IMG/VR virus record: IMGVR_UViG_3300009093_000035
Location: 62,001 to 126,000 of that record
DNA length: 64,000 nt
Strand: one strand, 5' to 3'
The notes beneath the pieces were generated by a model, which was not told the origin of the DNA, ran no database searches, and saw nothing but the letters and a program-made list of their open reading frames with translations. The position numbers were made by a program, and so were the translations under genes. Shown here one piece after another: positions 1 to 64,000 of the stretch. Position 1 is the first letter of the stretch, and the number at the start of each line of letters is the position of its first letter.

Positions 1-238
1 AGGTCGTCCCGCCGGTCTCCTTCGCCTTCGCGAAGGCGTAGGCACCCGCGATCGCGTTGCCAGTGCAGCTACCGAGCTGGCCCTGGTCGTAGACCGGGGG
101 GCAGGTCCCGCGAAGGTCGATCTTCGTGGGGAGGAGATCCTTCCGAATCGGGGCCGCCGCGAAGATGTGGTCGCGGTGATCCGGGAGATCCGGGTGCCAT
201 CCGTAGTTCTTCTTCGACACTGAACTCTTCTTCACCAT
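1..238 (-). CDS. Papain-like (C1A) cysteine peptidase, N-terminal part, runs off the left edge (not in the ORF track)
   Basis: Manual translation from ATG at 238 (GGAGG upstream): MVKKSSVSKKNYGWHPDLPDHRDHIFAAAPIRKDLLPTKIDLRGTCPPVYDQGQLGSCTGNAIAG. It has the GWxPDxPDxRD pro-segment, DLR, oxyanion Gln and catalytic Cys (QGQLGSC) of bacterial C1A peptidases. Confidence 0.88.
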   Translation of the reverse strand, partial: MVKKSSVSKKNYGWHPDLPDHRDHIFAAAPIRKDLLPTKIDLRGTCPPVYDQGQLGSCTGNAIAGAYAFAKAKETGGTT

Positions 239-341
239 GGTGTATCCTCCAAAGCCCCAACGACCTATACAGGCCATAGGTGAGCTAAAGGGAATCCATG
301 ATTTGAGAGTCGATTAGGGCGTAAAGGCCCTCGACATTCTC

Positions 342-476
342 ATGATACGCATACTCCTATTCCTACTCGCTGCGTCCATGGTCTCAGGGTGTTACTTCAA
401 CCTAGACGCGCTTCGCGGGACGGGACGTTTGGACGTCGGAGCGTCCGCAGACGCCGGAACCGACTCGGCTGATTAG
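342..476 (+). CDS. 44-aa predicted lipoprotein (not in the ORF track)
   Basis: MIRILLFLLAASMVSG|CYFNLDALRGTGRLDVGASADAGTDSAD*: hydrophobic signal peptide, lipobox VSGC, acidic DAG-containing tail. Fills the gap exactly and converges on the stop of the 473 gene. Confidence 0.6.
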   Translation: MIRILLFLLAASMVSGCYFNLDALRGTGRLDVGASADAGTDSAD

Positions 477-3400
477 CTCGGACCCGCCGAGCTGTAGTTC
501 AGAGTGGCGCTGTAGATCGAATCGTCGGCCGGAACCGACCCGTTCGAGGCCAGCACAACCAGCCAGTACGTGTGAGTGGTGAAGTCGAGGGTCTCGGGAG
601 AACCTGGAGTGACCGACACGTTCTGTTCGGTCGTAGTACCGTTGTCGGTCGTGTTGGCCAGAGAAGTCGGAGCTGTACTGGTTCCGTCTCCCTTGTACAA
701 GACGAACAACATCCGATCTCCAGCCGTGGGCCTCACAGCTCCAGGCTTCACTCTCACGGTGATGGAACTGAGCACATCCCCGTTCGAGAGGAACTGAGAG
801 AGGTCCAGTTTCGCCAGCTGGTTGGAGCGAGTCGGAGAGTTCTTCGAGGTGATACCCGCTCCGATACCCGGGTAGTACCAAGGAGCCGAAGGGACCGCCA
901 CGAGATCCGAAGTGATTCCTTCTGCCTGGAATCCTTGGGCCGAGATCTTCTTCGTTCGGACCGCCGGAGTCGTGTAGAGGAAGTTCCCTCCCACGACGTT
1001 GGCCGACGCCGACACGTTCACGCCCGCGGAGATATTCCCGGTCGGAGCCGAGATGTCGCCCAGCGTGATGACTCCGCCGAGGAGATCGACGCGGAAGACC
1101 TCGAAGGCCTTTCCGCTGAAAGGGGCTCCGATGCTGATCGTGTTCGAGGTGACTCGGATCGCAGCGGCGTTCGCTACGGAGGTCGGGTCCGGGGCCGAGA
1201 TGTGGAGACCGACCGAGGTGTCGATGTTCTGGACGCCCGCCACAATCGAAGGACGATGGCTGCTCAGGATGCCCAGGTAGTTGTAGTAGTCGTCCGCCCC
1301 GAAACCCACGTACGAGGCCGAGTAGAAGCGACACGTACCAGTGGTGGGCGCTACGAACACAGGCGCCGAACCATCCAGCCTAATCAGCTGGAAGTCGCCC
1401 TGGTTGGCTACCGCCCCGGGGTTGCTACAACCTACCAGACGATAGAGACCTCTGACGTCGGAGACCGGAACAGCGTTGTAGCTGAGGACCTCGACGAGCG
1501 TTCCACCGCTGAGGTCGACCTTACGGTGGGTGAACCCGGCTCCAGCGGCGATATGAAGGGTGTCGGTAGCCGACGCGGTGAAGTTGAAAGTGGCTGTCCC
1601 CGCCGTCCCCATCCCGTTCGAAACGAGAGAACTGTAGTCGTAGCTACGGGAAGGGGCACCGACTCCGATGTTCGTCGTCTCTATCAGGTGACCCATGCCG
1701 AACGCAGCGCCCCCGAGCGAGGGGCTCCGAACGACACGAGTGAGGAAGGGTCCTCGGAACAACTGGTCAGAAACCGGAGGCGTGAGATTCACCGAGGTGA
1801 GGCGACCGAAGGTATCGAAGGAGTTCGCCGAGACGGGGGTCTTCTCCGCCGACCGGTACCAGAACTCCAAACTCTCGGTAGATCCGCCCGCGTCGGGGCC
1901 ATCCTGTACGATCGCAGATCCAGCGAAGAGACGAAGCGTAGGCGGGGGACCTTCGCTCGTGATCCAAGTCCCACCTTGGGTGGCGAGGATGGGGGCGAAA
2001 CCGAAGCCGGTGAAGAACCGAGGACGGAACGCCGTACAGCCCTTGTAGAGGCTCGCCGGAATCACCGGGGTCGTCCCGTCGAGGTTTCGAACGGTGTAGT
2101 GGGTCGGGCTCCCGTTCACCTGGGCGTGGAAGACGTAGAGACCGAGTCCGATGATCTGGATCAGGTCCAGATCGTTCATGAGATACGTCCGATTCGTAGA
2201 CCCGCCGTCGTGGAACTGATTTCCACCGGTGGTGACTACGATCTCGTCCGTCCCGCTGGCGCTGATGTCGAACTGGTAGCTCGAAACGTTACCCAGGACC
2301 GTGTATCCGGCCTGGGGCGCGAAGACGCGGCGGTCCATGTATCCGGCGAAGTTGTCCTGACCGGTGAACGGAATCACGCTGCGACGACCGATGAAGTCGT
2401 AGCCCACCTTCTTCGAAGTGGGGTCTGATCCCAGGTCGTACCGGGAAAGGAACTGGGACTGGAAGCCCGCCTCCGCGTCGCCCGGGAGAGTAGAGGAGCC
2501 GGCCGGTCGAACTTCGATCGGACCCACGTCCGAGTTGATCACTCGTCCAGCGTGGTAAGCGTCGTCGAGATCGCCGCCGAGCGGATGGATGATGACCGAA
2601 CCGTCCGCTCCGAAAGAGACGTCGGTGTGCTTGAACTGGAGAGACGAGATCCTCTTCGAAGAACCTCGAACCGTGTCCGCGGATACCGTCAGCGGAGCGT
2701 ACTCGCGGAAGGACCGCTGAAGAACGATCTTCCATCCGGTCGCGGGATCGAGAGCGACAGCCCCGCCCGGTCCCGTGATACCGTTGAGCTGAACCCCGGC
2801 TCCGGGAAGAGTGGCGTACTGGTACGCGTACGGACCGAGCCTCGTCGTGATAACTCCGCCCGAGTTTTGAACCAGGAAGAAGAACCCGGCAGGAGGGATT
2901 TCCGTGACGAGGGGAAGGGTCGTCACGAGTTGGGCCGAACCCACCGGGTTCAGGGTCTGAGCTGTGAGAGGCTGGGTGATGATCCGGCGCCCGAAGACGT
3001 CGGCGTAGTCACTGTCCCCGAATCCGGAAAGCTCGGAGAGGGTGCTGCTGGCCGAGACACGAACCCCTCCGCCCGTCTGACCGTCCTCCATGGAATAGGG
3101 GACGAAGGCCGCGAAGAGAACGACTTCGTGACGTGGGTTGTTCGGAGCGAAGAAGGGATCGAGAGTCGTCGGGAAGACGTCGCTCCCCGGCTGAGGCGTG
3201 TGGGAGAGGTACGCCACGCCTGCGGAGTAGTCCACCTCGATGAACTGGGGCTCGTTGATCGACGGATCGAGAACCAGGTTGTTCCCGTCGATCGGACGGC
3301 TGAAGTCCGGGACCACGTCTCCGCCGACGGTGAGCTGCTTTCCCGGGAAGAAGACCGTCCGGAATCCGAGGTCGAGAAGATTCCCGGGGTCTTCTCCGGA

Positions 3401-4888
3401 CTTCGTGTTGAAAATCGCCCGATCGGGGGACGACGGAGGGACGAGCGCCGGACCAGAGGTATCCCGATACGAGATCGAGGGGCCGGAGGTCCTCGGGTCG
3501 ATCAGGTTCGTCAACCGAGCCGAGGCCAGGTTGTTGATGTTGAAGTTGGGGTCGAGGAAGAACGACGAGATGTTGTCGTAGACCTCCAACGTCACCGGTA
3601 CAGGAGACCCGGTCGCGATCGGGCCGTTTCCGTAGAAGACGGCTCCCGTATCCGGGTTCGCCTCTACGACGCGGCGGAGGGTGAGGTTCGTCGGAGGACC
3701 CGCTACGACATTCGTGATCTCGAAGTAGCCGTAGGCGCTCGACGGGTCTCCCGAAGCCAAGGTGGTAGAGGCGTCGTCGACCAGGTTCGTGACTCGAACG
3801 ATTCTTCCGACCGTGAAGATCGTGTTGAGGACCGGAACGCTGATGTGCCACTCGTCGGCCCCGTACGGACCGCCGACCGGGATTACCGCGTCCACCTGAG
3901 CGAGGGGGCGGGGGATCGGAAGCTTCACCGAAGTCCCGAAGTGAGCCCCTGAGGCCGCCGGAATCGTTCCCGCGACGTCGAACCCGCCGGTGATCCAGGT
4001 TCCGGTTACCGCCCCGGACTTCAGCGGAGGCATGTACTCGGAGTTGGCGCTCGTCTCCGGAGGCATGAAGACGAAGGTTCGATTCGCCTGGACCTGGCCG
4101 GTGATCGGGGCCGGGAACGCCGCCATCCGAGCGACCTTCGGGCGAACCAGGGTGACTGCTCGGCAGCCGTTACCGCTCCCGAAGTAGTTGACGAGAGGCT
4201 TCTCCGCATGAAGCGTGAAGGTCTGTCCGCTCATGAGAGCGATACGGAAAAGCTCGAACGGAGCCTTCCCCTTAAAGTTCGGAAGGATCGGTGTCCGACC
4301 CCCGGCCAACGAGCCCGTGAATCCTTCTCCCGTGAAGGAGAACATCACGTAGAGGCCTCCGAGGGCCTCGAAGTCCGAGATCGCGTTGATCCCGTACGCG
4401 TCCCCCGGAAGAGGGGTAGCCGACCCAGGCATCGGGTACGGACCCGCTTCGAGCGTCAGGGTGTTGGCCCCGAGGTTCACCGCCCACTGCCAATCGCAGT
4501 AAGGCGACTTCAGGGTAGGGCCGACGACCTCCCAGGAGATCGGATGGCCGATTAGGGAAGGTCCCTTACCGCCGAACCGGTTCGTGTTCGCGGCGTACGG
4601 AACGAAGTCGACGTCCGGGACTCCGGGAAGACCGAGACCCAGCTGGAAGCTGTTTCGCGCCGGAGTCACGACTCCGGTCTGGATTCCGAGATCTGTAGTC
4701 CCCGTGTAAGGGAATCCGGAAGACCCTACCCAGGCTCCGAGACCGCCCTGGACGATAGGAGCCGACTGGGCCTGTCCGGACTGAACGGAGTCCCTACGCG
4801 TCAGCGGCTCGTTCCAGGGTTGAACCCCGGTAGCCGTGCTGATAGCCTGTTGGAACGCCTTCTTGAGTTTGTCGAGTGTGTCGGTCAC
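473..4888 (-). CDS. Very large virion structural protein (baseplate wedge / tail-fibre-like)
   Basis: Open frame 473..5002; likely start GTG at 4888 after AGGGA/GGA. Gly/Thr/Pro-rich beta-type composition, located distal to the hub and tape measure genes. Confidence 0.6.
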   Translation of the reverse strand: MTDTLDKLKKAFQQAISTATGVQPWNEPLTRRDSVQSGQAQSAPIVQGGLGAWVGSSGFPYTGTTDLGIQTGVVTPARNSFQLGLGLPGVPDVDFVPYAANTNRFGGKGPSLIGHPISWEVVGPTLKSPYCDWQWAVNLGANTLTLEAGPYPMPGSATPLPGDAYGINAISDFEALGGLYVMFSFTGEGFTGSLAGGRTPILPNFKGKAPFELFRIALMSGQTFTLHAEKPLVNYFGSGNGCRAVTLVRPKVARMAAFPAPITGQVQANRTFVFMPPETSANSEYMPPLKSGAVTGTWITGGFDVAGTIPAASGAHFGTSVKLPIPRPLAQVDAVIPVGGPYGADEWHISVPVLNTIFTVGRIVRVTNLVDDASTTLASGDPSSAYGYFEITNVVAGPPTNLTLRRVVEANPDTGAVFYGNGPIATGSPVPVTLEVYDNISSFFLDPNFNINNLASARLTNLIDPRTSGPSISYRDTSGPALVPPSSPDRAIFNTKSGEDPGNLLDLGFRTVFFPGKQLTVGGDVVPDFSRPIDGNNLVLDPSINEPQFIEVDYSAGVAYLSHTPQPGSDVFPTTLDPFFAPNNPRHEVVLFAAFVPYSMEDGQTGGGVRVSASSTLSELSGFGDSDYADVFGRRIITQPLTAQTLNPVGSAQLVTTLPLVTEIPPAGFFFLVQNSGGVITTRLGPYAYQYATLPGAGVQLNGITGPGGAVALDPATGWKIVLQRSFREYAPLTVSADTVRGSSKRISSLQFKHTDVSFGADGSVIIHPLGGDLDDAYHAGRVINSDVGPIEVRPAGSSTLPGDAEAGFQSQFLSRYDLGSDPTSKKVGYDFIGRRSVIPFTGQDNFAGYMDRRVFAPQAGYTVLGNVSSYQFDISASGTDEIVVTTGGNQFHDGGSTNRTYLMNDLDLIQIIGLGLYVFHAQVNGSPTHYTVRNLDGTTPVIPASLYKGCTAFRPRFFTGFGFAPILATQGGTWITSEGPPPTLRLFAGSAIVQDGPDAGGSTESLEFWYRSAEKTPVSANSFDTFGRLTSVNLTPPVSDQLFRGPFLTRVVRSPSLGGAAFGMGHLIETTNIGVGAPSRSYDYSSLVSNGMGTAGTATFNFTASATDTLHIAAGAGFTHRKVDLSGGTLVEVLSYNAVPVSDVRGLYRLVGCSNPGAVANQGDFQLIRLDGSAPVFVAPTTGTCRFYSASYVGFGADDYYNYLGILSSHRPSIVAGVQNIDTSVGLHISAPDPTSVANAAAIRVTSNTISIGAPFSGKAFEVFRVDLLGGVITLGDISAPTGNISAGVNVSASANVVGGNFLYTTPAVRTKKISAQGFQAEGITSDLVAVPSAPWYYPGIGAGITSKNSPTRSNQLAKLDLSQFLSNGDVLSSITVRVKPGAVRPTAGDRMLFVLYKGDGTSTAPTSLANTTDNGTTTEQNVSVTPGSPETLDFTTHTYWLVVLASNGSVPADDSIYSATLNYSSAGPS

Positions 4889-4961
4889 AGAAGTGGGTCC
4901 GTCCCTGGAAGAGGCATAGCTGCTAAACCGCTCTACCCTCGATGGGGCGTAAGGTCCTACC

Positions 4962-5285
4962 GTGAAAGTAGTCCTAACCGAGGAACAGCAACGGTGGTGC
5001 ACCCAGGAAAACCTGGGTGCTGGGTTCGACGACGATGATCCGAACCTCGAACAGTTTTACCACGTATGCGAGACGACCCCCGACGATCGGGTGAGAGCGA
5101 TTTGCGACTCTCCCAGGTTGTGGTGCGGACAGGGTCGTGGTCACGTGTGGCCCGCACTAGAAGAAGCTGACCCTCCCGATCTCCGACAACAACGTTCGGA
5201 CCTGTGGGCTCGAATCACGTGTGAGGCGTGCGTGGCTCGGCTCCGGTCGCGAGGGTGTCCGGGGCTCGAAGAAGTCTTCGCGTGA
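4962..5285 (+). CDS. Hypothetical Cys-containing protein (107 aa)
   Basis: GTG start preceded by TAAGG; its stop overlaps the next start (GTGA). Confidence 0.55.
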   Translation: MKVVLTEEQQRWCTQENLGAGFDDDDPNLEQFYHVCETTPDDRVRAICDSPRLWCGQGRGHVWPALEEADPPDLRQQRSDLWARITCEACVARLRSRGCPGLEEVFA

Positions 5286-5905
5286 CTCTCATCCAGAATT
5301 TCCAATCGCTGTCTCAGGACCAGCGATTCCTGAGGACGTCGGTCTTGGGAGATCTCTACCAAGAAGAGATTCGATTCCTGGATTTCGACGTCGCCCACGT
5401 AAGAGAAGGGATCTCGAACAACATCGTCGTGTACCTGACGGTAAGGATTCTCACAGAAAACCTCCCCTCCGGAACGACTTGGAAGTTCTCGGAATCGACC
5501 TTCAAGAAGACCGGGAGACTGTCCGGATCCAAATTCGTCTCCCAATCAAAAGACGACTCGGCACGAGAGATCGCCCAGGTCATCGAGAATCTCGCCTATC
5601 AGATCTCCCCCTACCTCTACGAGGTTGATCCTCGGATAGGTAGAGACATCGGGGAGAACCCCTTCCCCGAGTCTCCGCTCTTCGATCCCACGCTTGAGAT
5701 CCGTCGACCGGCCCATAACGCCTCGGTCTACTGGAAAGCGCGTGCGGAAGACCCTTCCCCAGGTCCTGATGCCTACGAAGCCCAGGACTCCGACCGGTGC
5801 GCGTTCTGTTCCGAGAGCGTAATCTGGGCCCCGTCCCCCGAGGAAATCCTCTGGGGAGGTGGGAATCTGGGCTGGGTCCACCAAATCTGCGCCCCCTGGA
5901 TCTGA
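5282..5905 (+). CDS. Hypothetical protein (~207 aa), Cys-x2-Cys ... His-x2-Cys at the C-terminus
   Basis: In frame within ORF 5228..5905; GTG at 5282 is coupled to the upstream stop. CAFC ... HQIC suggests a small Zn site. Confidence 0.55.
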   Translation: MTLIQNFQSLSQDQRFLRTSVLGDLYQEEIRFLDFDVAHVREGISNNIVVYLTVRILTENLPSGTTWKFSESTFKKTGRLSGSKFVSQSKDDSAREIAQVIENLAYQISPYLYEVDPRIGRDIGENPFPESPLFDPTLEIRRPAHNASVYWKARAEDPSPGPDAYEAQDSDRCAFCSESVIWAPSPEEILWGGGNLGWVHQICAPWI

Positions 5906-6079
5906 TTACCCTCTGAAAAACCGAAAGATCTCAACCATAGGGCGATTAGGCCCCGATAAGTCAGTTTCCCGTCTCAAGAATCCCACGATAGGAGGTGGAG
6001 CAACCAGCTCGTTAGATCCCTAGAACGTATGGAATCTATTTCGGTTTCAACGTTCCGAGAACGAAAGGACTCGGTTCTT

Positions 6080-7219
6080 ATGTCGAAGAAAAAGTGGATG
6101 GGGGTTTCCCTCATCGTGATTGGTTTCGTAGTCGCGTTCATCTCCTGCGCAGAGTACCCGAGCGGGTCTGGGGCCGAGCCTCCGGACTCGGCGGTGATCG
6201 ACGTTCCTTCGGTTCCTGTTCATGTGCCCACCGAAGAGGAATCTCGACAGGCCGCCGAAGAGATGCGGCTCACCGTCGAGCGACACATCGCTGAGATGGA
6301 AGAGCGCGCGCGAACCTCCTCCCAGACCTTCACCGACGAAGTCCCTACCGTCCACGGAAGCGTCTCGGGTCCCCCTCGACGTCATCTGACGTCCGTCCAA
6401 TCAGCCCCCAGCGTCTTCCCGAACGCCTCCGGCCCCTTCAATCGCCGGTGGTCCGAAGAGCGACTGATCGGAAACAACCAAGCCCTCTACGACGCCTGCC
6501 TTCTCGTGTTCTCGCGGGCCGTAGTGAACGAGGCAAACTGGATCCATCGTGAGTGCGGGACCGGAGAGCCGGGACCCTGCGATCCGCGCGATGACCACAA
6601 CCATGCCGAGCTAGACGGCCCGGCGATGTTCCAGGTCTTCCGGTACACCCGCTACAACCACGAGACGTTGCTCGGGGCGATGCGTCGTCACATGAACTAC
6701 GTAACCGAGGAAGTCGAAGCTCGGCGTCCCCGTACTCGTTGGATCTCGGAGCTGGACCTCGAAGGAAACCGCCCCCCTCACTTCCAGGAGACGGATTCCG
6801 AAGGGAACCCTCTCAACTGGGAACGAGACTACCTCCCGCGATGGCGCGACATCCTGGAGATGTCTCGTCGCCTCTTCGCCGGACGAGGGGTCGGGGGATG
6901 CAGCCAGGCTCCCCTCGTCACCTGGGGAGGGCGATGCGAAGACCGCCACGGGGCGTGCGACGACAGCTTCGGCTGGAACCGAGGCCTCGTTCCCTACGAG
7001 TGCGCTCAGGTCGGAACCGGACCCGAGGCTATTCGATCCAGTAACCGCTTCTGGTGTAGCCCGGGCACCGGGTCGTGTCCTAGGGACGCTCAGCGCCCCG
7101 GGGCCGCCGTCTCTGAGGCTACGAACCCCGAGCCCTCTCCGGACATCGTAGAGGCTCCTAGCGAGGCTCCCTCGGTAGCAGAGATCCCGGAACACTCCCC
7201 TCTCGCTCTTGCCCCTTAG
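6080..7219 (+). CDS. Membrane-anchored/lipoprotein, possible SleB/Hydrolase_2-like cell-wall enzyme
   Basis: ATG at 6080 after AAAGGA. N-terminal basic + hydrophobic segment ending FISC, Pro/Glu linkers, Cys-rich C-terminus. CLLVFSRAVVNEA loosely resembles the CLAxxIYxEA start of Hydrolase_2. Confidence 0.45.
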   Translation: MSKKKWMGVSLIVIGFVVAFISCAEYPSGSGAEPPDSAVIDVPSVPVHVPTEEESRQAAEEMRLTVERHIAEMEERARTSSQTFTDEVPTVHGSVSGPPRRHLTSVQSAPSVFPNASGPFNRRWSEERLIGNNQALYDACLLVFSRAVVNEANWIHRECGTGEPGPCDPRDDHNHAELDGPAMFQVFRYTRYNHETLLGAMRRHMNYVTEEVEARRPRTRWISELDLEGNRPPHFQETDSEGNPLNWERDYLPRWRDILEMSRRLFAGRGVGGCSQAPLVTWGGRCEDRHGACDDSFGWNRGLVPYECAQVGTGPEAIRSSNRFWCSPGTGSCPRDAQRPGAAVSEATNPEPSPDIVEAPSEAPSVAEIPEHSPLALAP

Positions 7220-10200
7220 ACCCGACGCCCGATCTGAGTCGAGATAGCGTTCAGACGCTGGATGTTCTGACTCGTCGGGTCCGTAGCTCCCTGAAGATCG
7301 CCTCCCAACTGATTGACGGTCGTAGTCGCCTGGGAGGCGATCCCCAAGATGCCCTGGATGCTGTCGAAAGCCGAGCGTCGGCCTTGGGAAGAAAGAGCCG
7401 AACCGCGGAGAGCCGACTGAGACAACGTCCAGGAGTCGGCCGCCAGACGCATCTGCTGAGCAACCCACTGAGACGCCTGATCCGGAGCGTCGACCGACAC
7501 GAAGGTGTTGTTGTTCGAGCCGCTCATGTACGCTGCGAGGAGGAGATCCGCCTCCGCGCCACGACAACTACACGTATCGTGCTCCTCGAACGGAGTGAGG
7601 TCCGAGAGTCGGAAGGCGGCGTTCGTGACAGGAAGATGAGTGATGGCGTCTCGTGAGCTCATGACGTAGTTCGCGAGCCCGCTCGCGATCATCGCCGTCT
7701 GCTCTTCTTCCTGAGACTCGGGGTTGTCCTCACGGAAGATCCGAATCGCGATGTCTGCGCCCGGACTCCGAACGAACTGATCGTCCGAGGCGATCTCGCG
7801 AAGAGCCTGGAGAGCTTCCGGGCCGAGAGTAACGCGCCCATCCACCACGGGAGCCCCCGATCGACGAACGGCGTCTGCGAACCGGTAGGCGAGGTCCGGG
7901 TCCACGTACTGGAAGGGATCCGTACCCATCAGGACTTCGTAGTTGCCTCCGGGCTCGATGCTGAGCCCGCGACCGTACTGATAGGTCCCGTAGTGCTCGT
8001 ACCCCACGGCGTCCGAGACGGGGAAGACCGGGGAGAACGTATGGACGGGCTCCTCGATCACGCCCCGCTCCGTGGCGAACACGAAGGGAAGGGGCCCGCT
8101 CGGGAAGCGACCTCCGAAGAGCGCCGTGATGTCTCTCGACCAGCGAGATAGGGCTCCGGAGAGCTGAGTGGCGGCGACGCCCGAGATTTCGAGACCGCCC
8201 GTCGTAGAAGCCGAAGTCCTCCGAGCCGAGGAAGAAGTCGACCCGAGGTTCTGGTCCGAGAGGGCGGCCGAAAACAGAGCGCTTCGACGTCCGATCTGCT
8301 CTTGTCCTGCGGCCGTGTTCGGGTCCGCACCGGTGTAAGCGGCGGAGAGTGCGTCGATGTTTTCCTGTGAAGGATCGGCGGTAACGGCGACCATCGCGTT
8401 CTGGACCCGCGGGAAGCCGTTCACGTAGTTCACGAAGGAGTCGTTGCTGAACCCGACCGGATCGTTGTCGAACGCGGAGAGTCCGGCGGGCGTATCGACC
8501 GCTCCGAGGACCTGGTAGTAGCCGAACGAGGTCTGACTGAGGATCATCGCCTGGTCGTCCGGATTCGGATGGGAGGCCAGAGCGTCGTCGAGATCCGCCC
8601 GCGTCGTTCGCCCTTCGTGGGGGATGTCGATCCCTCGACGAGCTAGACGTCCGTACTCGATTCGAATCGCCCGCGGGTTCGCCGGGGTACCGGACTCGAT
8701 CGAACGCGTCGCTCGAACAACGTCCGCCGAGATCGTCCCTCGACCCGAGATCCGAGACGCCAGCTGAGAGTCCGACTCGGTAGCGGGAGCCGGAGTCGGC
8801 GCCGTCGTAGTGGTCGTCCCGCTCACCGGAGTCTCGGTGTCCACGATGTGGATCGCCTGATTGATCGCGGCGGAGTTCGCCTCGGAGACCTGCTGGATGA
8901 GAGCGTTACCCTTGTTGATGCAGATCGTACGGATGTTCGTAGCGACGCCGATCGCCGTCGAGGTGACGTCGGTTCCTGCCGGAGCCTCAGCGTGGTTGTT
9001 CGGAGTCCCGCCGCTGATGTCCGTCCCTTCCACCGGAACGTCACCCGTCCCGAGAAGACCCGTGACGTTGTCTCGGGCGAGGACTCGCGTCAGAAGCTCC
9101 CCACCGGTGATCGCGACGTTGGTGTTGAGGGCGAGCGAAACTACCTGGGCGTAGAGACGATCTCCGAGCGCGCGACCGAGCGCGCTACTAGCCGTAAGGC
9201 ACGAACGGAACGCTCGGATGACGCTCGCGGAAGACTCTCCCGGATCGAGCCGGAAGACGCGTCGAGTCCCGAAGCGACTCGCGCTTCTCTGCTCGAAGGA
9301 GAGAGCGAAGATCTGATCCGTCGGCGTAGGAGTGGGGACCTGGGAGACGAATGTTCGAACGTTCAACCCCTGGACCGGAGTCACGTTCTCCAGCTTCACG
9401 AAGTCCCGAAGCTGCTCGTCCGTGAGATTCGTTTCGAGGTCGTCATCGTCGCGAGAGAGCGCCGCAATCCCCACGGTCGAGAGCGAGGGCTCCGAGGATT
9501 CGGTCGCGGAAGTCTCAGAGGCGAGAGCAGGATCCGAGTCCGAAGAAACAGGCGTCGTCGCGTCGGTCGTAGCGCGAGCGGTAGCGCCCGACTCCGAAGT
9601 GAGGGAGATGTACCCCTGCTGATCGGGGCTCGGATGAGCCGACGAGTAGTACCGGTAGTAGCCGGGCGTGTTCAACCCGAGGCTCGCCTTTCGGTCGTTC
9701 AGAAGATCGAGGATCGTCGAGGAGTCGTTCAGGGCTCCCGTCGAATCGACGCTCATGTCTCGTCCGGCGCTCGCCGGATTCCTCTGACGAACCTGGTTGA
9801 TCAGGTAGTTCACGATCGCCGTCAGTCGGATATCCACTCCGCTGAGGTTGATGTTCGAATCGGCGCGGAGGTCCTGGAACGTCCCGTCCCCGGTGAGGAA
9901 GGTGTTGAGGCCCGCTGCTTCGGCTCGGAGGCCCGAGATCAGCTCTCGGATCGCGGTACGACGGTCTGCGGACGTGTTCGCGTTCTGGTACTCTCGTTCG
10001 AGGACCTGGATCCGTCGCGAAATCACCGTGATTCTCTGGCGGACCGTTCCGCGAACGGCGATCAGAGACCCGAGACCTTGGCGGAGCTGGTCGGGGGTGA
10101 TTGTGATGTTCGTAGCGGGACCTACCTGGATGATCCAGGGGCCAGCGATGATGTCTTCTCGCGAGCGAGATCCGAGAGTACTGACAGGCGTCGCCGAAGT

Positions 10201-12270
10201 GACCTCAGCAGTCGGCGCGGTAGCCGTCGACCCCGTATCCACAATCGAGGTCTCGGGGAGATCCAGGCTGGAGAAGTCGGTCGTATCGACCGTCCGATAC
10301 CCTAGAACGCTCGCCCCTACGAGGATCTGAGCGAAGTTCGAAGCGAGAAGCTCCAGACGAGCCGCTGAAGAAGCTACGCCGCCGCGCTCCCCGCGGCCCT
10401 GGAGACCGCTCTCTTCGGCGTCGAGCCCGAAGAAGAAGAACAGGGGATTGATCCGCTCCGGGTCGAGCGCCATGACGACGTTCGGGAAGCCGAGGACTCG
10501 CGGGATCCCACTGTTGTCAAGGTACTGGAGCGACCGAGGAGGAAGACTCGTCTGACCAAGATCGATCGAGGCGATCCCGTTCCCGCTCGGATCTCCCGGT
10601 GGGATGAACTTCCGACGCCGAGCTACGAGGTTCAACGTCGTTGTGCAGCTCCCGCCGAAGGTGAAGGCGTGGGAGACCGACTGGACGTAGTAGAAGCAGT
10701 CGATGTGAGGGATGTAGACGGGGAAGCCCTGACGGATCTCCGGGCGAAGCGGAATCGTCACCGAAGCCGCGTTCATCCCCTGGTTGATGCGGTCGAGATT
10801 CGCGACGGCCGCGTAGTAGGCCGAACGCGCGTTCGAGTAGTAGTTCGACTCCAGCGATCCTTCGCGCCAGCCGAACTGAGCGATCAAGCGGTAGTCGTAG
10901 TAGGTCGAACGGACGCCCCATTCCGCCTCGTCGACCGCCCCACGGATGTTCTGGAAGGGGCCGCCGCGAACCGTCGCGTACGTCGCCTCAGGCTCCGTCT
11001 CGGAGAACGAGATCGAAATCACGTCTTCCGGTTCGATCCGATAGACCCGAGACGAACTCGTATCCAGGTTGTAGAGGGGTGGCTTGAAGACCAGGTCCCC
11101 ATCCATGTCCTGGTAGAACTCGTAGCCGCAGATGTTCGAGACCTGGGTGGCGATGTCGAGCTTCGTCTCGTACGTCGTCTCGAAGAAGTTGACCTGACCC
11201 CACTGAGAGATGTCGTTGACGAACGCCTGCATCTGGGGAACCACGACACCGTAGTCCCGCCCGGTTCCGCCCGAGGAAGCGAGAAGTCGAAGATCCGCGC
11301 CCCTAAGGATCCGCCCGTCCCCGTCCCGATCGATCAGGTTGAAGGCCGCCGCGGACGACGCGAGGGGGTCTCGCTCGGGCCTAGAAGCCCCCGTCACGAC
11401 CGAGATAAGACGGGCGTCCCCTCCGCCCAAACGGGCGAGGTAGGCCTGCGTAGAGCCCGAGAACAGTTGTCCTGAGGCGCCGTGCATCCGGAGCCCGTAC
11501 ATCCCCTGCATGAACCGGCGTTCCCAGTACCGGATCGCCATCGAGTACAGGGAGTCCCCGGAAGCGGTCGAGACCGCCTGCATGTTCGTCCGGCTCTGGA
11601 GCGCGAACCCGACTCCGGAAGCTGCGCCGGCCGTATCCCTGTAGAGCGAGTAGATGATGGAGAACGGGCTCATGCCCGTGAAGATGTGACCGCGGAGGTT
11701 CGTCCGGACCCCGGAGTTGTTCGGTCGAGCGCCGAAGAACGAACCGTTGGAGGCGATCTGCATGTACTGCCAGAAGTGCAGCATGCCGGAACACGTCATC
11801 GATCCAGAGAAGAAACCCCCCGAATACTCGTGGGAGACCTGGGTGACGACGCCATGGAAGGCCGGGTAGTAGGGGTACTGAGGGATGTCCGAGAGACGAA
11901 CGCCCGCGACGCTCGCCGAGGCGGGATCAGCGTCCGGATCCGCGAGCCCCGTCATCGGGAAGTACCCGCGGAAGTAGATGTGGACTTCCAACCCGTTCCG
12001 AAGAAGCGTGTTGCCGTCTCGGAAGATGGAATCCCCGTATGAACGAGGAATCGAGAACGAGATACTGGCCGAGGAGGCGCCCGCGTCGACCCCTGCGTCC
12101 ACCGACACGCTTGTCACGAACTGCTGGATGTCGATGTTGTGACGGCACGTGGGACAACCCGCGAGGCTCGTATCCCCGTTGAGGTACACGAGCGCGTCGG
12201 GGGTCCACTGGATGACCTTCCGGCGATTCGGGGCGAAGGTCCCCGCATACGGTCTGTCGAGAAGGCTCAT
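7216..12270 (-). CDS. Baseplate hub / tail-associated protein with internal muramidase-like segment (1684 aa)
   Basis: Position after tape measure and tube initiators. N-terminal hub-like region (GYEFYQDMDGDLVFKPP). Internal RSIESG ... IEY ... SFGYYQVLG matches the N-acetylmuramidase (DUF3380) pattern ES ... FE ... SWGxFQIMG. Confidence 0.7.
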   Translation of the reverse strand: MSLLDRPYAGTFAPNRRKVIQWTPDALVYLNGDTSLAGCPTCRHNIDIQQFVTSVSVDAGVDAGASSASISFSIPRSYGDSIFRDGNTLLRNGLEVHIYFRGYFPMTGLADPDADPASASVAGVRLSDIPQYPYYPAFHGVVTQVSHEYSGGFFSGSMTCSGMLHFWQYMQIASNGSFFGARPNNSGVRTNLRGHIFTGMSPFSIIYSLYRDTAGAASGVGFALQSRTNMQAVSTASGDSLYSMAIRYWERRFMQGMYGLRMHGASGQLFSGSTQAYLARLGGGDARLISVVTGASRPERDPLASSAAAFNLIDRDGDGRILRGADLRLLASSGGTGRDYGVVVPQMQAFVNDISQWGQVNFFETTYETKLDIATQVSNICGYEFYQDMDGDLVFKPPLYNLDTSSSRVYRIEPEDVISISFSETEPEATYATVRGGPFQNIRGAVDEAEWGVRSTYYDYRLIAQFGWREGSLESNYYSNARSAYYAAVANLDRINQGMNAASVTIPLRPEIRQGFPVYIPHIDCFYYVQSVSHAFTFGGSCTTTLNLVARRRKFIPPGDPSGNGIASIDLGQTSLPPRSLQYLDNSGIPRVLGFPNVVMALDPERINPLFFFFGLDAEESGLQGRGERGGVASSAARLELLASNFAQILVGASVLGYRTVDTTDFSSLDLPETSIVDTGSTATAPTAEVTSATPVSTLGSRSREDIIAGPWIIQVGPATNITITPDQLRQGLGSLIAVRGTVRQRITVISRRIQVLEREYQNANTSADRRTAIRELISGLRAEAAGLNTFLTGDGTFQDLRADSNINLSGVDIRLTAIVNYLINQVRQRNPASAGRDMSVDSTGALNDSSTILDLLNDRKASLGLNTPGYYRYYSSAHPSPDQQGYISLTSESGATARATTDATTPVSSDSDPALASETSATESSEPSLSTVGIAALSRDDDDLETNLTDEQLRDFVKLENVTPVQGLNVRTFVSQVPTPTPTDQIFALSFEQRSASRFGTRRVFRLDPGESSASVIRAFRSCLTASSALGRALGDRLYAQVVSLALNTNVAITGGELLTRVLARDNVTGLLGTGDVPVEGTDISGGTPNNHAEAPAGTDVTSTAIGVATNIRTICINKGNALIQQVSEANSAAINQAIHIVDTETPVSGTTTTTAPTPAPATESDSQLASRISGRGTISADVVRATRSIESGTPANPRAIRIEYGRLARRGIDIPHEGRTTRADLDDALASHPNPDDQAMILSQTSFGYYQVLGAVDTPAGLSAFDNDPVGFSNDSFVNYVNGFPRVQNAMVAVTADPSQENIDALSAAYTGADPNTAAGQEQIGRRSALFSAALSDQNLGSTSSSARRTSASTTGGLEISGVAATQLSGALSRWSRDITALFGGRFPSGPLPFVFATERGVIEEPVHTFSPVFPVSDAVGYEHYGTYQYGRGLSIEPGGNYEVLMGTDPFQYVDPDLAYRFADAVRRSGAPVVDGRVTLGPEALQALREIASDDQFVRSPGADIAIRIFREDNPESQEEEQTAMIASGLANYVMSSRDAITHLPVTNAAFRLSDLTPFEEHDTCSCRGAEADLLLAAYMSGSNNNTFVSVDAPDQASQWVAQQMRLAADSWTLSQSALRGSALSSQGRRSAFDSIQGILGIASQATTTVNQLGGDLQGATDPTSQNIQRLNAISTQIGRRV

Positions 12271-13493
12271 GTTCGGCGACTAGTGACTACGGTCCCTGTC
12301 GTGGGCGACACACCTACGGTCGCTCCGGACCAGGGTTGAGCCGGAGTCGATCCCCCTACCGTGGGGGCGGTGAAGATCTGATTGCTGGACCCGAGGAACG
12401 TCCGAGAGAGGCGCGATCCGGGGGAAGGCGAGTTCGAGGCCGAGGGGTTGTAGAAGTTGCTGCCCGGGGCGTTCTCCGGCGAGATCGAAACGCGCTGACC
12501 GGCCTGGTCGTAGGTCCGGATCGCTACGAACTCGATCTCGAACTTCAACCCACCGTTCTGAAGGGTCTCCTCTTCGGAGTACGAAAACGAATCCATGTGA
12601 CCCACGTACACGTTCTGGTCGTACTCGATCGCGAGGTTACCCACCATGAGCGAAGCCCGCGAGCGCCTACCAGTCGCGTTCGCGGTGAGGTCAGAGATGT
12701 TACCGCCGCTCTGGTACAAGGCCAGTACAGCCATGAGCTGCTGGTACGAAGCCGAGTCTCGCTTCGAGGCGTACTGGACTCCGGAGGCGACATTCTGGGA
12801 AGCCGACGTCTTCATCGCGTTGAACGCGCCGATCGTACAAGAGAAAGAGATTTTCTCCAGTTCTTCTCCCCAGGCCTGGTAGATGTACCCGTATCGGTTC
12901 CGCTCCTGGAACTGGGCGATCTTCGAGTAGTTGATCGTGAATGAGCTAGGGTTGATGTACAGAACAAGAGGCGGGATGTCGAGGATTCGACGAAGCTGGA
13001 GAAGGATCGATAGAGCCGAGGCGTCGTTCGCCAAGGCCGGAAGGATCCTCGACCGGGGCGCTCCGGGAACCGTCGGGGAGATCGCCTGATTCTGAGTGAG
13101 GTTGGCGATCCCAGCTTCGATCGAAGAGACGCTCGCCGAAGTCAGGCCCGGGATCGTCGTCCCTGCCTTCAGGAGATTCGTGTAGGTCTCGTCGGCTACC
13201 TCAACCCGACGAGCGTTCAACCCGCGGATCGCCCCGGCGTAGTCGACCGGGTTTCCGACCGAAGTGTTCACCCCGTCCGAAGTTGTACTGCTGGGAGTCG
13301 CGACGGGGATGACGTTCGTCCGGTCCCCGAGAATCAGAGGCGGGAGAACGCGAATCACGAACGGAGAGAAGGCTCGGAGACTCGCCTTCGAGCCGTCGAT
13401 CGGAATCGTGACCTGAGTCTCGTACTCACGTTCGAAGTTCGGCCCGGTGGGGAGTCCTTCGAAGAAACGAGCTGGTTGAGTCGGATTCGGCAT
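12267..13493 (-). CDS. Baseplate/tail-tube initiator-like protein (paralogue of 13495..14154)
   Basis: LVLYINPSSFTINYSK ... WGEE ... ASYQQLMAVLALY aligns by eye with the neighbour; position between tape measure and hub. Confidence 0.6.
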   Translation of the reverse strand: MPNPTQPARFFEGLPTGPNFEREYETQVTIPIDGSKASLRAFSPFVIRVLPPLILGDRTNVIPVATPSSTTSDGVNTSVGNPVDYAGAIRGLNARRVEVADETYTNLLKAGTTIPGLTSASVSSIEAGIANLTQNQAISPTVPGAPRSRILPALANDASALSILLQLRRILDIPPLVLYINPSSFTINYSKIAQFQERNRYGYIYQAWGEELEKISFSCTIGAFNAMKTSASQNVASGVQYASKRDSASYQQLMAVLALYQSGGNISDLTANATGRRSRASLMVGNLAIEYDQNVYVGHMDSFSYSEEETLQNGGLKFEIEFVAIRTYDQAGQRVSISPENAPGSNFYNPSASNSPSPGSRLSRTFLGSSNQIFTAPTVGGSTPAQPWSGATVGVSPTTGTVVTSRRT

Positions 13494-13494
13494 C

Positions 13495-14154
13495 TCAGGT
13501 CCCCGTTCGGTTCAGGGGTACCAGAGGGACGTTGATAGTCCGAAGTACGTGCTTCTCGTTGTCGACCGTGAAATTGCCGGTAAGAGTGAACTGGTAGGGC
13601 TTCTCCGCGGTCTCCTCGACCGAAAGATTGGCGAACCATCCGTTCCACGTCCCACCGTCGAACGACATGCGGATCTGGCCCTGGAGAGCGATCTGACCGT
13701 AGGTGTCGTAGATCGCCCCGTTGTTCTTGAAGAGGGCGAGGAAGTCCAGGTACTTGTCGTAAGCGATCGTGTCTCGACGAGTCCCACCCACGCCCGTAGC
13801 CTGCATGGAAGCGGGAAGGATGTTCGCGTTCGAGGCGGTAGGTCCGGTGATGTTCGAGAGCCCCGCGAAGAGACGAACGAACCCGCCTGTGGCGAGGTTG
13901 AGGGCCACTTCCGAGGGAGCTTCCCCCCAATGGGCCTCTACGAATCCGCCGAAGGTCTGGACCCGTTCGATCACCTTCGTGTAGGTGATCTGCATCGAGC
14001 TGGGGTTGACGTGAAGGACGAGCTTCAGATCTCCGAGGAGGGACGTTCGACGATCCGGCGCCAGGATGTCGAACACGACCGGACGCTTCCCCGTACCGGC
14101 GAACTCGTCGGCAGGAGACTGGAACGCCGATCGGACGATCGAACGATCAGGCAC
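13495..14154 (-). CDS. Baseplate/tail-tube initiator-like protein
   Basis: LVLHVNPSSMQITYTK ... WGEA ... IAYDKYLDFLALF; directly follows the tape measure gene. Confidence 0.6.
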   Translation of the reverse strand: MPDRSIVRSAFQSPADEFAGTGKRPVVFDILAPDRRTSLLGDLKLVLHVNPSSMQITYTKVIERVQTFGGFVEAHWGEAPSEVALNLATGGFVRLFAGLSNITGPTASNANILPASMQATGVGGTRRDTIAYDKYLDFLALFKNNGAIYDTYGQIALQGQIRMSFDGGTWNGWFANLSVEETAEKPYQFTLTGNFTVDNEKHVLRTINVPLVPLNRTGT

Positions 14155-17100
14155 GCGTCGTCACTCTCCCCGGAGTCACTCCGGATTCTCGGAGAACACG
14201 CTTCACGACGTCGAAGACTCGGCGTTCGTCGCCGCCGTAGATGTGGAAGTTGTTGTTGATCGTACCGCCCCCAGCTCCGGCCCGGTCGAGCGCTCCGCCT
14301 TCCTTCGAACCCACGAGCACGTCAGCTGAATCGATCGGAGTGATCGACCCTCGGACTCCCCCGCCGCGGTAGATGAAGTCGTTGACTTCCGGAGCGATGT
14401 CAGGGGACGTCCCAGCTTCGGACCCTGTGTCCATCGGGAAGCGGTGGGCGCGACCCGCCGTCGCCGCCCCACGAGCGCCAGGCATGATACCCAGATTCGC
14501 CAAAGACCCTGCCAGAGCCGAGCCCTCTTCGAACCCGCCAGATCCGGAGATCGCCGCCTGTAGCTCAGGGGTCAACGTCCCGGTCTGGAAGTACGTGTCG
14601 AGAGCCTCGCTCGCTTTCTCCGGGTCGAGGCCCGAAGCGAAGGCGAGAGAAGCGAACTGCTGCTTCACCTGTGCGGCTACGATCGCATCCGGAAGGTCGG
14701 ACTTCGCGATCATGTCGCCGACCTTTCGGTCCTTCGTCATGATCTTCGTGAGGTGCTTGTTCGCCTCGTCGCCGATCGTCTCCATCGTCGAGCGGGTTTC
14801 CGCGTGCTCGTCCCGGGTAACCGCCGACGAAGCGTCCAAGGTCTTCACGATCGGATCCGTCACGAGAGCCGCCTGCTCTTCCGTCGCCGCCGTTACGGCC
14901 TGACCTCCGCCGCCGCCCCCGCCTCCGAGACGGGCCCGCGCGCGCTCCTCGACACGACGGGCGGCCTCCGAGCCGCTCAACGTGTAGGACTGAGTCGTGG
15001 TCGTAGCCGCCGCGTCGGCAGCGTCGAGACCCGAGCGACCCATGGCCGCCCCGGACATATGACCCCCACCCGCAACCGTCTTCGTTCCGGTGAGGCCCGA
15101 ATAGTCTCCGGACGAGAGCTTCCGGAGTTCGGTGGAGACCTCCGACATGATCGCCCGAGACTCCTCCGCCGTCCGACGGGCCGAAGCCAACTGAGCGGTT
15201 TCCTCCGGGGAAAGAGTCCCCTGAGCCTCTTTCGTCGAAAGCTGGGAGATCGTCCGACTCGCCTGAGACCCCGAGTCCATCGCCCGCCGTGAGGTATCCT
15301 GAAGAGCGCCTCGGGCGGAGATCGCGGCCTGACGAGCTTCAGAGCCTCCTCCGAGACCCAACGTCTTCGAGAGCCAGGTGATCAGGGGTTGGCCCACGTC
15401 TTCGTAGAGACCTCGGACGTAGAAGAGGATCTTGTTCTCCAGGATGTCGGCGATCGTCGTCGTCGCGTCGAACGCATCGTATGCGAGACTCATCGCCTCG
15501 TCCCGAGCCTCAGTGACTTGGGTGTCTCCCCGTTCGATCGTCGCCGTGAGGAGATCCATCGACGAGGTGACGGCCGCTCCATTCTGATCCGCGATCTCGC
15601 CGTTCTTCGTGATGTGAGCCCCGAAGCGCTGATCCTGTTCCTTCTGAAGGGCTTCCAGTTCGGCGGCCGTGGCGGGAGGATGCTGAGCAGACGTCTGGAG
15701 CAGCCGGTAGCTTCCCTCGGAAGCTCGGGCGAGAGCCTGGTACTGCTCGATCTGAGCCCCAGACATGCCCGTGATCTGCTCCGCAGCCATGCGGTCGATA
15801 CCCGTGAGCTCATCGAGAGGACGGCCAAGGATAGCCATCGCACTCTGGAGCTTCATCGCAATCGTAGCTCCGGGGTCGAGGCCCGACATAGCGTCAGCCA
15901 TGTCCGCCATCTCTCCGGTCGTACCCCGAGCGACGGTCGTGAGCTGATCCAACTGGCGACCAAGAGAAGAGACGGTCTTGTCGGTCGAACTCTCGAACGC
16001 GGCAGTGATGACCTCCTGGTCGCTTCGGGAAAGGTTGGCCAGCTCCTTCACCAGCGTCTGACCCGAAGTATCCTCGCGAGCCGCCTTCGAAATCGACACG
16101 CCAGACTGACCGGCCATCTGAATCGCGCGGTCGATCTCACCCTGATTCATCGTCTGAGAGAGGTCTTGAAGGAAGCTGCTCGCCTGGCGCTGGGCGCTCC
16201 GGTCGATCACGTTCTTCGTACGACCCTGACCGGTCGTCATGATCGCTCGGTAACGATCGGACGTCGAGACGTCCTTGTACCCGCCGGCCGCGCCTCCGAT
16301 CACCTCAGCAGCCTGCTTCTCACCCAACGTCTTCGTCATCTTGATGAGAAGGTCCGCCGTCTGGTCGAGATGGGTGTTGAGGGACGCCTGCCCCGCGGAC
16401 GCCTGAGTGATCAAGGAGTAGAAACGACGGGTCGAGAAGCCCGCGTCCGTTGCCTGCTTCGCGACGAGAGCGAACTGACCGGTCACGTTCTCCAAGCTGA
16501 AAGCGAGCGTGTCCGTGTACTCTGCGAGAGTCCCCGCGAACTCCGAGACCCCGACGCCGAGAGACTTCGCTACGGAGACCGTCGAACGCATCGCGACCTG
16601 GAGTCGGTTCTCCGCGTCCGCCGCGTCTACTGCGCCCTTCGTGAAGCGACCGAGCGAGTAACCGCCCGCGTCGAATGCATCGAAGACCCCGAGGGCCTCC
16701 TGTTCGGTCAGGCCGAGAGTCGCGGTGAGGTCCTGAACAGAGTGGCGGATCACCTTCAGGTTGTCGTCGAGCGTGGGCATCCCCACGTTCATGACGCTTC
16801 GAGTTCCGAACGTGTTGATGACGCTCTTGTTGAACTCCTTCACCTCCTTGTCCATCTCGAACAGGACCGCCCCGAGGGCTCCCGCTAGGATGACCAGAGG
16901 TCCGAGAACCGTAAGGGCCGCCCCGAGGCCAGTAGCGAGAACGCCCATGGCTCCACCAACCGCTCCGAGACCCTTCGCCATCTCGGCGAGGTTTCCGATC
17001 CCCTTCCCGAGGCCTGCCGATCCTCCTGACAGCATCTCTCCGATGTTGATGTTCTGGAGACCGGAGCGAAGGTTCGTGATGCTTCCTTCGAGGCGTTCGT

Positions 17101-17689
17101 TGAACTCGTCGGCACCTTTGATGGCGTCGCGACGAAACATCTTCATGAACTCGGCCGCGCGCTCCGCCCCCCGGACAACCTGATCGGTCGTTCGGTCGAG
17201 AGCCTTTGCCGCCTTCAGTTGCTCGGTGGTGATGGCTTCGAGTTCCTGGTTGGCCGCACGAAGTGCCTCCGAGAACCCTTCCATCTCGTTGTTGTTCAGC
17301 TGCTGGAGGAGCTTGCACTTCTCCTTGAAGAGGTTCCGCTCCGCCGTCTTCCGCGCCTTGATGTCCTGGGAGAGGGTCTCCGAGTTCAGATCTCGCGTCA
17401 GGTTCGCGAGCTTCTCCTGGACCTCTTGGAGCTTTCGTCCGACCTTCCCGGCGTTCTGAGCCTCTTGGGCGTAGGAGAGAGCCTGGAACTTCTTCTCCAA
17501 CTGAGTGCGCTTCTTCTCGAAGTTCTTCAGCCCATTCATGTAGCCGACGAAGGACCGCTTCTTGATCCCGGCTTCGAGGGCCTTGGCTACGACCGCGCTC
17601 GACTTGTCACCAGCCTTCTTCGCTTCCCGGACGAAGTCCGAGAAGTCGGCAGACATCCTAATTACATGGTCTGTCGTCTGGTTTGACAT
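14147..17689 (-). CDS. Tail tape measure protein (1180 aa)
   Basis: Long helical Ala/Gly/Lys/Glu-rich protein with a central hydrophobic Gly/Ala stretch; canonical position after tube and chaperones. Confidence 0.85.
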   Translation of the reverse strand: MSNQTTDHVIRMSADFSDFVREAKKAGDKSSAVVAKALEAGIKKRSFVGYMNGLKNFEKKRTQLEKKFQALSYAQEAQNAGKVGRKLQEVQEKLANLTRDLNSETLSQDIKARKTAERNLFKEKCKLLQQLNNNEMEGFSEALRAANQELEAITTEQLKAAKALDRTTDQVVRGAERAAEFMKMFRRDAIKGADEFNERLEGSITNLRSGLQNINIGEMLSGGSAGLGKGIGNLAEMAKGLGAVGGAMGVLATGLGAALTVLGPLVILAGALGAVLFEMDKEVKEFNKSVINTFGTRSVMNVGMPTLDDNLKVIRHSVQDLTATLGLTEQEALGVFDAFDAGGYSLGRFTKGAVDAADAENRLQVAMRSTVSVAKSLGVGVSEFAGTLAEYTDTLAFSLENVTGQFALVAKQATDAGFSTRRFYSLITQASAGQASLNTHLDQTADLLIKMTKTLGEKQAAEVIGGAAGGYKDVSTSDRYRAIMTTGQGRTKNVIDRSAQRQASSFLQDLSQTMNQGEIDRAIQMAGQSGVSISKAAREDTSGQTLVKELANLSRSDQEVITAAFESSTDKTVSSLGRQLDQLTTVARGTTGEMADMADAMSGLDPGATIAMKLQSAMAILGRPLDELTGIDRMAAEQITGMSGAQIEQYQALARASEGSYRLLQTSAQHPPATAAELEALQKEQDQRFGAHITKNGEIADQNGAAVTSSMDLLTATIERGDTQVTEARDEAMSLAYDAFDATTTIADILENKILFYVRGLYEDVGQPLITWLSKTLGLGGGSEARQAAISARGALQDTSRRAMDSGSQASRTISQLSTKEAQGTLSPEETAQLASARRTAEESRAIMSEVSTELRKLSSGDYSGLTGTKTVAGGGHMSGAAMGRSGLDAADAAATTTTQSYTLSGSEAARRVEERARARLGGGGGGGGQAVTAATEEQAALVTDPIVKTLDASSAVTRDEHAETRSTMETIGDEANKHLTKIMTKDRKVGDMIAKSDLPDAIVAAQVKQQFASLAFASGLDPEKASEALDTYFQTGTLTPELQAAISGSGGFEEGSALAGSLANLGIMPGARGAATAGRAHRFPMDTGSEAGTSPDIAPEVNDFIYRGGGVRGSITPIDSADVLVGSKEGGALDRAGAGGGTINNNFHIYGGDERRVFDVVKRVLRESGVTPGRVTTRA

Positions 17690-18891
17690 TAGTACGTGGG
17701 CTTCCGCCGAGCGATCAGATCATTCAGAGAAGGACGCTTCTCCACCTCGACTGGAGGTGCTACAGAGGGTTCGCTATAGACAACAAGCTTCCCGTCCTTC
17801 GCTTGAAGGGCTCCGGGGTCTGGGGCGTCTCTCAAGTAGCGGTTGAAGACCTTCGAAATAGGGTTCGATTCGACGATGAAGCGGGCCCCAGGTTTTCCCT
17901 TCTTCTGGAGGAGCGAAGAGACCTGGTCCTGGGTAAGGCCGACGAGGGACGGGATCGGAGCCCCCAGAGTCTTCTCTTCTTGCTCGCGACGCTCGCGGGC
18001 CCTTTCGAGAGACTCGGCCGATTCGATCTCAGCTTGCTCGTACTGGACGCGAACGCGCTCCTTGTAGTCGGAGACGACCTTGTCGTGGAAGTCCTGCTCT
18101 CCGGCCACCCACCGACGCATCTCCTCCGCCAGTTCCGAAGCCGAACGAGGCTGGCTGACCAGGAGAGAGGGATGGACAGCGCTGTCCCCGTTCTCGTTCA
18201 GAACCCCGATGTGAAGGTAGAACGCCCGGTCCTGGACCTCGGAACGTCGGGTACGTTCCGACTCGTGACGGGTCTTATCCTTCCCGTCCAGTTTCTTCGC
18301 GCCCTTCGGCGATTGAACCGAAACGAGGGTCTTCGTGAGGACCCACGAGTAGTCGTCGTTCAGTCGGTCGTCTTCGGATCGGTTCCACTGGACCCAAGCC
18401 GACTGGAACGGATTCAGACCCAGGCGCTCGACTCCGGGGATCCCAGCCTGAGACCAGACCGGGAAGTTCCCGTTGTTCGTGGACTTCCAGAGCCTTCGAG
18501 ACTCCTCTTCGTAGAGGTAAGACTCGAAGACCTGATTGGCCGCCTTCATCCGAGAAAAGAAACTGAGACACTGACAGAAGACCGCCCGTACGACCGACTT
18601 GTGAGCTGACTTCAAGACGTCGAGAGCGACCTTAGTGGAGTATGGGTAGGACTCCAGAAGGGGAATCCCGTCCACCATCCAGATACTCGCCGCTGCGATC
18701 TGGAAGGGCCACTCCGGTCCCCCCTCCTCCGCCGCCATGCGTAGGAGGTTGAGGTCGTTCGAAGACAGAGACCTCAACCCCAAAGTCGTCTTCCCGAACC
18801 TCACCCGAGACGTGAGGAATCCGGGGACGATCAGAGGAGCCAGGTCCTCGTAGATAGGCCCCCTCTGTTCCTTACTGGTGGAGGGAAGCAC
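17689..18891 (-). CDS. Tail assembly chaperone-like protein 2 (400 aa)
   Basis: Between tube and tape measure; N-terminal LGLRSLSSND resembles IWLRGLTPDE of the upstream gene. Confidence 0.55.
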   Translation of the reverse strand: MLPSTSKEQRGPIYEDLAPLIVPGFLTSRVRFGKTTLGLRSLSSNDLNLLRMAAEEGGPEWPFQIAAASIWMVDGIPLLESYPYSTKVALDVLKSAHKSVVRAVFCQCLSFFSRMKAANQVFESYLYEEESRRLWKSTNNGNFPVWSQAGIPGVERLGLNPFQSAWVQWNRSEDDRLNDDYSWVLTKTLVSVQSPKGAKKLDGKDKTRHESERTRRSEVQDRAFYLHIGVLNENGDSAVHPSLLVSQPRSASELAEEMRRWVAGEQDFHDKVVSDYKERVRVQYEQAEIESAESLERARERREQEEKTLGAPIPSLVGLTQDQVSSLLQKKGKPGARFIVESNPISKVFNRYLRDAPDPGALQAKDGKLVVYSEPSVAPPVEVEKRPSLNDLIARRKPTY

Positions 18892-18918
18892 GGCTTCGGG
18901 TCTCTCTCCGAGCCCCGC

Positions 18919-20196
18919 TTACTTCCGGCTGATCGGCTTGAAGCGGGGGTTGACGTTCTTCGAGGGAGGGTTGGTGACAACCGGCGGAGAGGCCGGGGCC
19001 GCCGGGGTCTTCCCGCGATCCGTCATGACCTGCTCCGGCATCTTGTAGACTTCCTTCCCATCCCTCATCCCGCTAAGGACAGGCTTCGGTTGGGCGGCGA
19101 TCTCCTTCTCGACGGTCTTCGCAGCGAGGTGGGGCGGAATCCTCCCTCGGCTCTGACGCATCTCCATGACCCGCTTGTTCTCTTCGAGAACGGCGGCCTC
19201 CATGGCGTCCGGATCGTTCGAGTCGACGAACGAAGAGGCCGGACCCTTCGGAAGGGTCGGTTCCGACGTCCCGGAGGCCGTAGGAGCGGTCGGGACGCCC
19301 GGAGGAGGCGGAGGAACGGGTCCCGTTGCTCGGGCGAATACGGGCTTCCGGGGACCCGCGGGAGGCTCAGGAGCCGACTCCTCCTCGTTCGCGGTTTCGA
19401 TCTCCGCGAGACGTTCGAGATCGTCGTAGAGCTTCTCTCGGGCCGCCTGCTGCTCTTCGGACTCCCCGGGCTCCTCTTCGGACCCCGACTCCTCCTCGAT
19501 CTCCCGCTCGACTTCCGACGGGATCACGACGGTCTCGGCCTCCAAGGTAGTCGTCCGCTGGTCGTCCTCCGCCGGAGCGGCCGTGGTGGTGGGACGGATA
19601 CGCGTCTTCTTCACCGCCGCGACCTGACGACGATTCGCCGTCCGGGAATCGGCGTTGGAAGCCGCCGTTCGACCCTTCTCATCCTTCAGCTCTCGAATCC
19701 GCTCTTCGAGACGGGCGATCTCCGCGTCGTGGTCGACCGGGTTCACCTCGATCAGGCCTTCGGCTTCCTTCTCGATCGAGTCCATCAACTCACCGAACTT
19801 CGTGTAGACAGCGACCTGCATCGGCCGAGACCACTTCCCGACGAGGTTCTGAAGGACCTCGTGACGGCGCTGCTTCACCTTCTGGCCGTTCTGAAGAACC
19901 TCCCCGGTCTCGATGAACTCCTCGTTCCGGAAGTCCAGGTCTCCGATCTGAACGATCGAGTAGCCGAGCGAGGCCTTCCGGAATCGATCCAGGTACTCCA
20001 GAGCACCGACCTGATCGGTGAGATCTCCCCCATCGACGATCGAGGCGCGAGCGCTCCGCTGGACGTCGATCTCCTCGTCCGGAGTCAGACCGCGCAGCCA
20101 GATCCTCGTCCCCAGTACGTCGAAGTCCAGCTCCCCTTTGCCCACAGAGGCCAAGGGGGCCATCGCTGTCTCTAGATCCTTCAGGGAAAGTCCCAC
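18919..20196 (-). CDS. Tail assembly chaperone-like protein 1 (425 aa) with acidic/Pro-rich low-complexity C-half
   Basis: Immediately downstream of the tube gene; globular N-domain followed by a disordered E/P-rich tail. Confidence 0.55.
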   Translation of the reverse strand: MGLSLKDLETAMAPLASVGKGELDFDVLGTRIWLRGLTPDEEIDVQRSARASIVDGGDLTDQVGALEYLDRFRKASLGYSIVQIGDLDFRNEEFIETGEVLQNGQKVKQRRHEVLQNLVGKWSRPMQVAVYTKFGELMDSIEKEAEGLIEVNPVDHDAEIARLEERIRELKDEKGRTAASNADSRTANRRQVAAVKKTRIRPTTTAAPAEDDQRTTTLEAETVVIPSEVEREIEEESGSEEEPGESEEQQAAREKLYDDLERLAEIETANEEESAPEPPAGPRKPVFARATGPVPPPPPGVPTAPTASGTSEPTLPKGPASSFVDSNDPDAMEAAVLEENKRVMEMRQSRGRIPPHLAAKTVEKEIAAQPKPVLSGMRDGKEVYKMPEQVMTDRGKTPAAPASPPVVTNPPSKNVNPRFKPISRK

Positions 20197-20227
20197 GGGG
20201 CGCTCCTTCGATCCCCGAAAACGGATT

Positions 20228-20255
20228 CGGGGAGCCTGGTTACCCAGACTCCCCG
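20228..20255 (-). terminator. Hairpin after the tube gene, overlapping an alternative hairpin at 20213-20232
   Basis: CGGGGAG/CTCCCCG arms; competing CCCCGAA/TTCGGGG arms share the CCCCG segment; followed on the minus strand by AATCCGTTTT. Confidence 0.45.
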
Positions 20256-20282
20256 ACTCTACCGTTCAGACGTGGGACTCGA

Positions 20283-21074
20283 TCAAGCGAGAGAGCCGAC
20301 GCCCACGCCACCCGGCGAGCCGCCGTAGCGGATCGAGCCGAGCTGATCCACCGTCGGGTCGTTGCCCGTCGGGAGGAACTCGCCGTACAGCGAGGCGAAG
20401 TCGTGAACGTCGCTCACGGTGACGTCGCCCGACTCCATGACCTGGCCCTGGTCCTGGGCGAAGGTCGCCGACCACGAAGTGAACCAGCACGCCTCGTACA
20501 TCGTGATGACGGCCGAGTGACCCTGGGTCGCGCTGCCGTAGGGCGACGGATCCGGGAGAGTCGTCGAGGGGTACGCGACGCGCTGGGTGCCGCTCCCGAA
20601 GCCGAAGTCCGCGCCGGTACGACCGACGTTCGCCGCTCCGAGGTCCTGGTCCACGAGGGACGAGAACACCAGCTGCTGCTCGATGTCGAACGGCCAGCGG
20701 TGGTGAGCGAGAGACCGAACCGGACCGTCCACGCCGCCCGCATAGCCGGTCGCCTGCCAGAGGTTCTGGAGGTACAGGAGTGCGCGCTCGATCGAGCCGG
20801 TCGTGGGCTCCGTCACGGACGGTACGAGTTCGGCGATCATGTCACCGAAGCCGATACCACGAACGGTGTCGACGTTGCGGCTCTGGGACGGGCCGAACGA
20901 GGAGACGACGCCCATCTGGAAGAGCGTCTTCTGACCCGACCCGTAGGTGGGGGCCAAGAGGCGCGTCTTCTGACTCACGGCGACGCGAGTGTTCGGAGAA
21001 GTCCCGAAGTCGTACAGGTACGAACTTCCCTGTACGCCATTCGCCGGGGAGTTGTCACGGTTGCTCATACCCAC
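20283..21074 (-). CDS. Tail tube protein (263 aa)
   Basis: Downstream of the sheath; IAELVP ... IERALLY ... WPFDI ... YEACWFTSWS pattern typical of myovirus tubes; very strong GC3 codon bias. Confidence 0.75.
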   Translation of the reverse strand: MGMSNRDNSPANGVQGSSYLYDFGTSPNTRVAVSQKTRLLAPTYGSGQKTLFQMGVVSSFGPSQSRNVDTVRGIGFGDMIAELVPSVTEPTTGSIERALLYLQNLWQATGYAGGVDGPVRSLAHHRWPFDIEQQLVFSSLVDQDLGAANVGRTGADFGFGSGTQRVAYPSTTLPDPSPYGSATQGHSAVITMYEACWFTSWSATFAQDQGQVMESGDVTVSDVHDFASLYGEFLPTGNDPTVDQLGSIRYGGSPGGVGVGSLA

Positions 21075-21105
21075 GCTCCTTCATAAGGAAACGAACGAGC
21101 TGGCT

Positions 21106-21618
21106 TCAGCCCATCTTCTCCAAGTCGTCGATGATCGAACCCAAGGCGTTCATCGCGTAGTGAAGGTGGCCCAGGCTCTTCTTCGCCTCGCCCTTCTTCA
21201 TGATCTTCGCCGCTTCCGACAACGAGGGCGAGATCTTCCTGGAAATCTCATCGATCGCCGCCTTCACCCAAGGGTTCTTCGGCGAAGGAAAGGCCTCGAT
21301 CTCGGCGAACTTCTCGGCCACCCGCTCAGGAGAAGCGCTTCGTGCGTACGGCATACCCTCTTCGTCACCCTTCTCGGATAGGAACTTGTGCCAGGCGGCC
21401 TTCGCTTCCGCTCCGGTCATGAACGTCTTCGTCGAGGGCCAGTAGAGAACGTCATCGCCTCGGGCGAAAGATCGGCCGAGACCGTCCACTCCCGGGTACT
21501 TCGCCTTCATCCAGCGAGGATCGTTCGAAAGAGTACGACCGTACCCGGCCACTCTATCCACCAGCCGTTCGGCCATGGACAGGAAAGCCGGGTCGGACTT
21601 TGACGAGGGGTTCGACAT
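21106..21618 (-). CDS. Hypothetical protein with RVA-type tags
   Basis: Contains LVDRVAGY and RSASPERVAEKF; GGAG upstream. Confidence 0.7.
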   Translation of the reverse strand: MSNPSSKSDPAFLSMAERLVDRVAGYGRTLSNDPRWMKAKYPGVDGLGRSFARGDDVLYWPSTKTFMTGAEAKAAWHKFLSEKGDEEGMPYARSASPERVAEKFAEIEAFPSPKNPWVKAAIDEISRKISPSLSEAAKIMKKGEAKKSLGHLHYAMNALGSIIDDLEKMG

Positions 21619-21619
21619 C

Positions 21620-21943
21620 TCAGCTCTTCAGAGCGATCGTGTCGGCCACGTCGTCGCGGATGTCCTTCATCGTCGAGAGAGTGGCGTCGAGAAGCTTCAC
21701 GGCGGTGAGGAGATCTTCGCCGGAAGACATTCGAGCCTTGCTCAAGATCTTGAAACACTCCCAGACGTTGAGGTTCGCTGCCTTCAGTTCGACGGCGCGT
21801 CCTTCGAGGAAGCGACGCTGGATGAGGGACATTTCGCCCCAATCGACCCGCCCCTCCTTCAGGAGGGGAAGGATCGAAGGACGAAGCTCCGGCTTCGCGT
21901 GAGCGAGACGGATCAGCTTCGAACGAAGGTGACGTTCCTTCAC
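21620..21943 (-). CDS. IRLAH-tag protein (107 aa)
   Basis: N-terminus LRSKLIRLAHAKPELRPSILPLLKEG. Confidence 0.8.
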   Translation of the reverse strand: MKERHLRSKLIRLAHAKPELRPSILPLLKEGRVDWGEMSLIQRRFLEGRAVELKAANLNVWECFKILSKARMSSGEDLLTAVKLLDATLSTMKDIRDDVADTIALKS

Positions 21944-21952
21944 GGGCTCTCC

Positions 21953-24900
21953 TCAGGAGGGGTTCTGGACAGAGACGCGGAACGTCATCTGGATGTAGAG
22001 CAGCGGGAAGACCGGGACGTAGAAGGCGTTCACGAGAACCGCCGTCGGATCTTCCGGGTCGGTCGCCACGGTGATACCCGTGAAGCTCGTGATGATCTGT
22101 TCCTGGACCGCTCGCTTGAACATCTCGGAGAGACGTCCCTCGATCTGGCCGAGGATCTGCGGGAGGAACTTGACACCGATGAACGGGTCGAGTTCCGCTC
22201 GCGCGCGCTTCTGCATGTCGTCGGCGATCTGGATGACCGTCGGGATCCTCGACAGGATGTTCGACATGTCCGACGTGAGGCCGTGTCGGATCCGGAGGAA
22301 GGGAAGACGCTCCTCCAGGACCGTGACGCCGCGCTGAGCGACCTGGTTGGCCTGGACCGCGTCGAGACGCCGCGCGAGAGCCGTGAAGCCCGAGAGCTGG
22401 CGACCCGTCCACGGCGTGGCCGAGTCGATCGAGGGCGAGGTCGTGCTCGCCGCGACCGCAGCCGCGAGGTAGCGACCGTCCGAGAGGTACTGCTTCGAGT
22501 TCCCCAGGGCGTCGGTCAGCGAGAAGGTGACGATGTCCGGGTAGATGAACCGGACGCGGCTCGCGCCGGTCGCCTGAGCGATCGTCCCGGCCTGGATCGG
22601 CTGGGTGCCCGAGGCGTAGCCGAAGATCGCCGTCCGCTCCGCACGGTAGCGGATCGAGGACTGGACGTCGCAGTGGATGGCCGTCTGCTTCGCGAGGTTC
22701 GCCGTCGCCGGGGTGAGGAGGACGATCACGGTCGGGGAGATGTTCCCCGGCAGAGAATCGCCTTCGAGCGCCCGGAGAGCGTCGAGGTACGTCTGCTCGC
22801 TCGCCTGGGACGATCCCGGGGTCTTCTTGACCTGGTAGGTCGCGATCACCGAGGAACCGTTCAGGAACGAGAAGTAGGCCGCGAGGGAGAGCGGGTTGTC
22901 GGGGCTGACGTCACCGTACTCCGCCACGACGTCCGAGAGACGCGAGAAGAACTTCGGGGTGAAGTCCTGCTTCTCGAAGTTGTAGCTGACGTAGTAGACC
23001 GTTCCGATCGAGGGCTCGTCGCCCGTCTTCTTGAAGGTCTCGACGAAGGCCGAGTCGCCCACGACCACGCCGTTCGTGTTCGTGACGATCAGCTCGATAC
23101 CCGGGACCGCGAGGGTCGGGATGTTGCCGTCGGTGGTGAAGGTCTTGCTCGACCGGAAGGTGAGCGTCGCGAGGGCGCCAACCGGGTACGGGATCCCGCC
23201 GTCGCGCGGAAGGATCGTGAAGACCAATCCCGTCACGTCGTCGTAGTAGGTCTGACCCACCACGCCGTCCTGACCGACGCCGTTGTTGAAGACCGAGGTG
23301 TTGGCCGAACCCGAGCCCGAGGTCGGATCCGACGAGGTCACGAAGAACCCGTCGATCGCCGCCTCGCCCGAAGCCCCGTCCGCCGACGTGATCAGGAGCA
23401 TCGTCCCGGTCACGAGAGCGTTGTGGGACGTGGCGTCGGCGAAGTCGATCGAGGAACCGACTCCGAGCGTCTGGCTCTGGAAGTAGAGGTAGACGTTGTT
23501 CGTCGAGTCCTTCTGGATACCGGCGAGAGCGCGGCCCGCGAAGTAGTTCACGTCCGGGGTCGCGAAGGCGGTCATGAAGGTCACGAAGGCGCCAGACGCC
23601 CCCGCGTGGTTCATGAGCACCGAGCCCATCTGGAGCGCCGAGACCGACGTCGGAGCCGCCGAGCTGTCGGGGGTGAACCCGAGGGTGTCGTTCGCGCTTC
23701 CCGATCCGATCACGAGGGTCGAAGCCGGACCGACTCCGCCACCGGTGAGGCGAATCGAAGCGCCTTCCTGAAGGACTCCGACCGTCGCGGAAAGACCCGC
23801 CGCCACGATCGCGGCGTTGATCTGGCCGAGGACCGAGCCCGCGACCGTGACCGGCCCGAGAGCCGTATCCGTCCCGGGACCCGAGGCCGCGAAGACGCAG
23901 GTCACGAGACCGCCGCCCGCCGTGAAGGTCAGGACGTTGTTCGCGGGGTTGCTCGGATCCGACCCGTCGAAGAAGGTGACGTTCGGCTGACCGTCACGGC
24001 TGTCGCCGAACGTCGCCGCAGCGACCTGACCGCCCGACCAGCCCGTGAGGGCGAGAAGGGTGGGGGCCTTCACGTTCGCGCCGTAGGCCGCTTCCGCCGT
24101 GACTCCGTTGAGGAGACCGGACTTCACCGCGCCGGTTCCACCCTGGAGGGTGATTCCGGCCTGGGCGAGAGCGGAGTTGAAGGCGATCGAGTTCCCGCCG
24201 ATGAAGAGGCGGTTCCGGAGGATGATCCGGTCGTAGGGGAGGCGACCTGCCGTCGTCGTCACCGTGTAGCGACGAGCGATCGGGCCGTTGTAGACCTTGA
24301 CCTGGTCGCCGTTCGTCGCAGCGGCCGTCGAGAGACCGGCCAGGATCGCGAAGTCGCGAGCCGGAGTGGCGTTCGTGATGAACTCCAGGTAACCCGCAGC
24401 GTCGGCGCCCGCGAGCGTCGCCCCAGACCACGTCGCACCCGTGACGGTCGTCGTCGTGGTGATCGAGTTCGAGCCGAGGCCCTGGCTCTTCGCCGTGACT
24501 CGCATCGTCGTACCGGGGCCCTGAGCCGCCGAGACGACGGGGTTGAGCGTGGTCGAAGCCGCGTAGGTCGAGCCAGCGCCCGTTCCGAGGTTGATGGCGT
24601 TGATCAGGTTCGTGATCGAGGCCGCCGTCGACCCGCCGATCAGGACGTGTCCGTCCACGTCGGTGAGGACGGTCTGGAAGGTGTAGACCTTTCCGTTGAT
24701 GGTGACGGTCTGGGTATCCGTCGGCTGACCCGTGAAGGTCAGGAGACCCGTCGACCGAGCGATCGTGAGGGTGAACCGGATCTGACCCGAGGCGAGAGCC
24801 GAAGCCGTCACCGACCCGAGGAGACCGCCCGTGGCGTTGATCGTGGCCAGCTGGGTGTTGAGCTGGGCGACGAGAGCGCCTACCGAGGCGTAGGTGCCGG

Positions 24901-27259
24901 GGGTGAGGGTGACCGTCTGGATACCCGACGCGCCGGACACGCTTCCCGTGTAGTGGAGAGAGAGGCGGTCGTACTCGTTCGCCGCGACGGTGTACGCGGT
25001 GAACTGACCCGCTCCGTCGTAGCGGGACTCGTGACCCGCCGTGAGAACCGCCGCGTTGATCGCGGAGACCCAGGTAGCCGCCGTCGCCGATCCGACGGTT
25101 CCCGTCGAGACCGAGACCGGGACGCCGTCCACGACCATGTTGATCGTGTCGTCGACTCCGGAGGTGAGGCCGTAGGTGGTCTCACCCGTCGCCGGGTCGT
25201 ACTTGATCTCTTCGCCGAGAAGCGAGGCGAACGCGCCGGCTCGATTCCCGCCCGTCGGAGACGAGAGGTCGATACCAGCCGCGATACCCGTCTGGGCCGG
25301 AAGCCCGTCGATCGTGAGACGGAGGGCGTCGGAGATGTTGTCGATCGTGTAGTACGGCTGCGGGCCGAGGTTGGTGAACCGGGCCGGGGTCTCGTCGCTT
25401 CGAGCGAACTCGACCGTGACGGTCTCCTCGACGGGGACGCCGCCTTCGATCCGCGCGTCCGGGAAGAACTCCGAACCCGAGGGGAAGTTGATCTGGACCG
25501 TCGTGAGGTCAGAGCCCTTCCCCGTGAGGAACACGTCGAATAGCGAGGCTCCTGACCCGTTCACGAGGGAGTAGGTTCCGATCCCGCCCGCGCCCGCCGT
25601 CACGTTCGTGAGCGTGTAGGCGTGGCTCGAACCGATGTTCGCCTGGTCGACGAGGGTGTTGTAGTAGAAGGTCGCGTAGACCGAGGCGCCTTCCGGCACC
25701 GGGGACTTCAGCGTGATCGAGGAAGTCGTGTCGTCGACCTTCAGGACCGTGACCACCCCGCGAGCGAGAGCGTCCTGGACGCCGAAGCCCCAGTAAGCCT
25801 TGATCAGGTCCGGACGGGTCGTCGCGAGATCCGAACGGCCGTTCGAGACCGTGAGGAAGAGCGACTCACCGAGCGGGTTGCCGCGACCGTTGCCCGTCGT
25901 GGGCTGGAACGGAAGCTGGAAGACCGTCCGACTCTCGACCGCGACCGGGCCGGTGTTGTCCACCGTCGGGGTGCAGGAGGCCATGAAGACCTGGTTGTCG
26001 ACGAGCGTCGCCTGGATCTGGGACGTACCGAGCGTCACTCCGCCTTCGGTGTGGGTCGCGGGGGAAACGAGCGCCGCCGTACCCCAGACGATCACGTCAT
26101 CCTTCAGGACGTACGAGACGCCCTGGACGAAGGTGCCGGCCGTCGACCCGTCGGGGGTGAGACCAACCTGGGTGATCGCCGTGACGCCGATGTTGGCGAG
26201 GTAGTCGAACGTGTCCTGCCAGGTGTTGAAGTAGTAGCGGATCTTCACCGTCGAGGTCTTCGCCGGAGCGAAGGGGAGCGTCACGGCGCGAGCCGTTCCG
26301 TTCACAGCGCTCGGGATGACCTGGACTCCGTCCACCGTGACGACCACGTCCGCCGGGTTCGTCGTCGTGAGACCGCCGCCGTTCCCGTCCACGATCGGGC
26401 CGTTGAACACGTAGAAGGTACGGTTCCGCGACGTCGAGGCGTTCGGCACGAAGCCGAGCGTCGTATTCGCCGTCCCCGTTCCGATCACGATCGACTGGTC
26501 CGCCGAGAGGCGGAGGCAGACCTGACCGAGGTTGTTCACGAAGGTCGAAGCGACCAGCGAGCCGATCCCCGCAGTCCCGTTGATCGTGGCCGCCACGACC
26601 GCCGCCGACACGGACGGGGCCGACGAGGGCATCGTGACCGTGACGAAGGAGAGCCCGTCCACCGAGAAGGTGAACTGGTCGTTCGCGCCGAGGATGAAGG
26701 CGAAGTTCTGGCCGGCCTGGCCATCGATCACGGCCGCGTCCGAGGAGACCTGGTCCGAGACGTCGTCCGTCGTCAGGGTGTCGGTCCGGTCGAAGAAGTA
26801 GGTGCAGCGGACCGAGTCCGTCGGAAGCGGCGCCTCCGCGATCTCGACGATCCCCTTCGCCGCGTCGAGTCCGAGGACCACGACCGGGAAGTTGTTGATC
26901 AGGACCGAGACCGAACTCGTGTCGGTCGCGAGCGTCCCCGTCCCGTCGCCCGAAACGAGCGGAAGGTTGCGGACCTGGAACTTCGTGATCGTCCCGTCGA
27001 AGTCACCGAGGGTGACCAGGCCGCTCGGGGAAACGTTGAGAACCGCCCTTCCCGACTCGTCCTCTTCCGTGACCTGCTGGTCGATCGTCGAGGACGAGCC
27101 TCGGACCACCGGCAAGTTCTGACGAGACAGGATCTCCGTACCCGTTCCGACGAGAACGGTGATACGGGCGGGGACAGGCACCGGTGTGTTCGGGACCCCG
27201 AAGAACGTCTGGGTGTAGACGCCCGGGGGTGCATATCCGCCACGAAGAAGACTCGGCAT
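21953..27259 (-). CDS. Contractile tail sheath protein, unusually large (~1768 aa)
   Basis: N-terminal PPGVYT motif; C-terminal sheath domain (LAAAVAA ... RIRHGLT ... ADDMQKRARAELDPFIG ... VNAFYVPVFPL); long beta-rich insertion; followed by the tube gene. Confidence 0.88.
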   Translation of the reverse strand: MPSLLRGGYAPPGVYTQTFFGVPNTPVPVPARITVLVGTGTEILSRQNLPVVRGSSSTIDQQVTEEDESGRAVLNVSPSGLVTLGDFDGTITKFQVRNLPLVSGDGTGTLATDTSSVSVLINNFPVVVLGLDAAKGIVEIAEAPLPTDSVRCTYFFDRTDTLTTDDVSDQVSSDAAVIDGQAGQNFAFILGANDQFTFSVDGLSFVTVTMPSSAPSVSAAVVAATINGTAGIGSLVASTFVNNLGQVCLRLSADQSIVIGTGTANTTLGFVPNASTSRNRTFYVFNGPIVDGNGGGLTTTNPADVVVTVDGVQVIPSAVNGTARAVTLPFAPAKTSTVKIRYYFNTWQDTFDYLANIGVTAITQVGLTPDGSTAGTFVQGVSYVLKDDVIVWGTAALVSPATHTEGGVTLGTSQIQATLVDNQVFMASCTPTVDNTGPVAVESRTVFQLPFQPTTGNGRGNPLGESLFLTVSNGRSDLATTRPDLIKAYWGFGVQDALARGVVTVLKVDDTTSSITLKSPVPEGASVYATFYYNTLVDQANIGSSHAYTLTNVTAGAGGIGTYSLVNGSGASLFDVFLTGKGSDLTTVQINFPSGSEFFPDARIEGGVPVEETVTVEFARSDETPARFTNLGPQPYYTIDNISDALRLTIDGLPAQTGIAAGIDLSSPTGGNRAGAFASLLGEEIKYDPATGETTYGLTSGVDDTINMVVDGVPVSVSTGTVGSATAATWVSAINAAVLTAGHESRYDGAGQFTAYTVAANEYDRLSLHYTGSVSGASGIQTVTLTPGTYASVGALVAQLNTQLATINATGGLLGSVTASALASGQIRFTLTIARSTGLLTFTGQPTDTQTVTINGKVYTFQTVLTDVDGHVLIGGSTAASITNLINAINLGTGAGSTYAASTTLNPVVSAAQGPGTTMRVTAKSQGLGSNSITTTTTVTGATWSGATLAGADAAGYLEFITNATPARDFAILAGLSTAAATNGDQVKVYNGPIARRYTVTTTAGRLPYDRIILRNRLFIGGNSIAFNSALAQAGITLQGGTGAVKSGLLNGVTAEAAYGANVKAPTLLALTGWSGGQVAAATFGDSRDGQPNVTFFDGSDPSNPANNVLTFTAGGGLVTCVFAASGPGTDTALGPVTVAGSVLGQINAAIVAAGLSATVGVLQEGASIRLTGGGVGPASTLVIGSGSANDTLGFTPDSSAAPTSVSALQMGSVLMNHAGASGAFVTFMTAFATPDVNYFAGRALAGIQKDSTNNVYLYFQSQTLGVGSSIDFADATSHNALVTGTMLLITSADGASGEAAIDGFFVTSSDPTSGSGSANTSVFNNGVGQDGVVGQTYYDDVTGLVFTILPRDGGIPYPVGALATLTFRSSKTFTTDGNIPTLAVPGIELIVTNTNGVVVGDSAFVETFKKTGDEPSIGTVYYVSYNFEKQDFTPKFFSRLSDVVAEYGDVSPDNPLSLAAYFSFLNGSSVIATYQVKKTPGSSQASEQTYLDALRALEGDSLPGNISPTVIVLLTPATANLAKQTAIHCDVQSSIRYRAERTAIFGYASGTQPIQAGTIAQATGASRVRFIYPDIVTFSLTDALGNSKQYLSDGRYLAAAVAASTTSPSIDSATPWTGRQLSGFTALARRLDAVQANQVAQRGVTVLEERLPFLRIRHGLTSDMSNILSRIPTVIQIADDMQKRARAELDPFIGVKFLPQILGQIEGRLSEMFKRAVQEQIITSFTGITVATDPEDPTAVLVNAFYVPVFPLLYIQMTFRVSVQNPS

Positions 27260-27408
27260 GGTTCTCGCGCTCCTGAGTCTCGGGTTCAAACCGAGCTACC
27301 ACGGATGAATTCAACCTCTCCCGTCTATTGGAGAGGAAACGAAAAGCGCGAGAGATGGGGTACGTAGTTCGAGTAGGGTTTGGCCACGGCGTCCGAAGCG
27401 CCGGGAAA

Positions 27409-27876
27409 TCATGGGCGAAGGACGGCCTTCTTCTGGTGTTCGGATACCTGAGGAAACTTCTCCCGGAGCGCCTTCTCCATCTTGGAGTGGAACGAACGAG
27501 TTCGTTCCGAGGCGGCCCTCTGCTTGGGAGTCATGACTCCATAGGAGCCATCGATCTTCTTCGCGAGGTCGTATCCGGTCTTCCCGGACGCCTCGATCAC
27601 ATCCCTCTTCGCCTTCTGTCGAGAAGCGATGGTCTTCCACTTCGTCTTGGAGTCCTCGCCAACGATCCGATCGATCTGGTAGTCGTGAGACGAGATCCCC
27701 GACATGGGAGCCGAGAGACCCTCGGTCGCCACCGATGAAGTGACTGAGAACCCACGAGGCATCGTCTTCTCCGCCGGGGCTCCGCAAGACTCACACTTCG
27801 TCGAGTTGGTCGCACCCGCGACCCTCGCCGAGAAGTTCAGTCCGCAAGATCCACACTGGTATCGGAAGACTGGCAA
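27409..27876 (-). CDS. FmdB-like zinc-ribbon protein
   Basis: MPVFRYQCGSCG ... CESCG at the N-terminus, followed by a basic extension. Confidence 0.7.
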   Translation of the reverse strand: MPVFRYQCGSCGLNFSARVAGATNSTKCESCGAPAEKTMPRGFSVTSSVATEGLSAPMSGISSHDYQIDRIVGEDSKTKWKTIASRQKAKRDVIEASGKTGYDLAKKIDGSYGVMTPKQRAASERTRSFHSKMEKALREKFPQVSEHQKKAVLRP

Positions 27877-27923
27877 CCGGTTCTCCTATCCTTCGAGGGT
27901 AGAAATAGACGCGTCACCGCAGA

Positions 27924-29042
27924 TCATTTGATCTCTTCGAAGTCAGCCTTGCCGACGAACCAAGGATCTCGGAAGGGACTGAGGGCCAGATCCTTCGGAA
28001 CGTTCTTGATGCTCTCCTGGTAGGAGAAGATCCGAGAGACGATTGGGACGAAGAGGAACCAATCCGATTGGACTGTAACGGACATTGACGACCCGTAGAA
28101 GTAGTCGTCCCCGTTCTCGTCGTAGATCTCCTCGGTCTCTCCGCCCATGGAGACGTCCTGGATGTCGATCCCCTCTTCGATCAGATTCGGCCGAAGGATC
28201 GCCCAGAGGAACATGGCCGTACTGTCCGAGATCTCCGCCTGAGAGTTCACGTCCCGAGCGACGATGTCGATGTCGACCCCCAACTCCCACTTCCCGCCGT
28301 ACTCCAGGTACGCGGGCTCCCGGATCGCCGAGACGAGGATCGCCCAGCGATCTCCCTTCTTGTATCGATGCCCGAAGACCATGGTGACGCCCGGGATCGC
28401 CTTGTTCATCCCCGAGCGAGGGAGAACCTTCCAGGGTCCTGTGCTAACCCCCGCCGTCCGATAGTCGGCCGAGAGAGCCATGTTGTTTGCCAACGGCGTG
28501 TTAAGGAAGATCGTGGTCTGATCACTCCCCACCACGTAGTCGACCCCTGGCTTCAGTTCGCGGGCGCTGGGCAGCTCGTAGATCCGAAGACTCCCCTCGT
28601 AAGGGACGGCCTGGATCGAACCTTCCGAGTTCGTGGTCATCGTCACCCGCTCGTCTCGAACGTCGAGAAGAGGGTCGATGTAGAACTCATCCTCCGAAGT
28701 CATCTCGCAGTAGTAGACGCCCGGAGCTACGGGGAAGCGTCCCCCGTTGTCCTGGATCGCGATCGCATCCTCTCGAACCCACTCGACCGAAAGGCCCGGG
28801 TACCCGGGGATTCGGGCGAGGGTCACGTACGAGGCGACCGTACCCATGAAGTTGTCCGGAGAGAACTGAACCTTCGTCGCCTGTCCGGTCTTCAGGATGA
28901 TGCCGAACTGTGGGCGCTCTTCGAAGCTGTACTTGCCCTGGATGTTATCTACCAGGTCCTGATACTTCGGGTCGAGAGACCAGAAGGCTCGGAGTTCCTT
29001 GATGAACCGCCTGCGAGTCGCTTCGGTGAGATGGAAGTACAA
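27924..29042 (-). CDS. Neck / tail-completion-like virion protein (372 aa)
   Basis: Position upstream of the sheath; no diagnostic motif recognised. Confidence 0.45.
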   Translation of the reverse strand: MYFHLTEATRRRFIKELRAFWSLDPKYQDLVDNIQGKYSFEERPQFGIILKTGQATKVQFSPDNFMGTVASYVTLARIPGYPGLSVEWVREDAIAIQDNGGRFPVAPGVYYCEMTSEDEFYIDPLLDVRDERVTMTTNSEGSIQAVPYEGSLRIYELPSARELKPGVDYVVGSDQTTIFLNTPLANNMALSADYRTAGVSTGPWKVLPRSGMNKAIPGVTMVFGHRYKKGDRWAILVSAIREPAYLEYGGKWELGVDIDIVARDVNSQAEISDSTAMFLWAILRPNLIEEGIDIQDVSMGGETEEIYDENGDDYFYGSSMSVTVQSDWFLFVPIVSRIFSYQESIKNVPKDLALSPFRDPWFVGKADFEEIK

Positions 29043-29086
29043 AGGGTCCTCCCTTCTACCGAAGCAAAGACAGGCTATTCCCTAGG

Positions 29087-30115
29087 CTACTCGTCGTATT
29101 CCTGAAGGGCCTGGATGAGGAGCCCGTTCGCGACCGCGTTCAGCTGGTCCGTAGCGAGACGAACCTCGCTCACCTCGATCGGGAAGCGCTTCCGCTTCTT
29201 CTCGAAGACCGAGTTGAAGAACTCCAGGAAGCCCTCCGGCTTCGAGGTTCCGCCGGAGACGATGATGGGGATCGCCTTCGGGATCGCGAACTTCCCCTCG
29301 ATCGACTTGAACTGGAGGGCGATCTGGTCGAGGACGTACTCGACGAGGTTCTTGTAGTAGAAGGTGACCGCTTCCTGCTCCCGACCGACGGGCTTCCTCA
29401 GGTCGATCCCCTTCTCCTTCATGGCGCAGATCCGAGCCGCCGTTGATCCGATCGACTTCGCGGCGCCGTTGTCGATCCAATCGCCTCCGCGAGCGACCGA
29501 GAAGGAGAGACCCTCGACGGTAGTGACAGCCAACGAGACGTTCGTCATGCCGCTCCCGAACGAGAGAGCGATCCCGGAGAAGCCTTCCTTCGCGGTCTCG
29601 GCGTAGATGATCGCGAGGGCCTCGTTCCCGGCATGGGCCGTGTACCCGCACTCGGTGACGATCCGGTCGAAGACCCCCTTGTGGTACACGACATCGCGAC
29701 CGGGCTGATCGACGGGAGCCGCTGGGATCGAGAAGAAGCAGTGCTCCCCCTTCGCCTTCGGATCTCCGAGAACGTTCTTCACGAGAAGACCGAGGACCGA
29801 GAGCGAGTCGATCTCGGTCGAGGAAACGAGACCCCCCGAGAGCGGACGGCGAGCCTCCTTCCCGAAGAGATTCGCCATGTCGAGGGCCGCGTCCCCGAGA
29901 ACGAGGATCTCATCGTCCCTCTCGACGTACGAAACGTTCGAGAGCTTCAACATCTTCTTCGCGTCGGAGGGCATGTCGAGGAACGCGTCGCGCATCCGAG
30001 ACGTGTCGATTCCCTTCGCGCTCTTCCGAGCCGAAACGAGGTTCATCGTCCCGACGTCGAGACCGACCCCGAGGTACTGAGCCGTCTTCTCCGCTGCCGC
30101 CTGCTTCTCAGCCAT
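29087..30115 (-). CDS. Actin/Hsp70-fold ATPase (MreB/FtsA/EutJ-like), 342 aa
   Basis: Phosphate-1 GLDVGTMN, connect-1 NEALA, phosphate-2 LSFGSGMT, GGDWID, adenosine IIVSGGTS, connect-2 AVANG, all in the correct order and spacing. Confidence 0.85.
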   Translation of the reverse strand: MAEKQAAAEKTAQYLGVGLDVGTMNLVSARKSAKGIDTSRMRDAFLDMPSDAKKMLKLSNVSYVERDDEILVLGDAALDMANLFGKEARRPLSGGLVSSTEIDSLSVLGLLVKNVLGDPKAKGEHCFFSIPAAPVDQPGRDVVYHKGVFDRIVTECGYTAHAGNEALAIIYAETAKEGFSGIALSFGSGMTNVSLAVTTVEGLSFSVARGGDWIDNGAAKSIGSTAARICAMKEKGIDLRKPVGREQEAVTFYYKNLVEYVLDQIALQFKSIEGKFAIPKAIPIIVSGGTSKPEGFLEFFNSVFEKKRKRFPIEVSEVRLATDQLNAVANGLLIQALQEYDE

Positions 30116-30833
30116 GGTTCTTGTCCTTCTTCTTTCGGGCGTTCCGGAGGGCCGCTCCCGCTTCGTCTACGCTACCGGTCTCGGTGACCGCCTTGTTGGT
30201 CTGAATGTCCTGACTCCCGTCCGGAACAATGTTCGTGGGGATGAACATCTCGTCGGGGGGAGCGTCGAGTGGAGATCGAGAATCACGTTCCGTTGAGACC
30301 GTCACGACTCGATCGAACCGGACCTCCTTCAACGCCTCTTTCACCGCATCGGCTACGGCTGTGGCGATCTCCTCCGTGTTGACCTTCGTAGCCGGTACCA
30401 TCCCCTCGAAAGGCTTCAACTTCTCCGAGAGAACCCGCTCGAAGGACCTCAACTGCTCCCCGAGCTTCTGGACCTCAGTCGAAAGACTCGACACGATCTT
30501 GAGGACGAGCGTCTGATCGGTTGGAACCGGAGCGGGAGCTTCGGGTTGAGGCGGAGGAGGAAGGCCAGGGTGGACCGCCGCACGACTCGCTGCCCTCAGA
30601 TTCGGACTCATCCGAGCGGTTGAGACAGGTAGGGATTCCGGCTTGATGGTGCCCCTCATGATCTTCACCCCCACCACACCCTGAGACTTCAACGACTCCA
30701 GGTCCCTCGACTTCGAGATCGCTGAAAGGGTAGTTCGAAGCCGAGTCCCCTTCGCCATCCGTAGATCGAGGTCCAGGATGTGGGCGGAGTCGCCCAGACA
30801 CACCAGTTCTACTTCTTCGCCGGGGGGGATCAT
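30108..30833 (-). CDS. Hypothetical protein, overlapping the start of the actin-like gene
   Basis: 241-aa ORF overlapping both neighbours; Pro-rich linker and coiled-coil-like segment. Confidence 0.65.
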   Translation of the reverse strand: MIPPGEEVELVCLGDSAHILDLDLRMAKGTRLRTTLSAISKSRDLESLKSQGVVGVKIMRGTIKPESLPVSTARMSPNLRAASRAAVHPGLPPPPQPEAPAPVPTDQTLVLKIVSSLSTEVQKLGEQLRSFERVLSEKLKPFEGMVPATKVNTEEIATAVADAVKEALKEVRFDRVVTVSTERDSRSPLDAPPDEMFIPTNIVPDGSQDIQTNKAVTETGSVDEAGAALRNARKKKDKNHG

Positions 30834-31420
30834 TTCAGGGTTCCTTCCAAGATCCTACTGATCGACCGGTTCAGGAACTGATCCAAGCAATCCTTCTGAG
30901 CCCTCCGAAAGGCCCGCTCTATGAAGGTGTGCTTGGCGATTCCGGGGTGGATCCAGGCCTTGTCGGTAGTGAGAGGAGCGGTACGGATGACCACTTTACC
31001 GTCGTCCCCACGAAGAGGAACCTTGTAGACGCCTTGGGCTTGGGTAAGCCACTTCATCTTGTACGGGCCGTTCGTACCTTCTTGGATGAGTCGGATCCAC
31101 GGCCAGGTACAAACGATGTCAATCGTGTTGTCCTTGATCTGGTAGGAGAAGGACTTGAAGAAGTCGTCGGTGACGGGGACCTGACCGGTCTTCGCTGCGT
31201 CCTTCTTCGCTTCCTGACGGATGTACTTCAGAAGACAGCGCCCGAAGAACTGGAGGTCTTTCTTCGTGAGTACGGCTCCGACCTTCCGTTCGAGAGGGGA
31301 GATGTACCTCTTTCGGATCGGGTCGGTGCTGGCGTAGCGAGAGAACGGGGAAGCCGAGGGACTCGTCCCCCGTACCTTCCCGCTCATCTGTACAGGAGCG
31401 CCGGGAACGATGTTGGCCAT
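30830..31420 (-). CDS. Neck/head-completion-like protein (196 aa)
   Basis: Basic protein ending WIHPGIAKHTFIERAF, reminiscent of HK97 gp10-like / neck proteins; operon context. Confidence 0.45.
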   Translation of the reverse strand: MANIVPGAPVQMSGKVRGTSPSASPFSRYASTDPIRKRYISPLERKVGAVLTKKDLQFFGRCLLKYIRQEAKKDAAKTGQVPVTDDFFKSFSYQIKDNTIDIVCTWPWIRLIQEGTNGPYKMKWLTQAQGVYKVPLRGDDGKVVIRTAPLTTDKAWIHPGIAKHTFIERAFRRAQKDCLDQFLNRSISRILEGTLK

Positions 31421-31423
31421 GGG

Positions 31424-32797
31424 TTAGTAGTTCTGGTTTTCGCCAGTACCCGTACGCCAACGCTGCTGTACCGGACCCGGAACGTTGTCCTTGTTGGTCG
31501 CCTCGGGAAGATCTGCGTCCGGGGTAACCGGCCACGGCGGATCCGTACGAGCGTCGTAGGTCTCGCGGGGCGGGTTGTACGTGTACCGGGTCTGGGGCCA
31601 CGGAAGGTTCGGCGAAGCGATCGTTCCGTCGATCGGGACCTCGTATCGAATGTCCTGAGAGTCGAGGTACTGAATGGTGAAGTGCTGCTGCAGGACGTTA
31701 CCACGATTGGTGGGACGTCGGACCGGCCCGAGCGAGTACCGGTCGTTGTTCTGTTTGATCACGAAGTCGCGCTGGGAAACGATCGGAGTGAAGGTCATGA
31801 ACACGTCGTAGGAGTGTTCTTTCCGCCGTCCGTTCGGTCCCTGAGAGATCTTCCTCTCCGCGTCGTCCGGAGCCATGATGATGTCGTAGGGGCCTTCGAA
31901 GCCTCCCACGAATCCGGTCCCGTAGCAGATCTTGCATCGGCTCGACGGTTGCTTCGAGTAGGCCCGGACGCGCGCATCCAGCTCCAACCTACACTCGCAC
32001 CGACGACCCGCCACCTTCCTCACAAAGAGCTTCACCCGCTCCCCGCCCTCGGTGAGGATCCAGTTGTTCCGGCGAATCGCCTCGCGCCAGATGTAGTCGA
32101 GCTGTTCGATCTGCATGTCCGACGCAGGCATCGTAACATTCAGAGGAGTCTCGACTAGACCTCCTGGAGCGTCATCACTCTCCGCAACCGTAGTGACGCG
32201 GTAGAAAGACTTCTTGTCCACCCCCGGCTGGACGAGGTTCTTCAGGGTGTAGTAGGTCACGAGGACTTCGTCGTCCGGCCCCGTAGGCAACGGGGCGAAG
32301 GCGAAGCGATCGTTCCTGGGGTCGATGTCCCCGGCGTCTCCTAGCGTGATCTCGTTCGAGGGACCGAACACCTCGAAGATACGGGCCGGGACGCCATTGA
32401 TCGTGACGATCACGTCTTCGAGGGAATTGGCCGGGGTCCCTTGGGTCCTCGGCTTGTACATGGGGTAACGAGTCCGTAGCGTCCACCGACGCAGGTTCGG
32501 GGCGTTCCCTCGCGACTGCCATCCCGTATCCCAGGGAATGATCTCCTGGTTCACGAGGGCGACGTCGGTGTAGTCTCGGAAGAAGGTTCCCCCGACCGGA
32601 AACGAGTTCACTCGACGGAAAGGACCGCGGTCGGAGGCGTCCGAACGATAGACGTTCACACCTACGACCGCGTACGAAGAGTTCCCTCCGAGAAGAGAGG
32701 GATCATCCCACCGAATGTCGAAGACACCCTTGTCAAACGGGCTCACCACCATGACGTTCATGGGGGGGAGGGGATACGTGATAGGGTCCCAGACCAT
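31424..32797 (-). CDS. Neck / head-closure protein with N-terminal FN3-like domain
   Basis: ORF 31424..32818 (likely start 32797 after AAGGGA). DIRWDDP ... VGVNVYRS is FN3-like; C-terminal CxC ... CxxCxGTGF-G-GF pattern seen in phage neck proteins. Confidence 0.55.
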   Translation of the reverse strand: MVWDPITYPLPPMNVMVVSPFDKGVFDIRWDDPSLLGGNSSYAVVGVNVYRSDASDRGPFRRVNSFPVGGTFFRDYTDVALVNQEIIPWDTGWQSRGNAPNLRRWTLRTRYPMYKPRTQGTPANSLEDVIVTINGVPARIFEVFGPSNEITLGDAGDIDPRNDRFAFAPLPTGPDDEVLVTYYTLKNLVQPGVDKKSFYRVTTVAESDDAPGGLVETPLNVTMPASDMQIEQLDYIWREAIRRNNWILTEGGERVKLFVRKVAGRRCECRLELDARVRAYSKQPSSRCKICYGTGFVGGFEGPYDIIMAPDDAERKISQGPNGRRKEHSYDVFMTFTPIVSQRDFVIKQNNDRYSLGPVRRPTNRGNVLQQHFTIQYLDSQDIRYEVPIDGTIASPNLPWPQTRYTYNPPRETYDARTDPPWPVTPDADLPEATNKDNVPGPVQQRWRTGTGENQNY

Positions 32798-32825
32798 GGC
32801 TTCCCTTTCGGGAAGCATAGGTTGG

Positions 32826-33161
32826 TTAGTGGGTCGGGGCTGTCTGGAGGTTCTTCGACGGCAGGATCACCACCGTCCCGTCCGGGGTCATCTGCCAGGG
32901 TGTCCCCGGCGCGATCCCGAGACGCGAAGCCGCAGCGTTCATGAGGCCCTGAGCCTTCTCCTGAACGTCGCTGAGAGACGTGAGGAGACCGGCCTTCCGG
33001 ACTTCCATCTGACCGATGGTCTGGACCAGCTCCTGGGCCTGGCGGTGGAGTCGGGTGAGGTTCTCCACCTCTTCCGGAAGAAGCTTCTGAGCTTCTGCGG
33101 CGGCCTTCGTCGTGTCGGCCTTCGTCATGTCTTCGGCGGTATTGGGGTTCTCGTTGCTCAT
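32826..33161 (-). CDS. Small coiled-coil hypothetical protein (~111 aa)
   Basis: MSNENPNTAEDM... start at 33161 within ORF 32826..33452; heptad-like helix. Confidence 0.6.
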   Translation of the reverse strand: MSNENPNTAEDMTKADTTKAAAEAQKLLPEEVENLTRLHRQAQELVQTIGQMEVRKAGLLTSLSDVQEKAQGLMNAAASRLGIAPGTPWQMTPDGTVVILPSKNLQTAPTH

Positions 33162-33201
33162 TCTCGTTCCCTTTCCTAGGAGCGAAACTCTACCGACCAG
33201 A

Positions 33202-34683
33202 TCAGCCGTTCGGAAGGACCGGCAGGCCCTTCTTCGGCTTCGCCGGAACCGGAGGCGAGTAGACCCCGATCTTGAAGTCAGGCATACGGAGCGCCTTCGC
33301 AGAGCCGTACAACTCCGAGCCGCACCGCGCCTTCCCCGGCTCTTCCTTGTTGTCATCCGAACAGGAGAGACAACCCGTCGGCGGGCACTCCTCGACCTCG
33401 GTGAACGGAGCGCCCGGGGTCTTCCGAGTGAACATCGGAACGCGATGCCCATGGCACTGGTCGGCGGTTAGGAACTCCTTCCCGATCGATACGCCGGTCT
33501 TGTTGATAACCTCTCCCGCCTCATTCCGGACCATCTTGTACTCGTAGCACGTCGCGTACGTGAGACCGAGTCGCTTCGCCGCCGCCTGATAGAGACGATG
33601 ACCGACGATCCGATACTCCTCGGCGATCGTCTTCTGGCCCCCGATGTTCTCCGTGAACAGGCTCTCGAAGACCTTCCCGCGCTCGTCCCCGAAGCGAGAC
33701 TGAATACGCTTCACCATCGCCGGAGCCCAAGAGTAACCGGCCTCGACGAACTTCACGATGACGTGGTCGGCCCCGGCCGCCCTCAGCATCTCGAAGATCT
33801 CGATCACACCCGTATGGTCCACGACACCGGGAAGGATCGGATTGACCTGGATGGAGACGTAGATTCCGCGCTTCTTCAGCTCGCGGATGTCGTCCATGTG
33901 CTCTTCGAGAGAAGCCGCCCCCGGAGAGAGCTTCTTCCAATCCTTCGGGTTCGCCGTGTTGATCGACTTCTGGGCGTAGCTGTACGGGTTCTTCTGGAGC
34001 ATATCGATCGCCCAGCCCGGATACCGGAGACGCGAAAGGAAGAAGATCGGAAGACCCGCGTCCACGAACGCCTGAGCGCCATGCTGGGTGTTGTGGTAGT
34101 AGTTCTCCAAGGGGAGGAACGGATCCGTGAAGCTGGAGAAGTAGCCGGCCGCCGAGGTCTGCATCTTCCCCAGGGCCTTCTTAACCTGGTCCCCGTAGCC
34201 CATCGGGACGCTCACGAGCCCGGAGCCTCGGTAGCCCTTGAAACCGGAGTTGATGTAGCAGAAGGCGCAGCCCACCGTACAGAAGCCTCCGTACGGCTGG
34301 GTGAGGATCGCGTCCGTGAAGCACGGACGGTCTCGAACCCCCTTCGGTTCGGTCTTCGCCTTGTACCAACCCTGGAGCGGGCGCATCGCGTCGATACGGA
34401 TGTGTGGGATCGGATCGAGGAAGACCTGAAGGACGTGCTTGTCTTCGTCCTTCGCGCCCCGGACCATCCCGATCCTCATCTTCCGGGACCGTAGGCCAGT
34501 CTCGGGCTCGACCTCGATGTCCCCCGCTACGTCCTTCGGCTCGGGACGCATGAAGAAGTCGTAGGCCTTCCTAGTGCTCTCCGCGACCCCGCCGGTAGCC
34601 AGCGCCACCTCGTCGGCGACCGCCTCTTCAGGGGTCTCTTCGTCGGCGTTGTTCTCATCCAGCCACGTCAGGATCTGGTCCAT
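33202..34683 (-). CDS. Radical SAM enzyme (SPL-like fold), 493 aa
   Basis: QPYGGFCTVGCAFCY (CxxxCxxC), SFTDPF, VQVNPILPG-type motifs; extra C-terminal Cys cluster (QCHG ... ECPPTGCLSC ... RCG). Confidence 0.88.
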   Translation of the reverse strand: MDQILTWLDENNADEETPEEAVADEVALATGGVAESTRKAYDFFMRPEPKDVAGDIEVEPETGLRSRKMRIGMVRGAKDEDKHVLQVFLDPIPHIRIDAMRPLQGWYKAKTEPKGVRDRPCFTDAILTQPYGGFCTVGCAFCYINSGFKGYRGSGLVSVPMGYGDQVKKALGKMQTSAAGYFSSFTDPFLPLENYYHNTQHGAQAFVDAGLPIFFLSRLRYPGWAIDMLQKNPYSYAQKSINTANPKDWKKLSPGAASLEEHMDDIRELKKRGIYVSIQVNPILPGVVDHTGVIEIFEMLRAAGADHVIVKFVEAGYSWAPAMVKRIQSRFGDERGKVFESLFTENIGGQKTIAEEYRIVGHRLYQAAAKRLGLTYATCYEYKMVRNEAGEVINKTGVSIGKEFLTADQCHGHRVPMFTRKTPGAPFTEVEECPPTGCLSCSDDNKEEPGKARCGSELYGSAKALRMPDFKIGVYSPPVPAKPKKGLPVLPNG

Positions 34684-34718
34684 CGAGTTCTCCTAGAGCG
34701 ACACCACGAATAGGGCCT

Positions 34719-35657
34719 TCATTGACCACACAGAAACACACGACCTTCGTCTCGGTAGATGGTCTTATGACCTTGACGTACCCCGGTCCAGTCGTTGAAC
34801 TCCCCCAACCACTCTTTGGGGAAGACTCGCGCTCGCGCTTTCCAGAAGGGGGACGTCTCGACCACATCACTCTGAAACGGAATTCCAGCTTGTCGAGCCG
34901 GAAGATGGGTCATCTGAAGATCGATGTCATGACCACAATAGTAGTGGCCCTTGCACAGAGAGTTGAAGTCGCACAAGGCCGTCTCCAACTGATCGAGCCC
35001 GGAGAAGGCTACCCCGGCCGTCCGAGAATCTTCGAGGAGAGCCCTCTGGAGCGAGAGATTTGTCGCGCACTCTTTCCAGGACTGTCCGGTGAGACGAACC
35101 ATCCCAGGGATCGGACCCGCGGTCTCCGACCCACCTCCGACCCCTAGGTCTGAGGCCGTGATCGGAAAGTCGTGGACGTGAGCGAGTAGGTCTGCGAGCT
35201 TGTACGAGGACCAGGGACCCGCGTGGGGGATCTTCTGGAACCCCTCGCGAAGCGAGTCCCACCCTTCCGGTCCGCCGGCCTTCGTCAGCCCTTCCAACCA
35301 AGAGGAGAGGTTCCCTCCCGAGGCCTCCAGAACCTTCTCCAGATGAGCCAGAGATAGGAGGTTGCCACGGAAACCTCAACGCTCTGTCCCCGTGGAGAGT
35401 CCTTGAACCTTCTCAGGAGACGGCAACGCCGGGTCTGGGTACAAGTCCCAAACCCGGCTCGCCGAGCCCAAAGAGTACCACGTCACGTAGAGGAGCGTCC
35501 GCCAGAGAGACCTCTCTTTGTCGAGGCCTTCGGCTTGGTAGATCTCCTTCAGCAGCGGGTACGTCGGATCGAGATCTCCTGAGGAGAGCTGGCCGTTCGC
35601 GAAGATACAGAAATCCGCGAAGAGCTGCTTCGCCTCAGGAGCTATCGCTTCCGTCAT
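34719..35657 (-). pseudogene. Amino-acid:DNA transferase (ADDT / aGPT-Pplase2 family) interrupted by one in-frame TGA at 35376-35378
   Basis: ORFs 35376..35657 and 34719..35297 share a frame with no other stop between them. Combined they read GDLDPTY ... WRTLLY ... TGTER*GFRG ... GPWSSYKLADLL ... GP ... LETALCDF ... GHYYCGHDID. Confidence 0.8.
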
Positions 35658-35667
35658 CCAGCGTACG

Positions 35668-38136
35668 TTACGCTGCGACGGGAGGCGTGGTCGAGTAGTG
35701 CTCGGACTTCACGTACACGGTGATCACGAGACCATTCGGAAGAACGAAGAACGTCCCCTCTTCCTTCTCGGCCTTCGTGAGCTTCGCGTCCGGGAACTTC
35801 GTCGTGAACTGCTCGGAGGTGTAGGCGATCGCGTCGAGCGAGTCCGGCACGAGACCCGTCGCCCCGACGTAGAACGCGAGGGGACGGATCCGGTCGTAGA
35901 ACGACTCCACGACGCCTTCGATCCCTTCCAGCGCGTCGTGAACCGCCGCGACAGCCTCGTCACGATCCGCCCCGCGGACCGTCTTCATGAAGTCCTTCCC
36001 GTCGAAGTCCGGGATCAGCTTCATGGTCTTCTGGAGGTCGTCCTCCGACCCGAGACCGAGGAAGCCCTCGTAGATCGGGTACGAGATCGTGTCCACGTAG
36101 TTGAGCTGGGTCCGAGCGGAGAGCTTCTTCACCCCGGTCTTCGCACCGCGAGCGATCTGATCGAGAGTCGGCTTCTCCACTTCCTTCCCGAGGAACTCCA
36201 TGGTGAAGCGACGCTGGAGGTACTCGTTCCCGGAACTGAGCTTCGTCACCGCGGTGAGGCTGGGGACACCGACGTCGATCTTGTACGAAAGACGCGTGTC
36301 GACCTTTCCTTCGGCGATCGCCTTCGCGAGGTCCGCGTACTCGGTCGTCATCGGAGGAGTGAAGTTGAGGGCCGGGCTGAGGTAGTGGGTCTTCAGCTCT
36401 GCGACCTGCTCCGTGGTGTACGAAGCCGACTCGCCCTTGAACATCCCTCCGAGGATCTTCGAGAGGACCGTCAGCTTCGCGAGGCCCACGACCTCGTCCG
36501 GCGAGATCGTGTCGAAGGACGTGTCGTACGCGATCAGCGGAAGATCCGAGAAGTCGATCACGAAGGGCTCGTTCGGCTTGTACTCGCCGGTGACGACGCC
36601 GAGATCCTTCAGCTCGCGGAACGTCCGCTTGTCCGAGGTACGGAAGATGAGCTGGTTGACGTTCAGCGACCCGTCCCCCACGAGCGTGTAGTTGTTGAAG
36701 GAACGGAGCTTCGAGAGGTCCACCCCGGAGACCGAGGCGACCTTCGTCGTCCCGCCGACCGGGTAGATGTCGATCTCTTGGGAGACGAGCATGTTGACCG
36801 TCGCGTTGTTGCGATTGATCTCGAACTTGTTGACCGAGACCCACTCCTCGCCCGCGTTGCGGTAACGCTGCTCGTACTTCGGGGGAGTGACCGTCCCGTC
36901 TTCCTCACGTGCTCCCGGGATGCGCTTCACTCCACGGCGCTTGTAGCCCGCGAGGAGCGTCTTCAGGTTGACCGAGAGCGACGAGGAGCCCCGGTCGAGG
37001 ACCGAGAGAACCGCGAGAACCGAAGCCCCGTTCGACGGAAGACCGAAGTCGACCGAACGATCGTACTTCATCCCGCCCGCGAGAACGTCCTCGATCGCCG
37101 CTGCAAACGCCGCGACGTCCGACGAGACGAGAGCCTTCGCGTGCTTCTTCAGGAGGTCGCCGTTCTTCGAGGCCACGACCGCGTACTTCGCGGCGTTGAG
37201 GCGGCCTTCGCTGATCGCGGCGCGGGCGTACGCGAGGATCGCGACGGCCGAATTCGTGTCGAGAGTCTCCGGAGCCTTCAGCTTCTCGTAGGTCTCCTCG
37301 GAGATCTCGAAGTAGCGGAAGGCCACTCGATCGTCCTTCTCGGAGAGACCGCGAACCACGATCCCCTCCGTCGACCCGAGGACCTTCCGAGCCGCGACCG
37401 AGGCGAACGTGACGTAGTCGGCGTCGCCGATCCCCGCCTCCAGGGCCGGAGACATCGAGCCCGCGAGGAGCGCTGTCGCCCCGTAGAGGGCGTCGTAGAC
37501 CTGCTTCACGTTCTTCGCCTGGATGCACGAACCCGAGAGGGCGTTCGAGATCGAGGAGAGGAGGTTGAAGTCGCAGTAGTCGCGGTAGGCGATCGTGTTG
37601 ACGAAGACGTTCGGGTGCTTCTTCAGCGCCGTCGTGACGGCGGCGATCGCCGCGCTCTCTGCCGTCGGGGACCGATCGTTCGCCCATCCGTCCGTGTGAA
37701 GCGAGACGCACGTCGTCTCCTTGTCGTCGATCAGGGTCTCCGCCATCACGAGGCCCTGGGAGATGCAGGTCATCGCCGTCGCCCGAATCGAGCGGATCTC
37801 CTTCAGCTGAGGGCTGTTCGCCTTCATGACGTCCGCGACCGTCGCTCCCTTGAAGTGGAGCTTCACGTCGCCCGAGGACGAGTAGGTGATGAGAGAGACC
37901 TTCAGGGTCGGGTCGTCGAACTCACCGAGGGTCAGGAGCTTCTCGACCATCGACTTCAGATCCGCCAAGTCGTAGGCCATCGAGCCCGACCGGTCGATCA
38001 CGAAGATGTGATGGGCGGGGTTCTTCTTGGCGATCGCGGCCTGAGACGAGAAGTCGTCCCGCTCGACACGGAAGAACGTCAGGGGCTTCCCTGAATAGGA
38101 GCGAAGCGCGAACTTGGTTGTCTCGGATTTGGACAT
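35668..38136 (-). CDS. vWA-domain protein (822 aa)
   Basis: HHIFVIDRSGSM MIDAS motif, AMT and LHTDG downstream; large uncharacterised C-terminal region. Confidence 0.85.
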   Translation of the reverse strand: MSKSETTKFALRSYSGKPLTFFRVERDDFSSQAAIAKKNPAHHIFVIDRSGSMAYDLADLKSMVEKLLTLGEFDDPTLKVSLITYSSSGDVKLHFKGATVADVMKANSPQLKEIRSIRATAMTCISQGLVMAETLIDDKETTCVSLHTDGWANDRSPTAESAAIAAVTTALKKHPNVFVNTIAYRDYCDFNLLSSISNALSGSCIQAKNVKQVYDALYGATALLAGSMSPALEAGIGDADYVTFASVAARKVLGSTEGIVVRGLSEKDDRVAFRYFEISEETYEKLKAPETLDTNSAVAILAYARAAISEGRLNAAKYAVVASKNGDLLKKHAKALVSSDVAAFAAAIEDVLAGGMKYDRSVDFGLPSNGASVLAVLSVLDRGSSSLSVNLKTLLAGYKRRGVKRIPGAREEDGTVTPPKYEQRYRNAGEEWVSVNKFEINRNNATVNMLVSQEIDIYPVGGTTKVASVSGVDLSKLRSFNNYTLVGDGSLNVNQLIFRTSDKRTFRELKDLGVVTGEYKPNEPFVIDFSDLPLIAYDTSFDTISPDEVVGLAKLTVLSKILGGMFKGESASYTTEQVAELKTHYLSPALNFTPPMTTEYADLAKAIAEGKVDTRLSYKIDVGVPSLTAVTKLSSGNEYLQRRFTMEFLGKEVEKPTLDQIARGAKTGVKKLSARTQLNYVDTISYPIYEGFLGLGSEDDLQKTMKLIPDFDGKDFMKTVRGADRDEAVAAVHDALEGIEGVVESFYDRIRPLAFYVGATGLVPDSLDAIAYTSEQFTTKFPDAKLTKAEKEEGTFFVLPNGLVITVYVKSEHYSTTPPVAA

Positions 38137-38199
38137 GAGGAAGAGATCTCCTGGTGAGAGATCTCTTTACGCCTCAACCAACTTGGTAGCCCACCCGAT

Positions 38200-38679
38200 T
38201 CAGCGAGACTTCTTCTTCAAGTAGTCGGAAGCGCCCTTTGCCGTGAGCTTCGCGTTCTCCGCTACTTCCTTCGCGGCCTCCTGAATCAAGTTCTCGATAT
38301 CCGAGACCTTCTCGTCGGCGTCCAACAAGGTGTCGACGACCTCTTGAGCCTTCTTCGAGTTCATGTCCGCGAGAGCTTCCATCATGTCGCCATACAGCTC
38401 ATCGAGTTCCCCCTGGCCGACCTCGGCGGTCTTCCCAAGAAGCGGAAGGATCTCCGAACGGATCTCCGGCTTCTCGTGAGCGAGACGAATCAGGGATCGG
38501 CGAAGAGAGGAATGCTTGTTCACTTGGATAGCCCGTTCTTGGTTCTCGGCTTTGTCTTTGGAGGGATGGCGTCCCAACAGCCGGTCCCCGTCGCTCGTGT
38601 AGAGACACCACTTCTGCTCGTCGGCGGGACGGTCGTCCTGATCGGAGGGACGACACTCATGGATGACCGCCTTCTTCAT
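38200..38679 (-). CDS. IRLAH-tag protein (internal tag), 159 aa
   Basis: Small N-domain KWCLYTSDGDRLLGRH..., then LRRSLIRLAHEKPEIRSEILPLLGKTA, then an acidic helix. Confidence 0.8.
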   Translation of the reverse strand: MKKAVIHECRPSDQDDRPADEQKWCLYTSDGDRLLGRHPSKDKAENQERAIQVNKHSSLRRSLIRLAHEKPEIRSEILPLLGKTAEVGQGELDELYGDMMEALADMNSKKAQEVVDTLLDADEKVSDIENLIQEAAKEVAENAKLTAKGASDYLKKKSR

Positions 38680-38682
38680 CGC

Positions 38683-39123
38683 TCAGTCGATGAAGCCGTA
38701 GTCCCGGCCGCGACCGGAATCGTTGGACCAACCCCACCGACCCTCTTCCGGGTCGAAGCCGACGCGACCGATCGACTTGCCGTTCGTGCCGCCGTTCGGA
38801 TGGACGTAGTCCCAAGAAAGAGACCCGCCGAGGCCGCCCTGGGCGTCCGACCACCACTCGATCGAGATCGAGATCTCCGAGAAGAGAGACGAGAAGCCCT
38901 TCGGCACCTCGACCTTGACTGAGTTCTCGTTGAGGTTCGACCACTTCACCGGAGCGTCGATCTTCTTGAGAAGAACGTTGATCGCTTCGAGGGCCTTCTT
39001 CTTCGCCTCGTCGTCGAGCTGAGGAAGCCGACCGGCCTTCTTCTCCAGAAGGGGAAGGATCTCCGAGCGGATCTCGGGGTTCGCGTGGGCGAGACGAATC
39101 AGGGAACGACGGAGGGATGCCAT
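38683..39123 (-). CDS. IRLAH-tag protein, 146 aa
   Basis: MASLRRSLIRLAHANPEIRSEILPLLEKKAG. Confidence 0.8.
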   Translation of the reverse strand: MASLRRSLIRLAHANPEIRSEILPLLEKKAGRLPQLDDEAKKKALEAINVLLKKIDAPVKWSNLNENSVKVEVPKGFSSLFSEISISIEWWSDAQGGLGGSLSWDYVHPNGGTNGKSIGRVGFDPEEGRWGWSNDSGRGRDYGFID

Positions 39124-39156
39124 GCCTCCGCCGTTTCAAAGAGAATCCACCGAGGG

Positions 39157-39759
39157 CTACTCCGCGGCGATCCCGTAGAACAAGAAGCCGACCGCCGAGC
39201 CCTGGAGCACGATGTCTCCACGGACCTCCCAAGAGCCGAACCCGAACTTGTCCTTCTCGCCCGTGTCTCGGACACTTCGGATCTTCCCCGGAAGAGCGCC
39301 GCTCGCCCGAGCCCAAGTCCCGAAGGCGGATCGAGCCTCCTCGTCCGAATCGGCTCGAAGCACGACCTTCTTCGCCTTCGTCTCAGCTCGGCCGGAGACG
39401 ACTGGGATCGCAAACGCCGGACCCGACTTCGGGTTGTGTCTCACGTCCTGATTGGCGTAGGTCTTTGCCTCCGCAAGGGTCATGCCCTTCGCCCTGAGGA
39501 CGAACCCCTTCCCGGCCTTCTCCAGGATCGTCCCCGAGTACCCGCCCTCGGAATCGTCGTCACGATACGACCGAACGTCGTTCTCCGCGTCCTGTACGAG
39601 CTTCTCGAAGACCTTCTTCGGATCCGTCCCCTCGCCGTACTCCTGGAACTCGGCGCCGCCTGCGGTCTTCGAGAGGAGCGAAAGAAGTGCCGGTCGTAGC
39701 TCGGGCTTCGAGTGCGCGAGACGGATGAGCTTTCGACGCAGCTTGAGGTCGGGGGTCAC
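39157..39759 (-). CDS. IRLAH-tag protein, 200 aa
   Basis: LRRKLIRLAHSKPELRPALLSLLSKTAG. Confidence 0.8.
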   Translation of the reverse strand: MTPDLKLRRKLIRLAHSKPELRPALLSLLSKTAGGAEFQEYGEGTDPKKVFEKLVQDAENDVRSYRDDDSEGGYSGTILEKAGKGFVLRAKGMTLAEAKTYANQDVRHNPKSGPAFAIPVVSGRAETKAKKVVLRADSDEEARSAFGTWARASGALPGKIRSVRDTGEKDKFGFGSWEVRGDIVLQGSAVGFLFYGIAAE

Positions 39760-39793
39760 AGACCTCCGACCTCAAAGGAACTCCACCGAAGGT

Positions 39794-40492
39794 TCAGGGC
39801 TGAGGCGTCGTCGGCTTCTGGAGCCGTTCGGAGACCTCGATGATCTGGTGGGCCGGAATCCAGCGCGTATCCCGCTCCAGAGGCGGGCGAACGTTTCGAC
39901 CAGTGTTCTGGTTCATCGTCCAGAACACCCAGCGAAGACGGTCCTCCTCTTCGCGCGAGCGGAACTTCTCCTTCACGACCCCGACCTTCCCGGTCTTGAA
40001 GTTCACCCCGTTCACGGTCTCTTCGCGAACCGGGCCGTCCTTGTACTGGATCCGAACCTTGTCGCCCGGCTTCAGGTTCAGCTCTTCGAGCTTCTTCCGA
40101 CCCGGCTCCGCAGCGTCGTCCTTCGCGTCCATCCGGTCCTGACGACGGTCGAGAAGCTCGGCCTTCTCCTTCTCGGTCTTCGCCTTGTCGGCCTTTCCGA
40201 CGTAGCGGATCACCTTCGCGTTCGCGTCGTAGCGGGAACCCTTCGCGGGGAAGCGAAGGTCCCCCGCCGACGAAGAGAGCAGAAGTTCGGCGTTCCCGGT
40301 TCGCTTCGTCGTGACGCTGACGATCGTAGCGGGAATCCAACCCTTCCGCGTCTGGACTTCGACGGAGTCCCCTTCGTGGAAGTACCCGTCCGAAGGCGCA
40401 GCTTCCTTCAAGATCGGGATGAGGTGCTCGCGAAGCTCGGGCTTCTCGTGAGCGAGACGGATCGTCTTCGAGCGGAGTTCGTCGTCGTTCAT
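39794..40492 (-). CDS. IRLAH-tag protein with two SH3/KOW-like repeats, 232 aa
   Basis: LRSKTIRLAHEKPELREHLIPILKEAA; GDSVEV ... WIPATIV and LKPGDKVRIQY segments. Confidence 0.8.
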   Translation of the reverse strand: MNDDELRSKTIRLAHEKPELREHLIPILKEAAPSDGYFHEGDSVEVQTRKGWIPATIVSVTTKRTGNAELLLSSSAGDLRFPAKGSRYDANAKVIRYVGKADKAKTEKEKAELLDRRQDRMDAKDDAAEPGRKKLEELNLKPGDKVRIQYKDGPVREETVNGVNFKTGKVGVVKEKFRSREEEDRLRWVFWTMNQNTGRNVRPPLERDTRWIPAHQIIEVSERLQKPTTPQP

Positions 40493-40519
40493 GGTCGGTT
40501 CCTCCTGAGATCGATTCGC

Positions 40520-41311
40520 CTAGAACCGACCGCTTACGCTCAGGTACGCTCGCGTAGGGGTGCCTTCGGTCGCCGTGAACTCGAAGGCGAAGGAGAGGCC
40601 CGTTCCGATCAGCGCGATTCCGGAGACCGCGTACATGATGTTCGCCCCGAGCGCGAACGAGGAGATCTCACTGATCTGGGCTTCGGAGCACCCCGAGACC
40701 GTCTGCCCGCACGTAGCGGACAGATTCGAGTAGAGGTCCGAGGCGTGGACTCCGAGACCGATCGCTATCGCCGCCGATACCAGGGTCAAGGCTCCGGCCG
40801 CGATCGTGAAGGTGTAGTCGCCTCGCGGAACCGTAAGAACGGGCTCCTCGGGCTCCGGGAGGGCCTCTACGGGCGGTTCCGGGGTCGGGGCGACGTCCGG
40901 CTGGGGCTCTGGCTCCGGGGCTACCGCGGCCTCCGAGGGCATCCGCGCGAGGCGCCCAGTGAGGTCGGAGATGACCGTCCGTACGGTAACGGCGTCCGAA
41001 GCCTCCGGAAGCTCCCGAAGGTACCGCTGGTACGCCGCCAGGGCGCGCTCCAGGAGGGGGCGGGCGACTGCGTCCGGTAGGGCTCCCGCCGCCCGCTGAT
41101 AGCAGGCGCCGACGTTGTAGAGAAGCTCGGAAGCGTGGACGATCGCGAAGCTCTGCTCGAACTCCTGGGCGCAGTCGATCCAGCGCGATTCCGCGAACGC
41201 GCGATTCCCGCTCTCGAAGTGGGCGCGGGCCGACTCCTCTCGGGTCTGGGCCGAGACCGCCGCCGGGAACACCAGAAGCGAGAAGACGAGAAAAACGTGT
41301 AGATTTCGCAT
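40520..41311 (-). CDS. Exported TPR-repeat protein of myxobacterial type
   Basis: Signal peptide MRNLHVFLVFSLLVFPAAVSA; ARAHFESG ... LLYNVGACY TPRs; Pro-rich linker; C-terminal hydrophobic hairpins ending VSGRF. Confidence 0.75.
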   Translation of the reverse strand: MRNLHVFLVFSLLVFPAAVSAQTREESARAHFESGNRAFAESRWIDCAQEFEQSFAIVHASELLYNVGACYQRAAGALPDAVARPLLERALAAYQRYLRELPEASDAVTVRTVISDLTGRLARMPSEAAVAPEPEPQPDVAPTPEPPVEALPEPEEPVLTVPRGDYTFTIAAGALTLVSAAIAIGLGVHASDLYSNLSATCGQTVSGCSEAQISEISSFALGANIMYAVSGIALIGTGLSFAFEFTATEGTPTRAYLSVSGRF

Positions 41312-41334
41312 AGGGACGTAACCTTTCGCTCGTA

Positions 41335-41361
41335 TAACGAACGAGACGGCCGTCCCTACAC
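41335..41361 (-). promoter_or_regulatory. GTGTAR-N14-TTCGTTA element, copy 1
   Basis: GTGTAG ggacggccgtCTCG TTCGTTA, upstream of the TPR gene. Confidence 0.6.
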
Positions 41362-41364
41362 TAC

Positions 41365-42804
41365 CTACTTCCAGTAGCAAACGAGGGAGATGTCCCCGAT
41401 CGAGCCGGAGTAGGAAATGGTTACCGAGGTCGGTCCGGTCCCGGAGGCCGATACGGTCCCTACCCCGATCCCGTTCCTCGGGGTAGCCATGCAGTAGTCC
41501 GGGGTCGAGGCGAAAGTGATCACGCCTGCGGCGTCCGGAGTGATGACGTCGGGGGTCGATCCGTCGGTCGTGTAGGTCCGAAGGATCTTGTCGACGTGGA
41601 CTGCCCCCGTTCCCGAAGTGATGATCTGAGTCCCCTCGATGTTGATGTTGGACCCTCGAAGATCGAAGACCACACCGTTCGCGGCGTGGATGTTGCTGGT
41701 GAGGAGGTTCGCCACATCGCAGCTACGAAGAGAAGCGTTGAGCGTATTGGACGCAGCCCCCGCCACCTTCAACTTGATCACGGAGTTGATAGTCGCGTTG
41801 TACACATCGAACGCGTTACCAGACACGTCAGCAAAAGGACTCGTCTCGAAGTCGAACGTATCTGCGTTCCCTCCGTATTGGCGATACCTCAGTATCCCAG
41901 TGAGAGAAGATCCGAGTACGTTCCGAAGACTACAACCCTTCAGACCGATATCCCCAGGGGCCCCGATCAGCTTGAAATCGCTCCCCCACCCACATGCCGT
42001 CGCGTCGAGAGACGGCGAGAAGGGAGGCTTATCCACATCTGTCGAATCGTAGGTGATGTCCGTCTTCCCGAACGTGCAGTCCGATACCTTCACGAGACCG
42101 CACGTGAAGATCTCGAACTTCGTAGCTCCGCCGATCTCGAAGTAGACGTTGTTGAAAATGGCGATACCGACGTCTTTCAGACGCCCGCTGAAGGTGGGGC
42201 CGAAGAACCCGCAGTCCTGAAGAACGAGACTTCCGGAGAAATCCCCGCCCATATAGTTCCCCCCGCCACCCGTACCATCGCAGTAGAGCGCGCGACCGGT
42301 TCCAGCCGTCACGGTCGCCCTCAGATTACGGATGCCGAGGTACTTCACATGAGAGGGAGGGACGAAGATATGAGACCCGTCGTTCCCAACGTTCTGGATG
42401 ACGGTACCTCCTGTCCCGAGGAAATCGAACCCAGCACCCTGAACCACGAGATGGTGGAGGCCTGAAGGCCAAACGGGCAAATCGGACGCCCCATTCAGAG
42501 TGTACACCCCAGGACCGATCACCAGGGTGTCCCCGTCCAAACAGGCTTGGAGGGCGCTCTTGAACGTCCCGAAGGGCTTCGAAGCGTCGCCGCGGGACGC
42601 GGACCCGTCGACTCCGGTCGGCGTGAGGTACACGGCGTTCGGAGGACCTACGATCCCTCCCGAAACGGCGAAAGCGGTTTCGGTACCCGTGTCGTCCTTG
42701 TAGTAGGGCCTCTTGTCCGTCTTGAAGTAGAAGCTCGTCGACCCGGCTGCGGGGGTGGCGGGCGTCGTGCCCACTCCAAGATTCACTAGTCCTGCTACGG
42801 TCAT
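41365..42804 (-). CDS. Tail fibre/spike-like protein with right-handed beta-helix (pectin-lyase-like)
   Basis: VYLTPTGVD ... KPFGTFKSALQACLDGDTLVIGPGVY is a typical beta-helix cap; Asn/Gly/Cys-ladder-like repeats follow. Confidence 0.65.
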   Translation of the reverse strand: MTVAGLVNLGVGTTPATPAAGSTSFYFKTDKRPYYKDDTGTETAFAVSGGIVGPPNAVYLTPTGVDGSASRGDASKPFGTFKSALQACLDGDTLVIGPGVYTLNGASDLPVWPSGLHHLVVQGAGFDFLGTGGTVIQNVGNDGSHIFVPPSHVKYLGIRNLRATVTAGTGRALYCDGTGGGGNYMGGDFSGSLVLQDCGFFGPTFSGRLKDVGIAIFNNVYFEIGGATKFEIFTCGLVKVSDCTFGKTDITYDSTDVDKPPFSPSLDATACGWGSDFKLIGAPGDIGLKGCSLRNVLGSSLTGILRYRQYGGNADTFDFETSPFADVSGNAFDVYNATINSVIKLKVAGAASNTLNASLRSCDVANLLTSNIHAANGVVFDLRGSNINIEGTQIITSGTGAVHVDKILRTYTTDGSTPDVITPDAAGVITFASTPDYCMATPRNGIGVGTVSASGTGPTSVTISYSGSIGDISLVCYWK

Positions 42805-42813
42805 GGAACTCCC

Positions 42814-43104
42814 TCAGAGAACGGCGAGCTGCCCGCCGGCTTCTACGGTGATTGCTGAACCAGCCTCGACGATGAAGGGACCTCTCACGAGGTACTGGAA
42901 GTCGGGGGACACATCCACAGTTGTGTTGGAGGAGAGGCGGAAACGGAGAGATCCGTTGCCCATTGCTCCCGCTCCGACTGGAGTCTCGGCCCCCGTGTCG
43001 TCCTTGTAGTAGACGCTCTTGTCACTGCTCTTGGCGTAGAGAGTGATCTTCCCCGTCGGAGGGGTAGGCGCCGATAGGCCGGTAGTGAGCTTCAGTTGAG
43101 CCAT
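42814..43104 (-). CDS. Small fibre-associated protein sharing an N-terminal module with 41365..42804
   Basis: LYAKSSDKSVYYKDDTGAET vs FYFKTDKRPYYKDDTGTET. Confidence 0.65.
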   Translation of the reverse strand: MAQLKLTTGLSAPTPPTGKITLYAKSSDKSVYYKDDTGAETPVGAGAMGNGSLRFRLSSNTTVDVSPDFQYLVRGPFIVEAGSAITVEAGGQLAVL

Positions 43105-43140
43105 GGAGAGTCGTATCAGACTCTCCATAGAGAGATCAGG

Positions 43141-43287
43141 CTAAGCCCGACCCGGCTTCTTTCGGAGCACCCAAATGGGAAACGCCCCGCTCGCGCTTCT
43201 CTCGGCTAGGACGAGATAGAAGTGCAGCAGGGCGCGGAAAACGGCGGGCGAACAATCGGAAAGGTCGGAGTAGTCAACGGTGTCCAT
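43141..43287 (-). CDS. Possible 48-aa ORF (not in the track)
   Basis: ATG at 43287 to TAG at 43141 fills the gap; GGAGG lies only 1 nt from the ATG, which weakens it. Confidence 0.3.
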   Translation of the reverse strand: MDTVDYSDLSDCSPAVFRALLHFYLVLAERSASGAFPIWVLRKKPGRA

Positions 43288-43324
43288 ACCTCCCTAATCG
43301 CCGCGAGGAGGGGAACCCGGAAGA

Positions 43325-43543
43325 CTATTCGTTCAGGAAGATCCGGATGGAGCACCGAGGACACCCGACGTACTTCCGGTCTGACGAGACCATGTAGAAG
43401 GGATCCTCTTCGGTATGGATCTCCGAACGACCGAAGGTGAACTCGGCCTTACATCGACCGCAGGTCGCCCGACCGATCTGAAGCTCCCCGCAGCGAGAGG
43501 CGCGAGACTGACGACGAGCTTTCCGTTGGGAGCGCCCGCTCAC
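43325..43543 (-). CDS. Small Zn-finger-like protein
   Basis: CGRC ... CPRC; GTGA-coupled to the ligase stop. Confidence 0.55.
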   Translation of the reverse strand: MSGRSQRKARRQSRASRCGELQIGRATCGRCKAEFTFGRSEIHTEEDPFYMVSSDRKYVGCPRCSIRIFLNE

Positions 43544-44658
43544 GCCTTCTCCAGGTACCGATTCCCGACGAGCTTCAAGATCACGCGGCCCAACTGAGGG
43601 TCGATCCGCTCGACCTCGGGTTTGACCACGACGCCTTCGGCGTAGTGGGGCTTGAATTTTCCCCCGCTGAGGACACTGTCGGCTTCAGCGAGAGCTTCGA
43701 TCCCCTCGGCGAGGAAAGGTCCGCGATAGACGACAGGAACGCGAGACAGACCGTCCCGACCGTCGCCTCCGAACAGATCCCGAGCGTCCATCCACTTCCG
43801 GTCCCCGAGGTAGACGTCAAAGACGAGGAACGCGGGAAACCCCTGTGGGATCCCGTAGTGCATCTTCTTCGTCGACCGGAAGACCTCGCCGTAGAGGATC
43901 TTGTCTTCGTTTGCTCGGCACCACGTCTCGATCCACGGGTTGGCTCTCAGAGCCGCCCAGAAGACCGACGGGTTCTGGCTCCGGTCCCAGGCCTTCAGGT
44001 CGAGATCTCCGCCCATCTTCCCGGTCCCGGTGTCGATCGTGACGATTCCTGGCTCGACGCTCTCGTCCGGAGGACGCTTCCATTCCGTCCGAGACCCCAC
44101 CCACATCCGACCTCCGCGGAAGGCGTAGCGGGCGCTCTCCCCGTTGATCTTCTCCGTGACGATCACCGGTTCCCCTGGAGTGAAGAGGTCTCGCCACTTC
44201 CTCTTCGTGGCCCTCTCCCCTCCGCGGAAGTTCTCCATGTCGTAGGCGGAGAGATGGGCGAGAGAATCGATCGGACGCTCGCCTTCCTGGCTCTGGATGT
44301 TCGCGTATGGATCGTAGCGGACGATCCCGAGGCGCTCCATGACGTTGTCCCCTTCGGAGACCTTGTCCTTCAACGCCCCGAGCTTCATCAGGAGCCCCTG
44401 GGAGTAGATCCCACGGAACTTCCGGACCTTGATTCGGCGATCGTCGGTCGGTAGGTAGCTCCAGAGAGACGAGAAGGGATGCTCGTTCCCCGGCAAGACG
44501 TAGTCCGGCTCGACGTAGATCGCGAGGTCTCCCGTCGCGAAGTCTTCCGTGCGGACGACGCACGTGTACCCGTCGATCTCGACAAGGCCCAGGGTATCCG
44601 CGGCGGGGTGCTTCTTCACCTCACCGAGTCGAATCACGAAGACGCCGTGGGTACTCAT
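43540..44658 (-). CDS. RNA ligase, Rnl2/DRB0094-like, with N-terminal OB (tRNA-binding-like) module
   Basis: HPAADTL N-domain; motif I TEKINGES; YGEV (III), FDV (IIIa), EGVVVK (IV), ILKLV (V). Confidence 0.88.
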   Translation of the reverse strand: MSTHGVFVIRLGEVKKHPAADTLGLVEIDGYTCVVRTEDFATGDLAIYVEPDYVLPGNEHPFSSLWSYLPTDDRRIKVRKFRGIYSQGLLMKLGALKDKVSEGDNVMERLGIVRYDPYANIQSQEGERPIDSLAHLSAYDMENFRGGERATKRKWRDLFTPGEPVIVTEKINGESARYAFRGGRMWVGSRTEWKRPPDESVEPGIVTIDTGTGKMGGDLDLKAWDRSQNPSVFWAALRANPWIETWCRANEDKILYGEVFRSTKKMHYGIPQGFPAFLVFDVYLGDRKWMDARDLFGGDGRDGLSRVPVVYRGPFLAEGIEALAEADSVLSGGKFKPHYAEGVVVKPEVERIDPQLGRVILKLVGNRYLEKA

Positions 44659-44858
44659 GGTTTCTTCTCGCTCTCGATCTCCGCCAACCGACGGAACTTT
44701 CGGATCTCCCCCACGACTCGCCAGATGTGAACATGGCAGTCGTAGCGATGAGCGCTTCCCGGAGCGTATTGATGACGAGCGGGAAGGAGGGCGGTCCGGA
44801 GCCAGGTTACTCTCCGCGCCACCTTCTCCGCCGCCGGTTCCTTGAAGATGTCGCTCAC
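44655..44858 (-). CDS. Small hypothetical protein (~67 aa)
   Basis: GTGA/ATGA-type coupling on both sides. Confidence 0.5.
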   Translation of the reverse strand: MSDIFKEPAAEKVARRVTWLRTALLPARHQYAPGSAHRYDCHVHIWRVVGEIRKFRRLAEIESEKKP

Positions 44859-45121
44859 TTCCGGAAGACGACTCCTTCGAAGTTGTCCGTGGGACGAGAG
44901 ATCAACACCCCAGCGAGGCGAAAATCCGCAGACAGGACTCGGAGATCTTGAAGGATCTGGTCGTGGCGGGAATCCCCGTTCTCCGGCTTTGCTCCTCCGC
45001 AACGCCTCCACCAGCGGTAATCCTCCAAGAGCCTCGAAGCGCCCTCGAAGTCTCGGTAGCTGAGACGTTCCAGAGCGGAAGTCAAGGTCGCTTCCGGATC
45101 CATATCCACGTTGTCGCTCAT
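44855..45121 (-). CDS. Small hypothetical protein (~88 aa)
   Basis: MSDNVDMDPEATL...; ATGA overlap with the upstream stop. Confidence 0.55.
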   Translation of the reverse strand: MSDNVDMDPEATLTSALERLSYRDFEGASRLLEDYRWWRRCGGAKPENGDSRHDQILQDLRVLSADFRLAGVLISRPTDNFEGVVFRK

Positions 45122-45516
45122 GACCCCTCGAAGATGATCTTGTGCATCTGACGAAGATGGATCCCGGTACCCGTCCAGCGACCCGGATCTGTCCAGCGGT
45201 AGTGGATCGAACTCGCCCCTTCGTAGGGACCCCGCTTCGTCTTTGGGGCGGCGTCCACCTTCGCGTTGTTCTGGGCGGCGTAGGCCATCCACTGGCGCTC
45301 CCCCTCGGCGATCGCCGTCTCTCGGTCGACCCCCTCCCAGAACATGACGTAGACCCGACGCTGGATGAAATACATCTCGGACCCGGCGACGTCCGCCCCC
45401 GACATGCTCTTCAGAGCGGTGTCGCCCAGCGCCATCGACTGGCGCATCTGGACGAAGAGCTTCTCTTCCTGCTCAGGGGTCACGGAGGCCCCTCGGACGT
45501 TCGTGTTCTGGTACAC
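45118..45516 (-). CDS. Hypothetical protein (132 aa)
   Basis: GTG start after GGAGGA; codon bias like its neighbours. Confidence 0.65.
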   Translation of the reverse strand: MYQNTNVRGASVTPEQEEKLFVQMRQSMALGDTALKSMSGADVAGSEMYFIQRRVYVMFWEGVDRETAIAEGERQWMAYAAQNNAKVDAAPKTKRGPYEGASSIHYRWTDPGRWTGTGIHLRQMHKIIFEGS

Positions 45517-45525
45517 AGGGTCCTC

Positions 45526-45933
45526 CTACGGTTTGTGAACGCCGTCGCGGAGCCAGTCGGGGAAGTAGTCCGAGACCTCCTCGGGAAGACCGTCAGCGAC
45601 CCGCGCCAAGATCTGGGAGACCTTCTCGATGTCCTTCGTGCACTCGACGGTAAGGCGCTCGAACCGAGCCACGATGTCCGGGGCGTTCCCGCAGACCCCG
45701 GTCGCCCAGTGGGCCGCCGTCTTCGCGTAGCCGGTATGGCCGTCCCGACGCTCCAGGAGCATCTCCCGCCACCCTCGAAGACCCCCGAGGGTAATCTCGT
45801 GACGCTTCTCGCCCACGACGCGGCGGATGTCTTCCCCTCGGTAGTACATCCGGTTGTAGAGACAGAAGCTGTCGATCTGGGAACGGAGGGTTCCCAGATC
45901 TTTCTTCGTCCACTTCTTCGCGCCCCGGCTCAT
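45526..45933 (-). CDS. Hypothetical protein (~135 aa)
   Basis: MSRGAKKW... start at 45933 coupled to the upstream stop. Confidence 0.6.
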   Translation of the reverse strand: MSRGAKKWTKKDLGTLRSQIDSFCLYNRMYYRGEDIRRVVGEKRHEITLGGLRGWREMLLERRDGHTGYAKTAAHWATGVCGNAPDIVARFERLTVECTKDIEKVSQILARVADGLPEEVSDYFPDWLRDGVHKP

Positions 45934-46313
45934 CCGTAGAGGACCTCTCCGAAGAAGCAGCACTGGACGAACGCGTCGCCCGTATTCGCGTCGTAGTTGT
46001 CCTGGAGGAAGTCCGAGAAGTGCTTCGGGTACTTCGCCGACAGAACCTGGAGGCCCTGAGCGATCGTCTTCCCGTCGAGACGGTGGACCTTGTCGTTCGC
46101 GTAGAAATCCTCGCAGACGACCGCTCCGCCCTGGAGGGGGAAGTCGATATAGTTGTAGATCTTCTGACCCGAAAGGGTCGGCTTGACCTCCGTGCGGGGC
46201 TTCCGATAGCCCTTGATCTTGCACCAGTAGCCCACGCCGCCTTCGAAAGCGGAACACAGCAGGCCAGCGAGCTTCTCGGAGGTGATCTCGGTCTTGACGG
46301 TGAAGTTCTTCAT
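45930..46313 (-). CDS. Hypothetical protein (127 aa)
   Basis: GAGGAG RBS; preceded by the conserved promoter-like element. Confidence 0.7.
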   Translation of the reverse strand: MKNFTVKTEITSEKLAGLLCSAFEGGVGYWCKIKGYRKPRTEVKPTLSGQKIYNYIDFPLQGGAVVCEDFYANDKVHRLDGKTIAQGLQVLSAKYPKHFSDFLQDNYDANTGDAFVQCCFFGEVLYG

Positions 46314-46337
46314 GGTGTCTTCGTCTCCTCGTCGTTG

Positions 46338-46364
46338 TAACGAACGAGGGGGGAGGTTCTACAC
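46338..46364 (-). promoter_or_regulatory. GTGTAR-N14-TTCGTTA element, copy 2
   Basis: GTGTAG aacctcccccCTCG TTCGTTA. Confidence 0.6.
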
Positions 46365-46805
46365 TCCGAAGTCTCTTTTTGGAGCGAGCGAGAGCGCCGT
46401 CTCGGTCGTCTCTTCCCCCGAATCCCAGAGAACCTTGACGCCTTCCGGAAGAACGGCCTGGACTTTCCCGAGCTTTCCCGGGACCTTACGGGAGAAGACC
46501 TCGTCGTTCTTCCCGAGAGCTTTCCGGGCTTCGGTCTCCCGGGCCGCGTCGCGAAGTTCCCCGGAAGTCCCTCCTTCGAGGGCTCGGGAGATCTCGTAGA
46601 TCGTCGCGAGCTTCGCCCGAAGACTGAGCTGGGAATCCTTCCCGAGCTTCGCGTCCACGTAGTCCGCGAGCGTCCGGCCCTTTGCGGCCAGAAACGGGCT
46701 CGGATGCGGGATCTTCGCCAGCTTCGCCCTGGTTTCCGGCTTCGAGTAGTCGGAGATCGCCCTCTCCACCATCGAATTCGGGTCGCCTTTTCCTCGTGTG
46801 CGCAT
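46359..46805 (-). CDS. Hypothetical protein (148 aa)
   Basis: ATG after AGGA; C-terminal SH3-like GKVQAV ... VKVLWD segment. Confidence 0.65.
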   Translation of the reverse strand: MRTRGKGDPNSMVERAISDYSKPETRAKLAKIPHPSPFLAAKGRTLADYVDAKLGKDSQLSLRAKLATIYEISRALEGGTSGELRDAARETEARKALGKNDEVFSRKVPGKLGKVQAVLPEGVKVLWDSGEETTETALSLAPKRDFGV

Positions 46806-46815
46806 CGTGTTCCTG

Positions 46816-46842
46816 TAACGAACGAGGGGACGTCCGCTACAC
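46816..46842 (-). promoter_or_regulatory. GTGTAR-N14-TTCGTTA element, copy 3
   Basis: GTGTAG cggacgtcccCTCG TTCGTTA. Confidence 0.6.
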
Positions 46843-47277
46843 CTTCTCGTACGCGGGCCACTCGGCGGGCCACTGGTTGAGGAGCGTCTGGATCCTCTCC
46901 AGCTGGAGCTGGATGCTCTCGACCGGGACTCCGTGGGCGTTCCGAGCCGCGAGAACTTCCGGATCGAGTTCGGACCGGAAGACGACGAACTCGACCCGGT
47001 AGCCGTGGCGCTCCGCGAGCTTCACGTAGGGAGTGATCTCGGAGACCGTCTGGTTCGTGTTGTCGAGCACGACGAGAGGGAGGCCCTCCTCGAAGGCGCG
47101 GCGAACCTTCGTAGAGCACATCTGATGGGCGTACCCCAGGAACGCGGGATTGAACTTGTACTCGTCCCCGACCATGAAGAAGTCGTCGGCGGAACAGACG
47201 TACGCGTCCGGGAGAGCGTTACACAGCGTGCTCTTACCCGAGCCGCTCGCGCCGATCAGAATCTTGAAGGTCCTCAT
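46837..47277 (-). CDS. P-loop kinase (AAA_33 / PNK-kinase-like)
   Basis: GASGSGKST Walker A, CSADDF, VVLDNTN, LAARNAHGVP; typical of N4BP2/PNK-type kinases. Confidence 0.85.
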   Translation of the reverse strand: MRTFKILIGASGSGKSTLCNALPDAYVCSADDFFMVGDEYKFNPAFLGYAHQMCSTKVRRAFEEGLPLVVLDNTNQTVSEITPYVKLAERHGYRVEFVVFRSELDPEVLAARNAHGVPVESIQLQLERIQTLLNQWPAEWPAYEKV

Positions 47278-47284
47278 AGTCCTC

Positions 47285-47311
47285 TAACGAAGGGGGGTCC
47301 TCTTCTTACAC
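47285..47311 (-). promoter_or_regulatory. GTGTAR-N14-TTCGTTA element, copy 4
   Basis: GTGTAA gaagaggacccccc TTCGTTA. Confidence 0.55.
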
Positions 47312-47347
47312 CCGGGCGTAAGGAACTGAGAAGGAGAGAAGCGCTCG

Positions 47348-47893
47348 ATGACCCAAGACCCCACCGATTTCCTGGAGAGCCGGTTCGATTTCAACGAGTT
47401 CGTGCGGAACGCGCGAATTGGTTACGCCGAGTTGTGTGGGCGTCGGGAGGCTCTCGAAGCCACGATCGCTTCCGCGAGCGAGGAGCTGGTGAGCGTGAGG
47501 GATCAGATCGAGAAGCTGGAGAAGGTCCTCGACTCGTCCGGGATCGAGGCGGAGCCGAGCCTCGCTCGTCCGCGGACCTCCTACGTCTCCGCCACGACGA
47601 ACCAGGTCATCGAGGAGCTGAGGGAGAATCTCTCCTCCCGATCCGAGATCCACCCCGAGGCCACGATCATCTCCCTCGTCATCTCGAAGCTTCCCGACGC
47701 GAAGCCGAAGTCGATCTCCGCCGCGCTCTTCCGAATGGTCCAGCAACAGAAGCTCATCCGGTCCGGCAAGCGCGGGGACTACGCCTACCAGATCCCGCTC
47801 AGTCAGAGCGAAGTGATCGAGACTCTGACCACTCCGGCCACTCCGGCCGGACCGCGAACCTCCGACGCTGGACGCGACGGGTACACGGGCTGA
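47348..47893 (+). CDS. Coiled-coil + winged-helix-like protein
   Basis: AAGGAG RBS; heptad N-half; KSISAALFRMV ... LIRSGKRGDY is wHTH-like. Confidence 0.6.
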   Translation: MTQDPTDFLESRFDFNEFVRNARIGYAELCGRREALEATIASASEELVSVRDQIEKLEKVLDSSGIEAEPSLARPRTSYVSATTNQVIEELRENLSSRSEIHPEATIISLVISKLPDAKPKSISAALFRMVQQQKLIRSGKRGDYAYQIPLSQSEVIETLTTPATPAGPRTSDAGRDGYTG

Positions 47894-47897
47894 TCAC

Positions 47898-48500
47898 GTG
47901 CTGGAGTACCCGAGCATCAGTCCAGAGCCAAGGTACGGCGGACCGTACTTCATCTGGGACAAGCTCGACGGTATCAACCTCCGGTCCGAGTGGTCGAAGC
48001 AACAAGGCTTCTACAAACTCGGAGCCCGCGCTACCCACCTCTCCGACCAATGGCGCGGAGAGGCCGGGGCGCTGATCGACTTCCAAGCAGCCGCGATGAT
48101 CAAGATCTTCAAGAAGCAAAGGTGGGATCGAGCCACCGTCTTCTTCGAGTTCTACGGAGAGAGGTCCTTCGCTGGGATCTTCCCGAGGAACTCCGCGAAG
48201 CTGATCGCTCTGTTCGACGTAGCCGGGCCCGATCGGAAGCTTCTCGACCCGAGAGACTTCTACAAGCTCTTCTACGACATCGTCCAGACCCCGAAGCTTC
48301 TCCTCCGGGGCAACTTCAACAAGGAGGTCGAGGCCGAGGTCAGGGCCGGAACTCTCCCAGGCATGACCTTCGAGGGGATCGTGGCGAAGGGCCCAGCTGT
48401 CGAGAAGGACGGCCCTCCCATCATGTTCAAGAGCAAGTCACAGGCCTGGATCGACAAGGTCCACGGCCTGTACGGGGACAAGGCGAAGTACTACCTCTGA
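47898..48500 (+). CDS. Minimal RNA-ligase-type nucleotidyltransferase (adenylation domain only, 200 aa)
   Basis: WDKLDGIN (I, KxDG), FFEFYG (III), ALFDV (IIIa), FEGIVAK (IV), MFKSKS (V). Confidence 0.8.
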   Translation: MLEYPSISPEPRYGGPYFIWDKLDGINLRSEWSKQQGFYKLGARATHLSDQWRGEAGALIDFQAAAMIKIFKKQRWDRATVFFEFYGERSFAGIFPRNSAKLIALFDVAGPDRKLLDPRDFYKLFYDIVQTPKLLLRGNFNKEVEAEVRAGTLPGMTFEGIVAKGPAVEKDGPPIMFKSKSQAWIDKVHGLYGDKAKYYL

Positions 48501-48844
48501 TGTCGGCCTATCGCGACCCCCCTGGACGTTCCCCGTGTCCGTACCACTGTCGTCAAATAGCAGCGGCCGGATGGGGTGAGGGATGGACCGGGTTGTGGAA
48601 CTGGGAGTGCGTAATGTGTAAGGCGCGCGCTCCCATGTGGAGGTGGATTCTTCTGCCCTTCCTCCCTACCCTCTCTCACATACCGCTGGGACCCGGTCCC
48701 TACCATGTAGTCGACCCGAGACTGACGGAAGCTGAAGCTCTGAGAGTCGGGTGGACGAAAGAACAGATCCAGAAAGAGCGAAAGACGGGCTTACCGAATC
48801 AGCTCGATCGGTGGAAAGAATGGACCTGGGGAGAGCTTCCTTAG
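48500..48844 (+). CDS. Hypothetical Trp/Cys-rich protein (~114 aa)
   Basis: ATG overlaps the upstream TGA; C-terminal part of ORF 47990..48844. Confidence 0.5.
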   Translation: MSAYRDPPGRSPCPYHCRQIAAAGWGEGWTGLWNWECVMCKARAPMWRWILLPFLPTLSHIPLGPGPYHVVDPRLTEAEALRVGWTKEQIQKERKTGLPNQLDRWKEWTWGELP

Positions 48845-49416
48845 AAGGTCGCCCCGAGCTTCCGTAGGTACGCGAGAAGGCCATCGACCTTCGGATTCGG
48901 TACCTTGCTCTTCTGGATATCGATGAGCTTCCCGATCTGAACCGGGTCCGTCTCCTCGATCGAGATCTCCCCGGTGTCCGAAGCCCGAAGAGTTGCAACG
49001 GGCCTCGGGAGCCTCTCGTTGAAGAACACGAAGAGGAGATCTCCGCCGGCCGGGTCGTGCTTCACGATCACCGGATCTCGGACGTAGAGACCCTTCGCCG
49101 ACCACTGGATGTCGTTCCGAACGTTGGAGATCGCCCGGTAGGCCGGCGACATGAGGAGAGCGAGGTTCGCTTCGAGCTTTGCCTGAAGGAAGTTCGCCGC
49201 TTCGTCGTCTCCGATCTCCCGAAGATGGGGGATCAGGTCGTCCGAAGTGACGAACCCGGTCGAGCGAACCGCCTCGTTGATGCGCTCCTGTAGCTCACCC
49301 GAGAACTCGGCCTTCTTCGAAACCGGCTCCTTCGCTTCCTTCAGGAGCGGTAGGAGGATCGGACGAAGCCCGGGGTTCTCGTGGGCCAGGCGGATCATCT
49401 TCGAACGGAGAGTCAT
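48841..49416 (-). CDS. IRLAH-tag protein, 191 aa
   Basis: MTLRSKMIRLAHENPGLRPILLPLLKEAK. Confidence 0.8.
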   Translation of the reverse strand: MTLRSKMIRLAHENPGLRPILLPLLKEAKEPVSKKAEFSGELQERINEAVRSTGFVTSDDLIPHLREIGDDEAANFLQAKLEANLALLMSPAYRAISNVRNDIQWSAKGLYVRDPVIVKHDPAGGDLLFVFFNERLPRPVATLRASDTGEISIEETDPVQIGKLIDIQKSKVPNPKVDGLLAYLRKLGATF

Positions 49417-49440
49417 CCCACCCCGGCCTTCATCGAAGGA

Positions 49441-50502
49441 CTAGCTGCCCAAGGCCTCTTCGAACTTGGAGGACAGGTCCGGGGAGAGCTTCCCGAGGGC
49501 GTAGAGGGCGAACAGTTCCGCGAAGAACTCCTCCACCGTCTTCGAGGAATACGGGGTAGGGAACTTCGCCACTACAGCCCGCTCTTCGAGAATCTTTCGG
49601 ACGGTCCTCTTGACTACGAATCCGCCCCCCGAGAGACCGTACCGGTACCCGTCGTCGGATTCAATTACTGGAGGCGGACCTCGGCGGTTGGAGAGAGGGA
49701 TTGGAAACACATCCCCCACTTTCGGCATCTCTACCTGGACTCCAGAGGATCGCTTCATCAAGTAGTAGAAGCGGTTGAAGGCCTCCAGGACAGGCTTCGG
49801 AGCGAACTTGTACCAGTACCGGTGTCCCAGCTCGTGACACAGGGTGTCGAGGTCGTCGAACCCTCTCTTGGCCATCGATCGGATGTAGACGTCGTCTTCC
49901 GAAAGCGAGTACCAGGCGAGAGTCCGGGCGTTCTTGATTTGACCTACGACGTAGACGTCTCCGTAGAGGACCTTCTTGAAGTCGCGGGTCGCTGAGAGGA
50001 TCCGATTCGCGCTCTCGAAGAGACTCTGGATCTCATTGAACTGATTCGCGTCCGCCCCCACGGTGTTGTGCACCTTGAAGGGTCCGACGGTCGCTTCCTG
50101 AGTTCCGCCGGATACTCGTTCGGGCCAATCCGAAGCCTCCGAAAGGAACTGGAGCCAGGGCTTGTTCTTGTCGTACCAACCGATGACGTCCTTCTGTTGG
50201 CGCTTCGAAGCGAGAAGGGCCCGCGAAGCCAACTCCAAGAACTTCTCTTTCCCAGGAGGGATCTCTCGGGTCTGAAGCAGCCACTCCACTAGCGAACGAC
50301 CCGACACGATCGTGGGGATGTACCCGTACGTGTTCAAGATCAAGCCGTTGGGCTTCGCCCTCCCCCGCTGTTCGGAGACGTTCTCGGCGAGAGAATCGAC
50401 GGACATCCGATAGTCGGACACCAGTTTCGATGGGTTGTCCCACCCCTTCGCTCGAACGTACCGAGACGCCACCCTTACCTCGCTAGGAGCGCGTAGAACC
50501 AC
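49441..50502 (-). CDS. Zincin metallopeptidase-domain protein with N-terminal RVA tag
   Basis: LCHELGHRYW (HExxH) plus downstream EEFFAELFA (third ligand, lethal-factor-like); N-terminal EVRVASRYV. Confidence 0.75.
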   Translation of the reverse strand: MVLRAPSEVRVASRYVRAKGWDNPSKLVSDYRMSVDSLAENVSEQRGRAKPNGLILNTYGYIPTIVSGRSLVEWLLQTREIPPGKEKFLELASRALLASKRQQKDVIGWYDKNKPWLQFLSEASDWPERVSGGTQEATVGPFKVHNTVGADANQFNEIQSLFESANRILSATRDFKKVLYGDVYVVGQIKNARTLAWYSLSEDDVYIRSMAKRGFDDLDTLCHELGHRYWYKFAPKPVLEAFNRFYYLMKRSSGVQVEMPKVGDVFPIPLSNRRGPPPVIESDDGYRYGLSGGGFVVKRTVRKILEERAVVAKFPTPYSSKTVEEFFAELFALYALGKLSPDLSSKFEEALGS

Positions 50503-50531
50503 CGCTCGTCTCTCCTTACGCGCCAGGGGCC

Positions 50532-51482
50532 TCAGAGGGCCTTCGAGAAGGTAGAGGAGAAGTCGGAGGCGATCGTTGCGGCTACCGTGGCTACGGCCTT
50601 CTTCGCGGTGAAGACGAGACCCATCTCTCGGTTCGAGGCAAGAGAAGCGTGGGTCAAGTTCTGAGAGCCTACGAACGCAGTCTTCCCGTCTACCACGAAC
50701 GCTTTCGCGTGGATGTAGGGCTTCGTTACGATCCGAACCGGAATCCCGGAAAGCGTCAGTTGATCCGTAGCTGCCTTCCCAGCGGGAGACTCCATCGCAT
50801 CCGACATCACGACGCGAATCGCTACCCCGCGGGCCGCCGCGGACTTCAGGGTCGCGATCGTATTGGCGTCGCTGATCTCCTCGTCCTCCAGATCGATCGT
50901 TTTCTTCGCTCCGGACAGAAGGTCGTGGATGGTCGACTTCGCGTTCAACGGAGAGACCACCAGGGAGCCCGCGTAGGTGGAGATCGGAGTCCCTGCAAAG
51001 TCCCCCTCGAAGACGGCCTCAGCGTCCGCTACGACCTTCGGAAGGGTCGCTACAACCAGGAACTCCCGATTCGACTTCAGCGCCGCCGTAGTGGCGTTCA
51101 TCGTCATGATCCAGGCGGTCTTCCCATCCAGAATCACCGACTTCTGATGGGTGAGAGAGAAGTGGGAAGGGGCCCAGACTACCTTCACCCCAGCAGCTGC
51201 TAGGACGGCGAACTCGTCGTTGTTGTTGTTCGAGAGGCCTGGGTTGAACCTCTGATTGAGGATTACTCGAACGTCGAGCCCGGCCTTCTGGCGATCGATC
51301 AAGGCGTCGATCACGGCCTGAGAAGACAGGAGGTACATCGTCATGTGTACCGAGGTCTTCGCCATCCGAATCGCCTTTACCAGGGCCACGCCAGAGTCCC
51401 CCGGCTCCACTATCACCCGAACGGAACCTCGGGGAATCGAAGCCCTTCGAATCTTCCGGTTTCTGTTCGGGTTGTGGCCCAC
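50532..51482 (-). CDS. Phospholipase D superfamily protein (two HKD motifs)
   Basis: HQKSVILD and HAKAFVVD ... GSQNL ... NREMG. Confidence 0.9.
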   Translation of the reverse strand: MGHNPNRNRKIRRASIPRGSVRVIVEPGDSGVALVKAIRMAKTSVHMTMYLLSSQAVIDALIDRQKAGLDVRVILNQRFNPGLSNNNNDEFAVLAAAGVKVVWAPSHFSLTHQKSVILDGKTAWIMTMNATTAALKSNREFLVVATLPKVVADAEAVFEGDFAGTPISTYAGSLVVSPLNAKSTIHDLLSGAKKTIDLEDEEISDANTIATLKSAAARGVAIRVVMSDAMESPAGKAATDQLTLSGIPVRIVTKPYIHAKAFVVDGKTAFVGSQNLTHASLASNREMGLVFTAKKAVATVAATIASDFSSTFSKAL

Positions 51483-51517
51483 ATACCCTTTTCAGGATAG
51501 GGAACCTACTCAAACGA

Positions 51518-51555
51518 ATTGAGGGACGGGAGGTACTTCCTCCGCGTCCCTCAAT
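51518..51555 (-). terminator. Long hairpin downstream of HU (likely intrinsic terminator)
   Basis: ATTGAGGGACG-GGAGG / CCTCC-G-CGTCCCTCAAT, 16 bp with one bulge; followed by TCGTTT on the minus strand. Confidence 0.6.
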
Positions 51556-51576
51556 CCCCTCTACGTGAGCCTCGGA

Positions 51577-51894
51577 TCAGGCGTTGACGAGGTCCTTCAG
51601 CTTCTTCACGGCCGAAGCGCGGACCTTCCGCGACGCGGGCTTCGCCGCGTACTGCTTCATCTCGCCCGTGAACGGGTTCTTCCGCTCGCCGGCCTTCTTC
51701 GCCTCGGTCACGCGGACCTTCAGCTTCAGGAGATCCGGGATCACGAACTCGCCCGGGCCCTTCTTCCCCAGCTCGCGCTGGGCCAGGCCCGAGAGGGCCT
51801 CGAACGTGTCCACGACCTGCTTCTTCGTCAGGCCCGTCTTCTCCGCGATCTCGCTCATGATCTGAGCCTTCGTCAGGCGCTTGCTGTCACTCAT
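51577..51894 (-). CDS. hup: HU/IHF-family DNA-binding protein
   Basis: LTKAQIMSEIAEKTGLTKKQV ... RKNPFTGE ... AKPASRKV; extreme GC3 bias. Confidence 0.92.
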   Translation of the reverse strand: MSDSKRLTKAQIMSEIAEKTGLTKKQVVDTFEALSGLAQRELGKKGPGEFVIPDLLKLKVRVTEAKKAGERKNPFTGEMKQYAAKPASRKVRASAVKKLKDLVNA

Positions 51895-52009
51895 GGTCCT
51901 CGTCTTTCTTGGGTCGCCACCAACAGGTGTTAGATCCGACGAGATCTTACGCCTCGACGAAGGCCTCGATCACGAATCAGACGCCAAAAACGACCTTCTC
52001 GATCACTAT

Positions 52010-52213
52010 TCAGCTCCTCAGGTGGAGGTGGAGGCCGGTGCTCACCCCGAAGAGATCCGCGAGGAAGAGAACGGCCAGGAGTACGACCACGACGACGATC
52101 AGGACTCGAACGACCTTCAGGATCATCGGATCGGTGATGAACTGCTGGGCGACCCAGAGAACGAGGCTCGCCAAGACGATGATGAGAATCAGGGAAATCA
52201 GGGTGACTATCAT
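52010..52213 (-). CDS. Small two-TM membrane protein (67 aa)
   Basis: Two hydrophobic helices separated by QQFITDP. Confidence 0.7.
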   Translation of the reverse strand: MIVTLISLILIIVLASLVLWVAQQFITDPMILKVVRVLIVVVVVLLAVLFLADLFGVSTGLHLHLRS

Positions 52214-52282
52214 AGATACCTACCTTTTCGGGTTCGAAAAGGAGGTCCGATAGCGGGGTTACGTTCCTATAGGAACTGAGGC

Positions 52283-53179
52283 TCAGAGGAACGAGCGGGG
52301 ACTCAAGACTCCGCGACCAACCGCCGGACCGAAGGCCGAACGGATACCAATCCCGTACTTCGGCTGCTGGAGACCGCGAATGAACTTCACGGTCCGAGCT
52401 TTCGCTTCGGTGGCCTTATCGAACTGAGACTCGGCGTTCTGCTTCAGAGACTCGTACTTCGCCGACTTCTCGATCGAGAGCGAAACTCCGCCGATCGAAT
52501 AGTCGAATTCGTCCGCCACCCAGTTGATCGAGAGCGCGAAACAAGCGTGAACGATCGCCTCCCAAAGGATAGCGGTCCTCCAGACAGCCTTCTCGGCGCA
52601 GAGCTTGTCCAAGGTGTTGAGATCTGGGGTCGTCGGGGGGAACATGTTCCACCAGTCGAGACCTCGTTCGAGGTACTCCAGAAGCTCGGCGTCTTCCCAG
52701 ATCTGACCGAAGACCTTGTTGTAGTTGCCGATGTTTCCCTCGGCCTCCGGCGGGCGGAAGTGGTAGAACTTGTCAGGGTTCTGATCGCGAAGAAGGAGAC
52801 GAAGCTTCGCGATCATCGAGGTCACGCAAAGCGAGTAGGTCGGGGTCGCCACGACTCCTGGAGAAACCACCGCCCACTCCTGAACCACTTGCTGAAGAGG
52901 GCTTCCAGCGTACTGCTTGAAGTTCCAGCGGATGACGTAGGTCCCAGGCGTCGCGCTCGTGGGTACTTGGAGGGAGGCGTAGTATTCCCCCACCGTCGGG
53001 TTCAGCGGGATTCGATTCGCCGACCCGATCAGAATCTCAGTCTCCGGCGGGCCGGGGCTGACGTAGTAGATCGCGTAGGTGATTTCGTACGCGTTCGAAG
53101 CGATGGAGTTGGAGTCCGTCAGGAAGATGTCGAGGTCTCCCTGACCGAGCGTCGTCCCAGGTAGGAATGCTACTGCCAT
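52283..53179 (-). CDS. Head-tail adaptor/neck-like protein with N-terminal Ig-like domain
   Basis: VGEYYASLQVP ... GTYVIRW Ig-like strand pattern; C-terminal LRLLLRD ... DYSIGGVSLSI helical adaptor-like region. Confidence 0.55.
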   Translation of the reverse strand: MAVAFLPGTTLGQGDLDIFLTDSNSIASNAYEITYAIYYVSPGPPETEILIGSANRIPLNPTVGEYYASLQVPTSATPGTYVIRWNFKQYAGSPLQQVVQEWAVVSPGVVATPTYSLCVTSMIAKLRLLLRDQNPDKFYHFRPPEAEGNIGNYNKVFGQIWEDAELLEYLERGLDWWNMFPPTTPDLNTLDKLCAEKAVWRTAILWEAIVHACFALSINWVADEFDYSIGGVSLSIEKSAKYESLKQNAESQFDKATEAKARTVKFIRGLQQPKYGIGIRSAFGPAVGRGVLSPRSFL

Positions 53180-53187
53180 GGTTCCCT

Positions 53188-53481
53188 CTATCGGGGTCGA
53201 TACTCACACCACCGAACGGCCGTGTCCAGAACGTAGGCGAAGACCGCCGAGGTCAACCCCCAGGACAACACCGATAGGACAGCCTCGTCCCACGTAGGGA
53301 GGCTTCTCTCGGCGAAACGGGAGAAGACCCACACCATCCACCCAGAGTGGAACCCGGTGCAGTAGGTGCACTTCACTAGAGCGTCCAGGAACCGATAGCG
53401 ACCTCGAAGGAAGAGCGCCTTGTTCTGAACCCCGAAAGTGATTGAGTAGGCGAACAGCAGATACATCCAGGAGGGCATCAC
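53188..53481 (-). CDS. DUF1360-like membrane protein
   Basis: Hydrophobic segments with LVKCTYCTGFHSGW (CxxC-W pattern). Confidence 0.6.
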   Translation of the reverse strand: MMPSWMYLLFAYSITFGVQNKALFLRGRYRFLDALVKCTYCTGFHSGWMVWVFSRFAERSLPTWDEAVLSVLSWGLTSAVFAYVLDTAVRWCEYRPR

Positions 53482-53894
53482 TTCTTCGCCCCTCCGAAGA
53501 ACCGACCAAAGACCCCTTGAGGGTTCGCCGGATTCGACGCCGGAAGCGGCTTCACCTCGGGCTCTTCAGGTTCCTCGAACCGAGAGGGAAGGACCTCCGC
53601 CCGAACTTCCTCTTTGGGGAAGCGAGAAGAATGGTCCACCAATCTACAACAAGACGTCTCGGACGACTCACGGAAGAGGTCAATCGAGTCGGACAGGTCT
53701 TCGGACGTTGATTCGGTGCTACAGTCGAACCCGAGCTGAATCTCTACCTTGTTGAGGGCCGTGAGGAGCATGTCTCGCTCTTCGGCCAACTCCGTAGTAG
53801 CGACTCCGTGACGGAATCGAATTTCGACGTCGAGAAGCCTTCTCATGGCTTCTCCCAACCCGATCGAGAGATTCTTTTGAGAACGATCCGACAC
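53478..53894 (-). CDS. Hypothetical protein (138 aa)
   Basis: Coupled to the downstream gene; coding-like composition. Confidence 0.6.
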   Translation of the reverse strand: MSDRSQKNLSIGLGEAMRRLLDVEIRFRHGVATTELAEERDMLLTALNKVEIQLGFDCSTESTSEDLSDSIDLFRESSETSCCRLVDHSSRFPKEEVRAEVLPSRFEEPEEPEVKPLPASNPANPQGVFGRFFGGAKK

Positions 53895-53911
53895 TCAAGT
53901 ACCGTACCCCT

Positions 53912-54268
53912 TCATCTCACGAAACGCGCGTTCAGCCCCGGAGTAGAAGACCTGGACTTCAGGTTGAGAGCCAAGGTCTCAACGATCACGTCGAGGGAAA
54001 TCGGTACCGTGGCCTTCATCTCCCCGTAGAGGACGACCCCATCCGTAAGGGACGTAGGGATGTCGTACCGGTACGAGTACCGACCAGGATCCGGAGGGGT
54101 CACCGGGAGAAGCGGGGCGCTCGCTACCAACACGATCTCGTTTCCGGTAACCGGATCGAATTGGAAGATCTTGATAGCCGGAGACAGCACCGAAATCGGG
54201 GCTCCGAGGGAGTCCAGATAGAGCTTCGTGAAGACGAAGGGTTCGCCGATGAATGCGTCCGAGGACAT
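53912..54268 (-). CDS. Small Ig-like structural protein (118 aa)
   Basis: GRYSYRYDIPTS resembles GEYYASLQVPTS of 52283..53179. Confidence 0.55.
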   Translation of the reverse strand: MSSDAFIGEPFVFTKLYLDSLGAPISVLSPAIKIFQFDPVTGNEIVLVASAPLLPVTPPDPGRYSYRYDIPTSLTDGVVLYGEMKATVPISLDVIVETLALNLKSRSSTPGLNARFVR

Positions 54269-54298
54269 CTAAGAGAGGTCCTGGTATAGGAGGACCCG

Positions 54299-54556
54299 CT
54301 ACGCGTGAGTAAGGGACTTCATGTTCCGGACCTCGTCAGCGTAGTCCAACGCGCTGACTTTCCCAGAGCGGTTGAAGTATTCGCGCTTCAGATCACGGAT
54401 CGAGTCGCCGTTCTCGAACGAAAAGAAGACCCTTCCGTTCTCGCGATTGGCCTCCAGGAACTTCACCCCCGCTACGCGAAGGAAGGCCGCATAGTACATG
54501 TCCGTCGTGCGGTAGATCTTCTCGTCGTCGGACGGCATGGGGGGTTTCTTGTCCAA
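54299..54556 (-). CDS. DUF5659-like small protein
   Basis: YRTTDMYYAAFL ... GRVFFSF pattern. Confidence 0.65.
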   Translation of the reverse strand: MDKKPPMPSDDEKIYRTTDMYYAAFLRVAGVKFLEANRENGRVFFSFENGDSIRDLKREYFNRSGKVSALDYADEVRNMKSLTHA

Positions 54557-54621
54557 GACTCTAGGCCCTCCGCGGACTCTACCCTTCGGACTTCGTTGAC
54601 AGAAACGAAAAGTCTTGACCG

Positions 54622-54652
54622 GAAAAAGCAGAAGCCGCCTTGCGGCGGCTTC
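54622..54652 (-). terminator. Rho-independent terminator after the 228-aa gene
   Basis: Minus strand GAAGCCGCC-GCAA-GGCGGCTTC-TGCTTTTTC (9-bp stem, GNRA loop, T tract). Confidence 0.85.
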
Positions 54653-54695
54653 GACCCCACCTCCGAAGAAGTGGGGGGAGGACCCGATCAGTAGA

Positions 54696-55382
54696 TCAGA
54701 GGACCGCGCCGGTGTTGTCGTACACGACGATCGCCGCGCCCGTCGTACCGCGGTACTTGAAGCCCGCGTCCGAGAAGCCGTTGATCTGGCCCTGAGCGAG
54801 CGAGATGTAGAACGACGAATCGGACACGAGGATGTCGCGGTACGTGTTGAAGTTGAAGTTGTTCGCGTTCCACGTCGCGGGCGACGTCTGCGGATGGAAG
54901 GTCGAGACGACGACCTGAACGATCGTGCCGGCCGGAACCGTGTAGGTCGCGCCCGAGAGGATCCGGAGGATGTCGATCACGGTACCGGTCGAGGTGTTCG
55001 CCGTGAGCGTCGCGCCCGCCGCCGCAGCCGCGAGGATCACGTTGATCGCCGCGAGCGTCGTCGCCGCGCCCGTCTTCATCGCCGCGATCAGGGCGTTCGC
55101 CGCCGTGGTCGCCTGAGCCGGCGTGAGAGCCGGACCCGCCGCGCCGACCTGGACGTTGGCGATCAGGTAGGCCGCGAGGCCGCTCTGAGCCGTCTTCAGG
55201 TAGCGCTGAGTCGCGCCCGTCGAGCTGAGCACGACGGTGTTCGTCACGGGCGCGCTGACGTAGCGCGGGCCCTGGGGCTGAGGATCGATGCTCTGATTCC
55301 GCTGCGAGCCGTTCGGCCAGAAGTCGGTGATCTGGAGAACCCCGTTGGGGATGTCGGTGCGGCGCTTGCAGATGAACGGCAT
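54696..55382 (-). CDS. Probable abundant virion protein, Ala/Thr-rich (228 aa)
   Basis: Extreme GC3 bias and its own strong terminator suggest high expression; located in the head/neck cluster. Confidence 0.6.
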   Translation of the reverse strand: MPFICKRRTDIPNGVLQITDFWPNGSQRNQSIDPQPQGPRYVSAPVTNTVVLSSTGATQRYLKTAQSGLAAYLIANVQVGAAGPALTPAQATTAANALIAAMKTGAATTLAAINVILAAAAAGATLTANTSTGTVIDILRILSGATYTVPAGTIVQVVVSTFHPQTSPATWNANNFNFNTYRDILVSDSSFYISLAQGQINGFSDAGFKYRGTTGAAIVVYDNTGAVL

Positions 55383-55482
55383 GTCGTATCTCTCTTTCCG
55401 GATCGAGGAGTTTGGGAAAGGTGCCTTTGAAGAGGCCTCTTCCTAAACTCCCAGAGATAGGCCGTCTAACGCCTCAATCTGA

Positions 55483-56244
55483 TTAGGCGCTGTTCACCAC
55501 AGCGATACGGATCGTGAACCAGGGATTCCCGCCCGTAGAAGCGACGAACATCTCAGGGACCCCGGCTCCGGTGAGGCTGATGTCGTCTCCGGGCATGATG
55601 ACCGTCGGAGGCACTCCGGGGTGGAAGCTCACGAAGAGCGGGAAACCTCCGGAGACCGGGTCGAGGTTCCGAATCGAGATCGTTGTGGAGTACGCCGGAA
55701 CCATGAAGTCCAGGACCCCTTCATTCAGGTAGTCCGGAAGGTTGGGCGGGAAGGCTCCCAGGGCCAGGTTCGGGGCCTTCCCGGTCACCGTGAGCACCGG
55801 CTCCTTCGTTGAGAAGAAATCGAAAGGAGGGACGATGACGATTGGACCTTCGGGAAGGTACGCGTTTGCCGCGATTGAGAACCTCTGAGCCCTCATGAAG
55901 AGCGTCTGATCGTCGGAAGGGATGTACGAGTCTCCGGCGACGACTGGAGTCGCATAGTCGTCGAGATCGAAGACACCTCGACTGAGGTCCCGACGAGACT
56001 CCTCGACTCCAGGGTACCTCTTCGCCCGAATCGACTGGCTCCGGAACTCCCCGCCGTTCGGAATCACGAACATCGGCTTCGTCCCGAACCCGCCCACGCC
56101 CATGACGTTGACCCCGTAGGCGTCGTTCAGCCGGGAGGCTCCGTTGATTCGGTAGTTCGCGACCCCTTGAAGCTTTGGGAGCGTCAAGTTGATCTGATTC
56201 GCACTCCGATACTGGACCGAAGGGATGTCTCGCTGGCGGGTCAT
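55483..56244 (-). CDS. Probable structural protein (253 aa)
   Basis: GGGGA RBS; beta-rich; no motif recognised. Confidence 0.6.
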   Translation of the reverse strand: MTRQRDIPSVQYRSANQINLTLPKLQGVANYRINGASRLNDAYGVNVMGVGGFGTKPMFVIPNGGEFRSQSIRAKRYPGVEESRRDLSRGVFDLDDYATPVVAGDSYIPSDDQTLFMRAQRFSIAANAYLPEGPIVIVPPFDFFSTKEPVLTVTGKAPNLALGAFPPNLPDYLNEGVLDFMVPAYSTTISIRNLDPVSGGFPLFVSFHPGVPPTVIMPGDDISLTGAGVPEMFVASTGGNPWFTIRIAVVNSA

Positions 56245-56260
56245 GTTCCCCTTGTAAGAG

Positions 56261-56659
56261 CTATCGGGCCTTCACCGCGCGCTCGGCTCGAACCTTGGGT
56301 TCGTAGGAAGCCCCGCTCTTCCCCTTTGCGGTCGCAAGCTTCTGGGCGTCGGCCCAGGACTCCGTACGTTCCCCGTTCACATTCGGGACGAGTCTCACCC
56401 CCGGGGCGTCCCGAACCCTTTCGGTCTGCTTCTCCCCGACTCGACGGCGCTTCGCGGCCATCTGACCGGCGACTCGGTTGTTCTTCGACGCCCACCCGTC
56501 TCCCACGAAGATCAATCCTGGGGAAGAGACCTGCTTCTTCCCGAGAGTCCCGCACTTCTCACACTTCTGAGGAGAGTCGTACTCGGCGATCGGAAGGAAA
56601 CGCTCGAACTCGTCGACCTTGCACTTCTTGTTCGGGCACTTGTACTCGTAGGTAGGCAT
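56261..56659 (-). CDS. FmdB-like zinc-ribbon protein
   Basis: MPTYEYKC ... C ... CEKCG ... SSPGLIFVGDGW. Confidence 0.8.
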   Translation of the reverse strand: MPTYEYKCPNKKCKVDEFERFLPIAEYDSPQKCEKCGTLGKKQVSSPGLIFVGDGWASKNNRVAGQMAAKRRRVGEKQTERVRDAPGVRLVPNVNGERTESWADAQKLATAKGKSGASYEPKVRAERAVKAR

Positions 56660-56663
56660 TGCC

Positions 56664-58763
56664 CTACACCTTACCGGTCGGCAGCTCCCAGTTCTTCACC
56701 ATGTCGAGAGTCGCTGCGACGTGCTTACAGACCTTGTGGATCGAGGTCGGGTCTTTGATCGAGGGCTTCGAGGCCGTGCCTCTCGGGCTCCCGTACAGGT
56801 AGTTCCCGAACTTCGCCCAGTGTTCCGGTCCCTGCCACTGCCAGAACGGACAGGAGCAAGAGACCTCCAGATCCATCCGCCCGAGCTTCGAGACGTTCTT
56901 CGCGGGCCGCGAGACCTTCATCCGAACCACGTAGGTCTCTTTCGAGGTCGCGCCCGGAACCGAGAACGTGTACATCGCGTTCTTCTGATCGAAGCGCTTC
57001 CCCTTTGGCCTCAGGGTCTTCGCTCGAAGGAGAACGTCAGTCGAAGTCTCCCCGAGAAGCTCAGCGAGACGCTTCGCGACTCTCCAAGCCGAAGCTACTC
57101 GCTGGGAAGAGGCTTCCTTGTTCACGAATCCGTGACCCGAGGGGATCACCTTCGCGGATCCGGGCGTATCCGGCATCTCTCCGCGCTCGCGGTAGACCTC
57201 GATGTCATGGCTCTGGGCCCGATCGCGGTGCTCCTGATCGGGGTAGGGAAGCGACGGGTTGACCGGAGAAGGTTCGCCCAGGTTCTGAGCCCCGGGTCCC
57301 GGGTCCATGTTGTAGCCCGGACGGTAGACCTCTCGGTAGAAGGTCGCGGCTACCGCTCGCGGATCCGGAGACCCGTAAGCCTCCTCCAGCAAGCTGAAGA
57401 AGGTGTCGAGGTCCTCATCGGTTTCGAAGACCATCCCCGAGGTGAAGGCGCGAAGCGGGACGACTTCGCAGTCTTCCGTATCCCCATCGATGTGGACGAG
57501 GAGACCCTCATCCTCGAAGCCGAGGAGATCGCCCCATCCCCACACCTCGTGGTAGAACGAAAGGGGCAAAGAAGACGAAGCCTTCTTGTCCTCTCGCTCC
57601 TTTCGCGAACGTTCAGCGATCGAGCGCGCGCCGCCCGCGGGGAGACGACGAAAGCGGTTGTGGTACTTCGGCATGTTGCGGAGGGACTTCCTCCGCTTGA
57701 ACTCGGGGCTGTTTCGGATCTTCTTGTACCGGCGCTTCGCCTGCATACGGATCCGGTTCTTCCGCCGACGGTAGTTCTTCTGGTAGTAGCGCTTCGCGTA
57801 CGACTTCTGCTTGTGTTGACGGCTGTCGTACGTCGGAAACATCCCCGCGCCCGCGGCCTCGCGGATCGCTTGGAGCATCTCCTCCTCGGACCCTTCTCCC
57901 GTCGCCGTCCGACGTGGATAGACGTTGTCCTTGTAGGGGTGGCCGTACTCTTCGCCGGGAGTCCCAGGCGTTCTCATCTTGAACTGAGACTGGGGGTTCG
58001 GCGAAGCGGGTTGGCCCTTCGTAGCCGGGCCTGGGGTGTTGTAGACGGGAGGACCGTGACGGTGCTCCACCAGGTCCACGTTGTTGTCCGTCGTCTCCGG
58101 AAGGGACCTCTCGCGGTCCGACTTCCAGGTCTCTCCGGGGGCGTGGTAGATCGAATCCCCGAGAGGATCGTTGATCCCCTTCGCGGGCTTCTCGTCTACG
58201 AAGGTACGGACCCCGGCGAGATCAGCCGCTGGAGCTTGGTACCCAGCGCCGCGAATCTGACACCCTCCGGCCGGAGCTTCCGGAGTCTTCCGGTTCTTCC
58301 AGTAGGTGGTGATGAGAGACGGCGTCCCCTTGTGGGACCCGAATCCGAAGACGAAGAACAATCCGGACTTCGGATCGACCCACTCCATCTTCTGACGATC
58401 GGACTGGAGGAGCTGCCGGTAGCGCGGATCTCGCTTCCGCTTCCAGTCCTCGATCTCCGAGACGAAATGGGAAAGCGCCTCGCGAAGATCTCGAATCGTC
58501 ACGGACCGAAGGTCCATCCGATACTGAGAGTGGGGAGTGAGAACGAACTGATTGAAGGGGTGAGGGCCGCGTTCGATCAGCGGGTCGTAGACCTCGTGAG
58601 CCTGCTGGTTCGTGAGGTCCTGGTCTCGATCCACAAGCGACACGAGTTCCTCGGCCTCGCCTGGGGGAAGCTTCTCCTTCAAGATTCGATCTACAACCCG
58701 GCACGGACCTCCGGCGAGTCCGAGCGGAGGTTGAAGATCCGCGTACTTGAAGAGGAGCGCCAT
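56664..58763 (-). CDS. Multidomain protein with C-terminal SWIM zinc finger and RVA tags (699 aa)
   Basis: VSCSCP ... CKHVAA (SWIM); very basic Arg/Lys segment; KEASSQRVASAWRVAKRL. Confidence 0.75.
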   Translation of the reverse strand: MALLFKYADLQPPLGLAGGPCRVVDRILKEKLPPGEAEELVSLVDRDQDLTNQQAHEVYDPLIERGPHPFNQFVLTPHSQYRMDLRSVTIRDLREALSHFVSEIEDWKRKRDPRYRQLLQSDRQKMEWVDPKSGLFFVFGFGSHKGTPSLITTYWKNRKTPEAPAGGCQIRGAGYQAPAADLAGVRTFVDEKPAKGINDPLGDSIYHAPGETWKSDRERSLPETTDNNVDLVEHRHGPPVYNTPGPATKGQPASPNPQSQFKMRTPGTPGEEYGHPYKDNVYPRRTATGEGSEEEMLQAIREAAGAGMFPTYDSRQHKQKSYAKRYYQKNYRRRKNRIRMQAKRRYKKIRNSPEFKRRKSLRNMPKYHNRFRRLPAGGARSIAERSRKEREDKKASSSLPLSFYHEVWGWGDLLGFEDEGLLVHIDGDTEDCEVVPLRAFTSGMVFETDEDLDTFFSLLEEAYGSPDPRAVAATFYREVYRPGYNMDPGPGAQNLGEPSPVNPSLPYPDQEHRDRAQSHDIEVYRERGEMPDTPGSAKVIPSGHGFVNKEASSQRVASAWRVAKRLAELLGETSTDVLLRAKTLRPKGKRFDQKNAMYTFSVPGATSKETYVVRMKVSRPAKNVSKLGRMDLEVSCSCPFWQWQGPEHWAKFGNYLYGSPRGTASKPSIKDPTSIHKVCKHVAATLDMVKNWELPTGKV

Positions 58764-58766
58764 GGC

Positions 58767-59336
58767 TCAGTACTTCAGGTCGAGCCCGAGGCGAATGTCG
58801 TCGGGGGTAGGAGTACGGGAGCACAGGCCAACCACGATCACATCCGTACCGCCCGTGGCGAGAAGGAGAAGCGCGTCGGGGTCCTGACAGAGGAGACCGT
58901 TCTCGCTGATCTTCAACGGGTCGTTGATCGTGTAGACCGCCGGACCCCCGGCTCGAACCCCGAAGGCGTCCAACGCGATCTTCTCGTAGTTGGTGAAGAG
59001 AAAGCGCCCGCCGCCGACGATGAGGGTAATGACGCTCGCCCCCGAGGCCACCGCAGCGAAGTCGCTCTTGTTCTGGTAGCTGGTGTAGTTTCGGTACGTC
59101 GACCGGCGCGGGTCGTTGTAGTTCTCCGAACCGTAGAGGATGAACCCGGTCGTGTAGATTCCACCGCTCTTCTCGACCGTGAACTGAGAGACGGGAGGAA
59201 CCTGAACGTCGGCGTAGTCGACCCACTGGCCTCCGAGCCATCCGGTCGAGCGAAGAATCGGCCCAGCAGTAGCGGTGAACTTGTCACCCTGCTTCAGGAC
59301 CATCACGTCGTCGTCGGTCTGATCCGCGGCTCCCAT
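58767..59336 (-). CDS. Probable head-associated structural protein (189 aa)
   Basis: Beta-rich; C-terminal VIVVGLCSRTP ... LGLDLKY resembles capsid cement/decoration folds (weak). Confidence 0.45.
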   Translation of the reverse strand: MGAADQTDDDVMVLKQGDKFTATAGPILRSTGWLGGQWVDYADVQVPPVSQFTVEKSGGIYTTGFILYGSENYNDPRRSTYRNYTSYQNKSDFAAVASGASVITLIVGGGRFLFTNYEKIALDAFGVRAGGPAVYTINDPLKISENGLLCQDPDALLLLATGGTDVIVVGLCSRTPTPDDIRLGLDLKY

Positions 59337-59338
59337 GA

Positions 59339-60094
59339 CTACACGAGCTTCTTGTGCTTGGGGAGTTCGTCGCGACCTTCCGGTAGACCCTTCGTTCCGG
59401 GCTGCTCGGTCTCGATCACGTACCGGTTGAGGGTCGAGAACTGTCTCCCACCCGGAAGAGTCTCGATCTCGGACGGATCCAGAGGCGCGTTGTTCGCTTC
59501 CGACTTCGCCTCGGATACGGTCCGATCAGCTTCGGAATCCTTCACCGACTTCACCGCGACGCCAGGCTTGTTCGAGACCGCGTTCGATTCGGAGAACTCC
59601 CGAACCTCTCTCATCTCCGGATTCCCGAAGAAGTAGGCCTCAGCCGTCGGGGCCGCCCCGGGAGGGGCCTCCGCCGCCTCTAGGAAGCGCTCCGCGACCC
59701 GATCGGGGCCGGCGGATAGGAACCGGTGGGCGACCCGCTCGGGGGCGGATTCCTTCCCCCGGGAGCCCGCGAAGGGAGCCGTCTTCAAGGATTCGTCCAC
59801 CATCTCTCGGTCGTCCAAGGAAATCCGCCCCCGCAAGAAATCCTCGCCCATGACCGTCATGGCGTAGGACGTCCGGTCGAGAGCCCGCTCGGCCGCGCTC
59901 AGACGCGCCGGGAATCCCTGTAGGATGTCCCCGGCGACCTGGTAGAGATGGTCCCTAGCCTCGGAGTCGTCCACCATCGCCTGGACCCTATCAGCCATGA
60001 GGCGGATCCGGTGGACCTCGATACGCGCAGACGTGATCCCCTCGGCGAGAAGGGACCACGCTACTTGACTGGAGGCGGTCTTGCGTTGACTCAC
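59339..60094 (-). CDS. Protein with tandem RVAxRF tags (251 aa)
   Basis: KTASSQ at the N-terminus; PERVAHRFL and PDRVAERFL. Confidence 0.7.
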   Translation of the reverse strand: MSQRKTASSQVAWSLLAEGITSARIEVHRIRLMADRVQAMVDDSEARDHLYQVAGDILQGFPARLSAAERALDRTSYAMTVMGEDFLRGRISLDDREMVDESLKTAPFAGSRGKESAPERVAHRFLSAGPDRVAERFLEAAEAPPGAAPTAEAYFFGNPEMREVREFSESNAVSNKPGVAVKSVKDSEADRTVSEAKSEANNAPLDPSEIETLPGGRQFSTLNRYVIETEQPGTKGLPEGRDELPKHKKLV

Positions 60095-60142
60095 GGCTTC
60101 ATAAGCCGCCAGCCCATAGCCTTAATCTCGTTGGGACCGAGA

Positions 60143-61294
60143 TCAGGCCGTCGCGGCGGCGACCTTCTGGCGGTGGGCCAGGTTGATCCGCGCGTGCTTC
60201 TGGACGGCCGCCGTTTCGACCGCGAGGACGCGCTCGAAGTGGTCCGGGTTCTTCTCGAAGAGATCGCAGGCGAGCTTCACGCGCTGGAGCCAGTGGATCT
60301 TCATGTCCCACTTCAGCCCGCCGCCGAGATCCATTTCGTCCCCGGCGAGGATCACTTCCTCGATGGTCTGGGGCTTCTTCGGAGCCGGAGAGACCGCCTT
60401 CGTGGCCTTCACTTCCGCCTTCGGGGCCTCCGGTTCTTCCGAAACCTCGGGAGCCTCGATCGGACCTCCGTTCACGGCTTCAGCCGAAGCGGTCGCCTTC
60501 GCTCGACGCTGCTCGGCGATGATGCGAGCGCGATCTTCGGGGTTGAGCGTGTCGATGATGTCCTCGACCTTGTCGGCGCTCGCGGCGTGGATGTCGGAGC
60601 CCTTCTTCGATTCGGTCGAGAGGATCGTCGAGGTCTTCGCGATCGTGGGCTTCTGGATCTCGGGCTTCTTTCGAGGACCCTGGTCCAGACGCGCCGTCTC
60701 TCGGGCCGCCTGGGCGCCGTCGGAGATGATCGTCCGACCCTTCGCCGGAGATCCGATCTTCCCGATCACGGTCGCGTCCTCGTTCCCCGTTGCGTCCGAT
60801 TGGACTTCCATGACGCGCTTCGTCGAGGGACCGACCGATCGCTCTTCCTGGTCCTGGTTGTGGACGGTGCGGCTGAAGGTCGCCGTCTTCGCCAGGGCCT
60901 CGGAAACGTTCGCCGAGGCTGCTGCCGCTTCCTTCCCTTTCCGCGTCGCCGGACCCATGTCCTTCTCGTCGTCGGTGACGGTCGTGGGGGAGATCCGAGC
61001 GGCCTTCCCCTTGTCCTGAGCCGAACGAACCTTCACGTCCGCCGCCCGAGGCGTGTACGTAGAGGTAGTGTCCCCCGACGGAACGAGCCACCCCACCCTC
61101 ACGCCTCCGCGTAGCTCGGGGTAGTTGTGGTCCGCGCCGCCCAGCCTGAGGGTGGTCCCGTCGAACTGGATGACGTCGCCCGGGCGAATGTCCGTGCTCA
61201 GCTTCCCGAGGTGGACCTTCACGGTGGCGCGGAAGGAGTAGAACTCCCCTGTGGTGTACTGAATTTCTACGGACGCTGGAACGGTCGAGGTCAT
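60143..61294 (-). CDS. Hypothetical protein, charged/low-complexity core (~383 aa)
   Basis: Start at 61294 after GGAGGA; small globular ends joined by a K/E/A/T-rich linker. Confidence 0.65.
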   Translation of the reverse strand: MTSTVPASVEIQYTTGEFYSFRATVKVHLGKLSTDIRPGDVIQFDGTTLRLGGADHNYPELRGGVRVGWLVPSGDTTSTYTPRAADVKVRSAQDKGKAARISPTTVTDDEKDMGPATRKGKEAAAASANVSEALAKTATFSRTVHNQDQEERSVGPSTKRVMEVQSDATGNEDATVIGKIGSPAKGRTIISDGAQAARETARLDQGPRKKPEIQKPTIAKTSTILSTESKKGSDIHAASADKVEDIIDTLNPEDRARIIAEQRRAKATASAEAVNGGPIEAPEVSEEPEAPKAEVKATKAVSPAPKKPQTIEEVILAGDEMDLGGGLKWDMKIHWLQRVKLACDLFEKNPDHFERVLAVETAAVQKHARINLAHRQKVAAATA

Positions 61295-61342
61295 GAGACA
61301 GAGTCCTCCAAGCGGGACTCTACCGAGCATCCAATGTCTTGA

Positions 61343-62551
61343 TCAGCCGGGGAGATACTCCGCGGCGATGGACACCACTTCCTTCTTGCTGAGGCCGCTC
61401 GGACCGATGAGATCGGCCACCTCGCCGTCGTAGAGAACGGACATGGCGAGATCGTGGGCGACACTCTCGATCCCCTCGCCGGAATCCCCCGGGTCCCAAT
61501 CAGACCGAGCGTCCTTTGCCCAGGCCTGAATCGCCTTGAAGAGTTTCGACTTCGCCGCCGACTGGCTGAGAGGACGCTGGAGAGCACTCGGATCTACGAC
61601 TCCCTTCGGAGCCTTCTTGATCGCGCCCCTCTTCAGGAGGTCTCGGATGAACTCGTTCGGAAGACTCTTCTTCTGCCAGGACTGCTGATCCGGATTCAGC
61701 ACCTCGGCCATGAAGGCGTCTCTCTTCACCTTCGGCATCCCCGCCGCGATCAGACCCCCGACGATGTCCTGAGCGAGGCCCACGTAGGCGTTCAGGTTGT
61801 CCCCGTAGATACGAACCTCGGTTCGAGGGTACGCTGCGAAGCGCTCGACCACGCGGGCCGGGCTCGCGGTCTTCTTCAGGTAGATCTTGTCTTCGAGCGT
61901 TCCGAACCCCGTAGCCCCCGTGTACCACCCGTTCGGAAGGCGCGCAGAGGTGATTCCCGGAACCGGCGGTTCGGGAGTCACGTAGATGTAGTCGGCCGTG
62001 AGCTTCGTGACGATCAACCCCTGGCCGGCCTGGAAGCCTCCCCGAGAGAGCTTCACCGGTTCCGTCACTGTGAGACGGTCATTGACCGCGAGCTTCGGCG
62101 GAAGGGTGTACCCCTCTTCCTTCATCTTGAAGTAGCGCGGGTACGCCTGACGGACGGTTCGCTCGTTCGAAGCAATCATCGAGTCCGAGTAGGTCTTCCC
62201 GAAGAGAAGCGGATACCACTCTGGGTGCTCGAAGAAGGGGATCGAGGCCGCCTCGTCCTCCTCGAACCAGACGTATCCGCCGGCCTTCTCTCCGATTCGG
62301 TAGGCCGGAGCCGAAAGGACCTTCCGAGCCACGCCGTCCGAGATCCCCATCCCCCCGTGGCTCGCAGTCGAGACCCAACTCACCCCTCGAAGCGAAGGAT
62401 GGTCGTACATCGTCTGGACCGTTCCCCACGGAGACTTCGGAGCCTTCGGATCGTTGTAGCTCCAGTTGCGAGTACGGGGAGAAGCCTTCTTGTCCATGAC
62501 GCCCGGCTCCTTGTCCCAGTTCGCGAGTTCTTCGTAGGTAGCGATGCTCAT
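61343..62551 (-). CDS. Multidomain protein with N-terminal DUF7007-like domain and RVV/RF tag (~402 aa)
   Basis: SPWGTVQ ... VSTASHGG ... WFEEDE pattern; KKASP and KKTASPARVVERF separate the domains. Confidence 0.7.
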   Translation of the reverse strand: MSIATYEELANWDKEPGVMDKKASPRTRNWSYNDPKAPKSPWGTVQTMYDHPSLRGVSWVSTASHGGMGISDGVARKVLSAPAYRIGEKAGGYVWFEEDEAASIPFFEHPEWYPLLFGKTYSDSMIASNERTVRQAYPRYFKMKEEGYTLPPKLAVNDRLTVTEPVKLSRGGFQAGQGLIVTKLTADYIYVTPEPPVPGITSARLPNGWYTGATGFGTLEDKIYLKKTASPARVVERFAAYPRTEVRIYGDNLNAYVGLAQDIVGGLIAAGMPKVKRDAFMAEVLNPDQQSWQKKSLPNEFIRDLLKRGAIKKAPKGVVDPSALQRPLSQSAAKSKLFKAIQAWAKDARSDWDPGDSGEGIESVAHDLAMSVLYDGEVADLIGPSGLSKKEVVSIAAEYLPG

Positions 62552-62553
62552 GA

Positions 62554-63807
62554 TCAGAGCTTCTTCATGACGTCGGTCCACTCTTCGAGGGACTTCCGGT
62601 TCCGACCCACATCGGCCTCCGTAGCGGGCTGGACCACTCCGTTGATCGTGAATCCGGAGCTGCCGTTGGCGTTCGCCTCCAGGAGCTTCTCGTAGAGTTT
62701 CACCTTCATCGGGACGAACTTCTTCAAGATCGTCGTGTCCGCTCCGGGGAAGTCCGAGAGGAACTCCGACATCTGAGCCGCCTCGGAATACTCCCCGAGG
62801 CCGGTCCACTGAACGTGGCCCTTCTCGTCGAGGTACATCGCTCCGGCGAACTTCAGGTAGGTCGAAGCCTTCGGCTTGTTCCAGCGGCCCGTCTTCGGGT
62901 CCATCGTCTGGGAGAGGAAACGGTAGCCCTTCCCGGAGTTGAACTCCAGCCAGAACTTCGCCTGGGTTCGGAGCTTGAACCCGTAGGGGTAGTCGTCGAC
63001 CACATAGGCCGAGTTCGGATCAGTGTGGCCGTAGAGGGGCTTCTTCGTCGAGGCCTTCTTCTCGAACTTCCCGCCCTTGGACTCGATCTTCTTCCGATCC
63101 GCGTCGGTGAGCCGATCCTTCTTGGCCTTGGAGTCCATCATCTCCTGCCACTCGGCTTCGTCTTCGTTCTTCGCCGGTCGCCAGGCGATCACTTCCTTCT
63201 CGGAAGCGGCGTGGTTCGACGGCATCCAGAGATCGTTCTCCTTCGCCGCGAACTCCTCCAGCTTCTGGAGGAACTTCATGTCCGCATCATCGAGAGCCTC
63301 GTAGGCCTCGTCGAGCGTCTTGTACTTCTCGTCGAAGTAGTCCCCCACCATCGCCAAGAACTTCTTCTCCACGTCGGACTCGGCGCCCTTCATGTGGTTC
63401 TTGATCCCCTTGATCATGCTCTGAGTCATGATCCCGCCCGTCTTCGAGAGGAGGGGGAGGAGAAGGGGGCGAAGCTCGGGCTTCTCGTGAGCGAGCCGAA
63501 TCGTAGCTGAACGGAGGTTGGTCATGGCTCGCTTCTCGTTGGGATGTTCTCGGAGATACCGCTCGCGAATAGAGGGATTCTCCCACTGAGGGAAGATGAA
63601 CTCCATCCCCTCCTGCTCGTAGGGAACGCGATTCTTCTTCAGCCAAGCGACGAACAGGTTGGCGGTGCCCCTGGTCCCCCACTCGACTACCGCCCGCGAA
63701 TCGTTCGCCTGGGGATTGCGCGTCGAGTAACTTGAGTTGCCGAACGTGTTCTCATCGTCCGCATCTCTCATCGCTCTGACGAGATCTTCGAATTCGTGGA
63801 AAGCCAT
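62554..63807 (-). CDS. Multidomain IRLAH-tag protein (417 aa)
   Basis: Internal EKRA-MTNLRSATIRLAHEKPELRPLLLPLLSKTGG; C-domain YGHTDPNSAYVVDDYPYGFKLR after EKKAS. Confidence 0.75.
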   Translation of the reverse strand: MAFHEFEDLVRAMRDADDENTFGNSSYSTRNPQANDSRAVVEWGTRGTANLFVAWLKKNRVPYEQEGMEFIFPQWENPSIRERYLREHPNEKRAMTNLRSATIRLAHEKPELRPLLLPLLSKTGGIMTQSMIKGIKNHMKGAESDVEKKFLAMVGDYFDEKYKTLDEAYEALDDADMKFLQKLEEFAAKENDLWMPSNHAASEKEVIAWRPAKNEDEAEWQEMMDSKAKKDRLTDADRKKIESKGGKFEKKASTKKPLYGHTDPNSAYVVDDYPYGFKLRTQAKFWLEFNSGKGYRFLSQTMDPKTGRWNKPKASTYLKFAGAMYLDEKGHVQWTGLGEYSEAAQMSEFLSDFPGADTTILKKFVPMKVKLYEKLLEANANGSSGFTINGVVQPATEADVGRNRKSLEEWTDVMKKL

Positions 63808-63808
63808 C

Positions 63809-64000
63809 TCACTCCACCACGATCACGACGGAAAGATCGCGGACGACGGGGACCGCCCCGTACACCGCGAGCTTCGGCTTCACCTTCTTCAGGAGGGCGC
63901 TGAAATACGCCTCGTGGACTCTCTGGTCGAGGTGGCTGACCTTCTTCTTGTAGGCCCAATCGGTGTACGGGAAAGTGAGGTCGAACCAGTACTGAGCCTG
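63809..64000 (-). CDS. C-terminal end of a gene entering from the right edge
   Basis: Open frame QAQYWFDLTFPYTDWAYKKK...VVIVVE* ending at TGA 63809-63811, 1 nt before the next ATG. Confidence 0.65.
   Translation of the reverse strand, partial: QAQYWFDLTFPYTDWAYKKKVSHLDQRVHEAYFSALLKKVKPKLAVYGAVPVVRDLSVVIVVE

What the first reader, a model, noticed from the sequence alone, without database searches (positions are those of the whole stretch)
33202..35657. DNA hypermodification module: amino-acid:DNA transferase next to a radical SAM enzyme
Seen directly: an ADDT/aGPT-Pplase2-like gene directly upstream of a CxxxCxxC radical SAM enzyme with an extra C-terminal Cys cluster. Established: in phages such as ViI and M6, a 5-hmdU DNA kinase plus an amino-acid:DNA transferase attach amino acids to thymidine positions, and M6-type pathways use a radical SAM enzyme for further tailoring. 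Inference: this phage makes a modified thymidine, possibly with new chemistry. The 5-hmU-producing enzyme and kinase are not in this window.
Basis: partly seen in the sequence, partly recalled or inferred. Interest (0 to 1): 0.72.

Follow-up and report, generated by a model that had tools for sequence, protein, structure and literature searches.

The report
Orphan phage thymidine hypermodification gene pair
A giant soil phage carries two adjacent genes that in phage M6 attach glycine to thymine in DNA and then rearrange it, but the genes that prepare the thymine, and the one that finishes the M6 pathway, were not found in the 248.6 kb of this genome that is available.

Summary
On the minus strand, 34719-35657 encodes an amino-acid:DNA transferase (AADT, Pfam ADDT) and 33202-34683 a radical SAM enzyme. 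The radical SAM enzyme is 60% identical to phage M6 gp53, the characterised glycinyl-thymine isomerase. It has the same CTVGCAFC motif, and all ten of its cysteines are conserved across the family.

Two corrections. First, the AADT frame in the window has an in-frame TGA (35376-35378) on an invariant arginine, the equivalent of PaMx11 gp46 Arg94. Logan assemblies of three runs, including the likely source sample, read CGA there. dN/dS against the nearest relative is 0.14 on both sides of the stop. The gene is therefore most likely intact. Second, the pair is an orphan. The 248.6-kb record (about 56% complete) shows no TET/JBP dioxygenase, dUMP hydroxymethylase, 5-hmdU kinase or PLP decarboxylase. 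In all 12 complete relatives carrying this AADT clade, a TET/JBP gene sits directly beside it.

The pair occupies a variable cargo slot in a clade of megaphages that reach 485 kb.

Best reading: a working glycine-transfer and isomerisation core of a known pathway, with its partners encoded elsewhere. The predicted product is C-alpha-glycinylthymidine unless a decarboxylase exists. This is a new member of a known kind. Interest is modest.

The parts
34719..35657 (-). Amino-acid:DNA transferase gene (AADT / ADDT / aGPT-Pplase2). 312 codons plus a terminal stop. Interrupted in the window by an in-frame TGA.
   Evidence: PF18724 at 28.1 bits against a 26.2 cut-off on the C-terminal part. phrog_6364 hits on both parts. 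81% identical to the intact P0001. dN/dS 0.135 against L009.
35376..35378 (-). In-frame TGA at codon 94, on an invariant Arg of the E-R-R motif. This residue corresponds to Arg94 of PaMx11 gp46, the DNA-backbone and base-flipping residue.
   Evidence: cgt tga ggt. Arg is invariant in 18 of 18 relatives. Logan contigs of runs X1, X2 and X3 read G rather than A at plus-strand 35378, giving CGA. TGA is the commonest true stop in this genome, 143 of 239 predicted genes, so recoding is unlikely.
33202..34683 (-). Radical SAM enzyme. Orthologue of M6 gp53, the N-alpha- to C-alpha-glycinylthymidine isomerase.
   Evidence: phrog_9252 at E 7e-195. 60% identity to M6 gp53 over 92% of the length. 74% identity to the enzyme in the full cluster of relative G007. 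AGGAG ribosome-binding site.
34258..34281 (-). CX3CX2C radical SAM cluster motif CTVGCAFC (Cys135, 139, 142).
   Evidence: Translation. The identical motif is reported for M6 gp53 in PMC8989533. Conserved in 12 of 12 family members.
33322..33387 (-). C-terminal cysteine cluster C433, C438, C441, C454. Possibly an auxiliary metal site; its function is unknown.
   Evidence: Conserved in 11-12 of 12 family members, including M6 gp53.
35668..38136 (-). Flanking VWA-domain gene (822 aa). It marks the upstream border of the variable slot and is not part of the module.
   Evidence: PF13519 and PF00092. Present next to the slot in relatives with and without the module.
32826..33161 (-). Flanking small conserved gene (about 111 aa). 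It marks the downstream border of the variable slot and is not part of the module.
   Evidence: Homologues lie next to the 464-aa gene in all relatives examined that cover this region. Start codon located.

Best explanation
The two genes are the central tailoring steps of an M6-type thymidine hypermodification pathway, carried as a two-gene cassette in a variable slot of a soil megaphage.

Shown by homology:
- The AADT flips out a 5-phosphomethyl-deoxyuridine in DNA and replaces the phosphate with the amino group of glycine, giving N-alpha-glycinylthymidine.
- The radical SAM enzyme uses a 5'-deoxyadenosyl radical to break the N-C bond and re-form a C-C bond, giving C-alpha-glycinylthymidine.

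Inferred, genes not seen:
- The substrate is made by a thymine dioxygenase of the TET/JBP type acting on replicated DNA, plus a P-loop kinase. Both would be encoded in the roughly 44% of the genome that is not in the record.

No PLP decarboxylase was found. The end product would therefore be C-alpha-glycinylthymidine rather than the 5-(2-aminoethyl)uridine of M6, unless a decarboxylase lies in the missing part.

The stop codon in the AADT is most likely an error or a minor variant in this one assembly. The likely biological role, as for the known cases, is protection of phage DNA from host nucleases.
For: - The radical SAM enzyme is 60% identical to M6 gp53 over 92% of its length, with the same CTVGCAFC motif and all ten cysteines conserved.
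- The AADT passes the PF18724 cut-off. Its family keeps the residues that PaMx11 gp46 uses for the base, the metal and glycine: Asp24, Tyr47/51, Glu92, Arg94, Trp146, Lys150, Glu243, Thr244, Cys247.
- Logan contigs from three runs read CGA at the stop position. In the likely source run this is the only difference in 2501 bases.
- dN/dS against relative L009, which has the same VWA-AADT-radical SAM order, is 0.135 for the AADT (0.11 before the stop, 0.15 after) and 0.055 for the radical SAM N-terminus, at dS about 1 for the AADT and 0.64 for the radical SAM N-terminus. The reduced pair has therefore been kept under purifying selection.
- Related megaphages G001 and G007 carry the full set TET, kinase, AADT, PLP enzyme and radical SAM in or beside the same slot.
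- The AADT nests in a well-supported 17-member clade of which 13 members are TET-linked.
- The record encodes dCTP deaminase and a ThyX-like enzyme, consistent with thymine in newly replicated DNA and a post-replicative route.
- Phage TET/JBP enzymes have been shown to oxidise T to 5hmU and are linked to kinases and AADTs (PMC13229309).
Against: - No TET/JBP, thymidylate-synthase-type hydroxymethylase, HMUDK, HMUDK helical protein, Ploopntkinase3 or PALP enzyme was found in 248.6 kb. The searches used Pfam models, tblastn, custom HMMs built from relatives, and a Pfam sweep of about 150 further ORFs.
- In all 12 complete records with this AADT clade, TET lies within about 600 bp of the AADT. 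A partner encoded far away would be unusual.
- In most relatives the radical SAM gene is accompanied by the PLP enzyme.
- The window as given does contain a stop at a catalytically important residue.
- Contigs cannot exclude a minor TGA allele.
- Glycine specificity is inferred, not tested.
- There are no chemical data on the DNA.
Confidence: 0.6

Rival explanations
1. Decaying remnant. The cassette is what is left of a full TET-kinase-AADT-PLP-radical SAM cluster after its partners were lost. The AADT is now a pseudogene and the phage DNA is unmodified.
For: - There is an in-frame TGA at an invariant catalytic-site arginine in the record.
- No partner genes were found in 248.6 kb.
- Relatives G001 and G007 have the full cluster at or beside the same slot.
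- Most close relatives of the phage lack the module altogether, so it is dispensable.
Against: - Three other assemblies read CGA.
- dN/dS is 0.11-0.15 on both sides of the stop and 0.055 for the radical SAM enzyme, at dS about 0.6-1, and L009 shares the same reduced gene order.
- There are no frameshifts or other stops.
- Intergenic spacers are 10-50 bp and hold no gene fragments.
Confidence: 0.13
2. The pair is functional but its chemistry or substrate differs from M6. The AADT might attach another amino acid or amine, or act on a hydroxymethyl-pyrimidine supplied by non-canonical enzymes. The radical SAM enzyme would then perform a related but distinct rearrangement, giving a base not yet described.
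For: - The AADT is only about 23% identical to M6 gp51 and belongs to a different, TET-linked clade.
- Canonical partners are missing although the pair is under purifying selection.
- In the same slot, relative L008 combines an AADT with a PanD-like decarboxylase, an unknown 316-aa protein and an FAD oxidase, so tailoring sets are swapped freely.
- The AADT has an atypical GC3 of 0.69 against a genome mean of 0.80, and the tree suggests the module is a mosaic.
Against: - 60% identity and complete cysteine conservation with the characterised isomerase argue for the same substrate, N-alpha-glycinylthymidine.
- The residues that hold glycine in PaMx11 gp46 (Asp24, Trp146, Lys150) are conserved.
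- The candidate non-canonical suppliers found no support. The AlkB-like oxygenase is not associated with AADTs. The AAA_33 kinase also occurs in a relative that has no module.
Confidence: 0.2
3. The radical SAM gene is a DNA repair enzyme (spore photoproduct lyase or 'DNA repair photolyase', as databases label it) and sits next to the AADT by coincidence.
For: PHROG and GenBank annotations call this family 'DNA repair photolyase'. According to PMC8989533, the fold relative of M6 gp53 is spore photoproduct lyase.
Against: - M6 gp53 was shown biochemically to be the isomerase and shares only 13% identity with spore photoproduct lyase (PMC8989533).
- In the loci examined, family members lie beside other hypermodification genes: an AADT, a PLP enzyme or a kinase-associated helical protein.
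Confidence: 0.03

Closest known systems
Pseudomonas phage M6 5-NedU cluster (gp51 AADT, gp52 PLP decarboxylase, gp53 radical SAM isomerase, gp54 5-hmdU DNA kinase; PMC8989533)
   Same: The radical SAM enzyme is 60% identical, with the same CTVGCAFC motif and cysteine pattern. The AADT is in the same Pfam and PHROG family. The two genes lie in the same cluster in both phages: adjacent here, separated only by the PLP gene in M6.
   Different: No PLP decarboxylase, kinase, kinase-associated helical protein or thymidylate-synthase-type dUMP hydroxymethylase was found in 248.6 kb. The AADT is only about 23% identical to gp51. The host phage is a megaphage of roughly 440-485 kb, not a 59-kb siphovirus. 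The record encodes a ThyX-like enzyme and dCTP deaminase, whereas M6 uses a dUMP hydroxymethylase.
PaMx11 gp46 glycinyltransferase (PUGT, PDB 8z2m; PMC11472151)
   Same: Residues aligned with Asp24, Tyr47/51, Glu92, Arg94, Trp146, Lys150, Glu243, Thr244 and Cys247 are conserved in the window's AADT family.
   Different: Similarity is distant (profile E 1e-7). His95 is replaced by Gly or Ser. In the window sequence the Arg94 codon reads TGA. The PaMx11 partners, an FAD lyase and an acetyltransferase, are absent here.
TET/JBP (5mYOX clade C1)-linked AADT clusters of metaviromes (PMC8989533 Fig. 2 sequences 22-25; PMC13229309)
   Same: The window's AADT nests among TET-linked AADTs. Megaphage relatives G001 and G007 carry TET, a Ploopntkinase3 kinase, AADT, PLP enzyme and radical SAM.
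   Different: Here neither the TET gene nor the kinase is present beside the AADT or anywhere in the record. In all 12 complete records the TET gene is the immediate neighbour.
Spore photoproduct lyase (radical SAM DNA repair enzyme)
   Same: It belongs to the same superfamily and acts on thymine methyl chemistry in DNA. It is the source of the database label 'DNA repair photolyase'.
   Different: Sequence relationship is very distant (13% for M6 gp53 according to PMC8989533). The reaction and the gene context are different.

Membership tests
Amino acid:DNA transferase (Pfam PF18724 ADDT / aGPT-Pplase2) | Sequence match above the curated Pfam threshold | tested here: met
   The C-terminal part scores 28.1 bits against a 26.2 cut-off. 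The own-genome scan gives 27.2 bits. Both parts hit phrog_6364. Most listed relatives carry PF18724.
Amino acid:DNA transferase (Pfam PF18724 ADDT / aGPT-Pplase2) | Conserved active-site residues of the solved enzyme PaMx11 gp46 (Asp24, Glu92, Arg94, Trp146, Lys150, Glu243, Thr244, Cys247) | tested here: met
   All are conserved in the family alignment and in the window protein except the Arg94 codon, which reads TGA in the window and CGA in three other assemblies.
Amino acid:DNA transferase (Pfam PF18724 ADDT / aGPT-Pplase2) | Uninterrupted reading frame | tested here: inconclusive
   The window has TGA at 35376-35378. Logan contigs of X1, X2 and X3 read CGA. Contigs cannot exclude a minor allele.
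Amino acid:DNA transferase (Pfam PF18724 ADDT / aGPT-Pplase2) | Transfer of an amino acid to 5-phosphomethyl-dU in DNA | not testable with these tools
   Needs an enzyme assay.
M6 gp53-type glycinyl-thymine radical SAM isomerase | Full-length homology to gp53 with the CX3CX2C motif | tested here: met
   60% identity over 92% of the length. phrog_9252 at E 7e-195. The CTVGCAFC motif is identical. Ten of ten cysteines are conserved.
M6 gp53-type glycinyl-thymine radical SAM isomerase | Encoded next to an AADT | tested here: met
   35-bp spacer, same strand. The same adjacency is seen in L009, L034 and L035, among others.
Complete thymidine hypermodification pathway (M6 / ViI / PaMx11 / TET-linked types) | A source of 5-hydroxymethyluracil (dUMP hydroxymethylase or TET/JBP thymine dioxygenase) | tested here: not met
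   PF00303 and PF12851 give no hit at E<=1 in the 248.6-kb record. tblastn and custom HMMs are negative. The record is only about 56% complete, so this is not met for the record and remains open for the genome.
Complete thymidine hypermodification pathway (M6 / ViI / PaMx11 / TET-linked types) | 5-hmdU DNA kinase (PF18748 with PF18723, or PF18751) | tested here: not met
   No hits, or only a P-loop-level hit of 10.9 bits. The custom kinase HMM gives E 0.028 only. The only small P-loop kinase is an AAA_33 protein about 2 kb from an RNA ligase gene, and it also occurs in the module-less relative G045.
Complete thymidine hypermodification pathway (M6 / ViI / PaMx11 / TET-linked types) | PLP-dependent decarboxylase partner of the radical SAM isomerase (M6 gp52 type) | tested here: not met
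   PF00291 gives no hit at E<=1. tblastn and the custom HMM are negative.
Complete thymidine hypermodification pathway (M6 / ViI / PaMx11 / TET-linked types) | Modified thymidine present in virion DNA | not testable with these tools
   Needs LC-MS of nucleosides or raw long-read signal.

The most novel reading that the evidence does not exclude
The AADT and radical SAM pair is a self-sufficient tailoring cassette that works without the canonical partners. Under this reading, the hydroxymethyl or phosphomethyl substrate comes from enzymes of a kind not yet linked to DNA hypermodification. One candidate is the accessory 488-aa ThyX-like protein, which the record shares only with another AADT-bearing jumbo phage. 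Another is an unrecognised dioxygenase and kinase. With no decarboxylase present, the natural end product would be C-alpha-glycinylthymidine, a C-C-linked amino acid on DNA so far known only as an in vitro intermediate.
Probability: 0.12. Interest if true: 0.75.

Novelty: new member of a known kind. Interest (0 to 1): 0.35.

Why it matters
Thymidine hypermodifications shield phage DNA from restriction and other nucleases. Their enzymes are also of interest as tools for writing chemistry onto DNA.

This locus extends the M6-type glycine-transfer and isomerisation enzymes to very large soil phages. In that clade the module sits in a swappable cargo slot, with different tailoring sets in different relatives. 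A two-gene core has been kept under purifying selection without its usual neighbours.

If the partners turn out to be truly absent, the case would point to an unknown way of activating thymine and to an amino-acid-bearing base as a natural end product. If they lie in the unsequenced half, the locus is one more combinatorial variant of a described pathway.

Tried and rejected
- **TGA recoding or read-through.** Rejected. TGA terminates 143 of 239 predicted genes, CGA is a common Arg codon, no tRNA lies in the window, and other assemblies read CGA.
- **A second AADT at genome 239772-239888.** This was a weak tblastn hit to M6 gp51. Rejected. It lies antisense to a 694-aa gene, and PF18724 finds only one locus.
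- **The AlkB-like 2OG oxygenase (genome 14249-14827) as the thymine hydroxylase.** No support. Its family occurs in only 3 of 28 related or AADT-bearing records, and two of those three (G011, G014) have their own 5-hmU source (TS-type and TET respectively).
- **The AAA_33 kinase (window 46837-47277) as the 5-hmdU kinase.** No support. It scores no better than its P-loop on the kinase models. It lies about 2 kb from an RNA ligase gene. It has a homologue in a relative with no module.
- **The VWA protein and the small downstream gene as parts of the module.** Rejected. Both are conserved whether or not the module is present.
- **Reaching the rest of the contigs behind L008 and L009.** Not possible; those records are not held.
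- **Promoter and terminator scans.** They gave nothing above chance.
- **Limits of the searches.** ORFs under 120 aa outside the window were not scanned.
Full report
**1. What is in the sequence**

The window is bases 62001-126000 of a 248,579-bp linear IMG/VR virus record that CheckV rates 56% complete. GC content is about 61%, and nearly all genes run on the minus strand.

Within the finding's coordinates, 33202-34683 (minus strand) encodes a 493-aa protein with the motif CTVGCAFC. Next to it, 34719-35657 (minus strand) is a single frame of 313 codons that contains one internal TGA at 35376-35378, in the context ...GTER*GFRGN.... The spacers between the upstream VWA gene, the transferase, the radical SAM gene and the small downstream gene are about 10, 35 and 40 bp. 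The radical SAM gene has an AGGAG ribosome-binding site. Promoter and terminator scans found nothing above chance. The four genes therefore look co-transcribed.

**2. Identity of the two proteins**

*Radical SAM enzyme.* It hits phrog_9252 at E 7e-195. By tblastn it is about 60% identical over 92% of its length to gp53 of Pseudomonas phage M6 and its relatives, in 77 phage records in all (confirmed). M6 gp53 was shown biochemically to isomerise N-alpha-glycinylthymidine to C-alpha-glycinylthymidine in DNA, and its Fe-S motif is the same CTVGCAFC (PMC8989533). The "extra" cluster is thus a family trait.

*Transferase.* The part after the internal stop passes the curated threshold of PF18724 ADDT (28.1 bits against 26.2). 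Both parts match phrog_6364, the family of M6 gp51. A search of 5.8 billion proteins returned 159 homologues of 285-325 aa. Nearly all of the 120 listed carry PF18724, and the best is 81% identical. A profile of 18 of these matches the solved glycinyltransferase PaMx11 gp46 (PDB 8z2m) and a second solved AADT, 25qc. The residues that gp46 uses for the flipped base, the metal and the glycine are Asp24, Tyr47/51, Glu92, Arg94, Trp146, Lys150, Glu243, Thr244 and Cys247 (PMC11472151). They align with invariant or nearly invariant positions of the family.

**3. The internal stop**

The TGA falls exactly on the second arginine of the invariant E-R-R motif, which is Arg in 18 of 18 relatives. This is the counterpart of gp46 Arg94, which contacts the DNA backbone and helps flip the base.

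TGA is the commonest genuine stop in this genome (143 of 239 predicted genes) and CGA is a frequent Arg codon. Recoding is therefore unlikely, and a single C-to-T change is the simplest description.

Four public runs hold this DNA. When their Logan contigs were laid on 33200-35700, plus-strand position 35378 reads G, giving CGA, in X1, X2 and X3.
- X1 is the likely source sample. A 73.7-kb contig from it differs from the window at only this one position in 2501 bases.
- X2 and X3 are other samples, and both also read G.

Against the nearest relative L009, dN/dS is 0.11 before the stop and 0.15 after it.

I conclude that the gene is intact in the population consensus. The stop is either an error or a minor variant of this one assembly. 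Contigs cannot exclude a rare allele.

**4. The pair lacks its usual partners**

In M6 the cluster is gp51 AADT, gp52 PLP decarboxylase, gp53 radical SAM and gp54/gp55 kinase, with a thymidylate-synthase-type dUMP hydroxymethylase nearby. None of the following was found in the 248.6-kb record:
- PF18748, PF18723, PF00303, PF12851 and PF00291, all with no hit at E<=1.
- PF18751, where only a 10.9-bit P-loop match appeared.
- tblastn with the M6 proteins, and with the TET, kinase, PLP, GGACT, PanD and DAO proteins of relatives.
- Custom HMMs built from relatives.

A Pfam sweep of about 150 further ORFs was also run. It found replication, RNA-repair and NAD-salvage genes, an MT-A70 methyltransferase, an AlkB-like oxygenase, dCTP deaminase and a ThyX-like protein. 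It found no hydroxymethylase, no TET and no nucleobase kinase.

Two candidate substitutes were tested and found no support:
- The AlkB-like oxygenase family occurs in only 3 of 28 related or AADT-bearing records.
- The AAA_33 P-loop protein at 46837-47277 lies about 2 kb from an RNA ligase gene and has a homologue in a relative without the module.

**5. Comparative context**

I fetched 42 IMG/VR loci that encode this AADT clade. Their records contain a TET/JBP domain in 32 of 42 cases, and in 12 of 12 records rated at least 90% complete. From the coordinates, the TET gene lies within about 100-600 bp of the AADT in every one of those 12. A kinase that matches PF18751 Ploopntkinase3 usually lies within 2 kb. 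Radical SAM genes nearly always come with a PLP enzyme. A few fragments (L034, L035, L005) do show AADT plus radical SAM without one.

In a maximum-likelihood tree, the window's AADT pairs with L009 (support 100/100). The pair nests in a well-supported 17-member clade in which 13 members are TET-linked.

Phage TET/JBP enzymes have been shown to oxidise thymine to 5hmU after replication, and that clade is linked to P-loop kinases and AADTs (PMC13229309; PMC8989533). The dCTP deaminase (genome 231821-232390) and the ThyX-like protein (genome 227030-228496) in this record fit a phage that replicates with thymine and modifies it afterwards.

**6. The phage and the slot**

Relatives found through the neighbouring 464-aa protein are very large phages, up to 485 kb at 92% completeness. 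The interval between the VWA gene and the small conserved gene varies among them:
- AADT plus radical SAM in the window and in L009 (81-89% protein identity, AADT intact).
- AADT, a PanD-like decarboxylase, an unknown 316-aa protein and an FAD oxidase in L008.
- TET, kinase, AADT, PLP enzyme, an unknown protein and an intein-bearing radical SAM gene in G001.
- The full cluster just on the other side of the VWA gene in G007.
- Unrelated small genes in six relatives that lack the module, for example a SNase-like nuclease and an ORF with a methyltransferase-like glycine motif.

The window's AADT is closest to AADTs of clusters that have no radical SAM gene. Its radical SAM enzyme is closest to those of G001 and G007. 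The AADT also has a lower GC3 than the genome (0.69 against 0.80 +/- 0.05). The cassette therefore looks like a mosaic.

**7. Interpretation**

The reduced order VWA-AADT-radical SAM is shared with L009 at synonymous divergence of roughly 0.6-1, and the coding sequences show strong purifying selection. The pair has therefore been functional in this form. That requires a phosphomethyl-uracil substrate, and hence a hydroxylating enzyme and a kinase somewhere.

The simplest place for them is the unsequenced 44% or so of the genome. Against that, the tight TET-AADT adjacency in every complete relative makes such a distant arrangement unusual.

With the isomerase present and no decarboxylase seen, the predicted product is C-alpha-glycinylthymidine, or 5-(2-aminoethyl)uridine if a decarboxylase lies elsewhere.

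My probabilities:
- About 0.6 for this main reading.
- About 0.2 for a functional pair with different chemistry or different suppliers.
- About 0.13 for a decaying remnant.
- About 0.03 for an unrelated repair role.

**8. Novelty and score**

The enzymes are clear orthologues of characterised ones. Combinatorial shuffling of these genes in metaviromes, including TET-linked versions, has already been described (PMC8989533, PMC13229309). I file this as a new member of a known kind. The features of some interest are the orphan two-gene arrangement, its place in a megaphage cargo slot, and the predicted un-decarboxylated product. Interest is 0.35.

The finding's own refutation test is "no 5-hmdU pathway genes in the genome". 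It is met for the 248.6 kb that is held and remains open for the whole genome.

Noticed in passing
window 21620-21943, 38200-38679, 38683-39123, 39157-39759, 39794-40492, 48841-49416, 62554-63807 and further ORFs outside the window (genome 140911, 186499, 188123, 205879): At least 12 ORFs, all on the minus strand, share the peptide motif IRLAHxxPELRxxLLPLL. In most it lies within the first 30 residues, ahead of otherwise unrelated sequence. Four of them are in tandem just upstream of the VWA gene. Relatives L007 and L008 have the motif too. It may be a shared targeting or propeptide signal.
   Followed up: partly
L009:1968-2708 and L061:4482-6887 (relatives' radical SAM genes): In two relatives the radical SAM gene is interrupted by an intein directly after the conserved Cys121 (RDRPC|). 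The G001 ORF is 801 aa, and the L009 insert includes a GIY-YIG-like segment. The window's copy has no intein.
   Followed up: partly
window 33162-35667 compared with L056-L066: The interval between the VWA gene and the small conserved gene is a variable cargo slot in this megaphage clade. Different relatives hold different DNA-modification sets there, or a SNase-like nuclease with an ORF carrying a methyltransferase-like glycine motif, or other small genes.
   Followed up: yes
genome G000:C1:227030-228496 (minus strand; outside the window): A 488-aa ThyX-like protein (PF02511 at 42 bits, RHR motif at residue 355), about twice the usual ThyX length. Its only homologue among nine related or AADT-bearing records is a 561-aa protein in G014, another AADT-bearing jumbo phage. 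It is absent from the 92%-complete megaphage relative. A dCTP deaminase gene lies 3.3 kb away.
   Followed up: partly
window 43540-44658, 46837-47277, 50532-51482: An RNA ligase with an OB-fold domain, a 146-aa AAA_33 P-loop kinase and a PLD-family nuclease lie close together. Elsewhere the record encodes Thg1, RlaP, a CCA-adding/poly(A) polymerase-like enzyme and Ro60/TROVE. Together these suggest an extensive RNA repair or tRNA maintenance repertoire.
   Followed up: no
window 29087-30115: An actin-like gene (342 aa) whose 72%-identical homologue in L008 carries Pfam PF25216 (Volactin). It is conserved next to the structural genes in all relatives examined that cover this region.
   Followed up: no
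genome G000:C1:4223-4753 (plus strand; outside the window): A 176-aa ORF with GGQ motifs. It probably accounts for the RF-1 domain hit in the Pfam sweep, as a peptidyl-tRNA hydrolase or release-factor-like protein. It is not linked to the TGA in the AADT, because TGA is the normal stop codon in this genome.
   Followed up: no
genome G000:C1:14249-14827 (minus strand; outside the window): An AlkB-like 2OG-Fe(II) oxygenase (PF13532 at 60 bits). It has homologues in the jumbo phages G011 and G014 but not in the closest megaphage relatives. The homologous stretch in G011 contains one in-frame TGA.
   Followed up: yes

What the first reader, a model, noticed from the sequence alone, without database searches (positions are those of the whole stretch)
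35298..35390. Single in-frame TGA in the conserved ER(R) motif of the amino-acid:DNA transferase
Seen directly: the minus strand reads ACG GGG ACA GAG CGT TGA GGT TTC CGT GGC AAC, and the frame stays open for the remaining ~219 codons. The family motif as I recall it is G-x-E-R-R-x-x-R, so TGA sits where Arg (CGA, one C->T change) is expected. TGA is the true stop of many other genes here, so genome-wide recoding is unlikely. Alternatives: a recent nonsense mutation switching off modification, a population variant or sequencing error, or regulated read-through.
Basis: partly seen in the sequence, partly recalled or inferred. Interest (0 to 1): 0.6.

Follow-up and report, generated by a model that had tools for sequence, protein, structure and literature searches.

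The report
Stop codon private to one assembly
The stop codon inside this giant soil phage's DNA-modifying enzyme gene appears in only one assembly; every other assembly reads arginine there, so it is an assembly error or minority variant, not recoding.

Summary
A 312-codon minus-strand gene (window 35657..34719) of the amino-acid:DNA transferase family (Pfam ADDT, PF18724) has one in-frame TGA at 35378..35376, codon 94. It sits on the second Arg of the T-G-x-E-R-R-x-F-R loop. All 35 aligned homologues have Arg there. It aligns with Arg94 of the solved PaMx11 gp46 enzyme, where R94A abolishes DNA binding.

The stop is private to the window's own record (JGI Ga0105240_10000045). A second JGI assembly (Ga0207695_10000111) differs at only 2 of 26,750 compared bases and reads CGA. 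So do Logan's 73.6-kb contig from the probable source run and contigs from two other rhizosphere samples. The intact protein is on record on four contigs. The 93-residue truncated product is on record only on the window's own contig. The nearest relative (81% identity) also uses CGA.

TGA is the commonest true stop here (158 of 251 ORFs). No opal-suppressor or Sec tRNA was found, and no SECIS-like fold. Both gene halves show dN/dS of about 0.1.

Verdict: the phage's gene is intact. The TGA is a one-base C>T assembly error or a minority nonsense allele, not recoding, read-through or a naturally split gene. Only raw reads can separate error from minority allele.

The parts
34719..35657 (-). Amino-acid:DNA transferase gene (ADDT, aGPT-Pplase clade 2). 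It has 312 codons plus a TGA stop and is interrupted in this record only by the TGA at codon 94.
   Evidence: The alignment shows the family's invariant residues present: D28, D30, Y33, E92, R93, R97, W149, K153, E225, T226, C229. The sister assembly and Logan call it as one 312-residue gene.
35376..35378 (-). In-frame TGA at codon 94. Base 35378 is A on the + strand (T on the gene strand). Every other assembly has G there (C on the gene strand), giving CGA = Arg.
   Evidence: In one search, the X1, X2 and X3 contigs all read G at 35378. In one search, the sister JGI contig reads C on the gene strand. In one search, L005 and the 81% relative L002 both have CGA.
35379..35657 (-). The 93-codon N-terminal piece, called as a separate gene only in the window's own record.
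   Evidence: In one search, this exact 93-residue product is on record on one contig only, Ga0105240_10000045. One search gives phrog_6364 positions 8-70.
34719..35375 (-). The 218-codon C-terminal piece. It carries the GPW/Lys motif and the E-T-x-x-C catalytic motif. No ATG, GTG or TTG follows the TGA until the TTG at 35297.
33202..34683 (-). Radical SAM enzyme immediately downstream, 61% identical to Pseudomonas phage M6 gp53. It carries the same CTVGCAFC Fe-S motif.
   Evidence: [quoted passage not shown]
35668..38136 (-). An 822-residue VWA-domain protein immediately upstream. A homologue lies close to the ADDT cluster in the relative L014.
   Evidence: In L002 the upstream gene is cut off and was not identified.

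Best explanation
The phage carries an ordinary, intact amino-acid:DNA transferase with CGA (Arg94) in its Arg-rich DNA-binding loop. The TGA in the window is a single C>T difference found only in this one assembly of the source metagenome. It is either a consensus or assembly error, or a nonsense allele carried by part of the population that one assembler happened to follow. I cannot separate these two; I put them at roughly even odds. It is not a decoding signal.

Shown here: the T is private to this record; the intact gene exists on four other contigs; the position is an invariant Arg.

Inferred by homology: the enzyme acts like M6 gp51 and PaMx11 gp46. A catalytic Cys (C229 here) would attack C6 of 5-phosphomethyl-dU in DNA. 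Phosphate leaves, and the amino group of an amino acid, probably glycine, adds to the exocyclic methylene to give N-alpha-glycinyl-thymidine. The adjacent radical SAM enzyme would then isomerise this product to C-alpha-GlyT.
For:: Logan's 73,658-base contig of run X1, the probable source (depth 26.6), matches the 5,001 bases laid with one difference, 35378 A>G. Contigs of X2 (749 bases, depth 5.4) and X3 (depth 2.8) also read G.

JGI Ga0207695_10000111 and _10000132 differ from the window's record at 2 of 26,750 bases. One of the two is this site, and it reads CGA.

the intact 312-residue protein is on record on four contigs: Logan SRR6056503, two contigs of 0.2-1 Mb, and a 2.2-kb contig of a third JGI sample.

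the 93-residue truncated product is on record on the window's record only.

a slightly different strain (L005) and the 81% relative (L002) both use CGA.

35 of 35 homologues have Arg at this column.

the column aligns to Arg94 of PaMx11 gp46 (PDB 8z2m). There, R94A abolishes DNA binding (PMC11472151).

dN/dS against L002 is 0.108 for the N half and 0.147 for the C half.

TGA ends 158 of 251 ORFs.

none of the 45 tRNA genes in the record reads UGA.
Against: All the runs are held only as contigs, which drop minor variants. The frequency of the T allele in the reads is therefore unknown. De Bruijn-graph assemblers normally output only k-mers that are present in reads, so the T was probably seen in at least a few reads. 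That favours a real sub-population allele over a pure artefact. I could not prove that the two JGI assemblies come from the same reads. If they come from different samples, the T allele could be the majority in the window's sample.
Confidence: 0.88

Rival explanations
1. A genuine recent nonsense mutation has knocked out the transferase in the phage lineage this record represents. The stop is fixed or in the majority in that sample, and thymidine hypermodification is switched off.
For: CGA>TGA is a single transition. Graph assemblers rarely invent bases, so the T probably exists in some reads (inference). Apart from this base the gene is identical to the intact copy, as expected for a very young mutation.
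Against: Three other assemblies of near-identical DNA read CGA, and so do two further samples. The truncated product is on record on no other contig. Both halves are under purifying selection in the lineage. The radical SAM partner is intact.
Confidence: 0.1
2. Programmed decoding of the TGA: read-through, selenocysteine insertion, or a suppressor tRNA yields the full-length enzyme.
For: The frame stays open for 218 codons after the stop, and both halves are conserved.
Against: No relative has TGA at this site: all 35 aligned homologues have Arg, and the nearest relatives at DNA level read CGA. The near-identical sister contig reads CGA. The 46 RNA genes of the record (45 tRNA and one tmRNA) include no opal-suppressor or Sec tRNA. 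The 85 nt downstream fold no better than shuffled sequence (z = -0.81). TGA is the main stop, including this gene's own stop. The site needs Arg (R94A abolishes DNA binding, PMC11472151), which UGA read-through would rarely supply.
Confidence: 0.01
3. The family is naturally split here into two genes whose products assemble.
For: None beyond the two open pieces.
Against: The 120 best homologues listed are single proteins of 253-326 residues. Almost all cover about 90% or more of the query; one 253-residue hit covers 73%. The only start codon after the stop is a TTG 27 codons downstream, so the R-F-R part of the loop would be lost. The length window of that search (172-546 residues) would hide short fragments, so rare split forms are not excluded.
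Confidence: 0.01

Closest known systems
Pseudomonas phage M6 gp51 (aGPT-Pplase clade 2, glycine:DNA transferase; PMC8989533)
   Same: The two align over their full length (21% identity, E 2e-6). M6 gp51 has G-H-E-R-R-H-Y-R opposite the window's G-T-E-R-X-G-F-R, and shares the GPW...K and E-T-x-L-C motifs. As in M6, a close homologue of the gp53 radical SAM isomerase lies nearby (61% identity).
   Different: The sequence is very divergent. tblastn against deposited phages finds actinophage homologues (33-35% identity) but not M6. No homologues of the M6 gp52 PLP decarboxylase, the gp54 kinase or the gp58 thymidylate-synthase-like protein were found in the 248.6-kb record.
Pseudomonas phage PaMx11 gp46 (PUGT), PDB 8z2m/8z2n (PMC11472151)
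   Same: The profile of this family hits the chain (E 4e-9). Asp24, Tyr47/51, Glu92, Arg94, Arg97, Trp146, Lys150, Glu243, Thr244 and Cys247 correspond to D28, Y, E92, codon 94, R97, W149, K153, E225, T226 and C229 here.
   Different: In PaMx11 the downstream partners are an FAD lyase and an acetyltransferase, not a radical SAM enzyme. The window's record has a stop at the position equivalent to Arg94.
Uncultured huge-phage contig L014 (JGI 3300032243, 265,895 bases), a gene cluster containing an ADDT
   Same: The ADDT is 54% identical, the radical SAM enzyme 74% and the VWA protein 56%. Both are large soil phages.
   Different: The relative has Tet_JBP, an AAA_18 kinase, ADDT, a PALP enzyme and the radical SAM enzyme in a row. 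The window has only VWA, ADDT and the radical SAM enzyme. Its record holds no homologue of the dioxygenase, the kinase or the PLP enzyme.

Membership tests
Amino-acid:DNA transferase (Pfam ADDT PF18724, aGPT-Pplase clade 2) | Match to the family profile above the curated cut-off | tested here: met
   27.9-28 bits against a cut-off of 26.2. The match is marginal and covers only profile positions 130-230. However, most of the 120 listed homologues carry PF18724, and the family profile hits the two solved transferases.
Amino-acid:DNA transferase (Pfam ADDT PF18724, aGPT-Pplase clade 2) | Essential catalytic Cys with a proximal Glu (E-T-x-x-C). Mutating either to Ala kills M6 gp51 and ViI gp247 (PMC8989533). 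| tested here: met
   E225, T226 and C229 are invariant in the 36-sequence alignment. They align to Glu243, Thr244 and Cys247 of 8z2m.
Amino-acid:DNA transferase (Pfam ADDT PF18724, aGPT-Pplase clade 2) | Arg-rich loop E-R-R-x-x-R (Glu92, Arg94, Arg97 in PaMx11 gp46) | tested here: inconclusive
   In the window's record the second Arg is replaced by TGA. In the sister assembly, the Logan contig and L005 the loop is complete.
Amino-acid:DNA transferase (Pfam ADDT PF18724, aGPT-Pplase clade 2) | GPW motif and Lys that hold the base and the amino acid (Trp146, Lys150) | tested here: met
   G147, W149 and K153 are invariant and aligned.
Amino-acid:DNA transferase (Pfam ADDT PF18724, aGPT-Pplase clade 2) | Genomic company of a 5-hmdU source and a 5-hmdU DNA kinase that makes the 5-PmdU substrate | tested here: inconclusive
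   None was found in the 248.6-kb record. But the genome is about 473 kb, and the other half could not be searched.
Amino-acid:DNA transferase (Pfam ADDT PF18724, aGPT-Pplase clade 2) | Transfer of an amino acid to 5-PmdU in DNA | not testable with these tools
   This needs the enzyme and LC-MS of nucleosides.
Programmed UGA recoding (selenocysteine or read-through) | The UGA is conserved at the site in relatives | tested here: not met
   35 of 35 homologues have Arg. The nearest relatives at DNA level have CGA.
Programmed UGA recoding (selenocysteine or read-through) | A decoding device: a SECIS-like hairpin after the UGA, or a tRNA that reads UGA | tested here: not met
   The downstream fold has z = -0.81 against shuffles. 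No tRNA-Sec or opal suppressor is among the 45 tRNA genes of the record. The other half of the genome was not seen.

The most novel reading that the evidence does not exclude
The T is a real nonsense allele at appreciable frequency in the wild population of this ~473-kb phage. Virions with and without thymidine hypermodification would then coexist in one rhizosphere sample, a natural on/off polymorphism of an anti-restriction DNA modification.
Probability: 0.35. Interest if true: 0.35.

Novelty: not a real feature. Interest (0 to 1): 0.12.

Why it matters
Read as a stop codon with a biological role, the finding does not hold up. It is a warning that single-base differences between assemblies of the same metagenome can look like recoding or pseudogenes. 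The underlying gene is still worth recording. A roughly 473-kb soil phage carries an M6-like pair: a glycine-type DNA transferase and a radical SAM isomerase. This extends that thymidine hypermodification chemistry to huge phages. In this phage the pair lacks the dioxygenase, kinase and PLP decarboxylase that flank it in a related huge phage.

Tried and rejected
Genome-wide TGA recoding is rejected. Under the standard code, 251 ORFs cover 91% of the record and 158 of them end in TGA. Reading TGA as sense only fuses genes.

Suppressor tRNA or Sec machinery is rejected. The record has 45 tRNA genes and a tmRNA, and none reads UGA.

A SECIS-like structure is rejected (z = -0.81).

I guessed from the coordinate offsets of the two JGI contigs that the genome is a ~249-kb circle. 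This was wrong. The record's end continues into a second 223,499-base contig, and an ENA contig of 472,929 bases carries the same gene.

Searching the sister record directly was not possible, because it is not held.

The pattern scan of JGI metagenomes and IMG/VR for either allele found only the two known JGI contigs.

The paper search for the sample and run identifiers found nothing.

A search for a Tet_JBP orthologue on the other half of the genome listed none on a contig of matching length among the best 120 hits.

Raw reads were not available. All four runs are held as contigs, so allele frequency could not be measured.

The read-through translation used X at the stop. The large representative-protein search, structure prediction and complex prediction were not needed and were not run.

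Full report
**What is in the sequence.** On the minus strand an ATG at window 35657 opens a frame that runs to a TGA at 34721..34719. Codon 94 of that frame is TGA, at 35378..35376, in the context GAG CGT TGA GGT TTC CGT. The upstream piece is 93 codons and the downstream piece 218 codons. Both pieces hit the same phage family, phrog_6364, at profile positions 8-70 and 126-260. The downstream piece also passes the Pfam cut-off for ADDT, PF18724, the amino-acid:DNA transferase family.

**What the position is.** The word search used the read-through translation with X at the stop. It returned 157 relatives, and the best 120 listed are single proteins of 253-326 residues. In an alignment with 35 of them, the loop reads T-G-x-E-R-R-x-F-R. 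T89, G90, E92, R93 and R97 are invariant, and all 35 relatives have Arg at the column of the stop.

A profile of that alignment hits two solved structures: 25qc, and 8z2m/8z2n, the PaMx11 gp46 glycinyltransferase. I counted along the printed alignment. The stop falls on Arg94 of gp46, flanked by Glu92 and Arg97.

The structural paper reports that Arg94 binds a backbone phosphate, helps force the target base into the pocket, and that R94A abolishes DNA binding. Glu92 lines the pocket for the leaving phosphate (PMC11472151).

The remaining catalytic set is present in the window's frame. This includes the Asp near the N-terminus, the GPW tryptophan, the following Lys, and E-T-x-x-C with the essential Cys (PMC8989533).

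**Is the genome recoded?** No. The window lies in a 248,579-base IMG/VR virus record. Under the standard code, 251 non-overlapping ORFs cover 91% of it, and 158 of them end in TGA. This gene's own terminator is also TGA. The record has 45 tRNA genes and a tmRNA, but none with an anticodon for UGA. The window itself has no tRNA genes. The RNA downstream of the stop folds no better than shuffled sequence.

**Is the stop reproducible?** This was the decisive test, and the stop fails it.

- Four public runs hold the stretch, all kept as Logan contigs.
- The probable source run X1 gives a 73,658-base contig at depth 26.6. It matches the window everywhere except one place, 35378, where it reads G instead of A. 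That gives CGA on the gene strand.
- Contigs from two other rhizosphere samples, X2 and X3, carry a slightly different strain and also read G.

Looking up the neighbouring radical SAM protein by identity returned three contigs:

- the window's own record, JGI 3300009093 Ga0105240_10000045, with the transferase called as a 93-residue gene;
- a second JGI assembly, 3300025913 Ga0207695_10000111, with a 312-residue gene;
- the Logan contig of SRR6056503, also with a 312-residue gene.

The two JGI contigs differ at only two of 21,482 bases. One difference is this site, T against C on the gene strand. The other is an Ala/Ser change at window 30191. A further 5,268 bases at the record's end show no difference.

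The intact protein is on record on four contigs. The truncated 93-residue product is on record on the window's record alone. A third JGI sample (L005) and the nearest relative, at 81% identity (L002), both use CGA.

**What that means.** The phage's transferase gene is intact. The T is private to one assembly. The two remaining readings are:

- an assembly or consensus error;
- a nonsense allele carried by part of the population, which one assembler followed and the others did not.

Contigs cannot tell these apart, because they drop minor variants. De Bruijn-graph assemblers usually emit only words seen in reads, so I give a real sub-population allele about even odds with an artefact. Either way there has been no decay. 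The gene differs from the intact copy by that single base. Against the 81% relative, both halves show the same strong constraint, with dN/dS of 0.108 and 0.147. Synonymous divergence there is near saturation (dS about 1.04), so these ratios are rough.

Read-through, selenocysteine and a natural two-gene split are each contradicted by the CGA copies and the single-gene relatives.

**What the gene does (by homology).**

- *Downstream partner.* The gene at 34683..33202 is 61% identical at protein level to M6 gp53 and has the same CTVGCAFC cluster motif.
- *Known M6 pathway.* In M6, gp54 phosphorylates 5-hmdU in DNA. Then gp51, a clade 2 aGPT-Pplase, replaces the phosphate with glycine through a Cys-C6 adduct and an exocyclic methylene. 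The radical SAM enzyme gp53 moves the link from N-alpha to C-alpha. The PLP enzyme gp52 then decarboxylates to give 5-(2-aminoethyl)uridine (PMC8989533).
- *Similarity to gp51.* The window's transferase aligns with gp51 over its whole length at 21% identity. The E-R-R loop sits opposite the stop.
- *Prediction.* It keeps the Trp and Lys that hold glycine in the gp46 structure. I therefore predict a glycine:DNA transferase feeding the radical SAM isomerase. This step is inferred, not shown.

**Context that does not fit neatly.** A related huge-phage contig (L014, 265,895 bases) has Tet_JBP dioxygenase, an AAA_18 kinase, ADDT, a PALP enzyme and the radical SAM enzyme in a row, with the VWA protein nearby. 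The window has only VWA, ADDT and the radical SAM enzyme.

In the 248.6-kb record I found no homologue of any of the following, by Pfam search or by tblastn with the M6 and L014 proteins:

- the dioxygenase;
- the kinase;
- the PLP enzyme;
- a thymidylate-synthase-type hydroxymethylase.

The record is only about half the genome. Its end continues into a 223,499-base contig of the sister assembly, and an ENA contig of 472,929 bases carries the same genes. The missing steps may therefore lie in the unseen half. A search for Tet_JBP relatives listed none on a contig of matching length among the best 120 hits, which is weak evidence.

**Verdict.** The interpretation as a population variant or error is supported. 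Recoding and regulated read-through are not. Interest is low.

Noticed in passing
window 33202-38136; locus L014:6227-11485: A related huge phage has Tet_JBP, a kinase, ADDT, a PALP enzyme and the radical SAM enzyme in a row. The window's phage keeps only ADDT and the radical SAM enzyme, next to the VWA gene. Its 248.6-kb record holds no recognisable 5-hmdU source, 5-hmdU kinase or PLP decarboxylase. How the transferase's substrate is made here is therefore open.
   Followed up: partly
whole record G000:C1; sister contigs Ga0207695_10000111 and Ga0207695_10000132; ENA ERZ27252312: The phage genome is about 473 kb. The record's end runs on into a second 223,499-base contig, and an ENA contig of 472,929 bases carries the same genes. 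This agrees with the 56% completeness estimate.
   Followed up: partly
window 38200-40492 (four tandem genes); also G000:C1 near 83.9, 111.4, 141.4, 187.0, 188.4 and 206.5 kb: An N-terminal module of about 30 residues (L-I-R-L-A-H-x-x-P-E-[IL]-R...) heads at least ten otherwise different small genes. Four of them lie in tandem just upstream of the VWA gene. Function unknown.
   Followed up: no
G000:C1:188442-199553 and 224337-224412 (outside the window): The record carries 45 tRNA genes, 44 of them in one array together with a tmRNA gene (tag ANDSSYDQLAQAA). No tRNA-Trp gene and no tRNA that reads a stop codon is among them.
   Followed up: no
window 30191: This is the only other difference between the window's record and the sister assembly in 26.7 kb. 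It is G in the window against T in the sister on the gene strand, giving Ala215 against Ser215 in the 241-residue ORF 30108-30833.
   Followed up: partly
window 29087-30115 and 43540-44658: An actin-like gene (Pfam Volactin) and an RNA ligase gene (PF09414, PF21189), according to the precomputed Pfam hits on the called genes.
   Followed up: no

What the first reader, a model, noticed from the sequence alone, without database searches (positions are those of the whole stretch)
38200..63807. Recurrent K-[T/K/E/R]-A-(S/A/G) sites at domain boundaries suggest polyprotein-style maturation cleavage
Seen directly: KKAS, KTAS, KEAS, KRA and KTA recur at apparent domain junctions (e.g. DKKASPR and KKTASPA in 61343..62551; EKRA-M and EKKAST in 62554..63807; RKTASSQ in 59339..60094; DKKASSS and NKEASSQ in 56664..58763). 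Established: prohead proteases of large phages cut many head proteins at short consensus sites (T4 gp21, phiKZ gp175). Inference: these multidomain ORFs are cut into separate internal proteins by a protease with K-x-A specificity.
Basis: inference. Interest (0 to 1): 0.65.

Follow-up and report, generated by a model that had tools for sequence, protein, structure and literature searches.

The report
Candidate capsid-protease cut sites
A short basic-x-alanine-(serine/alanine/glycine) motif recurs far more often than chance at module boundaries of head-assembly and tag-bearing proteins of an uncultured phage-G-like jumbo phage; it most likely marks where the phage's herpesvirus-type capsid protease cuts them, but no protein data yet show any cutting.

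Summary
The window is part of a 248.6-kb jumbo-phage contig whose capsid protein matches phage G gp27. All the cited strings are present. K-[TKER]-A-[SAG] occurs 63 times genome-wide against 22 expected, and permuted versions are at expectation. The excess is weak in the cited block (10 vs 5.4). It is strong outside the window in the scaffold, a second scaffold-like protein and the head protease.

The protease has the herpesvirus assemblin / T4 gp21 fold. In the relatives compared, its catalytic domain is flanked by R-x-A-[SAG] (all 25) and K-(x)-A-[SAG] (37 of 39), the N-terminal site and, in this phage, the C-terminal one lying in low-confidence segments. All 50 scaffold orthologues carry 3–11 copies.

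The motif also closes a 30-residue tag (LIRLAH..PELR..LLPLL) found on 11 proteins, and it adjoins a second tag, RVAxRFL.

Of the cited sites:
- Both sites in the 699-aa ORF, the 251-aa N-terminal site and KKAS of the 417-aa ORF are conserved or sit at proven module joints.
- Both sites of the 402-aa ORF are not conserved.
- EKRA-M is a fusion joint before a tag.
- The capsid protein's own KTAS is not conserved.

Best reading (about 0.6): maturation cleavage at [KR]-x-A↓[SAG] by the prohead protease. This is inferred, not shown. It would be a new variant of a known kind.

The parts
62554..63807 (-). 417-aa ORF: N-domain (1-94), 30-aa tag (about 95-124), helical insert, KKAS, then a C-terminal alpha/beta domain (256-417).
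   Evidence: The G003 orthologue is tag + KKAS + C-domain only.
63049..63060 (-). KKAS (residues 250-253) of the 417-aa ORF: candidate cut site in the coil before the C-domain.
   Evidence: AlphaFold gives coil at 245-255 between H235-244 and the confident C-domain. Eight homologues of this domain keep x-A-S three residues (L031: A-A, four residues) before P-LYGH, behind different upstream modules.
63433..63516 (-). Core of the tag (residues 98-120, LRSATIRLAHEKPELRPLLLPLL) and its closing KTGG (122-125).
   Evidence: Tag HMM score 61 bits. Two modelled helices, 89-108 and 110-122, are followed by coil.
63523..63534 (-).
   Evidence: It lies inside predicted helix 89-108. L022 has a similar 'EKKAH-M' before an internal tag. 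Weak as a cut site.
61343..62551 (-). 402-aa ORF: DUF7007 (38-143), KKAS (21-24, nt 62480-62491), KTAS (227-230, nt 61862-61873), RVVERFA (233-239, nt 61835-61855).
   Evidence: Homology to the G001 orthologue spans residues 21-234 only, so both sites sit at homology break points. The orthologue reads KIAM and KVPS there.
59339..60094 (-). 251-aa ORF: N-terminal KTAS (5-8, nt 60071-60082) and two RVAxRFL copies (nt 59717-59737 and 59681-59701).
   Evidence: [KR]-x-A/S-S-S-Q and S-x3-RVA-x-R-[FYH]-[LI] are kept in 7 genomes.
56664..58763 (-). 699-aa ORF: N-module (1-170, absent from several orthologues), basic stretch, KKAS (393-396, nt 57576-57587), middle domain, KEAS (549-552, nt 57108-57119), RVAS (nt 57090-57101), then a SWIM-like zinc-finger domain.
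   Evidence: At site 1, K and A are invariant in 7 genomes while the fourth residue varies (S, M, T, E). Site 2 is [KR]-[EK]-A-[SH] in all 7.
60143..61330 (-). 395-aa ORF with KEAA (nt 60923-60934) in a low-complexity stretch.
   Evidence: The LR745208 orthologue has KKAA at the same place.
38200..40492 (-). Four adjacent tag-bearing genes (159, 146, 200 and 232 aa). The tag is followed by KKAG (nt 39031-39042), KTAG (nt 39658-39669) and KEAA (nt 40397-40408). In the 159-aa gene the tag is internal.
48841..49416 (-). 191-aa tag-bearing gene (tag, then KEAK).
   Evidence: Tag HMM 48.5 bits; alignment A1.
21106..21943 (-). 107-aa tag-bearing gene (21620-21943) and 170-aa gene (21106-21618) with RSAS-PE-RVAEKFA (nt 21304-21342).

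Best explanation
The window belongs to an uncultured jumbo phage with a phage-G-type capsid. Its prohead (head-maturation) protease is a serine-protease candidate of the herpesvirus assemblin / T4 gp21 fold, encoded outside the window.

I propose that this protease recognises a short site, [K/R]-x-A followed by S, A or G, in flexible segments. By analogy with assemblin's x-x-A↓S/T sites, it would cut after the alanine.

Inside the assembled prohead it would then do four things:
1. Free its own catalytic domain at sites on both flanks.
2. Chop the scaffold and a second scaffold-like protein, which carry several sites each, including sites just before their C-terminal capsid-binding peptides.
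3. Trim tags and linkers from passenger proteins. Two portable peptides mark these passengers: a 30-residue helix-turn-helix tag (LRSKLIRLAHxKPELRxxLLPLL) that ends in K-x-A-[AGS], and a short RVAxRFL motif that is often preceded by K-x-A-S.
4. Thereby cut the multidomain ORFs at window 56.6-63.8 kb at their module joints.

Shown: the motif, its order-specific excess, its conservation at particular linkers, the protease gene and its fold.
Inferred: cleavage itself, the scissile bond, the targeting role of the tags, and the virion location of the window's ORFs.
For: Enrichment
- Genome-wide excess with permuted controls at expectation.
- By class, K.A[SAG] observed vs expected: scaffold+protease+202-aa protein 19 vs 5.1; RVA-motif proteins 20 vs 8.2; tag proteins 11 vs 4.2; all others 81 vs 64; the window's enzymes and giant ORFs 5 vs 7.7.

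The protease
- phrog_18299, lying between portal and scaffold.
- The AlphaFold core is confident over residues 40-260. Best structural matches are VZV protease (Z 10.7), T4 gp21 (Z 9.3) and HCMV protease (Z 8.0).
- R23-x-A25-[SAG] is invariant in 25 relatives and lies in the disordered N-terminus.
- K-(x)-A-[SAG] is present in 37 of 39 distinct post-domain linkers against 11.3 expected, mostly 38-42 residues after the PAF motif, with controls at expectation.
- In this phage KKAA (268-271) falls in the low-confidence segment that begins at residue 263, just after the last strand (258-261).
- Tunturi_5 gp331 (KTAA N-terminal, KVAS C-terminal) and phage G gp19 (KIAG and KTAA N-terminal, KVAS and KIAS C-terminal) show the same layout.

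Scaffold proteins
- 50 distinct orthologues carry K[KTE]AS 73 times vs 5.2 expected and K-x-A-[SAG] 206 vs 31, with 3-11 per sequence in the 30 whose counts were printed; permuted forms reach only about 2x.
- Several positions are conserved, including sites before the C-terminal peptide.
- The 202-aa head protein keeps KKAS at its N-terminus and K-T-A-S-x-FGLF at its C-terminus across variable acidic linkers.

Tags
- Most of the 46 tag copies seen (11 own, 10 in LR745208, 25 IMG/VR loci) end in [KR]-x-A-[SAGT].
- Selection acts on the protein: 47% of same-residue codons differ between copies.

Module joints
- The PLYGH domain is preceded by x-A-S behind three different upstream modules, and it starts free-standing ORFs in distant homologues.
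- Both 699-aa sites are conserved in 7 genomes.
- KKAS and KTGG lie in coil.

Gene context
- The window's block lies 1-14 kb from the capsid gene in G003, G001 and LR745208.

Precedent
- Assemblin R- and M-sites cut after Ala: YLQA-T and VQA-S (PMC4498786).
- The giant-phage protease gp245 removes propeptides at a short motif that occurs repeatedly in some propeptides (PMC10052503).
Against: - There is no proteomic or biochemical evidence for any cut.
- Genome-wide, K.A[SAG] positions are kept between this phage and LR745208 only slightly more often than control patterns: 23-31% vs 12-30%. Most copies are therefore probably not functional sites.
- The capsid protein's KTAS (19-22) is KTPQ/KTPT in many relatives.
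- Both 402-aa sites are lost in the G001 orthologue, one with Pro in place of Ala.
- The fourth residue at 699-aa site 1 can be M, T or E.
- Part of the KKA excess comes from K/E/A-rich repeats of the EAKKAD kind.
- Phage G's putative scaffold gp21 shows no such motif, and the excess in Bxz1-type LinStu gp97 is slight (7 vs 4.4).
- A-S-P-x before a helix is also a common helix N-cap arrangement.
- The catalytic residues were not mapped structurally. H128 and S179 are only invariant candidates.
Confidence: 0.6

Rival explanations
1. The motif is a conserved but uncleaved element. It could be part of docking peptides or flexible linkers, for example a binding epitope for the capsid shell, scaffold, portal or a chaperone. 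It could also be a lysine-rich linker ending in an Ala-Ser helix cap. The proteins would then stay full-length.
For: - It is tightly joined to two evident interaction peptides: LLPLL-K-x-A-[AG] and K-x-A-S-P-x-RVAxRFL.
- K-T-A-S-x-FGLF at the C-terminus of the 202-aa protein reads as one unit.
- S-P-x-x before a helix is a classic N-cap.
- Tags can be internal or C-terminal, as in L036, where removal is not needed.
Against: - The same four-residue pattern recurs in unrelated contexts with nothing else in common: the disordered flanks of the protease, the acidic scaffold repeats and the 699-aa linkers.
- Multiple copies per scaffold, 3-11 in each of the 30 orthologues whose counts were printed, fit degradation sites better than a single binding epitope.
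- Sites on both flanks of a protease domain, kept from this phage to phage G, are the usual picture of autoprocessing.
Confidence: 0.2
2. Processing is real but another enzyme does it. One candidate is the phage's C39-family cysteine peptidase (G000 209629-210528), acting on tags that end in A-G or G-G like double-glycine leaders. Another is a host protease.
For: - Pfam Peptidase_C39 scores 31.4 bits, above the 22-bit cut-off.
- Many tags end in AG, AAG, AGG or GG: KTAGG, KTGG, KEAAGG, KQAG.
- The peptidase gene lies in a cluster with tag-bearing and RVA-motif genes, and the protein itself carries RVAARFL.
- From my own knowledge, staphylococcal phage 80alpha head proteins are trimmed by a host protease.
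Against: - C39 leader peptidases cut after GG, GA or GS, not after K-x-A. Most conserved sites here are A-S or A-A with no Gly.
- The Pfam scan showed no transporter domain in this protein.
- C39-like domains in phages are often cell-wall hydrolases (my own knowledge).
- The motif's concentration in the scaffold and on the prohead protease's own flanks points to the prohead protease.
Confidence: 0.1
3. The recurrence is a by-product of composition, low-complexity K/A/E-rich segments and shared ancestry of paralogous tags, with no function of its own.
For: - EAKKA-type repeats contribute: AKKA 22 vs 2.5, mostly in a few proteins.
- A[TKER]K[SAG] is also somewhat enriched, 37 vs 21.6.
- Positional conservation genome-wide is weak.
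- The tag copies are paralogues, so their terminal K-x-A is not independent evidence.
Against: - Permuted patterns of identical composition are at expectation genome-wide and only about 2x in scaffolds, against 7-14x for the motif.
- K and A are invariant in otherwise unalignable linkers of the protease and the 699-aa family.
- The motif appears in non-homologous proteins and in phages as distant as phage G.
Confidence: 0.06
4. [RK]-[RK]-x-S is a basophilic protein-kinase site, and the serine is phosphorylated.
For: RKAS and KKAS fit an R/K-R/K-x-S pattern.
Against: - Ser is replaced by Ala or Gly at many conserved sites, whereas Ala at the third position is the constant residue.
- The family scans I ran covered only part of the genome and showed no kinase.
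Confidence: 0.02

Closest known systems
Herpesvirus assemblin (maturational serine protease) with its release (R) and maturation (M) sites
   Same: - The modelled fold is the same (VZV protease Z 10.7, HCMV protease Z 8.0).
- In this clade the protease domain is followed by a site in a flexible linker and then a C-terminal helical part, like UL26.
- Sites lie near the scaffold's C-terminus, ahead of the presumed capsid-binding peptide, like the M-site.
- The site has the form x-x-Ala followed by Ser/Thr/small; PrV has YLQA-T and VQA-S (PMC4498786).
   Different: - Here a Lys or Arg sits two residues before the Ala, where herpesviruses have a hydrophobic residue.
- The scaffold is a separate gene, not nested.
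- There are many more sites per scaffold.
- The scissile bond is not determined.
- The catalytic triad has not been mapped.
T4 gp21 prohead protease with capsid targeting sequences of internal proteins (cut at L/I-x-E)
   Same: - Fold match to gp21 (5jbl, Z 9.3, 127 residues aligned).
- A short conserved N-terminal peptide is shared by several otherwise unrelated small proteins and is followed directly by the putative cut site.
- The scaffold carries many sites.
- The protease is flanked by sites at both ends. (That T4 works this way is my own knowledge.)
   Different: - The motif differs (Glu at P1 in T4).
- The tag here is 30 residues rather than about 10, and it can be internal or C-terminal.
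- A second tag (RVAxRFL) exists.
- No packaging experiment has been done.
phiKZ gp175 / SPN3US gp245 giant-phage prohead proteases (S/A/G-x-E)
   Same: A giant phage in which many head proteins carry propeptides removed at a short motif, with several motif copies inside some propeptides (PMC10052503).
   Different: - Different motif and an unrelated capsid lineage: phage-G type, 292-aa capsid protein without a delta domain.
- Nothing here has been tested by mass spectrometry.
Encapsulin cargo-loading peptides / microcompartment encapsulation peptides
   Same: Short portable peptides, attached through flexible linkers to diverse enzymes, that could direct them into an HK97-fold shell. Here the motif-bearing enzymes include a Topo IB, an InPase-domain protein and a C39 peptidase.
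   Different: - Those peptides are not removed by a protease and bind the shell directly.
- No binding partner has been identified here.
- The resemblance is functional speculation.

Membership tests
Prohead protease of the assemblin fold (herpesvirus S21, T4 gp21 S77, HK97 gp4 S78) | Assemblin-type beta-barrel fold | tested here: met
   AlphaFold model of residues 1-290 with 25 sequences (pLDDT 74; core 40-260 mostly above 75). VIA-align top three: 1vzv_A Z 10.7, 5jbl_A Z 9.3, 8j3s_A Z 8.0, then KSHV protease Z 6.5. Foldseek's best rows are gp21 and herpes proteases, but weakly (E 0.06).
Prohead protease of the assemblin fold (herpesvirus S21, T4 gp21 S77, HK97 gp4 S78) | Catalytic Ser and His conserved | tested here: inconclusive
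   H56, H128 and S179 are invariant in 25 relatives. They were not superposed on the catalytic residues of gp21 or assemblin, because the tools give no coordinates.
Prohead protease of the assemblin fold (herpesvirus S21, T4 gp21 S77, HK97 gp4 S78) | Gene lies within the head module, between the portal and the scaffold/capsid genes | tested here: met
   Order on the minus strand: TerL 155946-157793, portal 153492-155273, protease 146982-148427, scaffold 145459-146985, decoration protein, capsid 143445-144323.
Prohead protease of the assemblin fold (herpesvirus S21, T4 gp21 S77, HK97 gp4 S78) | Cuts itself, the scaffold and head proteins in the prohead | not testable with these tools
   Only indirect evidence: conserved sites on both flanks and in the scaffold.
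Assemblin-like Ala↓Ser specificity | Ala invariant at the residue before the cut, with a small residue after it | tested here: inconclusive
   Ala is the most constant residue at the conserved sites, and the next residue is S, A or G at most of them. M, T, E and H also occur at the next position. The scissile bond is unknown.
Capsid targeting sequence (T4 type) | Short conserved N-terminal peptide shared by unrelated head-internal proteins | tested here: inconclusive
   11 proteins share the tag, 8 of them at the N-terminus. The tag is found only in this clade. A tag-bearing gene sits between the decoration and scaffold genes in LR745208. Virion location is not known.
Capsid targeting sequence (T4 type) | Tag is removed at a protease site at its end | not testable with these tools
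   [KR]-x-A-[SAGT] follows LLPLL in most of the 46 copies. Removal has not been observed.
Viral polyprotein | One ORF yields several stable mature proteins | not testable with these tools
   The modules are separable in evolution: the 417-aa and 699-aa orthologues lack whole modules. No protein products are known.
Double-glycine leader / C39 peptidase system | Leader ends in GG, GA or GS and is cut by a C39 domain, usually fused to an ABC exporter | tested here: not met
   A C39 domain exists, but the Pfam scan showed no transporter domain in it. Conserved sites are mostly A-S or A-A, and only some tags end in G-G.

The most novel reading that the evidence does not exclude
Phage-G-type megaphages run a modular cargo system. 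Two portable peptides, the 30-residue LIRLAH..PELR..LLPLL tag and the RVAxRFL motif, load diverse enzymes and DNA-binding proteins into the prohead. Candidate cargo includes a Topo IB/HAD protein, an InPase-domain protein, a C39 peptidase and SWIM and DUF7007 proteins. An assemblin-fold protease with herpesvirus-like Ala↓Ser specificity then removes the tags and separates fused modules. Under this reading, gene fusion and fission at K-x-A-S joints is a routine way of evolving the ejected proteome.
Probability: 0.3. Interest if true: 0.75.

Novelty: new variant of a known kind. Interest (0 to 1): 0.6.

Why it matters
Capsid maturation by a prohead protease is well known for T4, HK97, phiKZ-like phages and herpesviruses. 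I found nothing on cleavage specificity for the large, environmentally widespread clade that shares phage G's capsid protein. That clade includes 558 IMG/VR contigs with at least 89% identical capsid protein, up to 618 kb long.

A [KR]-x-A↓[SAG] rule would allow several things:
- Mature virion proteins could be predicted from sequence in hundreds of uncultured huge phages.
- Candidate packaged or ejected proteins could be picked out by their tags.
- A phage protease with a herpesvirus-like Ala-Ser site preference would add to the evidence for shared descent of the two proteases.

The prediction can be tested directly in two cultured relatives, Tunturi_5 and phage G.

Tried and rejected
- DNA search of window 56000-63900 against GenBank phages: no match.
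- Pfam and PHROGs on the cited ORFs: only DUF7007 and a zinc ribbon.
- The search for related loci with the 251-aa protein: no relative found. Orthologues were obtained instead through the genome search on five relatives.
- Sequence search of the protease against the PDB: nothing. The fold search was needed.
- The capsid protein's KTAS as a propeptide site: rejected, because KTPQ/KTPT are common in relatives.
- Genome-wide positional conservation against LR745208: only marginally above controls, so it is not used as support.
- Complex prediction of the protease core with the scaffold's C-terminal 69 residues: 'no answer' (score 0.02). This is not evidence either way.
- Word search with a 98-aa tag protein: three hits, none named.
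- Tag search in GenBank phages: only LR745208.
- Fold search of the 417-aa model: no clear match.
- Bxz1-type LinStu gp97 (protease fusion): motif 7 vs 4.4, not informative.
- Papers on phage G and Tunturi_5 give no cleavage data.
- A DNA-level cause for the tags and for KKA: rejected.

Full report
**What the window is.** The window is bases 62001-126000 of a single 248,579-bp virus contig with 61% G+C. My own gene calling gives about 300 genes, nearly all on the minus strand. There is also an array of 44 tRNA genes and a tmRNA.

The head module lies outside the window:
- Large terminase at 155946-157793 and portal at 153492-155273.
- A 'head maturation protease' at 146982-148427 (phrog_18299, E 5e-16).
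- A K/E/A-rich scaffold-like protein at 145459-146985.
- A 292-aa capsid protein at 143445-144323.

The capsid protein matches PDB 6wkk_A, named there 'Gp27 major capsid protein' (E 6e-61), and phage G gp27 at 39% identity. It is at least 89% identical on 558 IMG/VR contigs of up to 618 kb. The closest records are the uncultured 485-kb phage LR745208 (terminase 70% identical) and the isolate Tunturiibacter phage Tunturi_5 (30%). The contig is probably a fragment.

**Checking the observation.** All quoted strings are present in the named ORFs.
- Genome-wide, K[TKER]A[SAG] occurs 63 times against 22.0 expected from within-protein shuffles (z 8.6). K[TKE]AS occurs 18 times against 5.1.
- Three permuted patterns of the same composition sit at expectation.
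- KKA is the most over-represented tripeptide.
- The excess is frame-specific at the DNA level.

The excess is unevenly spread. For K.A[SAG], observed against expected:
- Scaffold + protease + a 202-aa head protein: 19 vs 5.1.
- Proteins with the RVA motif: 20 vs 8.2.
- Tag-bearing proteins: 11 vs 4.2.
- The cited block itself: 10 vs 5.4.
- All other proteins: 81 vs 64.
- The window's enzymes and giant ORFs: 5 vs 7.7.

**Two portable peptides.** Listing the motif in context exposed two recurrent modules.
- The first is a 30-residue tag, LR(S/R)xLIRLAHxKPELRxxLLPLL. It is found in 11 proteins: 8 at the N-terminus and 3 internal. It also occurs 10 times in LR745208 and on 25 IMG/VR loci. Among GenBank phage records it occurs nowhere else. 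Its copies differ at 47% of same-residue codons, so the protein, not the DNA, is under selection. In most copies LLPLL is followed within a few residues by [KR]-x-A-[SAGT].
- The second is RVAxRF(L/A), often preceded by K-x-A-S-P-x. It is found in about eleven proteins. These include a Topo IB/HAD protein of the head module, an InPase-domain protein and a C39-family peptidase.

**The protease and its flanks.** An AlphaFold model built from 25 orthologues is confident over residues 40-260 and disordered over 1-33 and 263-290. An exhaustive structural comparison ranks VZV protease (Z 10.7), T4 gp21 (Z 9.3) and HCMV protease (Z 8.0) first. Foldseek's weak top rows are the same families.
- In the disordered N-terminus, R-x-A-[SAG] is invariant in all 25 sequences.
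- After the last strand, 37 of 39 distinct linkers carry K-(x)-A-[SAG] against 11.3 expected. Most lie 38-42 residues past the PAF motif, while reversed or permuted patterns are at expectation.
- The much shorter proteases of Tunturi_5 and phage G show motif copies on both sides of the catalytic domain as well.

Sites conserved on both flanks of a protease domain, the N-terminal one and this phage's C-terminal one in low-confidence segments, are what autoprocessing sites look like. The layout recalls the assemblin R-site.

**Scaffold proteins.** Fifty distinct scaffold orthologues hold K[KTE]AS 73 times against 5.2 expected and K-x-A-[SAG] 206 times against 31. Every orthologue whose count was printed (30 of the 50) has 3-11 copies. 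Permuted forms reach only about twice expectation. Several positions are conserved, among them x-A-S before APPATPGY near the N-terminus and sites ahead of the C-terminal DLSKLWE..VSK(V/I)FG peptide. The 202-aa protein keeps KKAS at its N-terminus and K-T-A-S-x-FGLF at its C-terminus, while the acidic linkers between them vary freely. Tunturi_5's scaffold-like gp332 and its annotated 'DNA ejection protein' gp328 are also rich in the motif.

- 699-aa ORF. Seven genomes keep K and A at the first site while the fourth residue varies. All seven keep [KR]-[EK]-A-[SH] at the second site, just before an RVA-type helix and a SWIM-like domain. The N-terminal 170 residues are a separate module that several orthologues lack.
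- 251-aa ORF. [KR]-x-A-S-S-Q and the RVAxR[FY]L motif are conserved.
- 417-aa ORF. The G003 orthologue is simply tag + KKAS + C-domain. Eight homologues of that domain keep x-A-S three residues (A-A, four residues, in L031) before P-LYGH, behind a tag, an RVA motif or a large N-terminal region. Distant homologues begin free-standing ORFs at about that point. The AlphaFold model puts KKAS and KTGG in coil next to confident elements.
- 402-aa ORF. Homology to its one orthologue runs exactly from site to site (residues 21-234), but the orthologue reads KIAM and KVPS.
- EKRA-M is the joint where an upstream domain is fused to a tag that keeps its initiator Met. It lies in a predicted helix.
- Gene context. 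In G003, G001 and LR745208 this gene block lies 1-14 kb from the capsid gene, which fits a head-related role.

**Evidence against, and limits.**
- Nothing shows cleavage.
- Most K.A[SAG] copies are not positionally conserved between this phage and LR745208: 23-31% against 12-30% for controls.
- The capsid protein's KTAS is not conserved.
- Low-complexity EAKKA repeats inflate the counts.
- Phage G's putative scaffold lacks the motif.
- The complex prediction gave no answer.

**Interpretation.** The most economical reading is that [KR]-x-A-[SAG] is the recognition site of the assemblin-fold prohead protease. By analogy with assemblin (YLQA-T and VQA-S in PrV; PMC4498786), the cut would fall after Ala. 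The protease would release its own domain, degrade the scaffolds, and trim tags and linkers from passenger proteins. This parallels T4 gp21 with its capsid targeting sequences, and the giant-phage protease gp245 with its repeated motif copies in propeptides (PMC10052503). I put this at about 0.6. The rivals are:
- an uncleaved docking or linker element (0.2);
- processing by the C39 peptidase or a host enzyme (0.1);
- a composition artefact (0.06);
- a kinase site (0.02).

**Novelty.** Prohead-protease processing is a known kind. The site, its herpesvirus-like form, its association with two clade-specific portable tags, and the phage-G-type lineage would make this a new variant. I found no report of cleavage specificity for this lineage in the papers I could search.

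Noticed in passing
window 29087-30115 (-): A full-length Volactin-family actin homologue (PF25216, E 3e-72) encoded by the phage. Its orthologue in LR745208 is 69% identical.
   Followed up: no
window 38200-40492, 48841-49416, 21620-21943, 63448-63516; also G000 140908-141435, 186496-188034, 188120-188416, 205876-206547: A 30-residue tag (LRSKLIRLAHxKPELRxxLLPLL) on 11 otherwise unrelated proteins. It is usually N-terminal, three times internal (twice with a Met exactly at its start, suggesting gene fusions), and once C-terminal in a relative (L036). It appears only in this phage clade.
   Followed up: partly
window 59681-59737, 61835-61855, 57090-57101, 21304-21324; G000 149738-152974, 16184-17731, 205278-205841, 207548-209521, 209629-210528: A second short motif, RVAxRF(L/A), often after S-P-x. 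It occurs in about eleven proteins, including enzymes (Topo IB/HAD, InPase domain, C39 peptidase). It is conserved in orthologues of the 251-aa and 699-aa proteins and is present in LR745208.
   Followed up: partly
G000 209629-210528 (L009:4629-5528, -): A 299-aa protein with a Peptidase_C39 domain above Pfam's cut-off, in a cluster with tag-bearing and RVA-motif genes. It could be a second processing enzyme or a cell-wall hydrolase.
   Followed up: no
G000 149738-152974 (L006:4738-7974, -): A 1078-aa protein combining a eukaryote-type topoisomerase IB core with a HAD domain of 'Swiss Army Knife' RNA-repair proteins. It lies inside the head module, between the portal and protease genes.
   Followed up: no
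G000 about 188.4-199.6 kb (L008:3442-14553): An array of 44 tRNA genes and one tmRNA (tag peptide ANDSSYDQLAQAA), all on the minus strand.
   Followed up: no
G000 143445-144323 (L005:17445-18323, -): A 292-aa capsid protein of the phage G gp27 type. It is at least 89% identical on 558 IMG/VR contigs ranging from 4 kb to 618 kb, whereas the other proteins compared with LR745208 (capsid 93%) are mostly 30-85% identical: an unusually conserved shell protein.
   Followed up: partly
whole contig G000: The 248.6-kb contig is probably incomplete. Relatives of 252-266 kb are rated 57-59% complete, and an identical 62-aa protein lies on a 472,929-bp contig in the protein collection.
   Followed up: no
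window 56664-57100 (-), C-terminal part of the 699-aa ORF: A CxC...CxH pattern (SCSCPFWQWQGPEH...VCKHV) typical of SWIM zinc fingers, conserved in 7 genomes. It follows a strongly basic R/K-rich stretch (residues about 320-390). Pfam gave no hit.
   Followed up: no
window 473-5002, 7216-12270, 14147-17689, 21953-27289 (-): Four giant ORFs (1509, 1684, 1180 and 1778 aa) with no family match in Pfam. They have orthologues in LR745208 and are presumably tail or baseplate parts.
   Followed up: no
L175 (Mycobacterium phage LinStu gp97): In Bxz1-type mycobacteriophages the homologous protease domain is the N-terminus of a 1286-aa fusion protein directly upstream of the capsid gene.
   Followed up: no
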